Shown here piece after piece: positions 1 to 64,000 of a stretch of 64,000 nt of DNA. Position numbers and translations under genes: made by a program. The stretch comes from a virus, in IMG/VR virus record IMGVR_UViG_3300005805_000046, positions 64,001-128,000 of that record; one strand, given 5' to 3'. How positions within the stretch are numbered: the stretch's first letter is position 1; each line of letters opens with the position of its first letter. The notes beneath the pieces are model-generated. The model ran no database searches, was not told where the DNA came from, and saw only the letters and a program-made list of their open reading frames with translations.

Positions 1-176
1 ATTTCTACTACTGTGTCTAGTTTAGCAATGATCGTGTTGATCTGTTTCTTGATATCCTCGACATCTTTATTTAGTAACACTATATTTTTTAGTGTATTGT
101 CTTCTAATTTATATATCTCTTGATTATTTTTGTTTACATTTTTTAGGATATCATTAATTTCTTTTGACACACCCAT
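1..176 (-). CDS. hypothetical coiled-coil protein, truncated by window edge
   Basis: GGAG then ATG at 176; open frame MGVSKEINDILKNVNK... to position 1. Confidence 0.6.
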   Translation of the reverse strand, partial: MGVSKEINDILKNVNKNNQEIYKLEDNTLKNIVLLNKDVEDIKKQINTIIAKLDTVVE

Positions 177-180
177 CTCC

Positions 181-492
181 TTAATTTAATCGTTTGTATT
201 CTTTAATATCTCCATTGGTACAGATCTTCTTATCTTCATAGGACGATGCAACTCTACGATAAAACTCTTGTTTAATATTTTCTAATACACCAGTTGCCAT
301 AGCAATTTTAGTATAAGAAACATCGCCCATTACTGAGGCTATAACCCGCGAAAAGCAATAGTTAATACGTCCCAAAAAATTACTAAAATTATTCGGATCA
401 ACCAGTGCTGTTTTGTGGTCTTTTATTGCTTTCGCCATAATTTCTATGGCTTCATCTAGTTCCACTCTTTCTTCTTCATTAATATATGGCAT
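181..492 (-). CDS. conserved phage hypothetical protein (MPYI...K.EFYRR...YED.K...NGD type)
   Basis: Start trimmed to MPYINEEER; motif pattern common in phage proteins. Confidence 0.7.
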   Translation of the reverse strand: MPYINEEERVELDEAIEIMAKAIKDHKTALVDPNNFSNFLGRINYCFSRVIASVMGDVSYTKIAMATGVLENIKQEFYRRVASSYEDKKICTNGDIKEYKRLN

Positions 493-493
493 T

Positions 494-1027
494 TTAGTCC
501 TCGCTACATCTGCATTGATATTTATTACAATAACTACATTTTGGCCCAGGAGAACCCATCCCCCAAGCATCGGAATAGCCACTAAAACTTTCTGATCCCG
601 TATCAATACATACTAGTTTATTTGAACCATTCCTGCAAACCCATCCAGTATTATAATAATGACAGTCCCAAAATTTTAGTTTAGCGACCCGGTAAATAGA
701 ATCAACAAGCGTCTGAATTTTCCTTAATATGTTATATTTTTCTTTTTTTGTACTGTACGATGGAGAGGCTGCTGATTCTGTTATATATCCCCAATTACTG
801 CGGCCAATAACTAAATTATCCGATACAAAATCTAATCTGCATAAGTCTGAGTAAACCATCGGAGCAAGATCAAATTGGGCTAATTTATGCTGAATACACA
901 TAGCATATTCCGCTTTATTTCTCTTAGAAAATTCTTTGAATAAAATTTCGGGATGTTTTTCAATGGAATAGACTTGGCAGCACCCTCCCTCCTGAAATAT
1001 GTCTTTGCTATTGATTAGATATTGCAT
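494..1027 (-). CDS. minimal protein-kinase-like fold protein with C-terminal Cys cluster
   Basis: Gly loop EGGCCQVY, FKEF Lys, DCHYYN catalytic loop, IDTG (DFG-like); paralog of 29387..29980. Confidence 0.6.
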   Translation of the reverse strand: MQYLINSKDIFQEGGCCQVYSIEKHPEILFKEFSKRNKAEYAMCIQHKLAQFDLAPMVYSDLCRLDFVSDNLVIGRSNWGYITESAASPSYSTKKEKYNILRKIQTLVDSIYRVAKLKFWDCHYYNTGWVCRNGSNKLVCIDTGSESFSGYSDAWGMGSPGPKCSYCNKYQCRCSED

Positions 1028-1031
1028 ACGT

Positions 1032-1343
1032 TTAATAGGAGACGATATCTACCGATGAACCAGTTATATCGTATAAGAAATTCTTGGCATCATCAATACT
1101 AAAAAAATCTGCTATAAATTTTCGTGATTTGGGACAAGATTCTTTATAAACTCCAAAGACTCTATAAAAAGGGTCATCATAAGCATTAAGAGAGTCTAAA
1201 AACTCTGCCGCAGTATTAATTTCGTCAATATATGTACCACCATTGTAATCGCTGTATTCTCTCATTGTTACTATTTCAAAATGAGAAAATTTAGACAGCG
1301 GGTTATTCGTTGGTACTATTGCTCGACATAGCCTGTTGGACAT
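1032..1343 (-). CDS. hypothetical protein
   Basis: ORF in tightly packed operon; start trimmed to MSNRLC. Confidence 0.6.
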   Translation of the reverse strand: MSNRLCRAIVPTNNPLSKFSHFEIVTMREYSDYNGGTYIDEINTAAEFLDSLNAYDDPFYRVFGVYKESCPKSRKFIADFFSIDDAKNFLYDITGSSVDIVSY

Positions 1344-1602
1344 TTTCTTTTCTTGCATATAATGCAACCACATTGGAGTTCGGATTATCTGATGAACATA
1401 ATGAGTGATTTGATAATTCGTATAAATCGCCATTGCTATTCATTCTAGCCCATGCAATCGGATAAGCAAGTGCATCATCCACCTGATTCTTATCACGCAG
1501 TTTTTTTAGTTCGTCTTTAGCGTTGTTTACGATGAACCTAGCAGCACCATTGGCCCAAGCAAATTCGATTAGATACTCTATTGGGTTGGCGTGTTGTTCC
1601 AT
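1303..1602 (-). CDS. hypothetical protein
   Basis: ORF in packed operon. Confidence 0.55.
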   Translation of the reverse strand: MEQHANPIEYLIEFAWANGAARFIVNNAKDELKKLRDKNQVDDALAYPIAWARMNSNGDLYELSNHSLCSSDNPNSNVVALYARKENVQQAMSSNSTNE

Positions 1603-1603
1603 T

Positions 1604-1819
1604 TTAGACAAATCCTATTCTTGTTTTTTCAGCAATGGTTACTTCTATCTCATTAGCAGAAAATAATTGAGTTGTATAGGAGCGACTATTCCACCAACCA
1701 CATTCATAACTGACATGGTTTTCTCCCCTAATATTAATTCCAACTATTGTTCCAAAAACATCTTCGGCCAACTTCACCTTACTGCCAATCTTATATAGTT
1801 CTATATTGTTCTTACTCAT
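1604..1819 (-). CDS. small SH3/KOW-like hypothetical protein
   Basis: YKIGSKVKL...YECGWW; AAGGAG RBS. Confidence 0.6.
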   Translation of the reverse strand: MSKNNIELYKIGSKVKLAEDVFGTIVGINIRGENHVSYECGWWNSRSYTTQLFSANEIEVTIAEKTRIGFV

Positions 1820-1836
1820 ATATCTCCTTTTGATAT

Positions 1837-2142
1837 TTAGCGATACCTAACACAAGCATACCATCCATTCGGACCTTTTGCAACTCCGATCTCTACAGGA
1901 GTCTTTTGTCCCCAATAACAACAATTCCTAATAGCATGATCCGCACTTACAGTAGAAAATCCTACTCCTTCATAACCACTATTTCCACCACAATGACCCA
2001 TATATCCTCGTTTAGCCTGAATATTCGCTACTCCTTGTGCTGACGATGTTGTATAAGTATATGTTTTATGTGTTGTGTTATTTTGTCCATAAGACATTTC
2101 TGAACAGAACAACGCCAAAGCAATCAGTAATACCTTCTTCAT
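1837..2142 (-). CDS. secreted CAP/SCP-like Cys-rich protein
   Basis: AGGAGG RBS, signal peptide MKKVLLIALALFC, GH..G..YEGVG, CCYWG, GWYAC. Confidence 0.6.
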   Translation of the reverse strand: MKKVLLIALALFCSEMSYGQNNTTHKTYTYTTSSAQGVANIQAKRGYMGHCGGNSGYEGVGFSTVSADHAIRNCCYWGQKTPVEIGVAKGPNGWYACVRYR

Positions 2143-2171
2143 AGTTCCTCCTTGAAAAATAAATAAGAGAG

Positions 2172-2218
2172 AAAAAGACCCCCGAAAGTGTGCATTATTA
2201 AGAGGCATCGGGGGTTTC
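2172..2218 (-). terminator. intrinsic terminator
   Basis: ACCCCCGA/TCGGGGGT stem followed by a T-rich tract on the minus strand. Confidence 0.55.
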
Positions 2219-2232
2219 CTTTTCATTATAAA

Positions 2233-2451
2233 TTAACGAACAACTGTAACCGTTCGACTACGGCAAACACCATTAGCACAGCCAGAAACAATTCTCTTTG
2301 GCAGAACTACAGTCTCACGAACAACACTCTTTGTAACAGTCACAACTTTTCGTCCGCGAGCAACCGCACAATTACCAGACTGGCAATCACCAGCAAAAGA
2401 TACCGACGATAGCGAAAAAGCAATAACTAGAAACAAAACAACATTCTTCAT
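2233..2451 (-). CDS. small secreted Cys-paired peptide
   Basis: Signal peptide, CQSGNC and CANGVC motifs, AAGGAG RBS, own promoter at about 2511-2538. Confidence 0.7.
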   Translation of the reverse strand: MKNVVLFLVIAFSLSSVSFAGDCQSGNCAVARGRKVVTVTKSVVRETVVLPKRIVSGCANGVCRSRTVTVVR

Positions 2452-2577
2452 AATAATAAATCTCCTTGGTGTTTAAAAATAAAAGGTCAAATCCGTTCGA
2501 CATTTACTAGATTATAGCGATCTATGTTTGGTTGTCAATCGTCAAATCTTGTAAATTTCAAATAAGTTGGTGTATAA

Positions 2578-2660
2578 TCTCACGGGAGGGAGTCGAACCC
2601 TCATGACTAAAAGTCGAGGCATTTTAAGTGCCTTGCGTATACCAATTTCGCCACCGTGAG
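2578..2660 (-). tRNA. tRNA-Leu(TAA)
   Basis: CTCACGG/CCGTGAG acceptor, AGGCA-CTTAAAA-TGCCT anticodon arm, long variable arm, GTTCGAC T-loop. Confidence 0.93.
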
Positions 2661-2666
2661 GTATGT

Positions 2667-3110
2667 ATGGGTTCTAAAAGAAAGTGTTCCTGTTGTCAAG
2701 TAAGCCAAAATGAGTCATGTTTTGCTTTTAAGAACAAAAAATTAAATAAATTACAAAATAAATGTAAACAATGTCAATCAAAATATCATAAAAAATATTA
2801 TGAACTCAATAAAGATATTTATTGTGATAGAGCGAGAACCAACAACCCTAAATATAAAAGAAGAAATCAAGATTTTATTAATGAATATAAAGCAAACAAA
2901 GGGTGCGAATTCTGTTCAGAAAATACTCCAATCTGTCTGGACTTTCACCATACTAATCCAAAAATTAAAGATTGGAATATTTCTGTTATGTCTAGAGGTG
3001 CTAATTCGATACAAACTATTCAAGAAGAAATTAATAAATGTATTGTAATTTGTTCTAATTGTCATAGAAAACTTCATGCTGGATTAATTAATAAAACCAA
3101 AACACACTGA
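2667..3110 (+). CDS. HNH (homing-type) endonuclease
   Basis: CxxC pairs, LDFHH, C..ICSNCHRKLH; start trimmed to avoid tRNA overlap. Confidence 0.8.
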   Translation: MGSKRKCSCCQVSQNESCFAFKNKKLNKLQNKCKQCQSKYHKKYYELNKDIYCDRARTNNPKYKRRNQDFINEYKANKGCEFCSENTPICLDFHHTNPKIKDWNISVMSRGANSIQTIQEEINKCIVICSNCHRKLHAGLINKTKTH

Positions 3111-3191
3111 CTACACAAACAATTGATTTGAGGTTGACTATAACTTGTGCCTCTCGTTTAGTCTGTGTAGCCAGCGCATCTTGGGTTTTAA

Positions 3192-3473
3192 TCAACCGTT
3201 GGCATGAGCCTTGAGACGAGCCACGATCTGAGCCATCTGCTCAACATTGTCAATCGTCTTGACAGGCTTCGCTCTCTCCATAGTGGGCAACTCAATACCC
3301 TTGGCCTTGAGAGCCTCCTTGGTGCGAGCAAAACGAGCCATTGTACTAGCGACCTTTTGGCCGGTCTTACTAGCAATCTCAGCATAAGTCTTACTAGAAA
3401 AAACAGCCTCAAGAAACTGCTCGTCCGAACAACGAACACGCTTCTGCTTCTCAATCGTACTAATTTCAGCCAT
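3192..3473 (-). CDS. small HTH DNA-binding protein
   Basis: TYAEIASKTGQKVAST helix-turn-helix pattern; GGAGG RBS. Confidence 0.6.
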   Translation of the reverse strand: MAEISTIEKQKRVRCSDEQFLEAVFSSKTYAEIASKTGQKVASTMARFARTKEALKAKGIELPTMERAKPVKTIDNVEQMAQIVARLKAHANG

Positions 3474-3552
3474 AATCAACCTCCAAATCTTAATCCAAAT
3501 TCACTCAGCAAGATTCGATCACGCGACCGATTAACTCCTGCTTTGTCCTTTC

Positions 3553-3594
3553 ATTGTACAACAGTGTATCGTCACTGTCAATCCTCGTCCTTGA
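3553..3594 (-). promoter_or_regulatory. overlapping sigma70-like and sigma28-like promoter
   Basis: TTGACA-17-TACAAT plus TCAA-17-GACGATAC. Confidence 0.7.
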
Positions 3595-3640
3595 AAAATT
3601 TTTGCACTCCAACCAGTTTTTCAGAAAAGTAGATTCTGGA

Positions 3641-4039
3641 CTAGTTGGACTTTCTTCGCAACCACCTAGAATAGTCTTCTGTTTTATATCCTACTTTTCT
3701 TGATATCTCATTATTACTTGTTTGGTCTATAATTAGAGAGGTTGGTAGACTTTTTATTCCCATTTTTTTCTTAAGTTCTGGATTGGCCTCTATGTCTATG
3801 GTACAGACTATGTACCTGTCTGTCTCTTGTAGATTAGGCATATCTTTTTTAAGTTGCTGACAATATCCGCACCAATCAGCACTAAATATCAAAAGTATTG
3901 GCATATCGGTTTCTTTTGCCAAAACCCTTGCTGTTTCATAGTCATTCTTAATAAGATATGAAGTTGCAGAGACTTGTGCGTTTGCTAGACTAGAAACAAA
4001 ACAACAAACCAAAGCAACAACTAGTGACAGTTTTTTCAT
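3641..4039 (-). CDS. exported thioredoxin-family protein
   Basis: Signal peptide, FSADWCGYC, LPT cis-Pro motif. Confidence 0.85.
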   Translation of the reverse strand: MKKLSLVVALVCCFVSSLANAQVSATSYLIKNDYETARVLAKETDMPILLIFSADWCGYCQQLKKDMPNLQETDRYIVCTIDIEANPELKKKMGIKSLPTSLIIDQTSNNEISRKVGYKTEDYSRWLRRKSN

Positions 4040-4287
4040 GGCTTATCTCACTAGACACAAATAGCGCCTTGAGTGCTAATATTCTCTTCTTTGTCTACAG
4101 ACATTAAACTGTCAAGAATATCTTTTAGGGTTTTATTTTCTTCTTGTAGTATTTGAATAATTTTATCGGCATCAGATAGTGCTGAACTTAAAATTTTGAC
4201 TTTTTTAGCCAACTCATCGCCTACGTAATTATTCATGCTCATGATAAACTCCTTTTAGTAGGAATATACTACATATAATTAAATACA

Positions 4288-4569
4288 CTATTTAATATCA
4301 ATTTCGACCAGAAATCGCTTTAGTTCTTTCAACTGGGAGTATGTTAAAACCAATTGATCCGAATATGGTTTTGAGTGTACCAAAACCTGCCAGATATATC
4401 TTAGTTTTTGCCATAATGACAGGCTTCTGGAGTATGGTAAGTAATAAATAGATAAATCCGCTATCTTATGTTCATGATCATACTCTATGTATAAAACCTC
4501 ACTCTTGCAATCGCATGGCACAAATACAGAGGTTGTTTTATCTTTATTGTATTTTGTTATACAGCCCAT
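4288..4569 (-). CDS. hypothetical protein
   Basis: ORF with PCDC motif. Confidence 0.55.
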   Translation of the reverse strand: MGCITKYNKDKTTSVFVPCDCKSEVLYIEYDHEHKIADLSIYYLPYSRSLSLWQKLRYIWQVLVHSKPYSDQLVLTYSQLKELKRFLVEIDIK

Positions 4570-4733
4570 GTTGATGCTATTCTCCCTGATCTTCCTTAAT
4601 CTCAGTAAATTCCTGTGGGCTTAATAGGTATGTGATCTGAGAAGATTCTCCCCAAATCTCATAGAGTTGAGAGTTTAGTCTTCTAGTAATATATCCATAT
4701 TCTGTTATAGGATGATTATTGCCGTCATTAGTA

Positions 4734-4865
4734 TTAATTAGAACCCTTACTCCTGTTGGCATTTTTTTGTTCCCCTTTTTTAAAGATTCTATCGTAGTTA
4801 TCTGCCCACGTTTTTTGATCTACGCTTTTGGGTCTGCGTTTTGATCCTTTTCCGTTTTGGCTCAT
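4734..4865 (-). CDS. small basic phage protein (GKGSKRRP...YDRIF), not in ORF track
   Basis: GGGAG RBS, 43-aa ORF. Confidence 0.55.
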   Translation of the reverse strand: MSQNGKGSKRRPKSVDQKTWADNYDRIFKKGEQKNANRSKGSN

Positions 4866-4886
4866 TTCTAATTCTCCCAATTCTTA

Positions 4887-5597
4887 TTATAAGGTCTCAG
4901 GCTCTTCCTCAAAGACATAAGACCAATAACGAGAATCAGTCTTATTCTGTTTTGCGTCCCAAAAAATTGATCTAGCGATATAAGCGGGAACACCTATTTT
5001 GCCACAATTAACACTCCAGTGTCTTTCCATCTTCTTATACAGTTCAAGTCCTTTTTTAGATTGGTATGTCAATGTTTTCATACCATACAATTCAAGCATA
5101 TGCGTATCGCCACAAAATACTCTACACTCATTAGGATGAGACTGTTCAAGGGCAAAAGATACCTTGGCAGTACCTAATCCAGATATATTATTTACGATTT
5201 GATCTCTCTTTTTGACATGATACTTCTTAGTAGTCAAATAAAAATCTTTAGGATTGGCCCAAAACTTATCTTTAAAATCCCAAATAAACTTTGTACGATT
5301 ATTATACAAGCCGCAGCCGCTATTTTTAATTTTTTCTCTCAACAGTTCTTTATCGTCCAGCCATTCGCTAAAATTTTTGATTGCATTATATCCTGCTACA
5401 TTAGATTTCCAAGTAGTATGAACGCTCATATAGGCAAAGAGGTAGCGACGAAAAATCTCATCATTATTATTTGGTCGAATACTTTCCCAATAGTCTTTAT
5501 AGGATACGACCTTATCCTTCGGGAAGTTCTTAAAAAACTCATCGGCCTTTGAGGTACTCATAACAACAGGCTTTTTCTCAATAACTGCTTCGCTCAT
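4887..5597 (-). CDS. HhH DNA glycosylase/AP lyase, 8-oxoguanine (OGG2)-like
   Basis: HhH ISGLGTAKVSFAL and catalytic D in GDTHML. Confidence 0.7.
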   Translation of the reverse strand: MSEAVIEKKPVVMSTSKADEFFKNFPKDKVVSYKDYWESIRPNNNDEIFRRYLFAYMSVHTTWKSNVAGYNAIKNFSEWLDDKELLREKIKNSGCGLYNNRTKFIWDFKDKFWANPKDFYLTTKKYHVKKRDQIVNNISGLGTAKVSFALEQSHPNECRVFCGDTHMLELYGMKTLTYQSKKGLELYKKMERHWSVNCGKIGVPAYIARSIFWDAKQNKTDSRYWSYVFEEEPETL

Positions 5598-5633
5598 GTT
5601 TGCTCCAGTTTGTGTTCCAAAGTGTATGCTACG

Positions 5634-5676
5634 ATTCTATGCTAATGGTATCGGTTTGTCAAGACCCGTTTCTTTA
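5634..5676 (-). promoter_or_regulatory. overlapping sigma70-like and sigma28-like promoter
   Basis: TTGACA-17-TAGAAT plus TAAA-17-ACCGATAC. Confidence 0.75.
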
Positions 5677-6981
5677 AACGGTTCTAGCCGATCCATGCAA
5701 AAACTTAAAAGTGGGAAAGCGTAGGCTCAAGCCTCCATCTTGGTTTTCGCTCTCACTAAAGTACTGTACAGTTATAATTTTACCAAGAATCTTTTTTGGA
5801 TGATTATAAAAGTCCTGTCTTTGTTCTATACTAAAGCCGCTTCCAACCCGAACATTATAACCTTTATGTTTAATAGTTACACAACTAAGCATAGTTTCTT
5901 CTGTTTCTTGGCCGTCTTTAACATAACGAAATGGCCCCATTTCAACATCGACTACTTCATATTCGTCATCATTGAAACTTTTAAACTTGAGAAGGTCTTT
6001 AGATCGCTTACCCTTATACGGTTCGTCTGCCCTCAACATCAGTCCCTCCCAAGAATAATCTTTAGATCTTTTAGTCCACTCAGCAAAATGGTCATCGTCT
6101 TTAATTAGTTCTTGACCAAGCACACTAAGGCAAGTACAGGTATTTTCTCTCATAACTTCTCTTAGATTATTATAGCGATAGGTATAAGTCTTATTCTTAT
6201 CTCCCTTTTTGTTATAAAATTCATCATGAGAGATCATATCAAAAATTTTATAAGATGGATTAGGAATGGTATGATCCTTCTTCTTGAGTTGCTTCATAAC
6301 TCCTTGGAAATCTTCATTACCCTCATCATCCACCAAGCACAACTCCCCATCAAAAACAACATCAGTAATACCAAGAGCCTTAATACCACCGGCCACAACA
6401 TCAAGTGTATCGAATGTTTTTCCGGTACGAGAAAAGAAAGAGGCATTACCTTCTGAGTCAACAATAGCAATACATCTAGCACCGTCAATTTTGCGACTAA
6501 CATACCAATTGTCTTTCCAATCTACAAGTTTAGGCTCATACTTATCCGCCAGAGCAACACTAAACTCTGGAATATGGTCAGGAATAGCCTTGTTGATAAT
6601 CTTGTCACCAGCACGGGTTTTCAAATCCTTATCAATGATGCAGTAAATGAGTTCTTCGTGGTCGGGGTGAAAGTCGATAAAACTATTTACTGCCCCAATA
6701 GCATCGTGACCAGTAATTTTGCGACTCTTTAGGTTATCCAAAAGATCAAAGAAATTCTTATACTGTTTTCCACGAAGTTTAGATTTCTTCTTGAGATTAT
6801 CGCTGGTTACATTATACTGCCACAAAGGATGATAGGTATATTTCAAAATTTGTTTAGTAAAAGTAGCAGCAGCAGAATTATGGTTGCAATAGTCCTCAAT
6901 GATGCCCTGCTTATCGGTAGTGCTACTGGTAGCCCTAAGATCACGCACCATACCCCAAACATAATTAAAATCGTGAACCAT
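5674..6981 (-). CDS. ATP-dependent DNA ligase
   Basis: Motif I KIDGAR, FDGEL, EGLMLR, KRSKDLLKFK, OB fold VGSGFS and LRFP. Confidence 0.95.
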   Translation of the reverse strand: MVHDFNYVWGMVRDLRATSSTTDKQGIIEDYCNHNSAAATFTKQILKYTYHPLWQYNVTSDNLKKKSKLRGKQYKNFFDLLDNLKSRKITGHDAIGAVNSFIDFHPDHEELIYCIIDKDLKTRAGDKIINKAIPDHIPEFSVALADKYEPKLVDWKDNWYVSRKIDGARCIAIVDSEGNASFFSRTGKTFDTLDVVAGGIKALGITDVVFDGELCLVDDEGNEDFQGVMKQLKKKDHTIPNPSYKIFDMISHDEFYNKKGDKNKTYTYRYNNLREVMRENTCTCLSVLGQELIKDDDHFAEWTKRSKDYSWEGLMLRADEPYKGKRSKDLLKFKSFNDDEYEVVDVEMGPFRYVKDGQETEETMLSCVTIKHKGYNVRVGSGFSIEQRQDFYNHPKKILGKIITVQYFSESENQDGGLSLRFPTFKFLHGSARTV

Positions 6982-7006
6982 CAAATTAGTCTCCTGTGTT
7001 CACAGT

Positions 7007-7048
7007 ATCTTACCATACTAGTATCGACCTGTCAATAGAGCATCTTTA
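7007..7048 (-). promoter_or_regulatory. overlapping sigma70-like and sigma28-like promoter
   Basis: TTGACA-17-TAAGAT plus TAAA-16-GTCGATAC. Confidence 0.7.
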
Positions 7049-7387
7049 GGTTTTGGGTCTTGAAAGAAAATAGTTCATAGCATTAACTATTCCCCGCAAA
7101 TCATCACCAAGTTTACCTATTCCGGTATTACATTTATCACAAATCCACCCACGGAAAGTATCGTCTTTGTGATCGTGGTCTAATACCCATTTTATTGGAG
7201 TCTGTTTACAGCACTCACAAGTCTCTGGTCTTGGTGGAGCCTCTTTATGTAATCTACCCCTAATTTTGGAATGTTTTTTAACGCACTTTTTACATCTGCT
7301 GTCCAACTTATCTTTGTACATACTGTGTTTTGAAAAACTTTTCCGATTTTTCCTTTCTCCACAATATGAACAAATTTTTCTTGGCAT
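7046..7387 (-). CDS. recombination endonuclease VII family
   Basis: LDHDH...RGWICDKCNTGIG. Confidence 0.88.
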   Translation of the reverse strand: MPRKICSYCGERKNRKSFSKHSMYKDKLDSRCKKCVKKHSKIRGRLHKEAPPRPETCECCKQTPIKWVLDHDHKDDTFRGWICDKCNTGIGKLGDDLRGIVNAMNYFLSRPKT

Positions 7388-7415
7388 CGGAACTTATTTC
7401 TTTTTAGGTTTGTCA

Positions 7416-8204
7416 CTAGGAACTAGTTCTCAAATTTTGCATAAAGCGAAATAACATTAAGTCGCAAAGTTCATTTCTTTCTTTGTCTCCATCTTCGGCA
7501 GATAGTCTCTTCATATTTTCCCATGATCTAATAAATTCTTTAGCGTGTCTTAGTGCTGATAGATTTGGTATGTTTCGATATATTGGAACATAATTATTTG
7601 CTGTTTTTTTCATTAGCGTTATGCGAAGTTCTAATGGCAAAGAGGGAAAATGAGTAATGAAACTACTATCATCTGACCGATATTCTGAGTTTGACGATAT
7701 TTCTAGTGGATACGCATTAAATTCTTTATTTGGTAGATATTTGATATAATCTTGAACATTGTTCCAGTTATTATCAATGAGTTCAATTAAAGCGGCCTGT
7801 TCCCACCAAGAATGATTTATATACTCTTCTTTATTCCATATCTTATATAATAGATCTAGGTTATAACTATTATTAGCGAATAAAATAACTCCAGCATTGA
7901 TTGCGTTAAAATCTTTGGAAATATAAATATATCTATGTGGCTCAATAACGGAGAGAATATCATAACTGCTACCGCTAATTATAGCATCAGCATCTATCCA
8001 TAGAATGTACTGATATTTCTTTTCTTCTAGATTTGTAATCAAATACTGTATTTTTGACCAAGAAGGTGGGCGTATATAGTTATCTGGAATTTTGTACGCT
8101 TCATAGTCAAACGAATGATAATTACAATAGTTGGTAATTATAGAAGAACTTATATCTATTAATGGCTTGTATGAATTATTATATGCAGTAATAACTTTAA
8201 GCAT
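7416..8204 (-). CDS. glycosyltransferase, GT34 (GMA12/MNN10)-like
   Basis: RPPSWSKI, WIDADA DxD, NAGV, WWEQAAL, FITHF. Confidence 0.8.
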   Translation of the reverse strand: MLKVITAYNNSYKPLIDISSSIITNYCNYHSFDYEAYKIPDNYIRPPSWSKIQYLITNLEEKKYQYILWIDADAIISGSSYDILSVIEPHRYIYISKDFNAINAGVILFANNSYNLDLLYKIWNKEEYINHSWWEQAALIELIDNNWNNVQDYIKYLPNKEFNAYPLEISSNSEYRSDDSSFITHFPSLPLELRITLMKKTANNYVPIYRNIPNLSALRHAKEFIRSWENMKRLSAEDGDKERNELCDLMLFRFMQNLRTSS

Positions 8205-8370
8205 TATTCTAGTTACTATGTTTTTTTCATCTTCTTCTCTAGTCTTTTCATCTTCTTTTCTAGTTTCTTTAGGTATTCCATTTCTTCTTCATGGAATTCC
8301 TTGTTTTCTTTTTCTATCTTTTTGAATATTTTTTTCCAGAATTTCATATTATATTCTCCTTGTTTTTAAG

Positions 8371-8724
8371 TGGAGGCGGCGGCATCGAAGCCGCGTCCTA
8401 GTAATACCGTTTTGATCTTTTCTACAAGTTTATTTTGTTCATAAATTAAGCGAAATTACAGAACAAACAAGACTTATTTCGCCTTACCAACTGCTCTTAA
8501 CCTACAACCCGCTGGATATTGTAAGTGCAGAGGGATTTAACGACAGACTTTTGATCGCTACCCTCATTCGCAATCGCAGTCTGTTACTGCCTGTTTTTAT
8601 TAGGCAGCAAGGGCTAACTGAGTTGTGCCAGTTAAAGCATTTGATATGATGATTAAAGAGGCCAACATATCATCCTCTACTTGCTAAAACCAATCGGTTA
8701 TTATAGTCGAAACCTTTCGCCCCC
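8371..8724 (-). ncRNA. ssrA: tmRNA; tag (A)GTTQLALAA
   Basis: 5' GGGGGCGAAAGGTTTCGAC, 3' T-arm and CGCCTCCA with G3:U70; tag frame 8629-8603 then TAA TAA. Confidence 0.93.
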
Positions 8725-8950
8725 AATGTATTATACTACCCCAAACTATAGTTGATTTCTGGATAATCTATAAAGATATTCTGTTTGACTCAGCCAAATA
8801 TCGTCATTTAGGGAGTATCGTCCTTCGATAATGCTATATATTTGCTTCCTTCCTCTGTAAGATAGTTTGAGCCATAGATTTTCTCCGGTTATATAACAAT
8901 ATCTCCTAGACCAAGAAAATGCTAGTTTCCAGTTTCTTTTTCTTAGTATT

Positions 8951-9154
8951 CTAGGTATCATTTCCAGCATTAATGTCTGTATTTGACAAGTTTTTAATTT
9001 CTTCCATAAGTTTTTGTAGATCATCGTCGCTAACTGGCATAATGATCCTATTTAGTTCTGATCTGAAACTCTCCATTTCTTGCCACAGCAAGATATTGAG
9101 GGTGACAGAAAAAACCAGAAATGAAAACAGGGTTGCTATAATTGTATTTTTCAT
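8951..9154 (-). CDS. small membrane protein
   Basis: N-terminal hydrophobic helix. Confidence 0.55.
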   Translation of the reverse strand: MKNTIIATLFSFLVFSVTLNILLWQEMESFRSELNRIIMPVSDDDLQKLMEEIKNLSNTDINAGNDT

Positions 9155-9156
9155 AA

Positions 9157-9232
9157 TAGGGCGTGTCTGAGTCGAACAGACCTATGAACACCTTATAAGA
9201 GTGTCGGATGCAACCGGCTTACCTTACGCCCC
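9157..9232 (-). tRNA. tRNA-Ile(TAT)
   Basis: GGGGCGT/ACGCCCT acceptor, ACACT-CTTATAA-GGTGT anticodon arm. Confidence 0.88.
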
Positions 9233-9256
9233 GTATTTTGAACTATCAACTCTTCT

Positions 9257-9291
9257 ATTCTACTATCGGCAATCGAACTGTCAACTCTTGA
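9257..9291 (-). promoter_or_regulatory. dual promoter for tRNA-Ile/tmRNA unit
   Basis: TTGACA-16-TAGAAT plus TCAA-17-GCCGATAG. Confidence 0.75.
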
Positions 9292-9601
9292 AGAAAAATT
9301 TTGAACTAAAGAACCCCAAAAACTTTCATCATAATAACAGAACTCATAATCAACCCAAAGATACTAGTAATTGTGCGAATTAGTTCAAATTTATGGTTAT
9401 GATGGTCTACCCACAATTCAAAATTATCTCTCAGTTTTCCTTCTTTCTTTAGTCTATTCAGTCTTTTTTGACTTAGTTTTTTCATACTCTGGATTCTCTT
9501 CCAATTCTTTAATTTCCTGTTGATATTTTTCTATCTTAGATATTATCTCAGAACACTGTCTGCAACAATCCGAAAAAAGATATTCTTTTAGATGATATAT
9601 C

Positions 9602-10006
9602 TCATTCTTTAGGTTCGATATTGTTTCTTTCAGATTTTGTTTCATTGTTTAGGTCTTTGTCTTTAAGCGTTGGTTGACTTGAACAAGCCCAAAAAATCAT
9701 TTCGTTTGTTTGTTCATCCCAAGCACACTCTATGAGTCCCTTAGAAGCCAACTTTGACAAGCCTACATTATGTATCCAATCTACAATAGTGTCGAACAGA
9801 AACCCATTGGTATCTTCGTCCAGAATTGGTCTGTTTTCGGCATCATAACCAAGACAATGTTCATCCAATAAATTATTGATTTGTCCAATACTTATATAAT
9901 CATCTAGGTTGTCGTTATTCTCTTGAGATATAAAATCCCCGGCCGCTTTCCTCATTTGAGTAGCATAGCCTTCAATATCGTGTATAGCGTAAAAATGGTT
10001 GTTCAT
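9602..10006 (-). CDS. hypothetical protein
   Basis: ORF in operon. Confidence 0.6.
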   Translation of the reverse strand: MNNHFYAIHDIEGYATQMRKAAGDFISQENNDNLDDYISIGQINNLLDEHCLGYDAENRPILDEDTNGFLFDTIVDWIHNVGLSKLASKGLIECAWDEQTNEMIFWACSSQPTLKDKDLNNETKSERNNIEPKE

Positions 10007-10013
10007 ATATGTA

Positions 10014-10349
10014 CTACTTGATAAATTTATTTACACCTTTTGTGTCCCGATTCTCATTCAGTCTGTCAAATAGTCTGTTTAAGCATTGTTGCATTGTGTG
10101 TTGTCCGCGAGGAAGCCACCTAGTATCATCATACAAAGAGGTTGTGATTTGTGGAATCCAATGTTGGTAAGCCACTTCAAACTCTTCTGGAAAATAATGC
10201 TTTAGTATTCTTTCTATATGGAATACAGAATTACTGATCTCGTCTCTATGATCTAGCAGTTTATTTAACTGATGTTTCTGTTCTGGGGTAAAACTCACGA
10301 TACTGGTTCCTTTGGCTTTAATTTCATCATTTTGTGCTTGGTTTTCCAA
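10014..10349 (-). CDS. hypothetical protein
   Basis: ORF in operon. Confidence 0.5.
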   Translation of the reverse strand: MENQAQNDEIKAKGTSIVSFTPEQKHQLNKLLDHRDEISNSVFHIERILKHYFPEEFEVAYQHWIPQITTSLYDDTRWLPRGQHTMQQCLNRLFDRLNENRDTKGVNKFIK

Positions 10350-10708
10350 ACGCCTGTTTCTTTATTTTGAATATCTCCATTCATCCAAATATGACAAAAT
10401 CCTGCTTGCTTATCAATACCCCATGCGAGAATACCGTTTTCGTCTACTTTTTCCACAACAAAACGCCCGCGATAACCCATTGGAATGAATTCGCCCCTAC
10501 TTACATAAAACGGGCCACCGGCAACCTTAACCCTATCACCCTTAACCAATTCTCTCCAATTAAAGTCTCGGATAATCTTTGTGTTTTTAGACTCCTTGCT
10601 CTTTGCCTTAAAAACAAATGGATGATTACAATTCTTGCACATATATGCACGGGGGCCGGTTACAGTGCCGCATTTTTCGCAAGCCTTCTTACCTTTTCCA
10701 AGACCCAT
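10295..10708 (-). CDS. zinc-ribbon plus SH3-like protein
   Basis: CEKC...CKNC; AGGAG RBS. Confidence 0.65.
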   Translation of the reverse strand: MGLGKGKKACEKCGTVTGPRAYMCKNCNHPFVFKAKSKESKNTKIIRDFNWRELVKGDRVKVAGGPFYVSRGEFIPMGYRGRFVVEKVDENGILAWGIDKQAGFCHIWMNGDIQNKETGVWKTKHKMMKLKPKEPVS

Positions 10709-10747
10709 TGTAAAATCTCCTGAGTGTGAAATTGTCGTTACATGGTA

Positions 10748-10788
10748 AGTATAACACAGTTATCGGCATTGTCAAGCCGCGGTCTTTA
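10748..10788 (-). promoter_or_regulatory. overlapping sigma70-like and sigma28-like promoter
   Basis: TTGACA-16-TATACT plus TAAA-17-GCCGATAA. Confidence 0.8.
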
Positions 10789-11220
10789 GGAATTTCTGTG
10801 AGCCTCACAACGAGTTGAAATCCAGCCGTCTTTATTGGGTTCTCCTTTGTTGCCACAAACGTCACAAATCTTATAACTAATTGCTTCTGCCATGCTAACT
10901 AAACCCTCTATATATTCATCGCCACCACTAAAATAGACTCTAAGACCACCATATTTTTCTTTGATTTGGTCAAATTTTACGGGAAAATAGTCTATATCTT
11001 CCTTGTCATTTTGTGTTCCGACTTTATTTCTAATCCGTATTCTTTCTGATATATTTTCTTCATGCTGTTTAATCATCCAACAAAGAGAAGATAGAATGTC
11101 ATACCAACCTTCCCCGCACTCTATGCCAAAACACATAGGGCTTTCCATAGGAGTCTTGTCTTTATTGAAAAAAAGTTGCGGATATTTTTCGTATAACTGA
11201 TTTTGTAATTCGCTGTTCAT
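10786..11220 (-). CDS. conserved phage protein (QIKEKYGGLR family)
   Basis: ECGEGW, QIKEKYGGLRVY, CDVCG...GWI.T.C..H. Confidence 0.75.
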   Translation of the reverse strand: MNSELQNQLYEKYPQLFFNKDKTPMESPMCFGIECGEGWYDILSSLCWMIKQHEENISERIRIRNKVGTQNDKEDIDYFPVKFDQIKEKYGGLRVYFSGGDEYIEGLVSMAEAISYKICDVCGNKGEPNKDGWISTRCEAHRNS

Positions 11221-11673
11221 AGTCTTTTTTGTTCTTCTGATTTATAATCCGGTTCTGGTACAATAGTGAGTTTACCTGGACTATAGTGACAAAAGTAACT
11301 TTGCTTAATCTTTCGTTTAATTAAATTGTTTTCTTCGATTTCAACATAGACATTAATGCGATAACGATTTTCAAATACATTAATAATTCTAGTCATCAAA
11401 TAGTGTTTAGGTTTATTTACCTGCTTAAATAGAAGGTGTTCAATCTCCAAATCCATTAAGAGTTCTCCTCAAAAATCTTTTCAATATTAGTAATCAATAC
11501 CAGACGATCATCGCCCCTACTGTCGCTGACGTAATAAGTGTCACAGACAAATTCATCGCCCGTGTCGGCATCGTGTACTAACACTGGTCTGCTCCAATCA
11601 AAAGTTCCTACTGCATTAATATTGTTTGCTCTTTCGTTCAGAAAATTATATAAATCAAGCCAAGTCATTTGAT

Positions 11674-11892
11674 TCATCTTCCTCTCCTATTTGCTCTATC
11701 AAGAATACGGATGGTTTCTTTAGCATTACTTGGAACCATCACTAAACTTGGTGCTGTTTTGTGTCCCCAGTCCATAAAGCCAACAGCCTTATTTTCTACA
11801 CTACATTCCTTACAGATAATTTTGCGACCCGTTTCCGATAGGAACTCATACCGATCAATACCGACGCAACTTTTGCAATAAATACAGTTCAT
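11674..11892 (-). CDS. DksA-like zinc-finger protein
   Basis: CIYC...RYEFL...CKEC. Confidence 0.55.
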   Translation of the reverse strand: MNCIYCKSCVGIDRYEFLSETGRKIICKECSVENKAVGFMDWGHKTAPSLVMVPSNAKETIRILDRANRRGR

Positions 11893-11912
11893 AGCAACCT
11901 CCGTTAATCGGA

Positions 11913-12371
11913 TTATACCATCATCATCGGCACTGTCAACGCTCCCGCTTCAATCGAATATCCAAAACTGTCGATAAATTGTCCGCTATCTGTGCTATAA
12001 AAAACATTATTTAGTCCTACAGCACTTAACAGTTTGTCACAATTTTCGCAAGGCTTACTTCCTAAAATAAGTCCTTTTCTATTAATACGCATAACAACAA
12101 TAGACCAACTAGGATCAATGGAGTTATACATATCAAGTAATTTAGAAATAAGATGAGATTCAGCATGGACAAATGGGTATTCCTTATACTTTGGTAAATT
12201 AAACTGCTCACCTATTCTGTAGGCTCTGGTATTGGTTTTGATCGGGTTGTTTTTGCTGAAACATATCATTTTCTGTCCATCAAAAGCAGCAGCATAATGA
12301 TAGCACCTAATTAGAGGACTAGGGTTCCAGTTCGCATATGCTTTACGAATAGTCTTATTAATAATTTTCAT
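11913..12371 (-). CDS. cytidine/deoxycytidylate deaminase-fold protein
   Basis: HAE and SKPCENC zinc motifs. Confidence 0.8.
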   Translation of the reverse strand: MKIINKTIRKAYANWNPSPLIRCYHYAAAFDGQKMICFSKNNPIKTNTRAYRIGEQFNLPKYKEYPFVHAESHLISKLLDMYNSIDPSWSIVVMRINRKGLILGSKPCENCDKLLSAVGLNNVFYSTDSGQFIDSFGYSIEAGALTVPMMMV

Positions 12372-12515
12372 TTTATTTCGTAGCCAACATATACAAGCCG
12401 CAATTAGCAAAAGAATACCCAGCATAGGCTATGCCAAGCCCAATATTCCCCTTATAAAATTGCTCTATACTAACATAAGCGTAAACACAGCCAGTTAATG
12501 CTATAAGCCATCCAC

Positions 12516-13430
12516 TCATGCTAATACTCCTTTACAAATTTCTTCGTGCTTCTCTATGGCGTAGTCTTTGGCTTTTAGTTCCATATCTACATCAAAATCT
12601 AATCCATATGTCTCAAACTTATTATAGGCATAGTCTGCATGGGCTCTAGGATTATTGCCCTCTTTTGATTCACTATAATGAAATAGCGGCTTGCGTCCAT
12701 GCCAAGTATCGTGACAGGCAGAAATAGCAGTATTTTCATTAAGCATATCAGAGTGGCATTTGTGATGTAGATAGTCGAACGTGATAGGGATATTGGTTTT
12801 TGGATGAAAATGAGTGATTAGTTCACGAACACTCCAGCAATTCAACTTGTCATCATTTTCAATAACAAGTCTTGCCTTGCAGTTATCGTCTAATTTGTTA
12901 AAGTTTCGTTTAAATCTTTCAATAATTTCATCATACGTTCCATTTTTATTGTGAACATGAATATTCATGGGGCTATTATAATTGGCTGGAAGGCCAATTC
13001 TATCGAAGAAACTACTATAAAAGTTTAGTTCTGTGATAGTTTTTTCTACTGCTTTTTCGTTCGTAGAAGCAAGAACATTAAACTCTGATGGATGACAGGA
13101 TACGCGAACGCCAGTATTTTTAATGGTTTGTTCAATGTTATCCATTTCGTCTTGAACATCTTCATAATTTGGTAAATCTTCTAATGAGATATTGGCCTCA
13201 TCAAAAGTGATAAGAGGAAATAGATCGCTACTAACTCTGTAAGCGTAGCCATTATCTCCGCAAAATTTGATTGTTTCATTGGTTACAACCATGTTATTAT
13301 GGATACGATCACCAAGGACACTCAACGCTTCCTCTCTTGGTAGAGAGGAAAAACGCTTATAGGTCATAGTTTGAAATCCATGACCCTGTTCCTTAAGTTT
13401 TAAAGATATACAGCACAGACCGTAAGCCAT
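12516..13430 (-). CDS. uvsE: UV damage endonuclease
   Basis: YRVSSDLFP, SCHPSEF, IENDD, FDYLHH, HYSE, HADY, ELKAKD. Confidence 0.93.
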   Translation of the reverse strand: MAYGLCCISLKLKEQGHGFQTMTYKRFSSLPREEALSVLGDRIHNNMVVTNETIKFCGDNGYAYRVSSDLFPLITFDEANISLEDLPNYEDVQDEMDNIEQTIKNTGVRVSCHPSEFNVLASTNEKAVEKTITELNFYSSFFDRIGLPANYNSPMNIHVHNKNGTYDEIIERFKRNFNKLDDNCKARLVIENDDKLNCWSVRELITHFHPKTNIPITFDYLHHKCHSDMLNENTAISACHDTWHGRKPLFHYSESKEGNNPRAHADYAYNKFETYGLDFDVDMELKAKDYAIEKHEEICKGVLA

Positions 13431-13451
13431 AGATTCTCCTAAGATAGCATC

Positions 13452-13491
13452 AGTATACTAGACTATCGGCATGTGTCAAGACGATTCTTGA
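13452..13491 (-). promoter_or_regulatory. overlapping sigma70-like and sigma28-like promoter
   Basis: TTGACA-16-TATACT plus TCAA-17-GCCGATAG. Confidence 0.75.
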
Positions 13492-14099
13492 GTTTTTTCG
13501 TATTCTTGCAGGAGTGCCGCTCTCATTGATTCGGAAATACTACCAGAGTCTAGATAATAGTCCAGACTGGTATTGAATGTATTGGGCATATGAGATAAAA
13601 CCCTATCGGAATATATTGGGTTTTTTGGTCTTTTTCGTAAAGAACGATTTATGTGATAATGAAGCAAATATGCGTTAACAGCACGAATATACTTATCAAC
13701 ACTTACATCCTCTATAGGATTATTCTGTAGCAATCTTAGCGCTTTATTCTCGCAATCATGTTCTAGTTCTAGAATATCATGAAGACTTTGGTTCAATTCT
13801 TCATCAGTATAATTAGATTCAGGCTTGTCTATCCACTCAAATAAAGTGTCGTATGTTAGTAGTGATCTATCCCACAAATCACGATTATTTTTCCATTGTA
13901 GGTAGTGACAATACTCATGTAAGAATACTTCAAAACCCATATCGTGATCTAAAGCAACAACCAATTCTTTCTCTCCTTCTTCTGCACCAAACCATCCTCC
14001 GTAGCCATCCAATTCCTTTTTTCTATGTATCAATACAGAAAATCCATTGGCTAGAAGTTCTCTTGTGCATTTCGTGATAAAGTTTAATTTGGTATCCAT
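13476..14099 (-). CDS. zincin-type metallopeptidase (HExxH)
   Basis: FLHEYCH and downstream ELEHDCE. Confidence 0.6.
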   Translation of the reverse strand: MDTKLNFITKCTRELLANGFSVLIHRKKELDGYGGWFGAEEGEKELVVALDHDMGFEVFLHEYCHYLQWKNNRDLWDRSLLTYDTLFEWIDKPESNYTDEELNQSLHDILELEHDCENKALRLLQNNPIEDVSVDKYIRAVNAYLLHYHINRSLRKRPKNPIYSDRVLSHMPNTFNTSLDYYLDSGSISESMRAALLQEYEKTQESS

Positions 14100-14407
14100 G
14101 CTATTTATCTGTAGGTTTTTCTTTGTTCGTAATAGTAATACTAATTTTATTGTCTTTATAAATAGAATATAATAGGCAGGTCGTTAAGCAAATCAAAGGG
14201 ATAAATACCAGTAGTCCTAAAAACAAAAATACAATAAACAACAATAAACAAATATCTGCCAAGCCCATAGTTATCTCCTGTTATTTTTTTCTATAAAATC
14301 TGCTAATCTGAATATAATCAATGCTGTTGTAAACAGAACCATACCTACCGATACTATAATTAGTGGGGCCATGAACAGAATATCGGTATAGTTTTCAAAT
14401 CTAAGGA

Positions 14408-15043
14408 CTACCATGCCAAAGCCTCCGCTATTGTTGGAAATTGTTGTTTAAAAATTTCTTTAGCATCATTGGCTATCGTCATATGTTCTTTTTGGGTGCC
14501 ATGAGCAGCCCTAAGATTGATATAATGAATCCATGACCGAACACTACCGCTCATATAAAGCCTTGTTGGTGTTGCTAACGGTAGTATAAATCTAGCACAC
14601 TCTTTAGCAATTCCGTCTGCTATCATCCCGTCATAAATAGACTTTGCCTTGGCAAAATGCTCCCTTATCTTTGAGTTCCACTTAGACTTAATCTCATCAC
14701 TAATGTCGTTAATACTATTTTGACGATTTTTAGTGTCTTGCCTTCTTAATTCAAACAGAGGAATATCTTCTGCTAAAAGAGTTGCATCTGCATATCTTTG
14801 ACTAAATTCTTGGAAGGTAAAACTTCTGTGTCTTAAGATTTGAGCAGCGATGCCTCTGGTGGTTTCTATTTGAAGAGTCATAAAAGCCTGTTCAAATATA
14901 GACCAGTGCTGATGATCTATACAATACTTCAATAGTTTGCTGTAGTTTTGATTGTCTTGATTAGAAGGGTTGCTAACCCTAGCACAATAAGATATGAGTT
15001 TTTCTGCGTCTGGGGTGGCACCGATAAATTTTACTGAGTTCAT
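14408..15043 (-). CDS. thyX: FAD-dependent thymidylate synthase
   Basis: HWSIFE, QILRHRSFTFQEFSQRY, KECARFILP. Confidence 0.96.
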   Translation of the reverse strand: MNSVKFIGATPDAEKLISYCARVSNPSNQDNQNYSKLLKYCIDHQHWSIFEQAFMTLQIETTRGIAAQILRHRSFTFQEFSQRYADATLLAEDIPLFELRRQDTKNRQNSINDISDEIKSKWNSKIREHFAKAKSIYDGMIADGIAKECARFILPLATPTRLYMSGSVRSWIHYINLRAAHGTQKEHMTIANDAKEIFKQQFPTIAEALAW

Positions 15044-15206
15044 TTAGATTCCCTATTTTTGAAAATATCTTGTTATTTTTTCCCATGCTGGCTTAAAAAA
15101 ATAGACAGCAACAAACCCAATAATCCCGTTGATAGCAGAAGATAGTATGCTGGTGATGGTTAATGCTGGCAGGCATTGTATTTTATTGTCTTTGCTAGAC
15201 TGTTTA

Positions 15207-15461
15207 TCAGTAGTCCGACACATTAAACTTTCCTATTGTTTTAGATTCTTGAAAGACTGTCTGATGCTCTGCCCATTTATTATTAGTAATACTATTATAG
15301 ATATCTTTCGCAAGTTTACTAACGCTTAATGAAACGCCGCTTACTTGAGGATCATCTACTTTAGACCAATAATACGAATGTCCATTAACACTATCGTCTT
15401 TTTCCTTAACCGTTTCGTACCCCTGATCCTTTGCCCACTTTTTTATTTCTGACCAGAGCAT
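15207..15461 (-). CDS. hypothetical protein
   Basis: AGGGAG RBS, MLWSEIKK start. Confidence 0.6.
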   Translation of the reverse strand: MLWSEIKKWAKDQGYETVKEKDDSVNGHSYYWSKVDDPQVSGVSLSVSKLAKDIYNSITNNKWAEHQTVFQESKTIGKFNVSDY

Positions 15462-16111
15462 CCAATTTCTCCCTAGAGTGACGTTCATTATACAACTTGT
15501 TCAGCATCCTGTCAATATCGGATATTTGCTCTTTGTCGAGGCCATAGCCTTTTCTCAATGAGTATTGACAAATCCTAATAAGTAAATCATAATCATTTTT
15601 TGTCATATCTTTTCCAAGCCTCTTTATGTTTAATTGCTATAATCTCTGATCTTTGTTCTTTAATAACATGATACTGATAAGAGATTAACTCTTTAAGACC
15701 ATCAATATATGCTTGTATGGTGGGGTCTTGTATGTCAATATTCTCTTCTAGTATTCTGTATTTTAGAGGATTGGGAGTTTCTTTCATTGGTTATGTTCTA
15801 TCTTTGGTATTAGGTTTGTATCGTCCGATACTTCTTTTAGTTCTATAGTAAGTAATGATAGGTTTTTATTGCCTGAGTTTTTAGATACCAGCATTTGAAT
15901 TAGTTGACATATTTTTTCGCAAGAAATCTGTTGTTGGGTGAGAGATATTGCTATTTTAGTGTCCATAAATTATTATTCTTGTATCTTTGTTCCCATATCA
16001 TAGGCATATCCATCTTCGGGATCGTCGCTATAAACTCCTTCATATTCATTATCCCACCAAGGAATTTTGCTATCTGGTAATATCTCACTCATTATTTTCT
16101 CATCCCGCTCT

Positions 16112-16537
16112 TCATAAATTTTCCGCGTTTTTTTCTATAATATCTGCAATAGTTGAAAATTTTTTGCCAGCGTCGTTCAAGTCTGCTAAACACTTAGTAT
16201 CCTTAAATGTGCCATAAGCATCTTTTTCAATATAAGAAAAAGTACCCATGTCGTTTTTAATACCGGCCCATTTTCTTACTACGGTTGGTAGCGAACCATC
16301 TTTGTTACCAAATTTAACATAACGATGATCTAATGCTGGTTCATCATTACATTCTTTTACTGAGATGGTTTTTTTGTGATTCTTTTTCATAGTATCATTA
16401 TAGAGTTCACAAAGAACTCCTAAACAACAATGTCTTGGCTGTCCACTACTGTTGAATTGTTTTAGAAAATTCTGTCCTTGCTTATATTTCCCGCTACGCA
16501 AAGCATTAATCCACTTTTTAGCAATGTCTTTTCTCAT
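16112..16537 (-). CDS. conserved phage protein (W..ALRSG.Y.QG / CCLGVLC family)
   Basis: Motifs widespread in phage hypotheticals. Confidence 0.7.
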   Translation of the reverse strand: MRKDIAKKWINALRSGKYKQGQNFLKQFNSSGQPRHCCLGVLCELYNDTMKKNHKKTISVKECNDEPALDHRYVKFGNKDGSLPTVVRKWAGIKNDMGTFSYIEKDAYGTFKDTKCLADLNDAGKKFSTIADIIEKNAENL

Positions 16538-16538
16538 A

Positions 16539-16949
16539 TTATTCCTTTTCTACCATCGTTCCGTTCTTTACTACATAAATCTTAGTATTACCGCTTGATC
16601 TAATATATTCCCGCCCGCCATCAATCATATTTCCATTGTTGAAACTTTTATAATCATGATGATACTGAGAATATTGAAGATCACCACCATCATCCTCCAC
16701 CATACCAAAAGTGAAATCTTCTACTTTGTCGGCATTAAATATTACATAATCGCCACTGTCGTAGTTATATCCAAAACCAAAATATTTGTTTCCAAATTCT
16801 GGATGAGGAGTCTCTCTGTAAAAAATATCCACAGGAGCATCGCTTCGTCTAAAGTCTGTGGTACAAACATAGGCTATTGGAACACCATCTTTTGCAGAAT
16901 AATACTCTATAACTTTGTCTGTTTTTGTTAAGGGGAAGTGTTTAATCAT
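16539..16949 (-). CDS. conserved phage protein (IDGGREY family)
   Basis: HPEFGNKYF, HDY, IDGGREY. Confidence 0.65.
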   Translation of the reverse strand: MIKHFPLTKTDKVIEYYSAKDGVPIAYVCTTDFRRSDAPVDIFYRETPHPEFGNKYFGFGYNYDSGDYVIFNADKVEDFTFGMVEDDGGDLQYSQYHHDYKSFNNGNMIDGGREYIRSSGNTKIYVVKNGTMVEKE

Positions 16950-18423
16950 TGGTATATTCTTCTAGTTTTTGGACTGCCTCGTTTCTCCTATGATGCCACA
17001 ATCGGGCGAGTCCGGTTAAATTATCAGCATAACCCATATCGTTCTGGTTGTCAAATACAAAATCGACCAGACTCTCAGATAACTTTAAAACATCTTTTGG
17101 GGTTAGTCTATGCTCGCTATAGTCAGTGTAGGAATATACCCTAAGATAGAATGGTCTGTCATTAAGAAGAGGATTATGATGTAGTTCTATCAACAGATCA
17201 TTATTTATCTCTATGGTCTGTTTTTTATATTCTGACATTTGTGAGTTCTTCCTAATGCTTTGCTACTAAAGTCTAGTTGTTTATTGTCCTCGTCCTCTAT
17301 TAAGGCATTAAAATCAGACAATAGTTCTATCTCTATTTCCTCTGCTGTAATCGTGTAGTCTCTAAATATTTTTTTGTCCTTAGAATCATAAACCCTAAAG
17401 AAATGTTTATTGTTTATTGGGCTATATAACAGAAAACCTCTGATACCTTTTGCTGAAATTTCTATCATAGTATAGTATAATCTTGTCCTTCTAGGGGATC
17501 TTTTTCATAAGGATATTTAAATGGCCCCAAAACCTGCCTTCTCTTGTCTTTAATAAAGTTTAGAACCTCCAAAAAACAATTTTCACAAAGATCAATATTA
17601 TACTTCGTACCATCATCCTTTGATCCGTATCCCCAACAACTTTCTAATGTAGCATAATCTGGCCCTATATTGGTATTATTTGTGGTGCTTTTCCCGCAAA
17701 CATCACAATTAACATCATCAACAACTCTTCTTAATTGCTCTTTAAAAGTTTTCATCGAATATTTCCATATCGTCAAAATTATAGGGTTCTACAGTCCAGC
17801 CTAGTTTTAATAGGTCTAGTCTTACCTCGTCTGTAACAAAACCCTCACCAACAAAGCCATCGGTATTATGTCCTATACCACTACAATACCAATCAATATA
17901 ATCTCCCTTTTCATTTAGATCAGCAACAATGCCGCCAGCATATCTCCAAGAACAAGTCCATTCTTTTTTGTTTTGTAAAAATCTATTGTTACATAAAGCA
18001 GCGTATAAGTTCTGGCTATAAACAACACTATATTTACACTTATTGGCAATCCATTCAGAACCCCTTAAATCCCAACCTAGATCAGCGTCTTTGGGGCTTT
18101 CTTTCTGAGACAACATACGTTGTATTGAATCAAAATAATCTTGAGTAATATCACCTTTATCCAGGGACTTTTTATAATGGTTCATCATAAAACTGCCCCT
18201 ATCGGGACTTGTGAAGTATTTCATGCCAGTTTTTCTCTAGGTGGTTCATAATATCTGGTATTTTACGATCATTGTAAAAACAGTCAAGATGCGAACCCGT
18301 TAATTCTCTATATTTATCCGGCCACGCTTTACGCAAGCAATTCATAACATTCTGGCCCTGCCTTATACCTAACTGATAATGAATATCAACATAGTGTTTA
18401 AATTGTTGAAATGTCATGTCCAA
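16942..18423 (-). other. run of five overlapping hypothetical CDS (16942..17238, 17211..17468, 17465..17755, 17742..18224, 18199..18423)
   Basis: Translationally coupled small ORFs; 17465..17755 has CxxC pairs. Confidence 0.6.
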
Positions 18424-19145
18424 AGACTTCCTCTGATCTTAATAAGTTCAATAAGCATCTTTGTATCTTCTTTTTCGTAATTGTCTTGCGTTTTACTAAT
18501 TTGCTTATAATAACTCTTGCCGTGCTTTTCCTCAGAGAAAATTTCGTAAGGGTCTGGTCTGTTGTCTCTGTTTTTCCACCAGTTATATAACTCTACTGTT
18601 TTACGAGCGGCGACTGCCTGTTCAGTTGGCTCACCAAACCCCTTGTCTCCCTTTCTAAAGCCATAATCTTTGTTATAGGTCAAACCACTAGCCCATTTTA
18701 AATAATCAAGCCCAGCCTCAACGCAGCGACCGCGAACAAACTCATACTTCTTTTCCTTATAGCACTTGAATAAATGGGCGTATTCTATTTCAACAAGATC
18801 AACAAGTTCATTAAAAAGACCATGAATAATTCTATAATCTAAGTCATAGTAATTACCCGGCTCTAATCCCGTATTCAGACAATGAGTTTTGTCTATAAAT
18901 CTATTGCGAACGTAAGCCTCTATGGTATAGTAAATATCACAGGGTAAATAAATTATATCCTGCAAACGATCAAGCAGTTTTTCTGCCACCCAATATCTAT
19001 AAGGATGTTTAGTTTGAGCATCTTTACGCCACTCATCCCAACCATCCCATGCTAGTGCGTATGGTTTATCTGTTCCTCTAATCCAGTCTGCTAAACTAGA
19101 GCAACTCCAATAGTTTATTCTGCTTCTTTTGCTTAGTTTAAACAT
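18414..19145 (-). CDS. conserved phage hypothetical protein
   Basis: ELYNWWK..R...LIKIRGSLWT pattern. Confidence 0.7.
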   Translation of the reverse strand: MFKLSKRSRINYWSCSSLADWIRGTDKPYALAWDGWDEWRKDAQTKHPYRYWVAEKLLDRLQDIIYLPCDIYYTIEAYVRNRFIDKTHCLNTGLEPGNYYDLDYRIIHGLFNELVDLVEIEYAHLFKCYKEKKYEFVRGRCVEAGLDYLKWASGLTYNKDYGFRKGDKGFGEPTEQAVAARKTVELYNWWKNRDNRPDPYEIFSEEKHGKSYYKQISKTQDNYEKEDTKMLIELIKIRGSLWT

Positions 19146-19146
19146 A

Positions 19147-20077
19147 TTAATCTAATTCAACCCCATGTTCATTCACCAGCCTATAGAATTCTTCACGAAT
19201 TTTATCAAGAGCATCATCAGCATCTTTAAAGTCATTACCATATTTCTGCCAAGAACGAAGTTGTTGAGCAAAATACCATAGCATACTCTTGGCTTTCGCC
19301 GCATTAATAGCAGTATCAAATTCGCTCTGTTCTTCTGGTAAGTTAAATCTCAACGTAACTATTGGCATGATTATTCTTTATGGTTATCAAGTTTAAGTGC
19401 TTGGGTAAAAGCCCCAAAGGTATCATCGGTATGAAGTTCAATCAAAACGGACAAACCCTCTAAAACATTAGCGAGTTTATCGTTATTCATCTTATTTTCC
19501 AGTACAGCATTTGTTACAGACCGCAGATGATCTGCAAAAAGTGCTGTTTGATTAATCTTGTTTTCAAGATCAAACCTATCCATTAGCAATCTCCTTTTCA
19601 TATTCCTCAATATCTGTCTTAAATTCATCCGCTTGGCCTAAAACAACAGCGGCATGATACAAAATATGATCTCTAGGATCGCTACCGTCCTGAATAAATT
19701 CCTGATAACTAATTTGCTCACTATCACAATCAAAAATATATCTAGCACACTCCATAGCAGCATCGGTATAGTTCAGTTCGGTCTGTGTACGCATATTTTG
19801 CTCCTTTTTAAGTAAGTTCCTTGATAATCTTATCAAACTTATTCTGAATCTTCTTGTTTTTAGAGGAATCGCAAAATCCAAGTCCCTTTTTGGTTTCTTC
19901 AACGCTTTCAACAATAGGAGGCTCATATTCGGTAGTTGTCCACTGACAATTCTTCTCAAAGAAAGTAAAGTCTAGTTCTCCAAGACCATCGTGAACGTCA
20001 TCCTTGTTTTCAGCCTCAATAACAAAAGAGGTACTCTTAGCCTCAACGTAATTCATAGTAACCAGATATTTAGGCAT
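19147..20077 (-). other. four small hypothetical CDS (19147..19368, 19371..19583, 19576..19794, 19808..20077)
   Basis: Packed ORFs with RBS. Confidence 0.6.
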
Positions 20078-20468
20078 GATTCGTCTCCAAAAGAGTGATG
20101 TTGCTAGTAAATACTATACCTCGTCTTTGAGAAATGTCAAGAGGCTTCTCAAACTTTTTAATATTGCTCACTACCCATCCGTATTTAGGTTTGGTTGAAT
20201 TCCATCCGTATAATTTATTGCTATCTTCTACCTTGTGCCTACTATAATCATCAACCCAATCTTGCTTAAACACATAAAGAAAACTGTGACTAAAAGTTAT
20301 AGTTCCAATAATACGAGCCTTAAACTTACCCCTCTTTCCTGGCGTTTCAATCAATGCTAATTCAACTCCCTCGTACTTTTTTGGTAAAGCATATGAGCGG
20401 GTTTCGACAGTTTTAGTGCCGTTTATTAAAAGGCTAGACCAAGGGGCTTGAATATTTAAACCAGTCAT
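20070..20468 (-). CDS. ASCH domain protein
   Basis: LNIQAPWSSLLINGTKTVETRS. Confidence 0.85.
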   Translation of the reverse strand: MTGLNIQAPWSSLLINGTKTVETRSYALPKKYEGVELALIETPGKRGKFKARIIGTITFSHSFLYVFKQDWVDDYSRHKVEDSNKLYGWNSTKPKYGWVVSNIKKFEKPLDISQRRGIVFTSNITLLETNHA

Positions 20469-20614
20469 TGTGTAACTTCGATATGCCACTTATTGCCATG
20501 AAGTTCAGCCACAACCCCCATATTCAACTTAACAAGTTCTGCTACGATTTCGGCCAACTTTTGAGTTTCATTCAGATAAAGGTAAATCATCTTGTTTCTC
20601 CGTTGTGAGCGTTT

Positions 20615-20655
20615 AGCATAACTCACTTATCGGCTTTTGTCAAGAGCCACCTTTA
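20615..20655 (-). promoter_or_regulatory. overlapping sigma70-like and sigma28-like promoter
   Basis: TTGACA-17-TATGCT plus TAAA-17-GCCGATAA. Confidence 0.75.
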
Positions 20656-20838
20656 GTTTTTACTTGACCCACTCATAAAAACCATGACTCATAGCCATTT
20701 CAATACTAGCATCCGGATTTTTTTGTAAATACTTTAGAGCAAACAAAACAACTTCTGGTTCTAATCCATAGGGTCTAGCGTCTTTGAGAAAAGAATAGAC
20801 AATATCTAGTTCGGTACTAATATCCATTATAATTCCAA

Positions 20839-22582
20839 TTAAATAATATCCGCTTCCATAAAGTCCATATCCAGATTTAGTTCATCCCAATCTTCCTTCG
20901 TAACATTACCAATCACCAAATAATTATCATCCTTAGAATAATCTTGATCTTTATCATATTTGATATAAAAGTCCTCAGACAAACTTGATTTCATCTGGTT
21001 AAGATCAGTAACAATCTCTTGAGCCTCTTTATGCCCAATAACATTACTAAAACACTGAATAAGACTCATTAGTTGTTCTCCAAAGTGTTATTTAATTGTT
21101 CAATAAGATTTTGTACTTCGTTTTCAGTCCAAACATACTCATAGCCATTCTCTTTGCCGTGTTCGATATCTAGTCGATAACTTTCAAGAGCATCAAGAAT
21201 TAGGCCAATTTCATGCTTATCAAGATTAATATTCATTTCTTTTCTCCAATACTCTCATAGATAAAATCGGCCAAGCCTTTTAGTTCTTCTCTGCTACAAG
21301 TATATCCCACACAAGTATCATTTCGATCATTATAAATACTAACGTGCATCCTGTTATGACTCCAATGATCCACCCTAATATCAATCAGTTTATCTTTATC
21401 AAGATAATATTGTACTGGTTTTGAATCCATAGTTATTCTACTTCCCAACTTTCAACTTCAAGATCATAATATCCATTACGATAATAGACAGTATCGCCAT
21501 AAGGTTTTCTTTGGCCTTTAGCCAGTTTATTATCGGCCACAAACTTTGTTGCATCACCAAAGTCTGAGAATACTTGTACAATTTCCTTGTCTGGATGGGG
21601 CAAAAATTCCCCACCAATAACATCTTGAAAAACATTCTCTTTTGTACCAATAACAATATAAACTGTCATCGTTCCATCCTTGAGAGGATCGTCGCAAAAA
21701 CAATAGACATAATTAGTCCCACAAGACTACCACCGAACCATGCTCCTAAAGTCCAGATAATTGCCTCTCTACTAATCATTGTTATTCTTCAAAACATCGT
21801 TAATAAAATCGGCCAACTCCTTTAGTTCATCCCTAGTCATAGGAGGATTAACAACATTCTTTGTTGGGCCAAATATAAGCCCAAACTCATAACTGGTTAA
21901 ATTATCAGTAAATCCCCCAAACATATCTTGAATGATATGAAAGTTTAGATAGTCGCTAGAGTAGGTAAATTTTTTCATCACTTTGATTTGGTCAAATTTT
22001 TCAAAATACCCAAATACCTCTCAGCATCACTCTTAGTATCAAAGACCGTAACAATAGACGATCCACCACTACTAGGCAGATTGATAGGTTGACCATTTTT
22101 AGTCACCACAAACTTACCATTCTGCTCAATCACGCCATAACTAGTCATTAACATTCTCCCTAATCTCTTTAGTATAAGCCCTACTAATTCTAAGATAACT
22201 AACAATCTCATTAGCCACATTACTCACACAACGATCATAATGATAATGGGTCACCATCATATTATAAATGGTTTGTTTTTCATCTTCGTTCAACCCATCA
22301 AACTCTGAGCCACCATATTCAGCATCAATATAGTCCGCAACACTAAGAGCATATTTGTGGAAACTGTCGGAATTTGATTCTTTGTTCATTTGTGGGTCAT
22401 TTGCCATAAAAGGTTATTTGATTTAGGTTTTCTGTGGGTTTCTTACCAATTATATGACGTAATAGAATGTGGGCATTATGATATTCAAAGCCGGGATTGT
22501 CCAGTTTTTCACCAATATAATATCGAATTATAGAGGCTAACAGGTCTAGTTCCTTATCGGTCAATAGAATCTGTTTATACAT
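20839..22582 (-). other. cluster of small hypothetical CDS (e.g. 20839..21069, 21433..21669, 21772..21981, 22141..22407, 22397..22582)
   Basis: Packed small ORFs. Confidence 0.55.
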
Positions 22583-22663
22583 ATTTTCCCGATCAAAACT
22601 AACATTTACTCACATACCACATACTACCAGTATAAGAGACAATAGCGCTGTTGTCAATAGTGG

Positions 22664-22692
22664 TTATCGGCCAATTACCACCAGATACTTTA
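22664..22692 (-). promoter_or_regulatory. sigma28-like promoter without internal TTGACA
   Basis: TAAAG...(17)...GCCGATAA; separate TTGACA-17-TATACT just downstream. Confidence 0.65.
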
Positions 22693-23763
22693 GCCCATTC
22701 TCACTACGGGCATATACAATAAGTAAAAATATGGCGATATTATGCAGAGATAGGTGTTGAAACCCATAATATGCTGTTATTTTCCCGAAAAGTCCGATGA
22801 TGTGAATACTGATCTATGGGGGAATAATAGTCTTAAAACTTGTGGTTGTGAATAAAATCGTACCAGAACCATGCAACTAATGGTCGCTACTGCTACAAAT
22901 ATTAAAGAACCGAGAAAAGGTTGATGATTTTTAGCCATTTTAGTCTAACTCGTCATATTCGTTAAAAAGTACCAAATAGACACAGTACCAAAAAATTAAG
23001 CAGAGGATAATGGGCATTGTGAAAAGTTCCCTATAATTATCCATTGAAGTATCTAAATGTCCTTATCAGAATTGCTACGCACGATAGTATTAGTATTGGT
23101 ATTATTGCTAGTCTTGCTTCATCTGTATGTATGAAAGTTGGACACAGAGGTTTTTTCACCACAGTTAGTTGGGCCATTAGATTTGGTAACATAATAAATC
23201 CATGCTATATAGGCTGGCCAAAATAATGACACGGCCAATATTAGTACTAATGTGAAAATAGAAATGATTTTACCCTATCCAAAAAAGATAACTTAACAAT
23301 AACCTGTGGAACATCTTGTTCCTTCTTTTTCCTGATCCTTGGCTTCTTTGCTACTGGTGATTTCTTAACAGACTTTTTCTTTGCCATAATAATGTTTCCA
23401 TATTCTCGCTGACTACAACCACAAAAACCAAACCCTGTACATTTGGTAGTACAAAACCACAACACACAACCTATACTACCCTATTGTTCGTTCCCGTGCA
23501 AGTGCGTTTTGTATTATTAAAAAATTTCTTTAAGCCACATTTGATGCTTGACGACAACCCTGAATTTATTTAAGTATTATGCAGCGGGTGGGATATTATA
23601 TTCTTCTTGTATCTAGTAATACTTGATACTAATAACACCTTACAACCATTCTCCCGCATCACTCATTCTTTATGAATTCGCCCCCTTGACCACAAAAGAA
23701 AATCTGGTAGTATAGTCTACACACACAAAGGGCCAACAACCCTGCCTGACTATAAAAAGTTTG

Positions 23764-23809
23764 GCTGACTGTCTCTATAGTTTCGGATCTTATTGGTTTA
23801 GGAAAAACA
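23764..23809. repeat. 46-bp GCTGACT motif, degenerate copy
   Basis: GCTGACT at +0, GTTTAG at +32, AAC at +42. Confidence 0.45.
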
Positions 23810-23857
23810 AAAACAAAAAAAAGAAAATCCCCAACTACCATTACTGATAGTGGGGAA
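23803..23857 (-). terminator. intrinsic terminator
   Basis: TCCCCACTA...TAGTTGGGGA hairpin followed by a long T tract. Confidence 0.75.
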
Positions 23858-23873
23858 ATTCTCTGCGAGTATT

Positions 23874-24988
23874 TTAAACTAGGAAAAATTCAGTGTCTGG
23901 TTTCTTGTAAAGATGAATCTTTGGTAATTTAGTTACCTTTGTTATTCTTCCTCTAGAATCCTTATGTTCTGATTCAATATAGAACCGATCTTTACCATCA
24001 CCATAATCCCTAAAATTCCAGGTATAATTTTTGATAATATCTTCTGGTCGTGCTTCACGATCATAGATTTCTCCTTCCACATGAAAAGTAATTATCCTAT
24101 TAAATAGCCTAGGCATTGTAATCCTCCTTTTCTTGTGTTAAGGTAGCGGGTTCATGAAAATCTTCCCAATTTTCTACCAAAATTTCAGGAGCCTCATGTC
24201 TAATTTCCGCTTCTAACGAACGATTAGATTCTCTATCTTTTTCTAGATCAAGATAGTCTCTCAACTTATCTTTGATCTGCATAAAGTCTAGTGACCCTAA
24301 GATATGGTCAATATACTTTCTTTGAATCTCGATACGATTCATTTCTGAGATATAACGGGCCTTCATAAATCACCTCATGGTAAAAAGTTAATAAAACAAT
24401 TTGCCCATGACTCCAAATAGTCTCCAGATATCTCTGACTACCTTTTGGCTCCGTTGACAATAGTATTTTACCACCGGTCAATAAGATGTCCAACAGAATT
24501 TTTAACTGACCCCATAATCTCGCTGACTATCGCCAAGACTGCCAATCGGATCAGATTAGGTAAGACAATCTATTGTTTATTTTTCAGCAGAGAGTCTGCT
24601 ATTTCGTTAATCTTATCAACACTAAAATAATCTTCATTAGTAATAAGACTATTCACAGTAGTAGAGCAAGAGATACTGTGAGAATGGTGAGGGGCAACAT
24701 TAACAGAATTTATGTTGTATGAAACCCACACACAAAAATATGCCAACGCATTCATAGGGGCCAACATAATTAATCCTCCAAGATTTCAGGATAGTATTCT
24801 ATAATTTCATTTTCCAAAGGCTCATTATCCATAAGACTCTTACTCTCCACCAACTGTTCATAAGCAAAACTATAAAGAGTATCAAAGTCCATATGATCCA
24901 AGATGGTAGAAGCATAGACCCTGATAATATCTTCTCTATTTTTATCTGTCACCACAACTCTATTCTGCATCATTACAAAGACCCCCAA
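23874..24988 (-). other. small hypothetical CDS (23874..24116, 24109..24366, 24570..24767, 24770..24988)
   Basis: 24109..24366 and 24770..24988 look paralogous (Y..HIL..LDF...L..EI....PEIL). Confidence 0.55.
24522..24567. repeat. 46-bp GCTGACTA...GATTAG...GAC motif
   Basis: Fixed offsets shared with 24994, 32646, 35661. Confidence 0.7.
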
Positions 24989-24993
24989 TTTTG

Positions 24994-25039
24994 GCTGACT
25001 ATCAGCAACGTCAGCAAATCCGTAGGATTAGATAGGACA
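24994..25039. repeat. 46-bp GCTGACTA...GATTAG...GAC motif
   Basis: Fixed offsets. Confidence 0.7.
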
Positions 25040-25103
25040 ATAGGTTAGAACTTAAAACAGACTTAGGATTAGTAGACTAGACATAACTGTAAATCTTTCT
25101 TAT

Positions 25104-25132
25104 CCCAAACCCTTACTACTACTAGCCTTACG
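25104..25132. repeat. solo degenerate 29-bp palindromic site
   Basis: CCCAAACCCTT-ACTACTA-CTAGCCTTACG. Confidence 0.45.
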
Positions 25133-25198
25133 TTCCATTGTATCGTCACTTAGGGCAGTTGTCCATGACGTAAGTTGAGATTCTTTGAAGAAATTTGC

Positions 25199-25280
25199 CG
25201 TAACCCCTTGTGAATACTAAACTTAGGACTAATTTCCGGGGCCCCGCTCGCCCTAAACCCTCTTGGGCAAAGGACTTAGA
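25199..25280. repeat. 82-bp paired-palindrome element, copy 1
   Basis: 29+24+29; spacers GTGAATA / TTGGGCA. Confidence 0.9.
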
Positions 25281-25309
25281 GCGAGTCGGGGTTTCACCGA
25301 ACGAAAGGA

Positions 25310-26257
25310 TTAGATGGCGTTCGCAAACTCAAGAGCGGTCTTTAACGCCTTGCCGTTCTCGTTAGCGTTCTGGCCGAACCAGAGCGAATCGAGTCGGTTG
25401 TCGGTCGTGCGACCCTTGTTATAGTTAAGGTATTCGTTGTAGCCGTTATAAGCGGCCCACCAAGTACCCCTCACGCCCGTTGCTGATTGCTTCGGCCCTT
25501 CGACCAGAGCAAGAATCTCGTCCATGATATTGCGGGTACGAGTCTTAATGTCCTCGTCCACGGTGCCTTCGATACCCAGCATTACCTTAACGTACCGACG
25601 AATATCGGCCTGATTAAAGTTCTTGCTAGCGAGGAATCGAAACTGTTCCGCAGTAGCCTCAAACTGGACATTAATGTTATCCATAATATCCCGCACTTGT
25701 TCCAGATTCTTTTGGCTGGAGCGAGTGTGTCGAATCCGAATCAATTGCGATCCGCTATTGCTATGGGCCATAGCCATCGTGTTAGCACACACAACGCGAA
25801 TCGGGGTATAGCCGACGCGAATTGCGGTTGTGCCATCATGGCTGTTAGACAGAAGGATAAACTTGGAAACCTCGTCACCCTTCACGATCTCGCTATTGTC
25901 ACGGTTGAGTTGAGCGAGAACCCATACCTTTTGACCGCTATGGAGCGATCCGGCAGTATGGAGTTGGCACTCGTTAGCATCGAGAAACGGCTGGAACCAA
26001 TCGAAAGCATCGCTGTTTTGCAGCGGGGTATATCGCGGGCCAACAACACCCAAGATAGAATTGTCCGTCTTGCGATAGGTTGCACGAGCCGGAACCGGAG
26101 TACCTTCGCTCGTAAACAAATCCTTAAGACCAACCTCCCAGTCCAGACCAGCGGAGGTAATCGCCTCGCTAATCGTGGGAGCCTCGTCCAACTGATTGCC
26201 AAGACCGTGCCACGGGGTAGCACCAACAAACATCATCTGTTCAACTGCATGAGCCAT
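25310..26257 (-). CDS. DUF932 / TIGR03299 phage-plasmid protein
   Basis: TPWHGLG, AGLDWEV, NSHDGTTA, TPIRVVCANT, RIRHT, GTWWAAYN. Confidence 0.9.
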   Translation of the reverse strand: MAHAVEQMMFVGATPWHGLGNQLDEAPTISEAITSAGLDWEVGLKDLFTSEGTPVPARATYRKTDNSILGVVGPRYTPLQNSDAFDWFQPFLDANECQLHTAGSLHSGQKVWVLAQLNRDNSEIVKGDEVSKFILLSNSHDGTTAIRVGYTPIRVVCANTMAMAHSNSGSQLIRIRHTRSSQKNLEQVRDIMDNINVQFEATAEQFRFLASKNFNQADIRRYVKVMLGIEGTVDEDIKTRTRNIMDEILALVEGPKQSATGVRGTWWAAYNGYNEYLNYNKGRTTDNRLDSLWFGQNANENGKALKTALEFANAI

Positions 26258-26357
26258 CTCATTGCCCTTTCGTGTTATCGTACTTCGTTCAACTCCACTT
26301 ATTCTACAGTATGTTATCGGCTTGTCAACAGGAAATCTTGCGAAAAAATTTTCTCGC

Positions 26358-26439
26358 CGTAAGGTGTTGATGCGTAAGGGTTTGCGTCACGCGGGGCCGC
26401 CCCGGCTCGCCCTAAGTCTTTGGCGGGCCTGGATTTAGG
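26358..26439. repeat. 82-bp element, copy 2
   Basis: Spacers GATGCGT / GGCGGGC; supplies the stop codon of the PRTase gene. Confidence 0.9.
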
Positions 26440-26918
26440 AACAGCGTGCCGAAATCACGTTCAAAAAGTTTAGCGTTATCGGTGTTGTATGCACACTCAT
26501 CCGGCATATAACAATAAACGCCAACACACTTGGATTTAGGACATTCTTCGTAGATGGTATTTTTAATAAATTTGATAGTAGAGCCAGAGCAAACCAGATC
26601 GTCAACAATAACGTATCTAAAAGGAATCACACCCTCTATAGCAAAATCACTATACGATTTTGTTTCTGGTTTTCTAATTACAACAATGTGCTTATCTAGT
26701 AATTCTGCTATTTGCGGAACAACCATCAATCCACTAGTTCCGCAGCAAACAATACTATCGAACTGATTGCTAATCTTACGCAGGTCGCAAACAGCCTTTA
26801 CAATAGCCCTATTTCTAATCTTGTGGTTCAATACCATGCAGGTGTGGCTAGCACCTTGTATAACCTTGCCATCTGCCATTACCCTGAAATCATCTATATT
26901 CTGATTCAGCGTATTCAT
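26412..26918 (-). CDS. type I phosphoribosyltransferase
   Basis: PRPP-binding loop VIVDDLVCSGST; IVVIRK. Confidence 0.8.
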   Translation of the reverse strand: MNTLNQNIDDFRVMADGKVIQGASHTCMVLNHKIRNRAIVKAVCDLRKISNQFDSIVCCGTSGLMVVPQIAELLDKHIVVIRKPETKSYSDFAIEGVIPFRYVIVDDLVCSGSTIKFIKNTIYEECPKSKCVGVYCYMPDECAYNTDNAKLFERDFGTLFLNPGPPKT

Positions 26919-26921
26919 AAG

Positions 26922-27008
26922 AGTGGATGGTGCGATTCGAACGCACTACTTTAGAAAAGAAAGAAAGAATTTATAGAAAAGAGTCTCGTCCCACCGAGAT
27001 GCATCCAC
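26922..27008 (-). ncRNA. tRNA-like RNA lacking an anticodon stem
   Basis: GTGGATG/CATCCAC acceptor, TCTCG/CGAGA D-like arm, GTGCG-TTCGAAT-CGCAC T arm, unpaired pyrimidine tract in the middle. Confidence 0.7.
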
Positions 27009-27012
27009 ATAG

Positions 27013-27201
27013 TTACTCGTCAACAATTTCATCTTCTACAGTATTGTACGAATTAACCCATTCATCAATGTCTTTATCGTCATTAACTTCGTACAGTTCG
27101 TCCTCATTATAATCTTCTTCCTCTAGAAGATCATCAAATTCACTATTCATCATAGTTTGATAGTCGAACGGATAGTCTGTTTCTTCGTCATTGTAACGCA
27201 T
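27013..27201 (-). CDS. very acidic small protein
   Basis: AAGGAG RBS; D/E-rich. Confidence 0.7.
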   Translation of the reverse strand: MRYNDEETDYPFDYQTMMNSEFDDLLEEEDYNEDELYEVNDDKDIDEWVNSYNTVEDEIVDE

Positions 27202-27253
27202 AAACTCACTCCTTTCTAATTCTAGAATACACCAAATGGGTCAACTTGTCAAG

Positions 27254-27327
27254 TGGGCCCCCTGGGACTCGAACCCAGAACCAACAGATTAAAAGTCTGT
27301 TGCACTAACCAATTGTGCTAGAGGCCC
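27254..27327 (-). tRNA. tRNA-Lys(TTT)
   Basis: ACAGA-CTTTTAA-TCTGT; canonical cloverleaf. Confidence 0.93.
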
Positions 27328-27340
27328 ATCAGTAAGTATT

Positions 27341-27583
27341 TTACTTATAGTTGCCTATATAGTCAATAGCCTTACATTTACGCCAAGATACAGGAATACC
27401 GCCTTTAGGATAGTGATTAGTATTAACGTCGCTGCCGTCGCTTTGCTCGGGGGAATGGTCAACGAAATGAACAATATACGTTTTTGTAGCGCCCTGTCCA
27501 TCAACCCCAACAACCCTAGCCCTGCTGGCAGTATACAAGCCAGTCTCATACCAGACTATATCGCCTTCCTGAAAGTTGTTCAT
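27341..27583 (-). CDS. SH3-like hypothetical protein
   Basis: FQEGDIVWY...ARVVGV. Confidence 0.55.
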   Translation of the reverse strand: MNNFQEGDIVWYETGLYTASRARVVGVDGQGATKTYIVHFVDHSPEQSDGSDVNTNHYPKGGIPVSWRKCKAIDYIGNYK

Positions 27584-27740
27584 TCTGTTAATTTTCTTCC
27601 ATATTGATTTGAGAATATCCTGTGATCATACCTAGTCCAATAATAATAATAAATAAAGTTGACAAATTCGCTATTCTCCAAGGTGCGGGTCGATCCTATA
27701 TCAGTATACAGCAGTCTCCACAGTTGTCAAACATACACAG

Positions 27741-27811
27741 CAAAGGCGGAAGGAGTCGAACCTTCATCTACGGTTTTGGAGACCGTCATTCTACCGTTGA
27801 ACTACGCCAAT
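27741..27811 (-). tRNA. tRNA-Trp(CCA), two U-U mismatches in acceptor stem
   Basis: ACGGT-CTCCAAA-ACCGT; acceptor ATTGGCG/CGCCTTT. Confidence 0.8.
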
Positions 27812-27837
27812 GTCCGCAACTCTGCGTCAGCCTCCGA

Positions 27838-27924
27838 CGGAATCTGAGGGATTCGAACCCCCGGAGGATTTTAACCCTCGGCGGTTTAGTAAACCGCTGC
27901 CTTAAACCACTCGGCCAAGATTCC
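27838..27924 (-). tRNA. tRNA-Ser(ACT)
   Basis: GGAATCT/AGATTCC-G73, GCGGT-TTACTAA-ACCGC, long variable arm. Confidence 0.88.
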
Positions 27925-27927
27925 AAA

Positions 27928-27999
27928 CTGCCCGACTAGGACTCGAACCTAGAACCTACAAATTAACAGTTTGCCGCACTACCATTGTGCTATCGGGCA
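27928..27999 (-). tRNA. tRNA-Asn(GTT)
   Basis: GCAAA-CTGTTAA-TTTGT. Confidence 0.92.
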
Positions 28000-28004
28000 A
28001 AAAA

Positions 28005-28427
28005 TTATACCGCCACTTCCCTTGGCATAATCTTATAAGTCTTACTACGAATATCAGTGCTTGTCATATTATTCTCTATCTCAAAATCCAAAATCTTTGC
28101 CATAACTATCAAGTCATCTGCTATTCTATTATAGTCTTTTTCGCAAGAACCAAATGCTACATTACTATTATAGTTCAAACAAGAAAGCAATTCGGCCGAT
28201 ATGTTCTCTATAGCAGCAAATTTCATTTTATAACCATATAGGTTAGATCTACTGTTATTAGTCATAAACTCATACATCATTATTCCCATATCGCTAATAG
28301 AATTATTAAAAGAACGAATAGTAACTTCATTCTTTTTGATAGTATCTATTCTTTGAGTCTCGTTCATCTTGGTGAGACCCCAACTGCCGATTTCTCTTGC
28401 CAAGTATATCGCATTACTTCCAAGCAT
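28005..28427 (-). CDS. hypothetical protein within tRNA cluster
   Basis: AAGGAG RBS, MLGSNAIY start. Confidence 0.6.
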   Translation of the reverse strand: MLGSNAIYLAREIGSWGLTKMNETQRIDTIKKNEVTIRSFNNSISDMGIMMYEFMTNNSRSNLYGYKMKFAAIENISAELLSCLNYNSNVAFGSCEKDYNRIADDLIVMAKILDFEIENNMTSTDIRSKTYKIMPREVAV

Positions 28428-28445
28428 AATTATCTCCTTTATTAA

Positions 28446-28516
28446 TTCCGGGGCTAGGATTCGAACCCAGACAAAGAGAACCAAAATCTCTGGTGCTACC
28501 GTTACACTACCCCGGA
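28446..28516 (-). tRNA. tRNA-Gln(TTG)
   Basis: AGAGA-TTTTGGT-TCTCT. Confidence 0.92.
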
Positions 28517-28517
28517 G

Positions 28518-28590
28518 AGCCGATGATAGGAGTCGAACCTACAACCCACGGTTTACAAAACCGTTGCTCTGCCATTGAAGCTACATCGGC
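28518..28590 (-). tRNA. tRNA-Thr(TGT)
   Basis: ACGGT-TTTGTAA-ACCGT. Confidence 0.93.
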
Positions 28591-28594
28591 AATC

Positions 28595-28789
28595 CTACAT
28601 ATCATACTCTTGCTGCCAGCCCCTGTCAATGTCTCGTCGTGTTCGCTGTCGCTTGGGCCTGCTGTCCATAGTAGTATCCCGATACTCCTTGTGTCCCGTA
28701 GGAGCCTCCCAAGGCTGCTTGACCTTGACTTTGATCTTGCCGTACTTGCGGCGTGGTCGGGTATCGTCGTTGTTGTGGAGCGTAATCAT
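28595..28789 (-). CDS. small basic protein (RPKRQRTR), overlapped by upstream ORF
   Basis: Protein-like basic sequence in an alternative frame. Confidence 0.5.
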   Translation of the reverse strand: MITLHNNDDTRPRRKYGKIKVKVKQPWEAPTGHKEYRDTTMDSRPKRQRTRRDIDRGWQQEYDM

Positions 28790-28994
28790 GCCATTGTCCA
28801 TTTTCGTGTAAGTAAAAAACCTTGTCAACATTAGGGTCGTAAGCCATTAAGCAGTATTGTACTGGATAAACTACTTTTGTCAATACTTCTTTTTTTGGTA
28901 GTTTGGGTATTTTTATATCACCCTTCTGATAGTCTTTTACACCATTATAGGCTAATCCTAATAGGGCAATAATAACCCCTATCCACTGAATCAT
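28626..28994 (-). CDS. N-terminal membrane-anchored hypothetical protein
   Basis: AGGGAG RBS, hydrophobic N-terminus. Confidence 0.55.
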   Translation of the reverse strand: MIQWIGVIIALLGLAYNGVKDYQKGDIKIPKLPKKEVLTKVVYPVQYCLMAYDPNVDKVFYLHENGQWHDYAPQQRRYPTTPQVRQDQSQGQAALGGSYGTQGVSGYYYGQQAQATANTTRH

Positions 28995-29062
28995 TCTTTC
29001 TCCCTTGCGTCTGATGAGCATACCATAGTTATCGGTAGTTGTCCACCCATTCTTTAGTTTTT

Positions 29063-29144
29063 CCTAAGTGGTTGAAATATAAGGGGTTACGATCAGCCGG
29101 GCCGGCCCCGCTCGCCCTAAGTGCTTACGCCCAAAGGGTTTGCG
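29063..29144. repeat. 82-bp element, copy 3
   Basis: Spacers GAAATAT / ACGCCCA. Confidence 0.9.
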
Positions 29145-29151
29145 GTTAGTT

Positions 29152-29394
29152 TTATTCGTCTTCTCTATTGATTTCCCAGCCGGCTAGTCTACATACTTTA
29201 TTTAGTTTGATAACCTGCGTTAACTTATCGGCTGTAGTATAGTCTCTAAAACCACGCTCATCTATATAGAAGTATTCATCTAGAACATCGAACTTATTGC
29301 TTTCGCCAAGAGTAGTTACTGCTGCCTCAAGAGGATTTTTACTTGTTGAGTAGATTAGTTCTAGCGTACCACATTTGACATAATATTTAGACAT
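29152..29394 (-). CDS. hypothetical protein
   Basis: GAGG RBS, MSKYYVKCG start. Confidence 0.65.
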   Translation of the reverse strand: MSKYYVKCGTLELIYSTSKNPLEAAVTTLGESNKFDVLDEYFYIDERGFRDYTTADKLTQVIKLNKVCRLAGWEINREDE

Positions 29395-29980
29395 AACATT
29401 CCTCGCATTTAGGGCAGTCACAATAAGCATCATCAACGCCTTGATAGCAAACTTCTGGAAACATATCGTCGTCCGTATATCCGATACTTTCTCGTCCAAA
29501 GTCAATCGGAACTAATATCCTAGATTTGCCACGCCTAACATATCCAAAATTACCCTCATGGCAATCAGAGTATTCCACCCCGTAGTCGCTGATTTCTTCC
29601 AACAAATCAGATAAAACATAATAGTTAGAGCAACATCCAGAATCTATACAAGACCCCTCACACTCACTATTTCTACACACAAAAGGCTTTGCAATTTCGG
29701 TTAAGTAACCCCAATCGCTCAATACCATTTCTGTACGATATTTTATCTTATTGTTCTTGATGCCGTCTACAAAATAATTAGGAACCCTGATCCTACACAC
29801 AGGACTATAAACCTTCGGAGCAAGATATGGGGCCAAATGACTTTGAACAGCATGAGCAAACTCGGCCAAACTCTTATTAGGAAAACTCTTGAAACCATAT
29901 GGTTTTCCAGACAGTTTATAGAAAGAGTTCCTGCTACCACTATTCTCATACTTTCCAACATAACTAAATTTAGCAGCCAT
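29387..29980 (-). CDS. minimal protein-kinase-like fold protein with Cys clusters
   Basis: SGSRNSFY, GFKSF, LAPKVYS, DCHEGNFG, IDFG. Confidence 0.65.
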   Translation of the reverse strand: MAAKFSYVGKYENSGSRNSFYKLSGKPYGFKSFPNKSLAEFAHAVQSHLAPYLAPKVYSPVCRIRVPNYFVDGIKNNKIKYRTEMVLSDWGYLTEIAKPFVCRNSECEGSCIDSGCCSNYYVLSDLLEEISDYGVEYSDCHEGNFGYVRRGKSRILVPIDFGRESIGYTDDDMFPEVCYQGVDDAYCDCPKCEECYV

Positions 29981-29988
29981 GATTATTC

Positions 29989-30696
29989 CTAGTGAGCGGG
30001 AAACAGTACGTTAGCCAAACCCTTGACGCACATATCACAACTTATACTATCTTTCGTACCGGTGCAAGTGATAACCGAACGACCGCGACGAATTTCTGGA
30101 CAAGTCACAAACTTCTCACCGTTCAGCACGACCAGTTTGGGCAACGCTTGCCGCCAAGCGTCGGCCTTAGCCTTGTTCTTTGGTCGCTTCGGGGCAATTT
30201 TCATATCGCTATCGCACCACGCAAACAACTTGAAGCCTTGATTCTTAGCCTCATTCATATCGTTATCGTCGTGAACACTAGCATAGACTGCCATATACTT
30301 TTCCAGAGCCACGAGCCGACTATCGTAGATATGAGTATAGAACCACATATCGGGCAGACTATCGCCACTAGCAAGAATACTCTCGCAAGCCCACGTTACA
30401 TTATCAACGTAGTCTGTGTCAAGTTCACCATTGAGAAACCAATCGCCACGTTCATGCCAGCGGATAGATTTCTCACGCTTTTTTGCGTCAAGAATCATAG
30501 CACGGATTTTGTTTTTCTCCGTGATTACGTTAGCAAAACCAGCGACACGGGCGTTTTTGTACTGCCGTTCAGTACCTTCGGCATAACAGCCGTTTCCGAG
30601 ATAATCGCAATCGCTTGGGCAAGTATCGCCAACCGGACGCGAAACCACAATGCAACCCTTACCCAACTTATCATTACCGTCTGCGGTTTTCATCAT
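29989..30696 (-). CDS. GP88-like Cys-rich protein
   Basis: GNDKLG, TCPSDC...GCYA, IRWHERGDW, WFYTH, C-terminal CxxC. Confidence 0.7.
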   Translation of the reverse strand: MMKTADGNDKLGKGCIVVSRPVGDTCPSDCDYLGNGCYAEGTERQYKNARVAGFANVITEKNKIRAMILDAKKREKSIRWHERGDWFLNGELDTDYVDNVTWACESILASGDSLPDMWFYTHIYDSRLVALEKYMAVYASVHDDNDMNEAKNQGFKLFAWCDSDMKIAPKRPKNKAKADAWRQALPKLVVLNGEKFVTCPEIRRGRSVITCTGTKDSISCDMCVKGLANVLFPAH

Positions 30697-30775
30697 TCTT
30701 CTCCTAGCGTGTCTGATGATTCTACACTAGGTTATCGGTACTGTCAAGGCATTTTCTTGAAGAAATTATTTTTGA

Positions 30776-30857
30776 CGCAAGGTGTTGATACTAAAGGAGT
30801 TACGTCAAGCGGGGCCGCCCCCGCTCGCCCTAAGTCTTTATCCTCAAAGAGTTTAGA
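30776..30857. repeat. 82-bp element, copy 4
   Basis: Spacers GATACTA / ATCCTCA. Confidence 0.9.
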
Positions 30858-30912
30858 AGCAGTTCACACATGCTTAAAAACTGCTCAGTAGTTTCTGCTT
30901 CGTTTTTCATAG

Positions 30913-39255: not shown

Positions 39256-39594
39256 TCATGCGTCCCCCTTCCATGCAAACGGAGAAACTTCCTCACCACA
39301 AGCCAGAATCGCACCATATTGGTGAGCCAGAGCCTCAACCCGTTCCTTTGAACCCGGCTTTCCAGCCTTTACGATCATGGTATCCTCACCACCCACAAAT
39401 CGAGGATCGGACTTCTCTTTCTTCATCTTGCCAAGATTGCGAAGTGCTTTACGATTGAACTTCAAAACTTTTTCCGAACGAATCGGGCCATACTCACCAT
39501 CCGCAAGAGAGGGTTGGTGGGGAATCGCAATTCCGAGAAAGCACATACGAGCCTGTTTCTTAGCGTTTTCGATAATATCAAATTTCTGTTTCAT
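39256..39594 (-). CDS. hypothetical protein (PGS.ERVE.L...Y motif)
   Basis: AGGGA RBS, own promoter. Confidence 0.65.
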   Translation of the reverse strand: MKQKFDIIENAKKQARMCFLGIAIPHQPSLADGEYGPIRSEKVLKFNRKALRNLGKMKKEKSDPRFVGGEDTMIVKAGKPGSKERVEALAHQYGAILACGEEVSPFAWKGDA

Positions 39595-39651
39595 GTTTTC
39601 CCTTTCGTGTTGGTCTGATTCTAGCAAAACTCTTTGGCGAATGTCAACCCC

Positions 39652-39840
39652 TTACTTCGAGGGGGTGTACGCATCCAAATCCAACTTTCGACGAATCACC
39701 CGAAGGGTCTGCAAATCCTCAATGAGCATCTTGGTCAGGCTTTCGCTTAGACCGCTTTCGACCAAAGAACTCAGGTTATCCTCACTGGTTTTCAGCAGAG
39801 CAGCCACAACGATTTCTTCACTCACAGTCAACTTTTCCAT
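39652..39840 (-). CDS. hypothetical protein
   Basis: ORF with own promoter. Confidence 0.6.
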   Translation of the reverse strand: MEKLTVSEEIVVAALLKTSEDNLSSLVESGLSESLTKMLIEDLQTLRVIRRKLDLDAYTPSK

Positions 39841-39925
39841 CTTTCACTCTCTCTTTCTTATGCTGAATTATACCTTAATTATCGTCAAAAGTCAAATGGA
39901 ATCTTTAGAAAATTCTCGGATTTTC

Positions 39926-39954
39926 CCTAAGTCCTTATTTGGTCCGGGGTTGCA
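39926..39954. repeat. solo 29-bp site with truncated linker
   Basis: CCTAAGTCCTT-ATTTGGT-CCGGGGTTGCA then TCGA. Confidence 0.6.
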
Positions 39955-40009
39955 TCGACCCGCTTCGTTTAGGTAGCACAGTGGACAGATGGTATCGTGA
40001 GAAATTGCT

Positions 40010-40091
40010 CGTAAAGCGTTGGTATCAAACAACTTACGGCAAGCGGGGCGGCGCCGGCTCGCCCTAAGTCCTTATATAGCAACCACTTAGG
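40010..40091. repeat. 82-bp element, copy 13
   Basis: Spacers GGTATCA / ATATAGC. Confidence 0.92.
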
Positions 40092-40291
40092 TTAAGAGTT
40101 AATTACCCAAGCAACCACACAACCGAAAGCAAAGGATACAGAAAGCACTACCTTATCATAAAGGTTCATTATTTCTTCCTTACTGGAAAAACAAGATCAC
40201 AAACAAACCAAGAACAACCAACACCAACAACAAATCCCACACCCATCCACATCCAATCTATATTAATATCGATCATCCGTGATTCCTTTCT

Positions 40292-40498
40292 TTAATCCTT
40301 TTTATATCCTACGAGCCACCGAGTACCATCCTCATCTGTATGGATAAATCCATTAGACTCAAATCCTGCATCATTCAATTCCTTTTCGGCCATTCTCTTA
40401 CACAGGGTATCCCCAATAGCAAGCACAGCACAAACCAATCCCATGATAATGATACCTACGACGAACAGGCAAGAGATAGCGATTAGTTGTGGGCTCAT
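40292..40498 (-). CDS. small membrane protein
   Basis: Hydrophobic N-terminal helix. Confidence 0.6.
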   Translation of the reverse strand: MSPQLIAISCLFVVGIIIMGLVCAVLAIGDTLCKRMAEKELNDAGFESNGFIHTDEDGTRWLVGYKKD

Positions 40499-40686
40499 TT
40501 GGTAAGGTTCCAAGTATAGACGTTATCGTTCACTTTCACACATCGTACATCAGAGATCGGCAAATGTCCAGTGCGAACATTAGAGCAATCCGGAAAGAAC
40601 TCTCTCACAATCTTATACGCTTCGAGCGTATTCTTAGCACGAACAAAACCAACAGCCAAACCATTCTGATAAACTTCCAAAGTCAT
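40495..40686 (-). CDS. hypothetical protein
   Basis: GAGG RBS. Confidence 0.6.
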   Translation of the reverse strand: MTLEVYQNGLAVGFVRAKNTLEAYKIVREFFPDCSNVRTGHLPISDVRCVKVNDNVYTWNLTK

Positions 40687-40785
40687 CTTCTTTTCCTCTT
40701 TCTTTCTCATACTACGATTCTACACTACTAATATCGGCTTGTCAAGCCTAGCCACATGAATTTTTTCAGATTTTTTATTTTGCGT

Positions 40786-40867
40786 TGTAAGTCTATATGT
40801 AGCATATACTTAGGTCGAATTTTGCGGCGCCGGCTCGCCCTAAGTACTTACGTAGCAACTACTTACG
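40786..40867. repeat. 82-bp element, copy 14
   Basis: Spacers ATGTAGC / ACGTAGC. Confidence 0.9.
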
Positions 40868-41021
40868 TTTACTATTCATATCCTTAAGAATAGCAACGAT
40901 CATAGCCAATTCGTTACTCGTCTGATTCGGGCTCATCGTATTCCCTTTCATCTTCTTCGAGCCAATCAGCATAATCATACAGTGGGTCAGGGCAACTCAT
41001 CTCTTTTCTCCTTTACTTCTT

Positions 41022-41057
41022 ATATCGGTATTATACAGGAAAATCTTTAGGGGTCAA
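41022..41057 (-). promoter_or_regulatory. dual promoter with reversed stagger
   Basis: TTGACC-16-TATAAT with TAAA-16-ACCGATAT. Confidence 0.7.
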
Positions 41058-41256
41058 TACTGAACATTTGTTTTTTCTAGAATAGAATCTAAATGAATTT
41101 CCCCATTCTCTACAACCCACCCATATTCCCTAGTAGGCGTATACGTCCCAAGATAATATTTCCCATCGCTATATCCCTCATACCCAGCCCCAAATCCCAT
41201 GAACGTGATAGCCAAAATCATATCGTACATTATAGCCTCTCTTTCTTATATATATA

Positions 41257-41284
41257 ATATCGGCTAATCCCCATATATACTTTA
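41257..41284 (-). promoter_or_regulatory. sigma28-like promoter without TTGACA
   Basis: TAAAG...(16)...GCCGATAT. Confidence 0.65.
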
Positions 41285-41299
41285 GAGATATTTATTGGT

Positions 41300-41381
41300 C
41301 ATAAACCCTTACTGCATAAGTACTTAGGACAAATTTTGCCCAGAGAATTCGCCCTAAGTCATTGGTATACAACAACTTATA
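41300..41381. repeat. 82-bp element, copy 15
   Basis: Spacers ACTGCAT / GGTATAC. Confidence 0.88.
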
Positions 41382-41404
41382 GCGAATATAGCCGCTACCC
41401 CCTC

Positions 41405-41593
41405 TTAGGTAGCATGGATGAACACTCGTTCATTTACGGTACGGTTGGTCAGCGTAACGATCCAGTTCCTACCGCTACCATCCTCACGCATGATGCAGTT
41501 GATAAGGCCAACGTGTACGTTACCCTTAGTATCCACAACGCTACCATACTTACCCGTACGCATCGCAGAGAGAATCTTGTCAAGGCTATTCAT
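41405..41593 (-). CDS. conserved phage protein (I.REDGSGRNW family)
   Basis: Motif, AAGGA RBS. Confidence 0.65.
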   Translation of the reverse strand: MNSLDKILSAMRTGKYGSVVDTKGNVHVGLINCIMREDGSGRNWIVTLTNRTVNERVFIHAT

Positions 41594-41884
41594 TTTCTTT
41601 TCCTTTGGGGTTGTGTGCATTGTACCAATATTCTTTTGTGTGTCAAGTCTTAGAGAATCGTACCATCACCACGAATACGATACATGATTCCACCGATACT
41701 ATACAGGCAGATACCTTCGCCCATATTCTGAACAAACGTAGCCGAATATCCGTGGCGAGCAACCAACCGGCGAATCGTATTTTGCACTTGGATCGTCATT
41801 TGCTTTCTCTCTTTCTTATGTCCCAATTATACCAATATAATCGTCAGGAGTCAAATACTATCTTTAAAATATTCTTAAATTGCT

Positions 41885-41937
41885 CCTAAACTCTTACAGC
41901 ATAAGGAGTTACGTCAAGCGGAGGGGGGGTTTTTTTG
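41885..41937. repeat. terminal half element followed by G7/T8 run
   Basis: Site A 41885-41913, linker start TCAAGCGG, then AGGGGGGGTTTTTTTT. Confidence 0.75.
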
Positions 41938-42030
41938 TTTCTGGCTATCATTTGTGGAATTTCAGGAAAATCGCCGGGTGGTCCAAACATAGTAGGGAGC
42001 TCATATAATAATTGGCCAGTTTATTAGCCA

Positions 42031-43275
42031 TTATATTATTCTCCTAATTCTCTTGAAGCCTATAACCTTAAGCTCCCCCGTATCTTTATTCTCAGCCACC
42101 ACCTTAACCTCGTTCCATCCTCTAGCGAACATTCTACGGTTTAGCCTAACGTCGAACCCATGGTTACCATCGCCCCAGTGTTTTAGGTCGTTTCGATATC
42201 TATTAGAGTCCGCAACACTAGCGACACGGTCATTAATTAAAATCTTGATCCGTATCCTATCATGAATCCTATCAGAGTCTAAAGTCCACCCACGAACTCT
42301 ATTGATATTCAATATGTCCACTCGTCCCACGATCCTTTCATTCCAACTTTTAATAACCACGGGCAAAGATGGAGCTATAGCTTTAAATGCAGCATCGTCT
42401 AATGCTCTACTAGCATTTAAAGATCCTCCACTACTTACCTTATCGGCCAATCCCACACTAATATCAGCACTACTAAAAATTTTCGATCTAATATCCTCAA
42501 CACCCATAGACCCGTATTTCCTGCATAATGCTGCTATTGTTCCTGTTACCTGAGGAGCAGCCATACTAGTACCACTTAAACTACCATACCTATTGCCCGG
42601 TAGCGTTGAATATATGGCCGTACCCCTAGCCGCAATATCCACACTATTTTTTCCATAATTAGAAAATCCCGCTAGCGTTGCGTTGTCTGACCCACAAGCA
42701 GCCACAGCAATAATATTAGACTGAGAGTATGAACTGGGATATCTAGGTACAGAGTCATTATCAGACCCACTGTTTCCAGCAGCGCTCACAAAAACTATAT
42801 TAGCCTCACTAGCTCTTGTTATAGCGCCATCTAATGAGCTTGAATAACCAGTAGTTCCACCCCAGCTATTATTAATCGCTACCACATCCACTCCAAAATT
42901 CTTTTTCATCATCACAATATAATCTATAGACCTTATAGCATCGCCCGTAAAACCAAATCCACTATCATCCTGAAACTTCAATACCATTATATTAACAGCC
43001 CCATAACTAGCTACTATCCCACCCACATGAGTACCATGACCATACCCATCCTGCACCACATTATTATTTCCACTAAAATTCCATCCATATATATCGTCCA
43101 CATATCCGTTGTTATCGTCATCAATATTATTATCTACGATTTCTCCAGGATTTTTCCACAAACTATCCTTTAATGCTTCGTGATTAACGTCGATTCCACT
43201 ATCTATAATCGCCACAATAGGAGTTAACAGAGACCTATTTTCCAGATTTTCTATCCCTAGAGTAGTCTTTTTCAT
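42031..43275 (-). CDS. S8 subtilisin-like serine protease with planctomycete-type N-terminal motif
   Basis: IIDSG, HGTHVGG, AAGN, GTSMAAP; LGIENLENRSLL. Confidence 0.92.
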   Translation of the reverse strand: MKKTTLGIENLENRSLLTPIVAIIDSGIDVNHEALKDSLWKNPGEIVDNNIDDDNNGYVDDIYGWNFSGNNNVVQDGYGHGTHVGGIVASYGAVNIMVLKFQDDSGFGFTGDAIRSIDYIVMMKKNFGVDVVAINNSWGGTTGYSSSLDGAITRASEANIVFVSAAGNSGSDNDSVPRYPSSYSQSNIIAVAACGSDNATLAGFSNYGKNSVDIAARGTAIYSTLPGNRYGSLSGTSMAAPQVTGTIAALCRKYGSMGVEDIRSKIFSSADISVGLADKVSSGGSLNASRALDDAAFKAIAPSLPVVIKSWNERIVGRVDILNINRVRGWTLDSDRIHDRIRIKILINDRVASVADSNRYRNDLKHWGDGNHGFDVRLNRRMFARGWNEVKVVAENKDTGELKVIGFKRIRRII

Positions 43276-43347
43276 GGTCGAGTCCTTTCGAAACTTTGTG
43301 ACATTTTTGCCGCCAAATCCACTTTATCATAAAATTTCGCAAAGTCA

Positions 43348-43373
43348 ATAAAAAAAGCAGGCCGAAGCCTGCT
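43348..43373 (-). terminator. intrinsic terminator
   Basis: AGCAGGC-TTCG-GCCTGCT + T run. Confidence 0.85.
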
Positions 43374-43379
43374 GTTTTA

Positions 43380-43667
43380 CTAGTATCTTCTATGATTCTC
43401 AAACCACCAACACCGGTGCCTTTGTATCACAGGCGCGGGCTGATGAACAACCTCAACATAGCTAACATATGGATAGTAATATACAGGGGCCGGTTGCTGA
43501 ATTACTGTTGTAACAGGAACCCATAAGGTTTGAGGGGTTGGCACATTTACAATAACCGGAGCCGGAGCGTAAACATATGGATAATAGGCCGAGACCCACT
43601 CATTAGCATATGATCGGTTTCCGGCCATACAAAACATAATCATCAGAGCTAGCAGTATCGTTTTCAT
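43380..43667 (-). CDS. secreted Pro/Tyr/Val-rich small protein
   Basis: Signal peptide MKTILLALMIMFC. Confidence 0.65.
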   Translation of the reverse strand: MKTILLALMIMFCMAGNRSYANEWVSAYYPYVYAPAPVIVNVPTPQTLWVPVTTVIQQPAPVYYYPYVSYVEVVHQPAPVIQRHRCWWFENHRRY

Positions 43668-43686
43668 TTTATAGTCCTTTGTTGCT

Positions 43687-44292
43687 TTAGTTAGGTTCCG
43701 CATATATCCAGAAATGTTGTGGATGAGCTGCCGGATTTGGATGCTTAATAATAGTCGGAGATTCATATCCTAGTCTTTTAAGTTGACCCATAACTTCCGC
43801 TTCTTTGTTATGTATTTCTATCAACCATTTAACTCTACTAAATATAGGATACGTTGCTCCAGCTAGCACATCCTCTTCCGCGCCCTCCACATCAACCTTA
43901 ATAAATACTATCGATAAGTCGGAAATGTCGGCTATTTGATCAAGAGTTATCGTTTGTATATCCACAGTTTCCACAATAGGAGCCTCCGCAGCACCACATC
44001 CTCCGATTGGATGTTCCATAAGCAAAGATGTTTGAAGAGGACTATCTCTTAGATACAAGCTAAGACGTTCGCTCCTTGAAGATACAGCAGCATTTTTACA
44101 AATAACATTACTAGGAGGAGTAGACGCCTTGAGTTCTTTAAAAGCTCTAGGATCCGGTTCCACAGAGATCACTTGCTTGAAATACTTGGACATTAAAGAA
44201 GACCATTCTCCAACATTAGCTCCTATATCTAGAGCTAGGCCATTAACATCACACGATTTATTCACATAGTTTTTTACCCAGTATTCGTCCAT
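43687..44292 (-). CDS. FkbM-family SAM methyltransferase
   Basis: LDIGANVG, VEPD, FIKVDVEGAE, IEIH. Confidence 0.9.
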   Translation of the reverse strand: MDEYWVKNYVNKSCDVNGLALDIGANVGEWSSLMSKYFKQVISVEPDPRAFKELKASTPPSNVICKNAAVSSRSERLSLYLRDSPLQTSLLMEHPIGGCGAAEAPIVETVDIQTITLDQIADISDLSIVFIKVDVEGAEEDVLAGATYPIFSRVKWLIEIHNKEAEVMGQLKRLGYESPTIIKHPNPAAHPQHFWIYAEPN

Positions 44293-44294
44293 AC

Positions 44295-44525
44295 TTATAC
44301 TGTTTCGTTGGCTGCTGTTTGCTGAGATAATATATCAGCCTTGCGAGGACGACCACGAGCCTTCTTGATCGACAACTTGCGACGTTGACGACGAACCATG
44401 CTACGAGTAACATTTTGGCCACTAATTTCCGAAAGCTTTAATGCCATAGTTTCATCATTAAAAGAATTTTGGTTTGCTTGGATAAACTCTAGTTCGTTTG
44501 GCTGCCATTTTTTGTAATTCGCCAT
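44295..44525 (-). CDS. small HTH protein with AT-hook-like RGRPRK
   Basis: KKW...E..FI; MVRRQRRKL; AGGAG RBS. Confidence 0.65.
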   Translation of the reverse strand: MANYKKWQPNELEFIQANQNSFNDETMALKLSEISGQNVTRSMVRRQRRKLSIKKARGRPRKADILSQQTAANETV

Positions 44526-44605
44526 TTTTATCTCCTGGTAAATTGACCATTAGTGTATAACTGTTTATTATAGTATGTTGACCCATATTACGCAAGAGGT
44601 TATTC

Positions 44606-44809
44606 ATGAATTCTCCCGAAAACATCAAAATGGTAGATTCTATTCTTTTTACCAAAGCGGTCGGTCATATAGCGGACGTATCCGCGGACCTATCTCTGCC
44701 AGAAGGAGCTAATATCCAAGAGCTATTAAATAATAATGAAAAAGAAACAGCCCAAAAAAACCAAGAAAACGAAAACACCGAAGAGAGCCAAGAAGAGCAA
44801 AGCTCCTAA
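44606..44809 (+). CDS. hypothetical protein
   Basis: GAGG RBS; AGTGTATAA upstream at 44552. Confidence 0.55.
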   Translation: MNSPENIKMVDSILFTKAVGHIADVSADLSLPEGANIQELLNNNEKETAQKNQENENTEESQEEQSS

Positions 44810-45461
44810 TAACAAGAAGCTTAGCGGAGTTGCGGAACAAGATTTTTTAACAGTTTTAGATAATATTTCTAAAAGATTAATTTATAAGTTTAAATTTGGA
44901 TATCATGATATAGACGATATGAAACAACAAGCTGCCATTTTTGCAATGGAAGGCCTAAAGCAATATGATCATAGTCGCCCTCTAGAAAACTTCTTGTGGA
45001 CCCACGTTAGGAATAGACTCTTTAACTACAAAAGGAATAACTACCAAAGACCCGATAAACCATGTCTTACTTGTCCTTTATATGACAAAATGTATAAAAA
45101 CTCTAATAATCAATGTACTAAATATCTTAATAAAAACGATTGCGATTTATATGCTGCTTGGTCAACCAGAAATGAATCCAAAAAAAACATAATGAAGCCC
45201 CAGAGCTTACATAACCCACACTCCAATGAAGACTATCAAATTACAGACAATAATAATCCTGTAGAATTATCTCAAAACAAAGAAATTATAGACTTTTTAG
45301 ATAACAATATTGTTAACCCAGAACATAGAGAAACCTATCTCAAACTAAAAAATGGATGTAAAATCAGCAAACCTATGCTAGACAAGCTTAAAGTTTATAT
45401 TGAAACCCTCATGAAAGATTTCAAATGTCAACAAAAATCCCCCGAAAACGAGGACAACTAA
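44736..45461 (+). CDS. phage sigma70-family sigma factor
   Basis: Region-2-like DDMKQQAAIFAMEGLKQYD...FLWTHVRNRLFNYKR; Cys insert. Confidence 0.7.
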   Translation: MKKKQPKKTKKTKTPKRAKKSKAPNNKKLSGVAEQDFLTVLDNISKRLIYKFKFGYHDIDDMKQQAAIFAMEGLKQYDHSRPLENFLWTHVRNRLFNYKRNNYQRPDKPCLTCPLYDKMYKNSNNQCTKYLNKNDCDLYAAWSTRNESKKNIMKPQSLHNPHSNEDYQITDNNNPVELSQNKEIIDFLDNNIVNPEHRETYLKLKNGCKISKPMLDKLKVYIETLMKDFKCQQKSPENEDN

Positions 45462-46252
45462 GTCTCGAAGAAGAAAAGTTTATCCGAGATAACACAGGAA
45501 CCCTCACTGTATCACAAATTGCAGAGCAGCTTAATAGGAACGAAGCTCCAATCAATAGATACATAGAGGAAAATAGACTATTCATTCCCACAGACCAAAA
45601 GTCCGAAGATGACTCATTACGCAGAAAACTACATTCCAAAACATTCTGGCCAGAGATTGTTAGACAATTTGATGAAGAGACTGGTGAGTTACAGTATTTC
45701 GAGGATACCTGGATAGGTTTGGTTAAACAGTTCAGAGAGGACGTGCTACCAGCAGAAGAACTACAAATCAAACAATTTATTACAATAGATATTCTGATTA
45801 ATCGCTCTATGAAAGAACGCAAAAGACATATTGCTATGACAGAAAAATTACAAAAAATTGTTGATGATGAGTACGAAAAACCAGAGGACCAGAGAGACTC
45901 AGCCAAATTAATGAGCAATGAAACTCAGTTAAGCTTTGCGAGAAATAGTATTGCTAATTATACCAATGAATATACTAAACTATTAAATGAACAACAAAAA
46001 ATTAGTAAAGATCTCAAGGCCACTAGAGAGCAAAGAATTAAAAGAATCGAAGACGGAAAAAGTAGCTGGGTTGGTTTAATTAGAATGTTAGAAGATGAAG
46101 ATATTAGAGAAAAAGAAGGCAAAGAGATGGAGATTATACGTATAGCTACAGAAAAAGCCAGATCCGATCTGGAGAACTATTATACGTATGCGGATAACAA
46201 TGTAGATAGACCATTCTTAACACCAGAAAGCGTAACTAAAAATAATGAATAA
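45425..46252 (+). CDS. putative terminase small subunit
   Basis: N-terminal HTH, helical body, upstream of TerL. Confidence 0.45.
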   Translation: MSTKIPRKRGQLSLEEEKFIRDNTGTLTVSQIAEQLNRNEAPINRYIEENRLFIPTDQKSEDDSLRRKLHSKTFWPEIVRQFDEETGELQYFEDTWIGLVKQFREDVLPAEELQIKQFITIDILINRSMKERKRHIAMTEKLQKIVDDEYEKPEDQRDSAKLMSNETQLSFARNSIANYTNEYTKLLNEQQKISKDLKATREQRIKRIEDGKSSWVGLIRMLEDEDIREKEGKEMEIIRIATEKARSDLENYYTYADNNVDRPFLTPESVTKNNE

Positions 46253-47234
46253 AACAGCACTAATAACAGGAGTTAACGGACAAGACGGATCCTATTTAGC
46301 AGAATTTTTATTAGATAAAAACTATACCGTTGTTGGTCTATATAGAAGATCTAGTACTAATAACTTGTCTCGTATAGATCATATAAAAAATCATCCTAAT
46401 CTTGTTTTAGAAGAATTTGATTTGACGGACCCGTCTGGTTGCAACAGTGTTGTTGGTCGCTACAATCCAACCGAACTATATAACCTAGGCGCTCAAAGCC
46501 ACGTAGGAACAAGCTTTAAGCAGCCAACAACCACATTTGAGATAGATGCTATAGGAGTTGTTAACCTATTAGAAGCAATTCGACACTTTTCTCCAAAAAC
46601 TAGATTTTATCAAGCTAGTACTAGCGAAATGTTTGGGTTCAACTATACAGTTGGTCCTTTTGGTCAAAAGTATCAGGATGAGAATACTCAGTTTATGCCA
46701 CAGAGTCCATATGGCATTGCTAAGTTAGCAGCACACAATATGGTGAGGGTATACAGAAGCGCCTACGCTATACATGGATCTTGCGGTATTTTGTTTAACC
46801 ACGAAAGCCCAAGAAGAGGCGAAAACTTTGTGACGAGAAAAATTACAAAATACATAGGCGATCTAATCAACAAAAGAATTCCAGCTGATCAAAAATTACA
46901 ACTAGGAAATTTATCGGCAGAAAGAGACTGGGGACACGCTAAAGATTATGTTAGGGCCATGTGGTTAATGTTACAGCAAACCGTCCCCGAAGATTATGTA
47001 ATAGCCACTGGAGAGACTAGATCGGTACAAACTTTTCTAGAGATGGCATTTGCCTCTGCTGGCTTAAACCACAACGATCACGTAGAAATCAATAGCGATC
47101 TTTTCCGTCCGGCCGAAGTAGAGTACCTCAAAGGGTTGCCAAGCAAAGCAAAAGATAATCTTAATTGGGAACCAGAAATTTCTTTTAATCAATTAGTAAA
47201 AGATATGGTACAGCATGACATCGAGAAACTATAA
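46245..47234 (+). CDS. gmd: GDP-mannose 4,6-dehydratase
   Basis: GVNGQDGSYLAE, AQSHV, YQASTSE, YGIAK, NHESPRRGENFVTRKI, RDWGHA. Confidence 0.96.
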   Translation: MNKTALITGVNGQDGSYLAEFLLDKNYTVVGLYRRSSTNNLSRIDHIKNHPNLVLEEFDLTDPSGCNSVVGRYNPTELYNLGAQSHVGTSFKQPTTTFEIDAIGVVNLLEAIRHFSPKTRFYQASTSEMFGFNYTVGPFGQKYQDENTQFMPQSPYGIAKLAAHNMVRVYRSAYAIHGSCGILFNHESPRRGENFVTRKITKYIGDLINKRIPADQKLQLGNLSAERDWGHAKDYVRAMWLMLQQTVPEDYVIATGETRSVQTFLEMAFASAGLNHNDHVEINSDLFRPAEVEYLKGLPSKAKDNLNWEPEISFNQLVKDMVQHDIEKL

Positions 47235-47490
47235 AGATCCACTATACAAAGAGTGGAGAAAACAAATTTATGCTAGAGACAATCACTGTTGTCAATGGCC
47301 AGGGTGTAAAAATAAGAAAAAGTTAAATGCTCATCATATTAGAAAGTGGTCTAGCTTCCCTGGATTGCGCTTTGAACCAACAAATGGAATAACACTGTGC
47401 AGAGATCATCATAATATGATTAAAAATCAAGAAGAAATATATGAATCTGTTTTTTATAGAATAGTAATGCAAAAATATGGTAGATTATAA
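47215..47490 (+). CDS. HNH endonuclease
   Basis: RDNHCCQ..C, AHHI, NGITLC..HH. Confidence 0.85.
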   Translation: MTSRNYKDPLYKEWRKQIYARDNHCCQWPGCKNKKKLNAHHIRKWSSFPGLRFEPTNGITLCRDHHNMIKNQEEIYESVFYRIVMQKYGRL

Positions 47491-47956
47491 TAAATTTAAA
47501 ATAATTATAGACACCAGAGAGCAACAGCCCTGGGAATTTCAAAATTGCGCTACAGCATCTCGTAAACTAGATACCGGAGACTATTCGGTAGAAGGATACG
47601 AAGATATTCTGTGTTTAGAGAGAAAAAAAAGCGTTAGCGAAATAGCCAATAACATTACTGAAAAAAGATTTAAAGATGTTATTGATAGAATGAAACTATA
47701 TAAGTATTCGTTTTTAATACTTGAATTTGATCTAGAAGATATTTTATCCTATCCAATAGGCAGCAATGTACCAAAGCATATGTGGAACAAGATAAAAATT
47801 TCTCCAGGATTCATACTAAAGCATATATTAGAACTTCAACTATATCATAATATTAAAGTATTATTTTGTGGATGTCCGACCAACGCAACAAAAATAGCAA
47901 CAGCTCTTATGAAAAAGGTATTTGAAATTGAAGAATCACGACAAGAAAATATTTGA
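47477..47956 (+). CDS. ERCC4-domain nuclease
   Basis: IIDTREQ, LDTGDY, LERK. Confidence 0.85.
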   Translation: MVDYNKFKIIIDTREQQPWEFQNCATASRKLDTGDYSVEGYEDILCLERKKSVSEIANNITEKRFKDVIDRMKLYKYSFLILEFDLEDILSYPIGSNVPKHMWNKIKISPGFILKHILELQLYHNIKVLFCGCPTNATKIATALMKKVFEIEESRQENI

Positions 47957-49955
47957 AGATGCCTGGTTAGGTTTAGGGGACCTATCTAAACTATCTATTG
48001 ATCACAACCAAATGATCAACAGAACCAAGGAAGATATAGAAAATCCAGATCTACACCTTTTGCGTCTTCTTAGAAATCCACTATATTTTGGTACCACATG
48101 CAAACTATTGTTTAATATAGAACTTCATCCTATACAGGTGGCCATTCTACAAGAGTTTTGGTATAGACCATTTCCAATGTTTATCGCAAGCCGAGGCTTC
48201 GGAAAATCATTCTTGATGGGTCTATACTGTACTCTTAAAAATATTTTAATTCCAGGAACCAAAGTGGTTGTGGTTGGAGCAGCATTTAGACAGAGTAAAT
48301 TAGTCTTTGAGTATATGGAAACACTATGGAGAAACAGCCCCATATTAAGAAGTATTTTTAGCGGAAATGATGACGGTCCACGCAGAGACGTTGATCGTTG
48401 TACAATGAGACTGGGAGACAGTTGGACCATTGCTATTCCTATGGGTGACGGAAGCAAAATTAGAGGTCTCAGAGCGCACATTATTATAGCGGACGAGTTT
48501 GCGTCTATTAGTCCTGATATCTATGAGACGGTTGTTTCGGGCTTCGCAGCGGTCTCAGCTAATCCAATACAAAACGTGAAAGAAGAAGCTAAAAAGAAAG
48601 CGATGTCTGATGTTGGACTATGGAACGAAGAACTAGAACAAGTACAAATTAAAAAGAATAACCAAGCTATTATCACTGGTACAGCAGACTACGCTTTTAA
48701 GCACTTTGCTCAGTACTGGAGAAGATACAAGGGCATTATTGAAAGCCAAGGAGATAAACAAAAACTCGAAGAGTTATTCAAAGGAGAAATACCAGATAGC
48801 TTTAATTGGAAAGATTACTCTATAATTAGAGTTCCGTACGAATTAATTCCCAAAGGCTTCATGGACGATAAACAGGTTTCAAGAGCCAAAGCCACGATTC
48901 ATACCGGAATATATAATATGGAATATGCCGCATGTTTTACTGCGGATAGCGACGGCTTCTTTAGAAGAAGCCTAATAGAAGCTTGTGTAACCAACCCAGC
49001 AGAGCCGATTGTTATTTCTGGCAAACCTATTATTTTTGAACCAATGATTACCGGTAATCCAGAGTGCAAATATGTATATGGCATAGATCCGGCGTCCGAA
49101 CAAGATAATTTTAGTATTGTAGTTTTAGAAATTAGACCAGATCATAATCGCATAGTGTACTGTTGGACAACTAATAGAAATAATTTTAAAGACAGACAAA
49201 AAACAGGACTAGTTAAAGAATACGATTTTTATGGATTTTGTGCTAGAAAAATACGCAACCTAATGAAAATATTTCCGTGTGCGCAGATAGGATTAGATGC
49301 CCAGGGAGGTGGAGTAGCTATTGAGGAAGCTTTGCACGATCCCTCAAAGCTAGAAGAAGGAGAAATACCGTTATGGCCAATCATAGACCCAAACAAAGAC
49401 AAAGACACAGATTCTCAAGCCGGACTTCATATTATTGAACTTGTACAGTTCGCCAAGGCCGATTGGACAGCTCAGGCTAATCACGGACTTAGAAAAGATT
49501 TTGAGGATAAAGTTTTATTATTCCCTAGATTCGATGCTCTTAGTCTAGGTTTAGCTTTAGACACAGAAGGCAAAGATATACTAGACAGTAATTTAAGTCC
49601 TGTTTATGATACATTAAGCGAATGCATACTAGAAATAGAAGAATTGAAAAACGAATTGACCACTATAGTAATGACTCAAACCAGTACTGGTCCAAACGCG
49701 AGAGATAGATGGGACACTCCAGAGGTAAAGTTGCCAAATGGAAAAAAAGGAAGACTAAGAAAAGATAGATATAGTGCTTTATTAATAGCCAATATGATTG
49801 CTCGTCAAATGCAAAGAGCTTTTGCTCCTCCTTCGTATGAAATTGTAGGAGGTAATTCTAAGGACATGGTTAAGCAAGACGGCCAAATGTATAAAGGTCC
49901 TGAATGGTTTACTTCAGAAGTTAATGACGCAATATATCAAGGTATATATAAATAA
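47922..49955 (+). CDS. terminase large subunit
   Basis: ASRGFGKS Walker A, IRGLR, IIIADE Walker B, YGIDPA nuclease, KDRYSA. Confidence 0.93.
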   Translation: MKLKNHDKKIFEDAWLGLGDLSKLSIDHNQMINRTKEDIENPDLHLLRLLRNPLYFGTTCKLLFNIELHPIQVAILQEFWYRPFPMFIASRGFGKSFLMGLYCTLKNILIPGTKVVVVGAAFRQSKLVFEYMETLWRNSPILRSIFSGNDDGPRRDVDRCTMRLGDSWTIAIPMGDGSKIRGLRAHIIIADEFASISPDIYETVVSGFAAVSANPIQNVKEEAKKKAMSDVGLWNEELEQVQIKKNNQAIITGTADYAFKHFAQYWRRYKGIIESQGDKQKLEELFKGEIPDSFNWKDYSIIRVPYELIPKGFMDDKQVSRAKATIHTGIYNMEYAACFTADSDGFFRRSLIEACVTNPAEPIVISGKPIIFEPMITGNPECKYVYGIDPASEQDNFSIVVLEIRPDHNRIVYCWTTNRNNFKDRQKTGLVKEYDFYGFCARKIRNLMKIFPCAQIGLDAQGGGVAIEEALHDPSKLEEGEIPLWPIIDPNKDKDTDSQAGLHIIELVQFAKADWTAQANHGLRKDFEDKVLLFPRFDALSLGLALDTEGKDILDSNLSPVYDTLSECILEIEELKNELTTIVMTQTSTGPNARDRWDTPEVKLPNGKKGRLRKDRYSALLIANMIARQMQRAFAPPSYEIVGGNSKDMVKQDGQMYKGPEWFTSEVNDAIYQGIYK

Positions 49956-49963
49956 GGTGTATA
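49956..49963 (+). promoter_or_regulatory. putative late promoter motif GGTGTAT (also 52179, 53008, 55280, 58706; variants 44552, 62320, 2569)
   Basis: Recurs about 25-70 bp upstream of structural gene starts. Confidence 0.65.
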
Positions 49964-50013
49964 CAGTAATCGTAATGCGATTCTATTACAATAGAACTAT
50001 ATAAAATATAATT

Positions 50014-52200
50014 ATGGCCAAAAAAAGATATCCAAAAAGCTCAGCTATAGAAAATGCCTCTCTAGACAAGTCAGAAGCGTATGTAACGTGGGATGACTCA
50101 CTAGAAAATAAAAAGGCCGCTTTAAGCGAGTCATCTGAATCTCTATCAGAGTTTACGCTAGTTCAGAAAAGTACAGCATCTCGCTATCGTGGCAGCTATT
50201 CCAAATTAGACGGAAACACATCTGGCAGACCAGGGTATCTAAGATCGGATTATGATTTTTTTAGACCCGAAGAGTCGGTCCCAAGAGAAACAAAAGCGAT
50301 TATTCGTAGAGCAGAAGATATTTATCAGCGAGTTGGTCTTGTAAAAAACGTTATTGATCTCATGGGAGACTTTGCAGTACAGGGAATTAAACTCGTTCAT
50401 CCAAATAAAAGAATAGAAAAATTCTATCGTCATTGGTTCAAGAAAGTGAACGGTAAAGATCGTAGCGAAAGATTTCTAAATAATATTTATAAAACCGGAA
50501 ATGTTGTTATTAATAGGCAAACAGGAAAACTAAGCGTAAAGGTTGCCGATAAACTTTATCAGTCTATAGCTTCTCCAGACCTACAGGTAACCGAACTAGA
50601 TAGCACAAGAGTTGAAAAACGAGAAATTCCATGGAAATATACATTTATTGATCCAACCGTGGTAGAGGTAGCCGCTGGTTCCTTATCTTCTTTTGTACAA
50701 GATAAAAAATATGAGTTGCTAATTCCCGCTTCTCTTCGTAAGCTCATCAACTCGCCCAAAACAGAAGCAGAAAGACAAGTCGTATCACAGCTTCCGCTTC
50801 AAATTCTTGAAGCAGCAAAAAACAAAAAACCATATCCTCTTGATCCAGAAAAAACAATAGTTTTTCACTACAAAAAAGACGATTGGCAGACTTGGGCATA
50901 TCCCATGATATACGCTATTATGGACGATATTACGGTTATCGAAAAATTAAAATTAGCAGACATGTCAGCGCTCGATGGGGCCATCAGTAACATTCGTATA
51001 TTTAAACTTGGTAGCTTAGAACACAAAATTGCTCCAACTAGAGCAGCGACAGCTAAATTAGCTAGCATATTAGAAAATAACGTCGGCGGAGGAACAATGG
51101 ATCTGATTTGGGGTCCGGATATTGAGCTAATAGAAAGTAACACAAATGTTCATCAATTTCTTGGAGAAAGTAAATATATACCACATCTAAATTCTGTTTA
51201 TGCTGGACTCGGAATACCTCCAACATTAACAGGAACGTTCGGCGCTGCTGGAACAACAAATAATTTTATTTCCCTAAAAACACTTACACAAAGACTTCAG
51301 TACGGAAGAGATATTGTGGTACAGTTTTGGGAAAAAGAAATTGCTCTAGTACAAAAAGCTATGGGATTTAGATATCCAGCTAAAATCGAGTTTGACAGAA
51401 TGGATTTATCCAATGAAGACGCAGAAAAAGCATTGCTAGTGCAACTAGCAGACAGAAATCTAATTAGCGATGAATTACTACAAACTAAATTTGGTATTGA
51501 TCCCGAGATGGAAAAATCTAGATTAAATAGAGAAGTAAAGGAAAGACAAAGCAATAGAATGATTAAAAAGGCCGGACCTTGGCACGATCCTCAATTTGAA
51601 AACTCTCTCAAGAAGATTGCGTTACAAGGAGGCACAGCTACTCCAAGTCAAGTGGGGTTGATGCTAGAAAAGAAAAAAGCTGGAGAAAAAACGGCCCTTG
51701 AAATGAGGGCGGCAACTAGCCCAACGAAGTTGGCTAACGATTCGTCAGAATCGTTGCCAAAAGAATCAGGCGATGGTAGGCCAAAACTTTCCAAGGACCA
51801 ACAGAAAAGAAAGACCAAAACTTTTACCCCACAAACCGGGGCAAGTCTATTAATTTGGGCGTCCGAAGCACAAGAAAAAATTTCTAGTATTATTAATCCA
51901 GTACTTTTAGACTTTTATCAAAAGAAAAATTTAAGAAGCCTATCTAAAGAAGAAACCGACGAAGCCGATAGTATTAAAACAAAAATATTATTCAGCTTTC
52001 AGCCATTTTCCACGATAGACCCCGACATAATCCAATCAACCCTTTCCTGCATCAATTCTAAAGACCATAATATTATTATGAATGCATATTCTTCTTGGCT
52101 AAATGATCTTAAAAGAGAAATGAATAGGGAATTATCTGTAGAGGAAACTAAACAAGCCAAGGCCTCTTTTTATTCTTCGGTGTATTCTAAAGAAATCTAG
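50014..52200 (+). CDS. portal protein
   Basis: Follows TerL; size; IVFHYKKD and GLGIPP portal-like motifs. Confidence 0.75.
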   Translation: MAKKRYPKSSAIENASLDKSEAYVTWDDSLENKKAALSESSESLSEFTLVQKSTASRYRGSYSKLDGNTSGRPGYLRSDYDFFRPEESVPRETKAIIRRAEDIYQRVGLVKNVIDLMGDFAVQGIKLVHPNKRIEKFYRHWFKKVNGKDRSERFLNNIYKTGNVVINRQTGKLSVKVADKLYQSIASPDLQVTELDSTRVEKREIPWKYTFIDPTVVEVAAGSLSSFVQDKKYELLIPASLRKLINSPKTEAERQVVSQLPLQILEAAKNKKPYPLDPEKTIVFHYKKDDWQTWAYPMIYAIMDDITVIEKLKLADMSALDGAISNIRIFKLGSLEHKIAPTRAATAKLASILENNVGGGTMDLIWGPDIELIESNTNVHQFLGESKYIPHLNSVYAGLGIPPTLTGTFGAAGTTNNFISLKTLTQRLQYGRDIVVQFWEKEIALVQKAMGFRYPAKIEFDRMDLSNEDAEKALLVQLADRNLISDELLQTKFGIDPEMEKSRLNREVKERQSNRMIKKAGPWHDPQFENSLKKIALQGGTATPSQVGLMLEKKKAGEKTALEMRAATSPTKLANDSSESLPKESGDGRPKLSKDQQKRKTKTFTPQTGASLLIWASEAQEKISSIINPVLLDFYQKKNLRSLSKEETDEADSIKTKILFSFQPFSTIDPDIIQSTLSCINSKDHNIIMNAYSSWLNDLKREMNRELSVEETKQAKASFYSSVYSKEI

Positions 52201-52224
52201 TTTCCACAACAAGGGAATGATATT

Positions 52225-53703
52225 ATGCATATTTTTGAACAAGAAAAATTAGACGGTATAGCAGAGAAAATCATCGCCTCAGCATCCGTTTCTTATGCTT
52301 CTGTTGCGGAGCCGTGTTCCGCTACGTCTTCTCTCAGACGTATTAAAAGCCTAGCTTCTATAGACGACAGCGATTTATACTATGTGCAATCCATTCTTGT
52401 AAGTTCCTCGTGGAATAAAAATGACGATATCTTTGATAAAGAAGAGATATGGGCAGCTAGAAATACTCCAGAAGACAAACCAACAAATCTAGAGCATGAC
52501 GAATCTACAATTATTGGTCATATTACCTCCAACTGGCCCATTACCGTAGACGGCATACTGATTGATGAGAACACAGACGTTGCTAATCTGCCGGATAAAT
52601 ATCATATTTTAACCGGATCAGTAATATATAAGGCTTTTTCTAGTCCAGAGCTACAAGCCAGAGCATCTCAATTAATTCAAGAAATCGAAGACGGCGAAAA
52701 GTTTGTTAGCATGGAATGTTTCTTTAAAAATTTTGATTATGGTCTTATAGACCAAAGTACTGGAACATATACTGTTTTACCGAGAAACGAAGCAACCGCA
52801 CACCTTACCAAACATCTTCGAGCTTACGGCGGTACCGGCGAACATCAAAACTTTAAGATAGGCAGAGTACTTAAAAATATTACTTTTTCCGGTAAGGGTT
52901 TCGTTAACAGACCAGCTAATCCGGACAGTATAATCTTTAGTAAAAACTTGATTTCCGAAAATCAAACTCAAGCCTCAAAAAGAAAAAATGACAATTTTGC
53001 GATATCGGGTGTATTTAATAATCAGTCTAACCTTAATGTGGAGAATTATACCATGAGTCTAGATAAAGAAACGACAGATCAGCCTGAAGTAGTTGTAAAC
53101 GAAGTTGCTCCTATGCAAGAAGCACAGGCCCTACTCGTTGCCGAACTTCAGGATAAGATTGTCGCTCTAGAAGCAACAATACAAAGTAAAGATACCGAAG
53201 TCCTCACCTTGAAAGCCTCGTACGATGAGCTAGTCTCTTTGACCGAGGCCTCCAAGACAGCATCTGCTGAGGAGATCCAAAAGATTAAGTCAGAATTAGA
53301 GGCCGCTCTCGAAGTTCTTGCTGCGTACAAGAACAAAGAAGAAGAAATGATGAAGCAAGAGAAGAAGAACAAAAGAATGGCTTCTCTCATCGAGGCTGGC
53401 GTCGATAGCGCCGTGGCTTTAACTACGCTTGACAAGTTTGATTCATTAGATGACAATGCCTTCGAAGCTCTCACCTCTCTATTTGCAGCAAAGAAAACAA
53501 ATAAAGAGGAAGAAGAGATGCCGAAAAAGGAAAAGGCTTCTAACGAAATGATCGATACCGATTCTTTAGAAAAGGTTGAGATTGAGAACGACATTAATCT
53601 AGGTGTAGCTGGCGATGCAGAAGCAGAAGTTCAGACCACCAGAGCGGCTTTAGTTGAATTTGTTTGTCACAGATTAGGCAAAAATATTAATAAGGGAGAA
53701 TAA
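52225..53703 (+). CDS. prohead protease-scaffold fusion
   Basis: NKNDD.F, N.EHD, VSMEC, V.RPANP; acidic coiled-coil C-terminus; internal ATG 53053. Confidence 0.75.
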   Translation: MHIFEQEKLDGIAEKIIASASVSYASVAEPCSATSSLRRIKSLASIDDSDLYYVQSILVSSSWNKNDDIFDKEEIWAARNTPEDKPTNLEHDESTIIGHITSNWPITVDGILIDENTDVANLPDKYHILTGSVIYKAFSSPELQARASQLIQEIEDGEKFVSMECFFKNFDYGLIDQSTGTYTVLPRNEATAHLTKHLRAYGGTGEHQNFKIGRVLKNITFSGKGFVNRPANPDSIIFSKNLISENQTQASKRKNDNFAISGVFNNQSNLNVENYTMSLDKETTDQPEVVVNEVAPMQEAQALLVAELQDKIVALEATIQSKDTEVLTLKASYDELVSLTEASKTASAEEIQKIKSELEAALEVLAAYKNKEEEMMKQEKKNKRMASLIEAGVDSAVALTTLDKFDSLDDNAFEALTSLFAAKKTNKEEEEMPKKEKASNEMIDTDSLEKVEIENDINLGVAGDAEAEVQTTRAALVEFVCHRLGKNINKGE

Positions 53704-53705
53704 CA

Positions 53706-54161
53706 ATGGCTCTTAAATCAGATCGTGTTGAAAAACTAACAGATATTTCATTCTTCATGAATACCGTGGCAGAGAGAGGCGGCGTAGTGTCCGTCGTATC
53801 AACTGGCGCCGGAGTATCTATGGATGATGCAAACGCCGTCGTAGGCTATGCAGCAGTTGCTAGTGGCGCTAAGCCAGTTGGCGTATTGCTAAATGACGTT
53901 GTGAATCTTGATCTCACCAGACAGCACATCAATTGGCACAAGGACGAGGTGCAGCTTGGTGGTAAGGTAACCGTTCTACGTCAAGGTCATGTCACAACCA
54001 ACATGTTAGTGAGTGGCGTTACACCATCGGCTGGTGATAGTGCTTACGTAGATGCCAATGGTCTTATCGGTACTTCAAGTACAAACGCCGTCAAAGTCGG
54101 CCAGTTCTTGAGTGCTAAAGATGCAGATGGTTACGCAAAAGTCTCTGTAAATATTGCTTAA
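53706..54161 (+). CDS. head decoration / minor capsid protein
   Basis: Gly/Val-rich beta protein between scaffold and MCP. Confidence 0.65.
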   Translation: MALKSDRVEKLTDISFFMNTVAERGGVVSVVSTGAGVSMDDANAVVGYAAVASGAKPVGVLLNDVVNLDLTRQHINWHKDEVQLGGKVTVLRQGHVTTNMLVSGVTPSAGDSAYVDANGLIGTSSTNAVKVGQFLSAKDADGYAKVSVNIA

Positions 54162-54188
54162 GTTTTAAATACATAAAGGGAGAAAAAC

Positions 54189-55199
54189 ATGTCAGGCAAC
54201 ACTAAAGTATTTCAACCAACACCCGAACTAACAGATCTTCTTGTTCGTTCTGGTTCGCTTAAGAAAGAAGAGGCTCTTGCCGCCAATGCTGAATTTGCAA
54301 AGGCTCTTGAGCTTCCACTTCGTCAGGGCGTACTTAATGGCGACATTCTAGATGGCATCTTCGAGCCAATTCAGCTCCAGCAGGGTGCTACTCCAGAATT
54401 TCCTCTAGATTTTCTTGCTCCTGGCACCGAAAAAGATTTCGTTGCCTACACCATCCCCAACCACGGGTACATTCCAGAGAGACACGTTGAAGGCGATTAC
54501 GTCATGGTCCCAACCTATGACATCGGCGCCTCAATCGACTATCTCCTAAAGTATGCTCGCGATGCTCGTTGGGACGTAGTTGGTCGTGCAATGGAAGTTT
54601 TAGAGGCTTCTTTTGTTAAGAAGATGAACGACGACGGTTGGCACACTCTCTTAGCCGCTTCTGTTGATCGCAACATTGTGGTATATGATAGCGATGCTGC
54701 TGCTGGTCAGTTCACCAAGCGTCTCGTCAGTTTGATGAAGACCGTGATGCGTAGAAACGGTGGCGGTAATTCGGCTAGTAATAACCGAGGCTTACTCACC
54801 GACCTATACGTTTCACCAGAGGCTATGGAAGACATTCGTAGCTGGGGTCTTGATCAGGTTGATGAAGTTACTCGTCGTGAAATCTATACAGCTGCTGACG
54901 GTACCCTAAACCGTATCTTTGGCGTAAATCTTCATGATCGAGACGAACTAGGCGAAGGTCAAGAGTATCAGCTGTTCTACAGCAACGTGCTACAAGGCAC
55001 TCTTGGTCCATCGGATGCCGAGATCGTTGTCGGTCTAGATCTTCGCAAGAGAGACAGCTTCATAATGCCAGTTCGTGAACAGGTTCAAATCTTCGAGGAC
55101 GATACATTACATCGTCAGAAGAGAGCCGGCTTCTACGGCTGGGCGGAGCAGGGCTTTGCGGTTCTAGATAACCGTAGAGTACTACTCGGTTCTCTCTAA
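54189..55199 (+). CDS. major capsid protein
   Basis: Position, size, biased codon usage, HK97-like C-terminus GFYGWAEQGFAVLD, terminator after. Confidence 0.85.
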   Translation: MSGNTKVFQPTPELTDLLVRSGSLKKEEALAANAEFAKALELPLRQGVLNGDILDGIFEPIQLQQGATPEFPLDFLAPGTEKDFVAYTIPNHGYIPERHVEGDYVMVPTYDIGASIDYLLKYARDARWDVVGRAMEVLEASFVKKMNDDGWHTLLAASVDRNIVVYDSDAAAGQFTKRLVSLMKTVMRRNGGGNSASNNRGLLTDLYVSPEAMEDIRSWGLDQVDEVTRREIYTAADGTLNRIFGVNLHDRDELGEGQEYQLFYSNVLQGTLGPSDAEIVVGLDLRKRDSFIMPVREQVQIFEDDTLHRQKRAGFYGWAEQGFAVLDNRRVLLGSL

Positions 55200-55230
55200 T
55201 TTAGATTTTCAACTATAGCTTTTCAAAGAT

Positions 55231-55264
55231 AGGGCTAGGAGCATATCCTGGCCCTTCTTTTTTT
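55231..55264 (+). terminator. intrinsic terminator after MCP
   Basis: AGGGCTAGGA/TCCTGGCCCT + T tract. Confidence 0.85.
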
Positions 55265-55340
55265 ATATATACATAAAAGGGTGTATTAAGAAGAGTATGA
55301 TCTCATATGTTTTTTGTTCATCTTAAAAGGGTCATTATTT

Positions 55341-55862
55341 ATGAGCTGGCAAATTGAAATACCTATTATTGTACGAACCCTTATTAATGATGTTGGAGAC
55401 CAATTGGTTTATAGTGACGAGCGTCTTTTGCAGGTGATCGCCGTAGCGGCTAAATACGTTCAATTTGACGTTGTATTAGACCATGCTTATAGCGTAGATG
55501 TTGCAAACAACGCTATTAGCCCGGATCCTACAGTAGACAGAGACGAAATTTTTATTAGTCTGGTTTCTCTTAAAGCCGCTTGTATTGTAGATCAAAGCAC
55601 TTTCAGAACCAAGGCCGCTATGGAGGGCATTAGAGCCTCTCTAGGCCCGGCTAGTTTAAATGTGAGTGGCAGCCTTAGTGGATTAAAAACCATCCTAGAT
55701 CAAGGCCCATGTGCTCTGTATGAAGAGCTTACCAGTCACTGGGATGTGAAAGACGCTACTGCTGTTAGAGCTATTCTTAGTCCCTTTGTTGGTAATAATT
55801 TTGATCCTAGCAGACTTGGTATCAATGTTACAGATGCTAGAGACAGAGGCTTTTTCTCATAG
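55341..55862 (+). CDS. putative head-tail adaptor
   Basis: VRTLIND...YSDERL pattern; position after MCP. Confidence 0.6.
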   Translation: MSWQIEIPIIVRTLINDVGDQLVYSDERLLQVIAVAAKYVQFDVVLDHAYSVDVANNAISPDPTVDRDEIFISLVSLKAACIVDQSTFRTKAAMEGIRASLGPASLNVSGSLSGLKTILDQGPCALYEELTSHWDVKDATAVRAILSPFVGNNFDPSRLGINVTDARDRGFFS

Positions 55863-55871
55863 GAATAAAAT

Positions 55872-56309
55872 ATGGCAGCCACAGAATATAATTTTTCTAT
55901 TAGTAATGGTAAAGCATACTATATAGCATTTGACTATAAAGATAATAATCAACAAATCATTAATCTAACTAATTGGTGCGCTAGATTAAGCATACAGCCT
56001 TCGGATGGAAGTAGTCGAATTACTTATCTAACAGACAATACTAATTCCGACTATAGTTTTGTTATTCATCCAGATATTGGTAGAATCGTTTTGAAGCTAC
56101 CATCAAGCACCACATCGTCCTTTGGATTTGCTAATGCTCTTTATGACTTAGATCTTAAAGCTCCAAATGAACTATACTCGGGCTCAGGTGCTCAAATTAT
56201 ACCTTTACTAAAAGGCACTATTACAATTTTATTCTCGAACGTTGTCAACCCAGAACCATTCGATTGCAATATCTCTTCTGCTTCGGATCCGTGTTCCAAT
56301 TGTGAGTAG
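55872..56309 (+). CDS. virion structural protein (BppU-N / Ig-like)
   Basis: INLTNW.AR, GRIVLKL, YDLDL, LLKGTI. Confidence 0.55.
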   Translation: MAATEYNFSISNGKAYYIAFDYKDNNQQIINLTNWCARLSIQPSDGSSRITYLTDNTNSDYSFVIHPDIGRIVLKLPSSTTSSFGFANALYDLDLKAPNELYSGSGAQIIPLLKGTITILFSNVVNPEPFDCNISSASDPCSNCE

Positions 56310-56317
56310 GGCTATAT

Positions 56318-56608
56318 ATGGCAGAATCATTTATTATTGTAAATCAGAGCGCTAATAATGTTGTGATTACAAACTCCGATCCAGCGTCGGAGTCTGTAAT
56401 TACTCAGAATTTAGTAGTTTCTTCTGATCCAATAATTCAGATCGTAAGTCCAAATACTAATCCAGGCATCAGCACATTAGCAACATCTGAGCCGCCAGCA
56501 GCCAACAATTCACCAGGATATGCTGGCGAAATTAGGTTTGATAATAATTTTATTTATCTATGTATTGTTAATAATACATGGAAAAAGGTATCACTACAGG
56601 ATATATAA
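56318..56608 (+). CDS. small structural protein with fibre-type motif
   Basis: G.AGEIRFD.NFIYLC...NTWK. Confidence 0.55.
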   Translation: MAESFIIVNQSANNVVITNSDPASESVITQNLVVSSDPIIQIVSPNTNPGISTLATSEPPAANNSPGYAGEIRFDNNFIYLCIVNNTWKKVSLQDI

Positions 56609-56609
56609 T

Positions 56610-57137
56610 ATGAGCAATCCATTCTCTGGACTTATTAGTGCTAACTTTAAAAATACTTTTACCAATGCTATAGATAGCTTGCTAGAGATAGGTTCTTTGA
56701 CCACACCATGCAAATTATACTATAATAGCTCTAAAGAGACACTATGTTACAATTGCATATTTGATCCAATAACAGATATGTCTTCTGGCAGGTTTAACAG
56801 TTATGGTGGAACGGTAGAGTTCGCAGAAGGCTCAGTTTGTCCTGTTTGCATGGGCTTAGGAAAAAAGATAGAAGAGACTACCGAAATAGTACACATGGCA
56901 GTTATACTAGACAGCAAGCACTGGCTCAATACTGGTCCGGATTTTATTCAGGCCCCAAATATAGCTGCTCAAACACTCTGCAAAGTAGAGCTAACTAGCA
57001 AAATTAATAATGCCACCCACATGGTATTATTAGACAATAGTGCGTATGATAATTCTAGATATGCTAGATCTGGCTTTCCGACCATGATGGGACTAGGTTC
57101 TCATAACTATATTTTAGTAAACTGGATTAAGGCATGA
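56610..57137 (+). CDS. putative head closure / neck protein
   Basis: CYNC...CPVC.GLG; position. Confidence 0.5.
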   Translation: MSNPFSGLISANFKNTFTNAIDSLLEIGSLTTPCKLYYNSSKETLCYNCIFDPITDMSSGRFNSYGGTVEFAEGSVCPVCMGLGKKIEETTEIVHMAVILDSKHWLNTGPDFIQAPNIAAQTLCKVELTSKINNATHMVLLDNSAYDNSRYARSGFPTMMGLGSHNYILVNWIKA

Positions 57138-57778
57138 GAGTTAGTCTGAAAATTATCGAAACAGATGCGCAGATCAGACAAGAAATTTTAAAAGCTCTGG
57201 CTCCAGAGATAGATAGAGCCATTGGTCGTAGTGTTTTATATATCAAAAATAGGCTTGTAGGAGTAATCAAATCTTCTTTAATTAAAGAGCCAGAGTACTC
57301 TTCTTTGATTAGTGGACAACTAAAATATGAATTAGGCATAGCTAATAGTAGCACCGTCGATAGAGTTATAGACGCTGTTTTACAAACGGTTCGTGTTTCT
57401 TATAATAAAGCTACTGTAGCGCCGAATGGAATAAAGGGAGGATTGTCTATTACGGTATTGAGCGGAGAAGATGTTCGAGGTTTAATCAAAACGGACATAG
57501 CCTCGGTTTTTGATGATGATGGATATTATTTACCTTGGCTAGAATGGCTATTATTAAAAGGTACCTCGCCACTAGTCAAAAAATTTGAAGTTAAACTAGG
57601 CACTAACTCCAGGTCTAGAACAGGCAACGCTATTATGGTTAGTTCAACAACGAACTGGTCCGTACCGTCGTCTTTCGCAGGAACGGAAACAAATAACTGG
57701 TTCACCAGAGCGCTAAATAGAATTAATAATGCCGATATACAAAACATTATACAACAAGAAATAGAAAAAAGAATATGA
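57134..57778 (+). CDS. putative neck / tail completion protein
   Basis: Position; PWLEWL..G. Confidence 0.45.
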   Translation: MRVSLKIIETDAQIRQEILKALAPEIDRAIGRSVLYIKNRLVGVIKSSLIKEPEYSSLISGQLKYELGIANSSTVDRVIDAVLQTVRVSYNKATVAPNGIKGGLSITVLSGEDVRGLIKTDIASVFDDDGYYLPWLEWLLLKGTSPLVKKFEVKLGTNSRSRTGNAIMVSSTTNWSVPSSFAGTETNNWFTRALNRINNADIQNIIQQEIEKRI

Positions 57779-58743
57779 GCTGCAACCAAAATTCACAAAT
57801 ATTTCATGGTGTAGAAACACTTAAAGATAATTTTTATATAACAACTGTTGAGGAAAACTTGAAAGGTTTTCTGGATCATGGATTTTTGCACATTGGGGGG
57901 TTTGTTAACGCCAATATTCCTACTAGTGGTCTGTATACAAGCAGTTTTCATGTTTGTAAACCAACAGACGATCCATCTCGCAGCCCAAATACAGTATGGC
58001 AAACACCAAGAAAAGACTGGGTATGGGAGTCTAATATAGTATATAAAAATACTTCGCCAATTAATATTAGTGGCATCTATATTAATAACAACTTTATTCC
58101 CGGACCAACAGGGAACTCATCCGTATCATATAAATTAGACTATACTAATGGCCAAATTATTTTTAATCAAAGCATCCCCGACAACAGTAAGGTTTCTGTT
58201 GCTCATAGTTATAGATGGTGTCAGATAACTAAGGCTTCTAATAATGACCTATGGAAAAAAATACAACAATTATCGTATCAACCAGATCCTCATATCAACC
58301 AAAAAGATAAAGGTAATTATAATATACTGGCTAATCATAGAATTCAGCTGCCTTCTATTGTTATAGAAACCACAGCCAGAAATAGTTCTCAGCCATACGA
58401 GCTAGGCTCTTTGACCTCTTTTAGATCCCAAGACATACTGCTACATGTTTATACCGAGAACGTTAATGATGCCAATACTATTTTGGATATTTTAAGATTA
58501 CAACAAGATAAAGTTATCATATTATATGATCTTAATAAAGTTATTAGTTCTGGGCTGTACGGATTAATGTCCGATGGTTCTAGAAATACTAATGGATTAA
58601 ATTATGGTCAATTAATTTCGGATCCTGCTCTTGAGTGGAACAGGATGCTTATAAAAGATATTAGCTTTGTAGATATGCAAAAAAATAGCACATCCGATTT
58701 TGTTTGGTGTATGATTAGATTAACATCTGAAATTATCGTTTAG
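57775..58743 (+). CDS. putative tail terminator protein
   Basis: LPSIVIE motif; precedes tail tube gene. Confidence 0.5.
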   Translation: MSCNQNSQIFHGVETLKDNFYITTVEENLKGFLDHGFLHIGGFVNANIPTSGLYTSSFHVCKPTDDPSRSPNTVWQTPRKDWVWESNIVYKNTSPINISGIYINNNFIPGPTGNSSVSYKLDYTNGQIIFNQSIPDNSKVSVAHSYRWCQITKASNNDLWKKIQQLSYQPDPHINQKDKGNYNILANHRIQLPSIVIETTARNSSQPYELGSLTSFRSQDILLHVYTENVNDANTILDILRLQQDKVIILYDLNKVISSGLYGLMSDGSRNTNGLNYGQLISDPALEWNRMLIKDISFVDMQKNSTSDFVWCMIRLTSEIIV

Positions 58744-58775
58744 TTCAAAAAATACAACGTGAAGGGTAAAATACC

Positions 58776-59840
58776 ATGGCCAATAATCGTATTTTCTATG
58801 CCGTACAAGCTGTCAAGGTTAAACCATGCAAGACTACCAATGGTGTCACGACATATGGTTCGGAAAGGGTTTTGAAGGGTGTTCAGAGCGTTGGCATGTC
58901 AACCAATTTTAGTTTAGAGCAAATCTATCAGCTTGGCCAGCTCGAACTTTATGATAACGTAGAAGAAGTACCAGAGGTAGAAGTTACACTTAATAAGGTG
59001 CTAGACGGCACTCGTACACTATACAATTCAGCCTTAGACGGTAACGTGGCCAACAGCAGTAATAACCTTGGTCTAACAGAGATTGCTGATCGTAGATGCG
59101 ATCTTGCTATCGGCATATGGGACGATACAAAAGCCGGAGCTATCAGCGGAGCCGCATACTACGTTGTATGCACTGGTATGTACGTGTCCAGCGTTAGCTA
59201 TAACTTCGTCACAGACGGAAACTTTACAGAAGATCTTACGCTAGTAGGAAATCATAAAAAGTGGAATTTAACAACTGGTGGCGGTATTACTAGTTTTAAT
59301 AGCGGTATTAATAGTCAAGAAGGTCGTAAAGTGGCTAAGAGATGGGCTCTTTCTTCAGACTCTGTTATCCCCAAACAAGCTGCTGGTATGGCTACTAGCG
59401 GAGGAATCAAACTTGGAGATATCCCAGACGCTTCCGGTATTCACTTAACTAGTCTCACTGTATCTTGCAGTCTCGGCAGAGAGTCGATCAATGAGCTTGG
59501 CCGTCGCGCTCCTTACTATAGGTACATCAACTTTCCTGTCGAAGTTACATCGGAACTTGAATTAATCGCTACGCAGGGAGACAACGTTGATGCTGATGAC
59601 TTTAACTCGTTGACCGGATGCTCCGCTGCTGCTGCTTCTAACCTATACAACGGCGAGATGAAACTCGTTGTTTGCGACACGAATCTTTCCAACGGATCTC
59701 AGGCATACGTGATCGATCTTGGAGACAAGAACAAACTCACGTCTGTTAACTATACTGGTGGAGATACTGGCGGTGGTAATGCTAGCATTACATATAGCTT
59801 CCAAACTTTCAATACCTTTAAAGTTAGTGGCGTTGCTTGA
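58776..59840 (+). CDS. major tail (tube) protein
   Basis: GVQSVG, EQIYQLG, ESINELG duplicated tube-like motifs. Confidence 0.7.
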   Translation: MANNRIFYAVQAVKVKPCKTTNGVTTYGSERVLKGVQSVGMSTNFSLEQIYQLGQLELYDNVEEVPEVEVTLNKVLDGTRTLYNSALDGNVANSSNNLGLTEIADRRCDLAIGIWDDTKAGAISGAAYYVVCTGMYVSSVSYNFVTDGNFTEDLTLVGNHKKWNLTTGGGITSFNSGINSQEGRKVAKRWALSSDSVIPKQAAGMATSGGIKLGDIPDASGIHLTSLTVSCSLGRESINELGRRAPYYRYINFPVEVTSELELIATQGDNVDADDFNSLTGCSAAAASNLYNGEMKLVVCDTNLSNGSQAYVIDLGDKNKLTSVNYTGGDTGGGNASITYSFQTFNTFKVSGVA

Positions 59841-59877
59841 TAATAGATCTTAGATAGAAGATAACACAGGAGGACAT

Positions 59878-60009
59878 ATGGATCAAGAGGGTATGTTTAC
59901 CTTAATAGGTAAACTATATGTAGATATAGTTAATGCTCAAAGAATCATAGAAGCTTTACAAAAAAAACTGCAGGAAAAAGAAGCAAGACCACACACGGAC
60001 AATCCATAG
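59878..60009 (+). CDS. 43-aa hypothetical protein, not in ORF track
   Basis: AGGAGG RBS; MDQEGMFTLIGKLY. Confidence 0.6.
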   Translation: MDQEGMFTLIGKLYVDIVNAQRIIEALQKKLQEKEARPHTDNP

Positions 60010-60026
60010 GACTATTTAGATGATTA

Positions 60027-61061
60027 ATGGTATATAATGACAATATACAATTATTAATTTATAGAATTTCATTAGGAAAACTTATTTTTGAGTATCAAAA
60101 TCAAAAATATTGTTTTATACACGCTTCTCCTGAACTAAAATACGAAGCAGAACTAATCTATAATTCTGTGATAGAAGAAAATCTATTTGATCCTTGGATA
60201 CGCAAAGAATCTATTCCCATGTTTTTAAAAAAAATGGACATATGGGAGGAAGAAGACGACAACATACTAAAACAAACAGAAAAAAAGTTAGAAAATACCA
60301 AAGTGCTACTCTATCAAAACAGACTAAATAAAAGTAAAATTGCTAGTATAAAAAAAGACATAGAAAATCTTAAAAACAACATTAATAAACTATTTACCAA
60401 AAAACATTCGTTTGACTATATTACCCTTGAAGAGTATGCCAACGGAAAGAAAAATGAATTTCTTTATGTTAATAGTATAAGATACTTGAATACAAATAAA
60501 CTAGTATTTAATAAAAACCTAAACAAAGTATACTATAATCATTTTATAGAAATTACTAATGAAATTATGAATTATTTTATTACTGTCGAACAATATAAAA
60601 AAATAGCTAGAAGCGAAACCTGGAAAACAATGTGGAATGGAAATAAATACAATGTTTTTCATAGATCGGCGTCTGAATTGACTGACGAACAAAAAAGTTT
60701 ACTAAATATTAGTACCATGTATGATCGAATATACGAGCATCCAGAAGCGCCAGAAGAAAATATTATCGAAGACGACGATATGCTCGAAGGTTGGATGATT
60801 TATCAAAAAAGAAAGTCAGAAGAATCCAATAAGGAAAATAAAACACAAGACATTTTAACTAAACACGGAAACGCTAAAGAAATTTATGTTGTTGGAGATA
60901 GAGATGATCTAGATTCGATACACTCCCTCAACTCCACGCAGTCTGCTCAAATTTTAAACCAAAGAAAACAACAAATACTAAATTCCAAAGAGGGTGTGGA
61001 CGAGGTGAACTTATCGGACGTACAAAATGAACTATTAAATAGAGTAAACTCAAGAAGATAA
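60027..61061 (+). CDS. hypothetical protein, possible tail assembly factor
   Basis: YDRIYEHPEAP....IEDDD; position. Confidence 0.55.
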   Translation: MVYNDNIQLLIYRISLGKLIFEYQNQKYCFIHASPELKYEAELIYNSVIEENLFDPWIRKESIPMFLKKMDIWEEEDDNILKQTEKKLENTKVLLYQNRLNKSKIASIKKDIENLKNNINKLFTKKHSFDYITLEEYANGKKNEFLYVNSIRYLNTNKLVFNKNLNKVYYNHFIEITNEIMNYFITVEQYKKIARSETWKTMWNGNKYNVFHRSASELTDEQKSLLNISTMYDRIYEHPEAPEENIIEDDDMLEGWMIYQKRKSEESNKENKTQDILTKHGNAKEIYVVGDRDDLDSIHSLNSTQSAQILNQRKQQILNSKEGVDEVNLSDVQNELLNRVNSRR

Positions 61062-61071
61062 AGGATCGTTT

Positions 61072-61377
61072 ATGGATAAAAATTTAATCATTCAAATGGC
61101 CACAAAAAGACTAGAAACTACAATGATAGGGGCTTTATCTAAATTTGAAAATGTTTTTGGTTATTTATGGGGTCAACATAAATATCATGATGAACAACTT
61201 ACGGATAAAGAACTACATTTTGATAATATGTGGCAGGATGTTAGGAATAATATTCTAAATCACGGTAATCAGCAAATAAGAGCACTTGGAAACGACATAT
61301 CTAAAATTCTGTCAGATAGGCCACAAACCAGATACAATTATAAATTTCGCGTAGATCCACAAGACCAAGGAGAATAG
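61072..61377 (+). CDS. hypothetical protein
   Basis: ORF with RBS. Confidence 0.6.
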   Translation: MDKNLIIQMATKRLETTMIGALSKFENVFGYLWGQHKYHDEQLTDKELHFDNMWQDVRNNILNHGNQQIRALGNDISKILSDRPQTRYNYKFRVDPQDQGE

Positions 61378-61378
61378 T

Positions 61379-62266
61379 ATGAAAACAAGAGACTTTACGG
61401 CTACAGTAGATAACAAAGAGGTCGAGTTCACAGTTCGTTCGCCATCTCTAAACGACCAAAGAGAAGCCCAAAAGGTTTATAATCAGGCATTTACCGATGC
61501 CATCAAGAGTAAAAGCGTCGTAAGAGCCAAGCTAGACGATTTACTCAGAGAACAGGGTCTTTGGAGCGACGAAAAACAGGCCGAATTCGCTGCCCTGCAA
61601 AAACAATTAATAGACGGAGAAAAAAGATTGGCCAAGGGAGGTTTTGCTATTAATGAGGCTAAAAAGCTCGCTTTAGAGATGCAAGACTTAAGAGGCAAAA
61701 TTAAAGATTTAATAGGTATTAGAACCTCTTTGGATAACCATAGTGCAGAAGGTCAGGCTGATAATGCTAGGTTTAATTATTTAGTATCAGCATGTGTGGT
61801 GTATAAGAATACCGATACAAAATATTTCCAGTCATTGGAAGACTACCTCAACAAAGCTGACGATCCGGTTGCGCTACTTGGTGCTCAGAATTTGGCCAAT
61901 ATGATTTATGGATTGGATAATAATTTTGAAAAAAACTTACCAGAAAATAAATTTTTACACAGATATAAATTTGTAGACGATCAACTACGACTGATAGATA
62001 AAAAGGGTAGGCTTGTAGACCAGGAAGGTAGATTGGTTGATGAAGATGGTAGATTCATAGATGAGCAGGGTAATTTTATTGATAAAGAAGGCAATAGGGT
62101 AGATCCAACAGGAGAATATCTCTTTGAAACACAACCATTCTTGGACGAAGAAGGAAATCCAATCTTACTCTCGCAAGAGGAAAAACCTCCTATTTCAACA
62201 AGTAAGCCAATATTGGAGAAGCCTAGCTCAGAGCTTGCTTCTACAGATTCGTTGCCTAGCGAATAA
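61379..62266 (+). CDS. putative tail assembly chaperone with DxxG heptad repeats
   Basis: Directly upstream of TMP. Confidence 0.55.
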   Translation: MKTRDFTATVDNKEVEFTVRSPSLNDQREAQKVYNQAFTDAIKSKSVVRAKLDDLLREQGLWSDEKQAEFAALQKQLIDGEKRLAKGGFAINEAKKLALEMQDLRGKIKDLIGIRTSLDNHSAEGQADNARFNYLVSACVVYKNTDTKYFQSLEDYLNKADDPVALLGAQNLANMIYGLDNNFEKNLPENKFLHRYKFVDDQLRLIDKKGRLVDQEGRLVDEDGRFIDEQGNFIDKEGNRVDPTGEYLFETQPFLDEEGNPILLSQEEKPPISTSKPILEKPSSELASTDSLPSE

Positions 62267-62345
62267 TAACTTTAGCGATTTTTACATTGTTACACATAGC
62301 CATTCCGTTGGGATGGCTTTGTGTATTTATACGGAGCTACGATAA

Positions 62346-64000
62346 ATGGCAAGAGGGTTTAATCTTACAGCAGAATTAAATTTACGAGGCCCTAATAATA
62401 TTAGACCTATCGTAGCTAATATACGTAGGCAGCTTAGTGATATTAATGTAGACGTTGGCGTTAGAGTTAACCCCAATACGAATAGAGACATAGCGTCTAT
62501 ACAACAGTCTCTAACCAGACTCAACGCTACTCTTCAACAAACACAAACAGCCGCAACGGCCGCCTCTAATAGTTTGGCTAATTTAAGCAGAAACGCCGCA
62601 GCATTTAATAACGTCGCAAATAATTTGCCCAGGACATTAAATAATGCCACAGCCGCTGCTAACAATGCTACAAATACTATGCGTCAGATGAATAGAAATA
62701 CGCAACAGGCCGCTGATGGCTTCGAGGCTTTCGGAAGACAGTCCGCACTTGCTATCAGAAGATTCGCAGCCTTCGCTACTGTGACAGGATTGATTTATAA
62801 GTTTACTAATGCTGTTGGTACGGCCACGTCAGAATTCATTGACTTTAACAAAGAATTAGTTAGAGTTGCCCAGGTTACAGATTCTTCGTTGAGTCAGTTG
62901 GCTCCTCTGGTTAAAACCATATCAGCATTGTCTACTGGTCTAGGTGTAACTTCTAGAGAATTAATTACAGTGTCTAGTACTTTAGCTCAGGCTGGTTTAA
63001 GTGCTAGAGACACCGAAAAAGCACTTAAGGCATTAGCCCTAAGTTCGCTCGCCCCATCCTTTGATAGTTTGAATGAGACCGTAGAAGGATCTATTGCTCT
63101 TATGAGACAGTTTGGTATTGGAGCCGGGGACTTGGAGAGCGCGTTGGGGTCTGTGAATGCTGTTGCTGCTAAGTTTGCAGTAGAAGCATCCGACTTGATT
63201 ACCGCTATTCAGCGTACCGGCGGTGTGTTTGCTGCTGCTAGCAAAGGAGTCAGCGAAGGAAAAGATGCGCTCAATGAGTTTTTGGCTGTCTTTACCAGTG
63301 TTAGACAAACTACGAGAGAAAGCGCAGAAACTATCGCTACTGGTTTGCGTACTATTTTTACCAGAATTCAAAGAGCAGATACTATAGATGCGCTTAAAGA
63401 GTATGGAGTGGTACTAACAGATTTGACTGGTAAGTTCGTTGGTCCATACGAAGCTGTCAGAAGATTAAGCGAGGGTTTGTCTAAGCTTGATCCACGAGAT
63501 CTTAGATTTTCTAGTATCGTAGAAGAACTTGGTGGATTTAGACAAATTGGTAAGGTTATTCCTCTTATCCAACAGTTCGCCGTCGCTCAACAAGCACTTA
63601 AGGTTGCCCAACAAGGACAAGCATCTCTAGCTAATGATGCGGCTACGGCTCAACTATCTATCGCTAATAGACTTACTAAGGTAAGAGAAGAATTCAATGC
63701 TTTGATTAGATCTTTAGGAGAAAGCTCTACTTTTCAAACGTTCGTTAAGCTTTCATTAGATTTAGCAAGCGCGTTAATCAAGCTTGCTGATTCAGCTAAG
63801 ACAGTTCTACCCGCTCTTACTGCTATTGCTGCATTCAGAGGAGCAGCTGCTATTACCAGATTCGGCGCTGGGTTTGCAGGAGGCTTACGCAGACAAAACG
63901 CTGGAGGTCCAGTTAGAGGATTTGCTTCCGGAGGATACGTTCCAGGAACAGGCAATAGTGATACCGTACCGGCTATGTTAACTCCTGGAGAGTTTGTTAT
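62346..64000 (+). CDS. tape measure protein (TP901-type core), truncated by window edge; not in ORF track
   Basis: MARGFNLTAEL..., LAQAG, IATGLRTIFTR, FASGGYVPGTGNSDTVPAMLTPGEFV. Confidence 0.9.
   Translation, partial: MARGFNLTAELNLRGPNNIRPIVANIRRQLSDINVDVGVRVNPNTNRDIASIQQSLTRLNATLQQTQTAATAASNSLANLSRNAAAFNNVANNLPRTLNNATAAANNATNTMRQMNRNTQQAADGFEAFGRQSALAIRRFAAFATVTGLIYKFTNAVGTATSEFIDFNKELVRVAQVTDSSLSQLAPLVKTISALSTGLGVTSRELITVSSTLAQAGLSARDTEKALKALALSSLAPSFDSLNETVEGSIALMRQFGIGAGDLESALGSVNAVAAKFAVEASDLITAIQRTGGVFAAASKGVSEGKDALNEFLAVFTSVRQTTRESAETIATGLRTIFTRIQRADTIDALKEYGVVLTDLTGKFVGPYEAVRRLSEGLSKLDPRDLRFSSIVEELGGFRQIGKVIPLIQQFAVAQQALKVAQQGQASLANDAATAQLSIANRLTKVREEFNALIRSLGESSTFQTFVKLSLDLASALIKLADSAKTVLPALTAIAAFRGAAAITRFGAGFAGGLRRQNAGGPVRGFASGGYVPGTGNSDTVPAMLTPGEFV

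Follow-up and report, generated by a model that had tools for sequence, protein, structure and literature searches.

The promoters closest to those considered here are the class 3 flagellar promoters read by sigma28 (FliA/SigD/WhiG), for which the E. coli consensus has been given as TAAAGTTT-N11-GCCGATAA (PMC2859248). An N11 gap between the two E. coli octamers corresponds to TAAAG-N15-CCGATA. Dual control by a housekeeping and a flagellar sigma factor is exemplified by the class 2 plus class 3 promoters of Salmonella flgM, fliA and flgK and by the tandem sigma66/sigma28 promoters of Chlamydia. The early and middle promoters of phage T4 offer another precedent: there the AsiA/MotA pathway of sigma appropriation lets phage proteins remodel sigma70, with the sigma70 -10 hexamer retained. 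The means of transcription known from phages are the host housekeeping sigma, phage-encoded sigma factors and phage-encoded polymerases; an entire early region wired to the host flagellar sigma is, to our knowledge, undescribed, and a literature search for a phage early region of this kind returned no example.

The DNA analyzed here comes from an uncultured lake phage (IMG/VR record IMGVR_UViG_3300005805_000046; 153,585 bp, ~154 kb; G+C 33–37%). The window, a stretch of 64,000 nucleotides, comprises genome bases 64001–128000, and positions below are those of the window unless genome positions are named. The phage's 58-kb early region lies on the minus strand and is driven by strong predicted housekeeping promoters of the form TTGACA-16/17-TAnAAT. 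Matches to TTGACA-N15-18-TAnnnT number 41 in the window, 40 of them on the minus strand, compared with a mean of 3.8 and a maximum of 9 in shuffles, so that the features expected of a sigma70 housekeeping promoter (TTGACA, a 16–18 nt spacer and TAnnnT) are present well above the 3.8 copies expected; genome-wide, the sigma70-type matches fall on the minus strand in the 48–106 kb span.

A second motif accompanies these promoters. The original prediction had put the number of minus-strand promoters carrying it at about 20 or more, and the count agrees: T[AC]AAG-N17/18-CGATA, which is the same as T[AC]AA-N16/17-xCCGATA, has 20 copies on the minus strand of the window and none on the plus strand, and 200 Markov shuffles averaged 0.52 with never more than 3. 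A two-block weight matrix recovered 33–35 minus-strand sites in the whole genome, compared with 0.6 in simulations, and 0 sites on the plus strand of the genome at the same threshold. Within the window the matrix sites number 31, all between 3566 and 41866, and every one of the 20 strict and 31 matrix sites lies on the coding (minus) strand, with none opposite. In class I, which makes up 22 of the 31 sites, the sigma70 -35 hexamer stands between the FliA-type boxes; in class II, with 2 of 31 sites here and far more in relatives, the FliA-type -10 box comes immediately after the sigma70 -10 hexamer. The sites are listed below with their register (the T-to-C distance between the boxes, in nt).

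3566–3594, minus strand, FliA-type pair TCAAG / ACGATAC, register 23, class I (TTGACA nested between boxes)
4163–4191, minus strand, FliA-type pair TTAAG / CCGATAA, register 23, without consensus sigma70 promoter
5648–5676, minus strand, FliA-type pair TAAAG / CCGATAC, register 23, class I
7021–7048, minus strand, FliA-type pair TAAAG / TCGATAC, register 22, class I
9263–9291, minus strand, FliA-type pair TCAAG / CCGATAG, register 23, class I, shifted stagger
10760–10788, minus strand, FliA-type pair TAAAG / CCGATAA, register 23, class I
13463–13491, minus strand, FliA-type pair TCAAG / CCGATAG, register 23, class I
20627–20655, minus strand, FliA-type pair TAAAG / CCGATAA, register 23, class I
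22664–22692, minus strand, FliA-type pair TAAAG / CCGATAA, register 23, with a separate sigma70 promoter downstream, its TTGACA beginning 12 nt past the C of CGATA
26314–26341, minus strand, FliA-type pair GCAAG / CCGATAA, register 22, class I
29029–29056, minus strand, FliA-type pair TAAAG / CCGATAA, register 22, overlapping a weaker sigma70-like TGGACA-17-TATGCT
30732–30760, minus strand, FliA-type pair TCAAG / CCGATAA, register 23, class I
31603–31630, minus strand, FliA-type pair TCACG / CCGATAA, register 22, class I
32543–32571, minus strand, FliA-type pair TAAAG / TCGATAA, register 23, class I, shifted stagger (-35 15 nt before CGATA)
32797–32824, minus strand, FliA-type pair TCAAG / CCGATAA, register 22, class I
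34419–34446, minus strand, FliA-type pair TCAAG / CCGATAA, register 22, class I, consensus TTGACA-16-TATAAT
34759–34787, minus strand, FliA-type pair TAAAG / ACGATAC, register 23, class I, shifted stagger (13 nt)
35882–35910, minus strand, FliA-type pair TAAAG(TTTT) / CCGATAA, register 23, class I
36490–36518, minus strand, FliA-type pair TAATG / TCGATAC, register 23, class I
36792–36820, minus strand, FliA-type pair TAAAG / CCGATCT, register 23, overlapping only a weak sigma70-like TTGCAT-17-TATGAT
37412–37439, minus strand, FliA-type pair TCAAG / CCGATCT, register 22, class I
37818–37845, minus strand, FliA-type pair TAAAG / CCGATAA, register 22, class II (TAAAG within the sigma70 spacer, CGATA directly after TAGAAT)
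38105–38133, minus strand, FliA-type pair TATAG / CCGATAT, register 23, class I (TTGACT)
39061–39089, minus strand, FliA-type pair TAAAG / CCGATGT, register 23, class I (TTGACT)
39879–39907, minus strand, FliA-type pair TAAAG / ACGATAA, register 23, class I (TTGACT-17-TATAAT)
40266–40294, minus strand, FliA-type pair TAAAG / TCGATAT, register 23, stand-alone
40554–40582, minus strand, FliA-type pair TAATG / CCGATCT, register 23, overlapping a weak TGGACA-17-TACGAT
40731–40759, minus strand, FliA-type pair TCATG / CCGATAT, register 23, class I
41022–41049, minus strand, FliA-type pair TAAAG / CCGATAT, register 22, class II (TTGACC-16-TATAAT upstream, CGATA directly after the -10)
41257–41284, minus strand, FliA-type pair TAAAG / CCGATAT, register 22, stand-alone, with RBS and ATG ~30 nt further on
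41838–41866, minus strand, FliA-type pair TAAAG / ACGATTA, register 23, class I (TTGACT-17-TATAAT)

The claim that CCGATA keeps its distance to TAAAG or TCAAG, not to TTGACA, holds up under several counts. Between T[AC]AAG and CGATA, spacings N17 and N18 occur 7 and 13 times, and every other spacing from 10 to 27 occurs 0–2 times; in an unconstrained whole-genome histogram of T[AC]AAG offsets before each minus-strand CGATA, peaks stand at -23 (14) and -22 (7), with about one per offset elsewhere. TTGACA offsets relative to the minus-strand CGATA are scattered (-8 to -16, -31, -38, -43), so T[AC]AAG and CGATA form a rigid module with a register of 22/23 nt, and the position of TTGACA slides between the boxes. 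Sites at which the TTGACA–CGATA distance is unusual make the same point, as T[AC]AAG there tracks CGATA and not TTGACA: this is seen at 32543–32571 and 34759–34787, at the predicted divergent stagger of 9257–9291 (pair 9263–9291, with the -35 hexamer 16 nt before CGATA), and at 37818–37845 and 41022–41049, whose reversed order had also been anticipated and which are both class II. The pairs expected to lack an overlapping TTGACA, at 22664–22692 and 41257–41284, do so, and three more were found (40266–40294, 4163–4191 and 36792–36820). Overall, about 25 of the 31 pairs overlap a housekeeping promoter, and a consensus sigma70 promoter is absent at 6.

The boxes themselves have the makeup of a sigma28 promoter. 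The upstream core is T[AC]A[AT]G, with information content peaking at T, A, A and G 22–23 nt before CGATA, in agreement with the sigma28 -35 element TAAAG(TTT); TAAAG itself is present at 18/31 sites and TCAAG at 8/31. Downstream, CGAT is near-invariant; before it stands C, T or A and often also G, and after it A, with A, T or C as the next base, in agreement with (G)CCGATAA. The motif at the ~30 early-region sites can be summarized as T(A/C)AAG-N16/17-(C/T/A)CGATA(A/T/C). The canonical E. coli spacer (TAAAG-N15-CCGATA) was not found in the phage, which has N16 or N17 only, and the spacer is thus 1–2 nt longer than in E. coli, as originally noted (register 22/23 vs 21). A search for dyad symmetry or direct repetition between TAAAG and CCGATAA found neither, the two boxes being unlike and not complementary. 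Flanking sequences outside the boxes are unrelated among sites, and because their mean pairwise identity is only 0.27 on both sides, the sites are not simple repeat copies.

Most complete related phage genomes searched carry 13–25 strict sites on one strand, compared with 0–4 in the control, and the class I, class II and stand-alone forms all recur there with unrelated spacers. Among the relatives, G004 has no such sites, and G017 has ~30 sigma70 early promoters and only ~5 such sites.

Motifs with the same spacing exist in cellular genomes. With enrichment taken as at least 6 copies of TAAAG-N16/17-CCGATA per genome and at least 4-fold excess over control, 13 of 201 Planctomycetota genomes qualify at N16/17, as compared with none of the 201 at the E. 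coli-like N14/15 spacing and only 1 of 151 Verrucomicrobiota genomes at N16/17. Copies against control number 21 vs 1 in G100, 15 vs 1 in G092, 12 vs 3 in G071, and 11 vs 2 in both G125 and G137; summed by spacing, these five genomes hold 7 copies at N14/15, 70 at N16/17 and 8 at N18/19. TCAAG-N16/17-CCGATA is enriched in the same five genomes as well (34 vs 5 summed), and the A/C choice is found in four of them, with G092 alone showing no TCAAG excess (5 vs 4). On sequence grounds, then, the phage box spacing is that of a subset of planctomycetes. Each of the five motif-rich genomes checked, of the 13, encodes a FliA above the family cut-off (TIGR02479), planctomycete FliA proteins scoring 222–265 bits. 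The comparison with planctomycete fliC-type promoters that had been proposed also came out in favor, as flagellin genes in G125, G071 and G100 have the same motif upstream, and so does a MotA gene in G100. The planctomycete link has independent sequence-based backing from a phage lectin-type protein, 70 of whose 77 cellular relatives belong to Planctomycetota.

Of the proposal that the early genes are wired to both the housekeeping and the flagellar sigma, the DNA element therefore stands: a second, independently spaced bipartite element with sigma28-matching boxes overlaps sigma70-type promoters, is kept in related phages and recurs in FliA-encoding Planctomycetota. Actual use of FliA we infer from these matches. 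Because the unusual spacing is shared with planctomycete promoters, two host sigma factors are probably able to start the phage early genes, and we put the probability that host sigma70 and host FliA both read the early sites, as dual promoters, at roughly 55%. Several findings count against a host FliA reader. Only some of the G100 sites precede motility genes, others lying before PilM, polysaccharide-export, glycosyltransferase, TPR and unknown genes. The strict motif is not enriched in G235–G237, the genomes with the closest relatives of the lectin-type protein, nor in the five Phycisphaerae G031–G035, so that the motif-rich planctomycetes are a different subset. G+C is ~55% in the one motif-rich genome sampled, compared with 33–37% in the phage.

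Under dual control, host E-sigma70 or host E-FliA would bind the same DNA stretch and transcribe the same early genes. At class I sites the FliA-type start would fall ~10–13 nt upstream of the sigma70 start, within or beside the sigma70 -10 hexamer, and at class II sites ~15–20 nt downstream; a few sites would be FliA-type only. Since two holoenzymes cannot share one site at once, the sites would act as either/or entry points. Free FliA would suffice to sustain early transcription, for instance in flagellated swarmer cells, which may be the cells the phage first meets.

The original prediction had offered a FliA-like phage sigma encoded elsewhere as the alternative, and the phage does encode two sigma-70-family proteins:

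44736–45461, plus strand, sigA, sigma-70-family gene, 241 aa, heads the plus-strand late module
genome 48180–48749, minus strand, sigB, sigma-70-family gene, above the sigma-70 superfamily cut-off

Were one of these (sigB or sigA) made from early transcripts and then to take over the same promoters, positive feedback or independence from host sigma70 would result. For sigB, the best scores of region 4 are with WhiG/FliA models and structures, and in a fold search WhiG came out on top of all sigma classes, but only at E ~1e-3. About 220 bp upstream of sigB, nearly every relative preserves a T[AC]A[AT]G-N17-CGATA site at synonymous positions: 54/60 sequences have C at the third position, for which the background is 13%, whether the codon is for Asp, Ala, Thr or Ser. 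An autoregulated sigma would be expected to show this pattern. The conserved copy may also mean autoregulation and, like the presence of two sigma genes in the phage, weighs to that extent against host FliA. Yet both proteins fall far below the curated FliA/WhiG family cut-off (TIGR02479, 189.6 bits), sigB at 27.9 bits and sigA at 13.2, so the alternative is right only in part. The region 4.2 recognition helix of sigB reads TREAIRQ and is sigma70-like, not SESRVCQ as in planctomycete FliA, and BLASTP aligns only 51 residues of the two at 39% identity. The conserved segments of sigB, taken to include the 4.2 helix, are invariant across the family, even in G004 with no sites and G017 with ~5, and sigB is an unlikely reader of the boxes because these regions are unchanged in a relative without the motif. 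Ahead of late genes stands a distinct motif, GGTGTAT, which would explain the presence of at least one of the phage sigmas; sigA is a candidate reader of the boxes, but more likely serves late promoters. As the boxes, their spacing and the A/C degeneracy already fit a host promoter class, a phage-encoded reader seems unlikely.

Nor need the boxes be read by a sigma factor at all. A non-sigma DNA-binding protein, of phage or host, could use them as an operator across the sigma70 promoter, shutting off or boosting early transcription; early shut-off factors are common in large phages, and at class I sites, where CGATA lies within the sigma70 spacer and TAAAG just upstream of the -35, a bound protein would occlude or contact RNA polymerase. 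The boxes are nonetheless different and asymmetric, without the dyad or the direct repeat of half-sites expected for a dimeric repressor, and the module is also found past the sigma70 -10 (class II) or by itself immediately before genes, placements that a promoter fits better than an operator. With the same module before flagellin and motA genes in cellular genomes, we consider an operator very unlikely. Still harder to credit is that the sites serve mainly as a sink, transcription from them being a by-product: ~30 sites per genome, multiplied by replication, could titrate host FliA and silence motility genes, and the strict sites of host regulons seem to number only in the tens, but a pure decoy would not need every site to point with the genes and none to lie on the other strand, nor stand-alone sites at promoter distance from start codons.

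If host FliA does read the sites, it is tempting to speculate further, though we think this more doubtful than not, that an entire group of large lake phages has coupled its infection programme to the host flagellar checkpoint. Free FliA would start the early genes together with the phage's own sigma gene, whose promoter would be hidden in the preceding coding sequence and conserved at synonymous sites in dozens of phages. Through that coupling the phage would sense entry into a flagellated swarmer cell, perhaps the only adsorbable cell type, and would run its programme even with low housekeeping transcription. Host FliA control, if true, would give a virus a new way to read its host's developmental state. 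It would also provide a sequence-only host clue for a large, abundant group of uncultured lake phages of 115–240 kb, and, by combining phage and host data, would define a planctomycete FliA promoter variant with a longer spacer that is testable in culturable planctomycetes.

Set against the known systems, the phage sites share with class 3 promoters the TAAAG core of the -35, the (G)CCGATAA -10 and a bipartite, asymmetric, gene-oriented layout. They differ from E. coli sigma28 promoters in the longer spacer and in having A or C as the second -35 base, and from class 3 promoters at large in lying before viral early genes, most of them overlapping a sigma70 promoter. With the Planctomycetota T[AC]AAG-N16/17-CCGATA class they have in common the boxes, the N16/17 spacing, the A/C choice and a frequent preceding G or TG; the bacterial sites, however, stand alone in ~55% G+C DNA, and their dependence on FliA is likewise putative. 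As in Salmonella and Chlamydia, one gene could be started by a housekeeping or a flagellar sigma, but there the promoters lie side by side before flagellar or developmental genes, whereas in the phage they are interleaved base by base at ~25 of 31 sites. T4 resembles the lake phage in placing a second element near -30 over sigma70-type promoters, allowing two modes of transcription for the same genes; in the lake phage, by contrast, that second element has both the -35 and the -10 box of a different sigma class and can also occur by itself.

The phage DNA carries two complete types of promoter, one interleaved with the other. The record (153,585 bp, rated complete by CheckV), of which the window covers bases 64001-128000, has minus-strand genes between ~108.5 and 2 kb and plus-strand genes between 108.7 and 147.5 kb (genome coordinates); the plus-strand block contains the terminase and other late genes. 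Housekeeping promoters of the form TTGACA-16/18-TAnnnT lie on the minus strand only, between 48 and 106 kb of the genome (41 matches in the window vs 3.8 expected), and this stretch is a 58-kb early region with many small genes, nine tRNA genes and one tmRNA gene. Known phages show no DNA similarity to this phage, and its terminase protein, only ~25% identical to Bacillus phage terminases, therefore gives no clue to the host. Several host-like genes sit at the early/late junction (42031-47234). Features of the window other than promoters include the following.

2578-30984, minus strand: nine tRNA genes (Leu, Ile, Lys, Trp, Ser, Asn, Gln, Thr, Arg)
8370-8724, minus strand: phage-encoded tmRNA gene in the early region, tag peptide GTTQLALAA
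42031-43275, minus strand: S8 subtilase, early/late junction
43687-44292, minus strand: FkbM-type methyltransferase, early/late junction
44736-45461, plus strand: sigA, sigma-70 family (241 aa), head of the late module, only region 2 recognisable
46245-47234, plus strand: GDP-mannose 4,6-dehydratase, early/late junction

The second promoter type is a pair of boxes, TAAAG or TCAAG followed by (G/T)(C/T/A)CGATA(A/T/C). As the original prediction had it, this bipartite motif accompanies the sigma70 promoters of the minus strand: the strict pattern T[AC]AAG-N17/18-CGATA occurs 20 times there and never on the plus strand of the window, compared with 0.52 on average, and at most 3, in 200 Markov shuffles. 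When the spacing was varied from N10 to N27, 13 sites were found at N18, 7 at N17 and 0-2 at every other length. A two-block weight matrix recovered 33-35 minus-strand sites genome-wide, none on the plus strand at the same threshold and 0.6 in simulations; 31 of these sites fall within the window, spanning 3566-41866. The boxes are absent from three sigma70 promoters among the tRNA genes (27224-27252, 27703-27730 and 28601-28629).

Several simpler origins for the pairs can be weighed against their register. Chance and the copying of a single repeat are both rejected, the former by the shuffles (0.5 vs 20 observed) and the latter because the flanks are mutually unrelated (mean pairwise identity 0.27), which argues that the sites are not recent copies of one another. 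T[AC]AAG might instead be an UP element fixed to TTGACA, but it tracks CGATA when the stagger changes. With no spacing imposed, the offsets of T[AC]AAG upstream of all minus-strand CGATA in the genome show two maxima, 14 sites at -23 and 7 at -22, with ~1 at other offsets, whereas TTGACA is scattered from -8 to -16, plus -31, -38 and -43, relative to the same set. At sites with both motifs, the distance from the -35 hexamer to CGATA anticorrelates with that from TAAAG to the -35 hexamer (r = -0.98); the 22/23 register was preset in that scan, so the argument is carried by the unconstrained histogram and by the odd cases. Usually the -35 hexamer precedes CGATA by 9-11 nt, but it does so by 16 nt at 9263-9291 (predicted as a differing stagger at 9257-9291), 15 nt at 32543-32571 and 13 nt at 34759-34787, and in all three the TAAAG-to-CGATA distance is still 23 nt. 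At 37818-37845 and 41022-41049, where a reversed order had been noticed, the entire sigma70 promoter lies further upstream and CGATA immediately follows its -10 hexamer. No overlapping sigma70 promoter is present at 22664-22692 and 41257-41284, as had been foreseen, and likewise at 40266-40294 and 4163-4191. Every specific observation of the original prediction was thus borne out. Since the element is asymmetric, lacks a dyad, is always oriented with the genes and can stand alone ~30 nt before a ribosome binding site (RBS), its properties are those of an alternative-sigma promoter rather than of a repressor operator.

Related phages, found with the second phage sigma gene (sigB) as probe, display the same design. 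The 139 sigB-bearing viral contigs are ~115-240 kb long with 30-38% G+C, and most of the complete relatives searched have 13-25 strict sites on one strand vs 0-4 for a reversed-pattern control. Three forms recur in them, namely a -35 hexamer nested between the boxes, CGATA joined directly to an extended -10 (TGGTATAATG-TCGATA type), and pairs that stand alone, and the spacers of these sites are otherwise unrelated; this combination indicates that the dual-promoter architecture is under selection in the phage group. Not all members share it to the same degree. One complete relative, G017, has just 5-6 FliA-type sites beside its ~30 early promoters of sigma70 consensus type. Another, G004 (151,782 bp, complete; L085-L092), has sigB and the GGTGTAT motif described below, with neither a TTGACA-TATAAT promoter cluster nor FliA-type pairs, and so must either use a different early transcription mode or infect another kind of host.

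Cellular promoters of the same build were sought in candidate host phyla. A lectin-type protein of the phage (genome 34681-35616, minus strand) has 77 cellular relatives, 70 of them in Planctomycetota, mostly Phycisphaerales, and a few in Verrucomicrobiota. An excess of TAAAG-N16/17-CCGATA, defined as at least 6 copies and at least 4-fold over a reversed-pattern control, was found in 13 of 201 Planctomycetota genomes (among them G100, 21 vs 1; G092, 15 vs 1; G071, 12 vs 3; G125, 11 vs 2; G137, 11 vs 2; G234, 8 vs 0; G149, 8 vs 1; G117, 8 vs 1), and the E. coli-like spacing N14/15 yielded such an excess in 0 of 201. Summed over the top five genomes, the counts are 7 for N14/15, 70 for N16/17 and 8 for N18/19, but the N16/17 excess was itself the ground for selecting these five, and the fair comparison is therefore 13/201 vs 0/201. 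Among 151 genomes of Verrucomicrobiota, an alternative host phylum, one has a modest N16/17 excess. Enrichment in the five genomes extends to the TCAAG variant (34 vs 5 in total; G092 by itself has no excess, 5 vs 4). The promoter ahead of MotA in G100 has apparent orthologues, and this set carries TAAAG in four genomes but TCAAG in the fifth.

Each of the top five motif-rich genomes has a FliA that scores well above the family cut-off. In G125 and G071 the motif stands ahead of a flagellin gene as TAAAG-N17-[CT]CGATA, and in G100 likewise as TAAAT-N16-TCGATAA; further G100 sites lie in front of PilM, polysaccharide-export and unknown genes. The bacterial sites are spread over many contigs of ~55% G+C and hence are not misbinned phage DNA. 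A caveat to the host link is that the phage has a G+C content far below that of the sampled motif-rich host genome. Given the shared boxes, odd spacing and degeneracy, the phage appears to copy a cellular promoter class that, from position and sequence, would be the planctomycete FliA class, its bacterial members being presumably FliA-dependent. The expected likeness to planctomycete flagellin promoters holds for these three genomes but does not extend to five Phycisphaerae genomes with FliA and flagellins, in which the strict motif shows no excess and whose lineage is rejected as the source of the match. Nor is there a motif excess in the genomes that encode the nearest lectin relatives (G235-G239), and the motif-rich genomes differ from both these and the five Phycisphaerae. 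Two flagellin genes of the five Phycisphaerae (L183, L184) carry promoters of sigma54 type, TGGCAC-N5-TTGC. In many planctomycete flagellin leaders (L209-L219) a short hairpin (GGCATGGATGCC type) immediately precedes the RBS, and it might be a CsrA-type site.

The original prediction also offered a FliA-like sigma encoded by the phage as the reader of these promoters. Two sigma-70-family genes do exist, sigA and sigB, but neither can be called FliA or WhiG by the family cut-off. The sigA protein belongs to a very large metagenomic family (1809 hits). The features relevant to sigB, and the GGTGTAT sites, are the following.

genome 48180-48749 (G000:C1; L002:1480-2049), outside the window, minus strand: sigB, sigma-70 family (189 aa), far end of the early region
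genome ~48929-48957 (G000:C1; L002 ~2229-2257), minus strand: FliA-type pair TCATG-N17-CCGATAA, inside the protein-coding gene that precedes sigB
window 49956, 52179, 55280, 58706 and 62320, plus strand: GGTGTAT sites
genome 45640, 32022, 29705 and 25683, minus strand: GGTGTAT sites

SigB exceeds the superfamily threshold for sigma-70, and its region 4 is clear. Among specific families it matches WhiG/FliA models and structures best, but with 27.9 bits where the cut-off is 189.6. Placing it in a single sigma class by structure fails: with a confident model (pLDDT 87), Foldseek ranks WhiG first at E ~1e-3, with SigA, RpoS and ECF sigmas close behind, and does not separate the classes. Alignment with planctomycete FliA is limited to 51 residues of region 4, and the recognition helix reads TREAIRQ in sigB vs SESRVCQ in planctomycete FliA. 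The conserved segments, YSYRNQCAIWAIKTY and SREAxRQ across the 139 viral contigs, in our reading include the region 4.2 helix; they are invariant over 41 family members, motif-less G004 and site-poor G017 among them, which argues against sigB as the reader, since boxes read by sigB would be expected in G004.

One observation speaks for sigB instead, in that its own gene may be under such a promoter. A pair of the form T[AC]A[AT]G-N17-CGATA lies ~220 bp (210-250) upstream of sigB, inside the preceding gene, in nearly all relatives (L006-L084). Synonymous positions there are biased: 54 of 60 sequences have C as the last base of the codon preceding the invariant GAT, be it an Asp, Ala, Thr or Ser codon, vs a third-position background of 13%, and the Val/Ile/Leu codon preceding ATG or AAG never ends in T vs a background of 32%. 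This bias points to selection on the DNA, and the pair thus looks like a candidate hidden promoter for sigB. Such a promoter would be compatible with autoregulation of sigB as well as with its expression by FliA, and suggests that this phage group has long been tied to the FliA sigma class. As for the late genes, GGTGTAT followed by A/T-rich sequence stands 20-60 nt ahead of them on both strands in this phage, G004 and G017; the heptamer has no genome-wide enrichment, so that the case for a late promoter rests on position, and it is probably a -10-only element belonging to one of the phage sigmas.

Of the dual sigma70/FliA interpretation, then, the architecture and the FliA-type identity of the second element are supported, and the reader protein and the purpose are what we infer. 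Either holoenzyme, E-sigma70 or E-FliA, would bind in place of the other and drive one common set of early genes. The FliA-type start would lie ~10-13 nt upstream of the sigma70 start where TTGACA is nested between the boxes, and ~15-20 nt downstream of it where CGATA directly follows the -10 hexamer. It is tempting to speculate that this makes early expression robust in flagellated swarmer cells, where FliA is free, possibly the very cells to which the phage adsorbs.

In the literature searched, no phage with FliA-type early promoters has been described, and a paper on lake phages names planctomycete hosts only in passing. The arrangement would represent the wholesale use of sigma28-type promoters by a virus, overlaid on its sigma70 promoters. 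Compared with E. coli sigma28 promoters, in whose consensus TAAAGTTT-N11-GCCGATAA the distance from the T of TAAAG to the C of CGATAA is 21 nt (PMC2859248), the phage elements hold the same two bases 22 or 23 nt apart, a longer spacer, as originally predicted.

Follow-up and report, generated by a model that had tools for sequence, protein, structure and literature searches.

The 82-bp element that is repeated through the early region of this phage is best explained, on the evidence of its sequence, as a duplex-DNA protein-docking module that most likely sits a whole number of helical turns upstream of one subclass of the strong early promoters of sigma70 type, a reading to which we give a probability of roughly 60%, and the elements are seams where related phages swap early-gene cassettes. 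The source genome (153,585 bp) is that of an uncultured lake-water phage in IMG/VR, and the window is the whole stretch of 64,000 nucleotides that was analyzed. The large terminase was 25% identical to its best isolate match (Bacillus phages), the portal had no match among isolate phages, and the genome had no DNA match to GenBank phages.

A PWM trained on the 15 listed copies was scanned over the full 153,585-bp genome and recovered exactly these copies, all in the + orientation and spanning 25199-41381 (Table 1), with scores of 61-112 and a next-best score in the genome that was negative, confirming the count of fifteen complete copies in the sequence-only reading, which had also proposed this genome-wide scan. 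A looser site pattern gave 17 forward and 14 reverse matches, all within 25199-41913 of the window, compared with 1 forward and 0 reverse matches for a reversed-pattern control. The three solo sites claimed earlier were the top three non-element 29-bp sites genome-wide, all scoring above the shuffle maximum of 13.6. Each element consists of site A (29 bp), a linker (24 bp) and site B (29 bp), and in all copies the sites have an 11-7-11 geometry, with inverted arms around a 7-bp center and the two site axes 53 bp apart, about five helical turns. The half-site of each 29-bp dyad site, read from the center outwards, is YAAGGACTTASG; in the window this consensus has 17 occurrences, all of them within elements, compared with 1.0 expected. 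The GC-rich linker holds a third, weaker dyad, C-N-A-N4-GGC-N2-GCC-N4-T-N-G. The shared orientation and the placement between a stop codon and the next promoter described in the earlier reading hold, but on the minus strand, which carries the genes, tRNAs and promoters. On that strand a gene stop is followed by site B, the GC linker and site A, and then by an A/T tract and a sigma70-type promoter, with site B lying 0-30 nt from the gene stop in about 10 of the 15 copies.

Table 1. Coordinates of the elements, solo sites and associated features (promoters are on the minus strand; d, distance in bp from the site; site PWM for solo sites, element PWM otherwise).
Feature	Position	Strand	PWM score	Promoter	d	Remark
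Solo site	25104..25132	.	17.6			Degenerate 29-bp site
Element 1	25199..25280	+	70.4	25165->25137	33	Most degenerate copy; distal end of the array
Example promoter unit (element 2)	26301..26357	-				A/T tract, T(C/A)AAG box, TTGACA, spacer with GCCGATAA, TAGAAT
Element 2	26358..26439	+	95.6	26328->26301	29	
PRTase-like gene	26412..26918	-				Stop codon within site B of element 2
Element 3	29063..29144	+	95.1			Only a weak TGGACA-type promoter beside site A
Element 4	30776..30857	+	100.0	30747->30719	28	
Element 5	31660..31741	+	85.4	31618->31591	41	
Gene upstream of element 5	31742..32113	-				Ends 0 nt from site B
Element 6	32841..32922	+	88.0	32812->32785	28	
Element 7	34804..34885	+	90.8	34777->34749	26	Within the 1.49-kb indel segment
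Element 8	35916..35997	+	80.1	35896->35869	19	
Element 9	36836..36917	+	107.6			
Element 10	37454..37535	+	83.2	37426->37398	27	
Element 11	38159..38240	+	99.9	38120->38093	38	
Gene upstream of element 11	38241..38552	-				Ends 0 nt from site B
Element 12	39108..39189	+	111.6	39077->39049	30	
Solo site	39926..39954	.	15.6	39895->39867	30	Left-over site B; 56 bp past site A of element 13
Element 13	40010..40091	+	100.6			No strong promoter directly beside it
Element 14	40786..40867	+	76.7	40745->40717	40	
Element 15	41300..41381	+	60.8			
Solo site	41885..41913	.	29.4	41854->41826	30	Head of the array
Candidate binder (unproven)	44295..44525	-				76-aa basic protein; first gene of the leftward early region

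The element family extends beyond this genome, with 445 further copies in 103 IMG/VR loci and 7-17 copies per genome within one 12-20-kb region. When the spacing of neighboring sites was counted over 2.27 Mb of related loci without the 82-bp model, 53 bp was found 759 times and 52 bp 19 times, other spacings being uncommon, which bears out the rigid, indel-free geometry that had been claimed. In orthologous pairs, the arms diverged by 3-6% and the flanks by 6-7%, compared with 16% for the linker and 24% for the center of site A. The 7-bp site centers are the most variable part of the element and differ among nearly all 30 sites; they are flanked by YR steps in 82-92% of copies, and the half-sites change independently around invariant AA and TT steps.

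A promoter adjoining site A and pointing away from it, with at least 10 of 12 consensus positions matched, was found at 255 of 413 copies, while three control placements of the search gave 7, 1 and 20 matches; at this strict threshold, 38% of the copies had no promoter within 90 bp. The distances from the element to the -35 box cluster at 18, 28-29, 39-40, 49-50 and 59-60 bp, and after de-replication to 178 clusters the best period was 10.5 bp (mean resultant 0.65, Rayleigh p ~3e-33). The commonest spacing puts the center of site A near -78 and that of site B near -131, and the layout of the promoter unit beside element 2 recurs beside most elements. The turn-spaced classes could partly reflect a duplicated 10-11-bp A/T unit, yet hardly any copies have intermediate lengths. 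Elsewhere in the window, eight promoters of this type, with a CGATA box in the spacer, have no element beside them, indicating that a promoter does not require the module in order to function.

The bound complex might instead act first as a roadblock or insulator that halts read-through from upstream and so confines each cassette to expression from its own promoter, promoter modulation being secondary or absent, and we regard this as unlikely, though worth weighing. Such a role would suit the position of site B just past the preceding stop codon, which fits an insulator as well as it fits a docking module, and it is consistent with intrinsic terminators that are not enriched and with the same-type promoters that stand outside the array and have no elements. 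A transcription stop is also paired with a promoter in the PeSL (promoter-early stem-loop) cassettes of T4-type phages (Arbiol et al. 2010, PMC2839356; Comeau et al. 2014, PMC4122927). However, a roadblock would not need the strict helical register with the next promoter, and the fixed orientation, with site A always promoter-proximal, likewise argues against it.

If the element is a docking module, a dimeric or pairwise-bound sequence-specific protein would occupy sites A and B, probably bending the DNA, and the bound complex would share one helix face relative to RNA polymerase. The complex would then modulate the promoter, either by activation or by shut-off, and may also mark or insulate the point where the previous transcription unit ends. 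We infer the binding of a protein as such, as well as its identity and the direction of its effect on transcription. The candidates are a conserved HTH and AT-hook protein encoded at 44295-44525 and a host IHF-like bender. The former has a predicted three-helix Myb/homeodomain/GcrA-DBD-like HTH (AF2 mean pLDDT 79; fold matches with Z 5-7) and an RGRP AT-hook, and the AT_hook profile matched 4 of 7 members at sub-threshold scores. This protein is present in all 6 complete relatives examined as well as in this genome, and in 289 IMG/VR loci, with elements found only downstream of its gene. A DNABII gene (PF00216) was absent from the 7 complete phage genomes, so IHF-type binding would need a host protein.

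The gene-content breakpoints between relatives and between lake strains, which the sequence-only reading had proposed to check, fall inside elements. HSP ends lay inside elements in 146 of 1201 cases, compared with 68 +/- 8.5 expected. Element pairs sharing one flank only numbered 174 and those sharing both flanks 201, and most change points were inside the element, spread along its whole length. The 1.49-kb segment 34468-35953 is absent from the relative G001 and from two other lake strains, the joint being 34467->35954 and its right junction falling at linker position 38/39 of element 8, and positions 37156-37574 (418 bp, with element 10) are replaced in G001 by 44 bp. A three-way comparison showed that element 14 is chimeric, combining two elements that are 700 bp apart in G001, with site A from one, site B and the right flank from the other, and the junction in the linker; at element 15, homology to G001 ends at linker position 40. 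Four joints in contigs from other lakes rebuild exact 82-bp elements from A and B halves that are apart here. Site B of element 9 is joined in other lake strains to site A of element 11 or to solo site 41885, and these joints (38188->36880 and 41917->36874) each restore an exact 82-bp element. Solo sites 39926 and 41885 are site B and site A of one intact element in another lake strain, where the joint 41918->39921 with 14 other letters gives a linker of 5+14+5 = 24 bp, and solo site 41885 stands in the place of site B in G001 but in that of site A in another lake strain.

With 7-17 copies per genome shared across the lineage, the element would be a preferred substrate for homologous recombination, and general recombination at the elements would re-assort units of site B, genes, promoter and site A between phages. 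We think it quite unlikely, but conceivable, that the element is a nucleoprotein assembly site that both gates early promoters and targets the exchange of units between co-infecting phages with no canonical recombinase; the complex may comprise, for example, the conserved HTH and AT-hook protein, either alone or together with a host bender. On this reading, exchanged blocks would leave and enter by breakage of an element in its linker, as suggested by the two solo sites that form one intact element elsewhere and by the A and B halves that re-assort at exactly 82 bp.

It is very unlikely that the elements are dedicated integron-like or dif/lox-like sites, with circular intermediates and a host Xer-type or unrecognized phage recombinase. 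The 11-7-11 geometry does fit recombinase core sites, the junctions are located inside elements, solo sites 39926 and 41885 look as if an inserted block had broken an element in the linker, and the role of a single 29-bp site differs between genomes, being A here and B there. However, neither this genome nor any of 6 complete relatives encodes a tyrosine or serine recombinase (the PF00589 profile was absent from all seven, while positive controls were detected), which extends to whole genomes the earlier observation that none lies in the window. In addition, the change points are scattered over the element with no single position, promoter phasing is given no role, and attC-like structural conservation is absent. 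The capture mechanism proposed in the sequence-only reading is therefore not upheld: the integron/lox reading fails because seven genomes lack a recombinase and because the 7-bp centers are the most variable part. As attC sites, the elements were rejected since an IntI-type tyrosine recombinase (PF00589) was absent from the 7 complete genomes, since length is fixed and sequence rather than structure is conserved, with no compensatory changes, and since cassettes that lack promoters and are transcribed from a single shared one would be expected, whereas a strong promoter adjoins most elements. As dif/lox/FRT-type sites, they have the inverted arms around a center of 6-8 bp, but the matching overlap that tyrosine recombinases need is contradicted by fast-evolving centers that differ from site to site and, at site A, by 24% between orthologues.

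Base pairing was evaluated across 423 unique copies. Mutual information was strongest only between adjacent bases, and Watson-Crick counts at candidate pairs (i+j = 30, 136 and 83) were close to the expectation for independence, mostly at or below it, the few small excesses being confined to terminal positions 1-2 and 81-82. In 103 orthologous pairs, site A showed 109 single-sided and 10 double changes, and site B 58 and 9. As no base pair co-varies among the 423 copies, the element is no RNA or ssDNA hairpin. The proposed folding of the entire element into a single long hairpin holds only weakly: RNA fold z-scores ranged from +1.2 to -3.4, and the predicted folds vary by copy. Canonical terminators were not enriched in the region (21 compared with 13.4 +/- 3.9 expected), no minus-strand terminator-like match lay within elements, two such matches in elements were on the plus strand, and no element carries a GC-rich hairpin followed by a U run on the transcribed strand. 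A minus-strand terminator-like match at 41398->41379 overlaps just the last 3 bp of element 15. Rfam covariance models gave no match on elements between 20000 and 46000, where the gathering score was reached only by tRNAs and a Pistol ribozyme; the few sub-threshold matches overlapped tRNA genes. An RNA-level element on the transcribed strand, whether a terminator or attenuator, a processing site or a put/nut-like structure, is thus highly improbable, even though the element would be transcribed if read-through happens, its palindromes are able to fold, and the PeSL stem-loops with GGGG..CCCC are terminators: covariation is absent in both data sets, the folds are inconsistent with weak z-scores and no Rfam match, and the minus-strand stems have no U tract. 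Overall, the 10.5-bp promoter phasing and the lack of base pairing suggest a module that binds protein as duplex DNA and keeps register with the promoter.

The tandem binding-site scaffold suggested in the sequence-only reading survives in part, in that duplex protein-binding sites are predicted, but the 10.5-bp phasing ties them to promoters and not to the organization or protection of injected DNA. We see little chance that the array works independently of transcription, by compacting, protecting or positioning the presumed first-entering DNA or by providing sites for replication or partition; many clustered sites of predicted high affinity in one 12-20-kb region per genome would suit this, but it leaves the fixed orientation and the promoter register unexplained, and PF00216 (DNABII) is absent.

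Among known systems, the KorB operators (OB) of plasmid RK2 comprise a dozen palindromic copies at varying distances upstream of promoters, through which one protein exerts global control. The array resembles them in having many copies of a palindromic site spread over a replicon upstream of promoters, whereas OB is a single 13-bp palindrome with no fixed partner site or phasing. Phage phi29 p4 is a small DNA-bending protein that activates or represses via contact with RNA polymerase, and it binds paired, wide inverted-repeat sites with non-conserved centers, located near -71 and -82, upstream of the sigma-A promoters A2c, A2b and A3. The elements share this arrangement of paired inverted repeats with non-conserved centers upstream of promoters, but the sequences are unrelated, and phi29 has one regulatory region compared with 7-17 copies per genome here. 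In IHF complexes, the two proline kinks are 9 bp apart. The consensus of IHF/HU-type (DNABII) bending sites upstream of promoters is WATCAANNNNTTR (quoted in PMC8942017, PMC11724364); YAA-N4-TTA, read outwards, is found in all four half-sites of the element, 9 bp separate the two AA steps, and the upstream position is phased, whereas WAT is not conserved, N4 is not free (GGAC is preferred) and the site is palindromic. The likeness to attC and dif/lox/FRT sites lies in the inverted arms around a 7-bp center at gene-cassette boundaries, but here there is no recombinase, the cassettes have their own promoters, and the elements combine a fixed length with hypervariable centers. In PeSLs, the stem-loop functions as a terminator, and it varies in position relative to the promoter (PMC2839356, PMC4122927). 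In contrast, the rigid three-dyad 82-bp module is always upstream and in helical register, base pairing is not selected, the predicted folds are inconsistent with no U tract on the coding strand, and the lineage is unrelated to the T4-type (Straboviridae) genomes in which PeSLs reside. Both are conserved motifs of about 100 bp in which a strong sigma70-like early promoter is joined by an AT-rich tract upstream of it and by a palindromic part rich in GC; they are located between small, mostly unknown early genes, and hold the junctions of insertions, deletions and replacements between close relatives, recombination between copies shuffling the genes that they flank.

The source virus record is 153,585 bp long and is rated complete by CheckV, and the window has a G+C content of 38.6%. 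A position-weight matrix (PWM) built from the 15 listed copies of the 82-bp element (site A, 29 bp; linker, 24 bp; site B, 29 bp) was used to scan the whole genome and recovered exactly 15 elements, with scores of 61-112, the next best score being negative. All 15 elements share a single orientation and together span window positions 25199-41381. When a matrix of the 29-bp site was used, the three lone sites at 41885, 25104 and 39926 were the top three non-element sites genome-wide, above every shuffle; the two matrices agree that the coordinates of elements and solo sites in the sequence-only reading were exact. The element geometry is unusually strict: measured independently of the 82-bp model, the spacing between neighbouring sites in 2.27 Mb of related loci was 53 bp in 759 cases and 52 bp in 19.

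Among the element positions, A4A5, T25T26 and A57 were invariant, A58, T78 and T79 were nearly so (97-100%), and T10T11 and A19A20 were conserved at about 90%. Read from the centre outward, all four half-sites correspond to YAAGGACTTASG, and the linker contains a third dyad (C31/G52, A33/T50, GGC/GCC) with its axis 26.5 bp from each site axis. Divergence between orthologous pairs was 3-6% in the arms, 6-7% in the flanks, 16% in the linker and 24% in the site A centre. The highest mutual information among 423 unique copies was confined to adjacent positions, and Watson-Crick pairing at every candidate pair, whether of the long hairpin or of either local one, was near, and mostly at or below, the level predicted from independent columns, with a few small excesses at terminal positions only. 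In 103 orthologous non-identical pairs, single-sided versus double changes numbered 109 vs 10 in site A and 58 vs 9 in site B. The RNA folds of the 15 copies were mutually unlike (z-scores +1.2 to -3.4), no coding-strand terminator-like site was found within the elements (one at 41398->41379 just overlaps the last 3 bp of the element at 41300..41381), and an Rfam search gave no match on the elements. The covariation and folding evidence led us to reject an RNA or single-stranded DNA hairpin. Judged from the aligned copies, element conservation is that of a set of positions rather than of pairs, which is the signature of duplex sites putatively read by protein, half-site by half-site.

In the array region, all tRNAs, the ATG-led ORFs and some 35 promoters close to the consensus TTGACA-N16/17-TATAAT are on the minus strand. 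Along this strand the order is gene stop codon, site B, 24-bp GC-rich linker, site A and an A/T tract, followed by a T(C/A)AAG box, the -35 hexamer, a spacer with GCCGATAA, the -10 hexamer and the next gene; the stop codon lies 0-30 nt from site B in about 10 of the 15 elements. With promoters called when at least 10 of 12 consensus positions matched, 255 of 413 flanked copies had a promoter beside site A directed away from the element, compared to 7, 1 and 20 for control placements. Spacing between site A and the -35 hexamer was discontinuous, with peaks at 18, 28-29, 39-40, 49-50 and 59-60 bp and intermediate lengths almost absent. After related copies were collapsed to 294 clusters, the 178 clusters with a promoter gave a best period of 10.5 bp (mean resultant length 0.65, Rayleigh p about 3e-33), and the commonest spacing class places the site A centre near -78 and the site B centre near -131. 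Duplication of a 10-11-bp A/T unit may be the source of these one-turn steps. Elsewhere in the window, eight promoters of this type lack an element, indicating that the module does not belong to the promoter itself. The early promoters have in common the T(C/A)AAG box, which precedes the -35 by 7-8 nt, and a GCCGATAA-like box between -35 and -10; interpreted as sigma28 promoters, they would have 13 nt from T(C/A)AAG to GCCGATAA, vs 11 in the sigma28 consensus. The GCCGATAA-like spacer box recalls the H-NS high-affinity motif TCGATAAATT. The proposal of tandem binding sites, one of two put forward from the sequence only, is supported and can be sharpened: the element would be a module with putative protein-binding sites that lies upstream of early promoters and in phase with them. 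Repeats of another family, about 48 nt long (CTGACTAC..ATCCG.AGGATTAGGT..GAC), were also observed at window 23405, 24519, 24991, 32643 and 35658 (+ coordinates); two copies are 85% identical and adjoin box promoters without an element, at 32563 and 35645.

As for the protein that may bind these sites, one lead is the agreement of the half-site with the IHF core YAA-N4-TTR: the two AA steps are separated by 9 bp, and the site centre is bordered by flexible YR steps. No DNABII (HU/IHF) gene was present in the phages searched, so an IHF-type candidate binder would need to be a host protein. The phage itself encodes a 76-aa basic protein with a predicted three-helix Myb/homeodomain/GcrA-DBD-like helix-turn-helix (HTH) followed by a C-terminal RGRP AT-hook (pLDDT 79); its fold matches were only middling (Z 5-7) and AT_hook fell below threshold. 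This protein was found in all six complete relatives examined besides the genome under study, and in 289 IMG/VR loci. In 80 loci, no elements occurred within 10 kb upstream of the HTH gene, and the arrays begin 0.5 to >10 kb downstream. This arrangement amounts to synteny within one lineage, which makes the protein a candidate binder and is not proof. The HTH gene has no half-site upstream of it and thus shows no sign of autoregulation. The neighbouring methyltransferase is FkbM-type and not a DNA methylase, which led us to discard a GcrA/CcrM-like pairing; GANTC had zero occurrences in the elements. The product of 36031..36471, the most widely conserved cassette gene, is an unlikely binder, as it has a hydrophobic N-terminal stretch and is a putative membrane protein. 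For the conserved basic cassette proteins, neither the PDB, searched by sequence, nor the ESM Atlas yielded anything useful.

Most of the cassette genes examined had no known function; family matches include DUF932, a PRTase-like protein, DUF7227/GP88, DUF7249 and Kyano_Gp96, and several cassette genes are conserved in 30-48 related loci. Two very acidic small ORFs are candidate DNA mimics by composition, e.g. anti-restriction proteins or nucleoid-protein inhibitors. The window contains nine tRNAs, of which seven fall within the array region.

Searching IMG/VR with a 16-base pattern taken from the junction between linker and site B gave 119 loci, 103 of which contained elements (445 in total). 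In five complete relatives (152-230 kb), each genome carried roughly 7-17 elements, always in one 12-20 kb region. Sequencing runs that contain the DNA come from a dozen studies of lake-water and freshwater metagenomes, and no RNA run was listed among them. Among GenBank phages there was no DNA match to the array region or to a single element and no portal match, and the large terminase and its Bacillus phage counterpart shared only 25% identity. In bacterial genomes (GTDB), four MAG contigs and no others matched; since each bears whole arrays, these are probably phage contigs binned with bacteria, and the bins give at best a weak hint of a gammaproteobacterial host. Overall, these elements form a large and apparently undescribed cis-element family, spread in hundreds of copies over roughly one hundred genomes (80-240 kb) of uncultured freshwater phages.

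The other proposal, an integron-like cassette system, was evaluated by comparison with relatives. The close relative phage G001 (152,676 bp) is 84-98% identical to the genome under study. The element at 40786 has site A from one G001 element and site B plus the right flank from another, 700 bp apart in G001, and at element 41300 the G001 homology ends at linker position 40, the solo site at 41885 being the counterpart of site B of the matching G001 element. Over all loci, 146 of 1201 homology ends fell inside elements vs 68 +/- 8.5 for random places. One flank was shared in 174 element pairs and both flanks in 201; the flank-sharing change points were mostly inside the element and spread along it, and no fixed crossover point was found. 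Four joints in contigs from other lakes each rebuild an exact 82-bp element from halves that are separate in the genome under study, and the joint of the two solo sites indicates that 39926 and 41885 are the two halves of an element intact in another strain. Thus, the prediction that breakpoints between relatives and lake strains fall in the elements holds, and these comparisons show that the elements are recombination seams despite the absence of a recombinase. The integron-like mechanism, tempting for such arrays, is not supported here: tyrosine and serine recombinases (PF00589, PF00239) were absent from this genome and six complete relatives, and the spread of crossovers and the variable centres, together with this absence, favour general homologous exchange. 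At the resolution of these comparisons, a preferred crossover zone may still lie in the linker.

Two further differences between strains were observed. A promoter and 95-aa ORF unit (38612..38899) at window 38565-38906 is missing from G001, and another lake strain has 35 different letters in its place; the junctions of this unit lie outside elements, so not all cassette turnover uses them. The 235-bp stretch 30985-31220, which holds a Pistol ribozyme, is replaced by 72 bp in G001, making the ribozyme an indel polymorphism between strains.

Table. Features of the window, joints in other-lake contigs and array-bearing MAG contigs; A(n) and B(n), site A or B of the element or solo site at n
Feature	Position or accession	Strand	Remarks
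Early promoters with T(C/A)AAG and GCCGATAA-like boxes	3581, 5662, 7035, 9284, 10775, 13479, 17054, 20643 and array promoters	-	
Phage-encoded tmRNA	8370-8724	-	tag peptide GTTQLALAA
Very acidic small ORF	27013-27201	-	62 aa, 2 K/R, 26 D/E
Pistol ribozyme	31140-31202	-	53.7 bits vs gathering score 34.5
Very acidic small ORF	37541-37795	-	84 aa, 0 K/R, 29 D/E
S8 peptidase	42031-43275		follows HTH gene
FkbM-type methyltransferase	43687-44292		follows HTH gene
76-aa basic protein (HTH), candidate binder	44295..44525	-	first gene of leftward early region
Other-lake joint 1	A(38159) + B(36836)		
Other-lake joint 2	A(41885) + B(36836)		
Other-lake joint 3	A(41885) + B(39926)		
Other-lake joint 4	skips 34468-35953		
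MAG contig L145	RFTN01000003.1		unclassified bacterium
MAG contig L147	JBILVZ010000050.1		Methylococcaceae
MAG contig L148	RGPR01000186.1		Gammaproteobacteria
MAG contig L146	JAGLHE010000243.1		Omnitrophota

The clear helical register to promoters and the strict geometry provide a testable handle on the control and exchange of host-takeover genes in an unstudied phage lineage. For the promoter-early stem-loop (PeSL) cassettes of T4-type phages, general homologous exchange has likewise been proposed for cassette shuffling (Arbiol et al. 2010, PMC2839356; Comeau et al. 2014, PMC4122927), and the present family extends to an unrelated lineage the PeSL idea that regulatory cassettes provide the seams of modular evolution. 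The design is different, however, in that the PeSL is a stem-loop, whereas the 82-bp element is built of putative protein sites.
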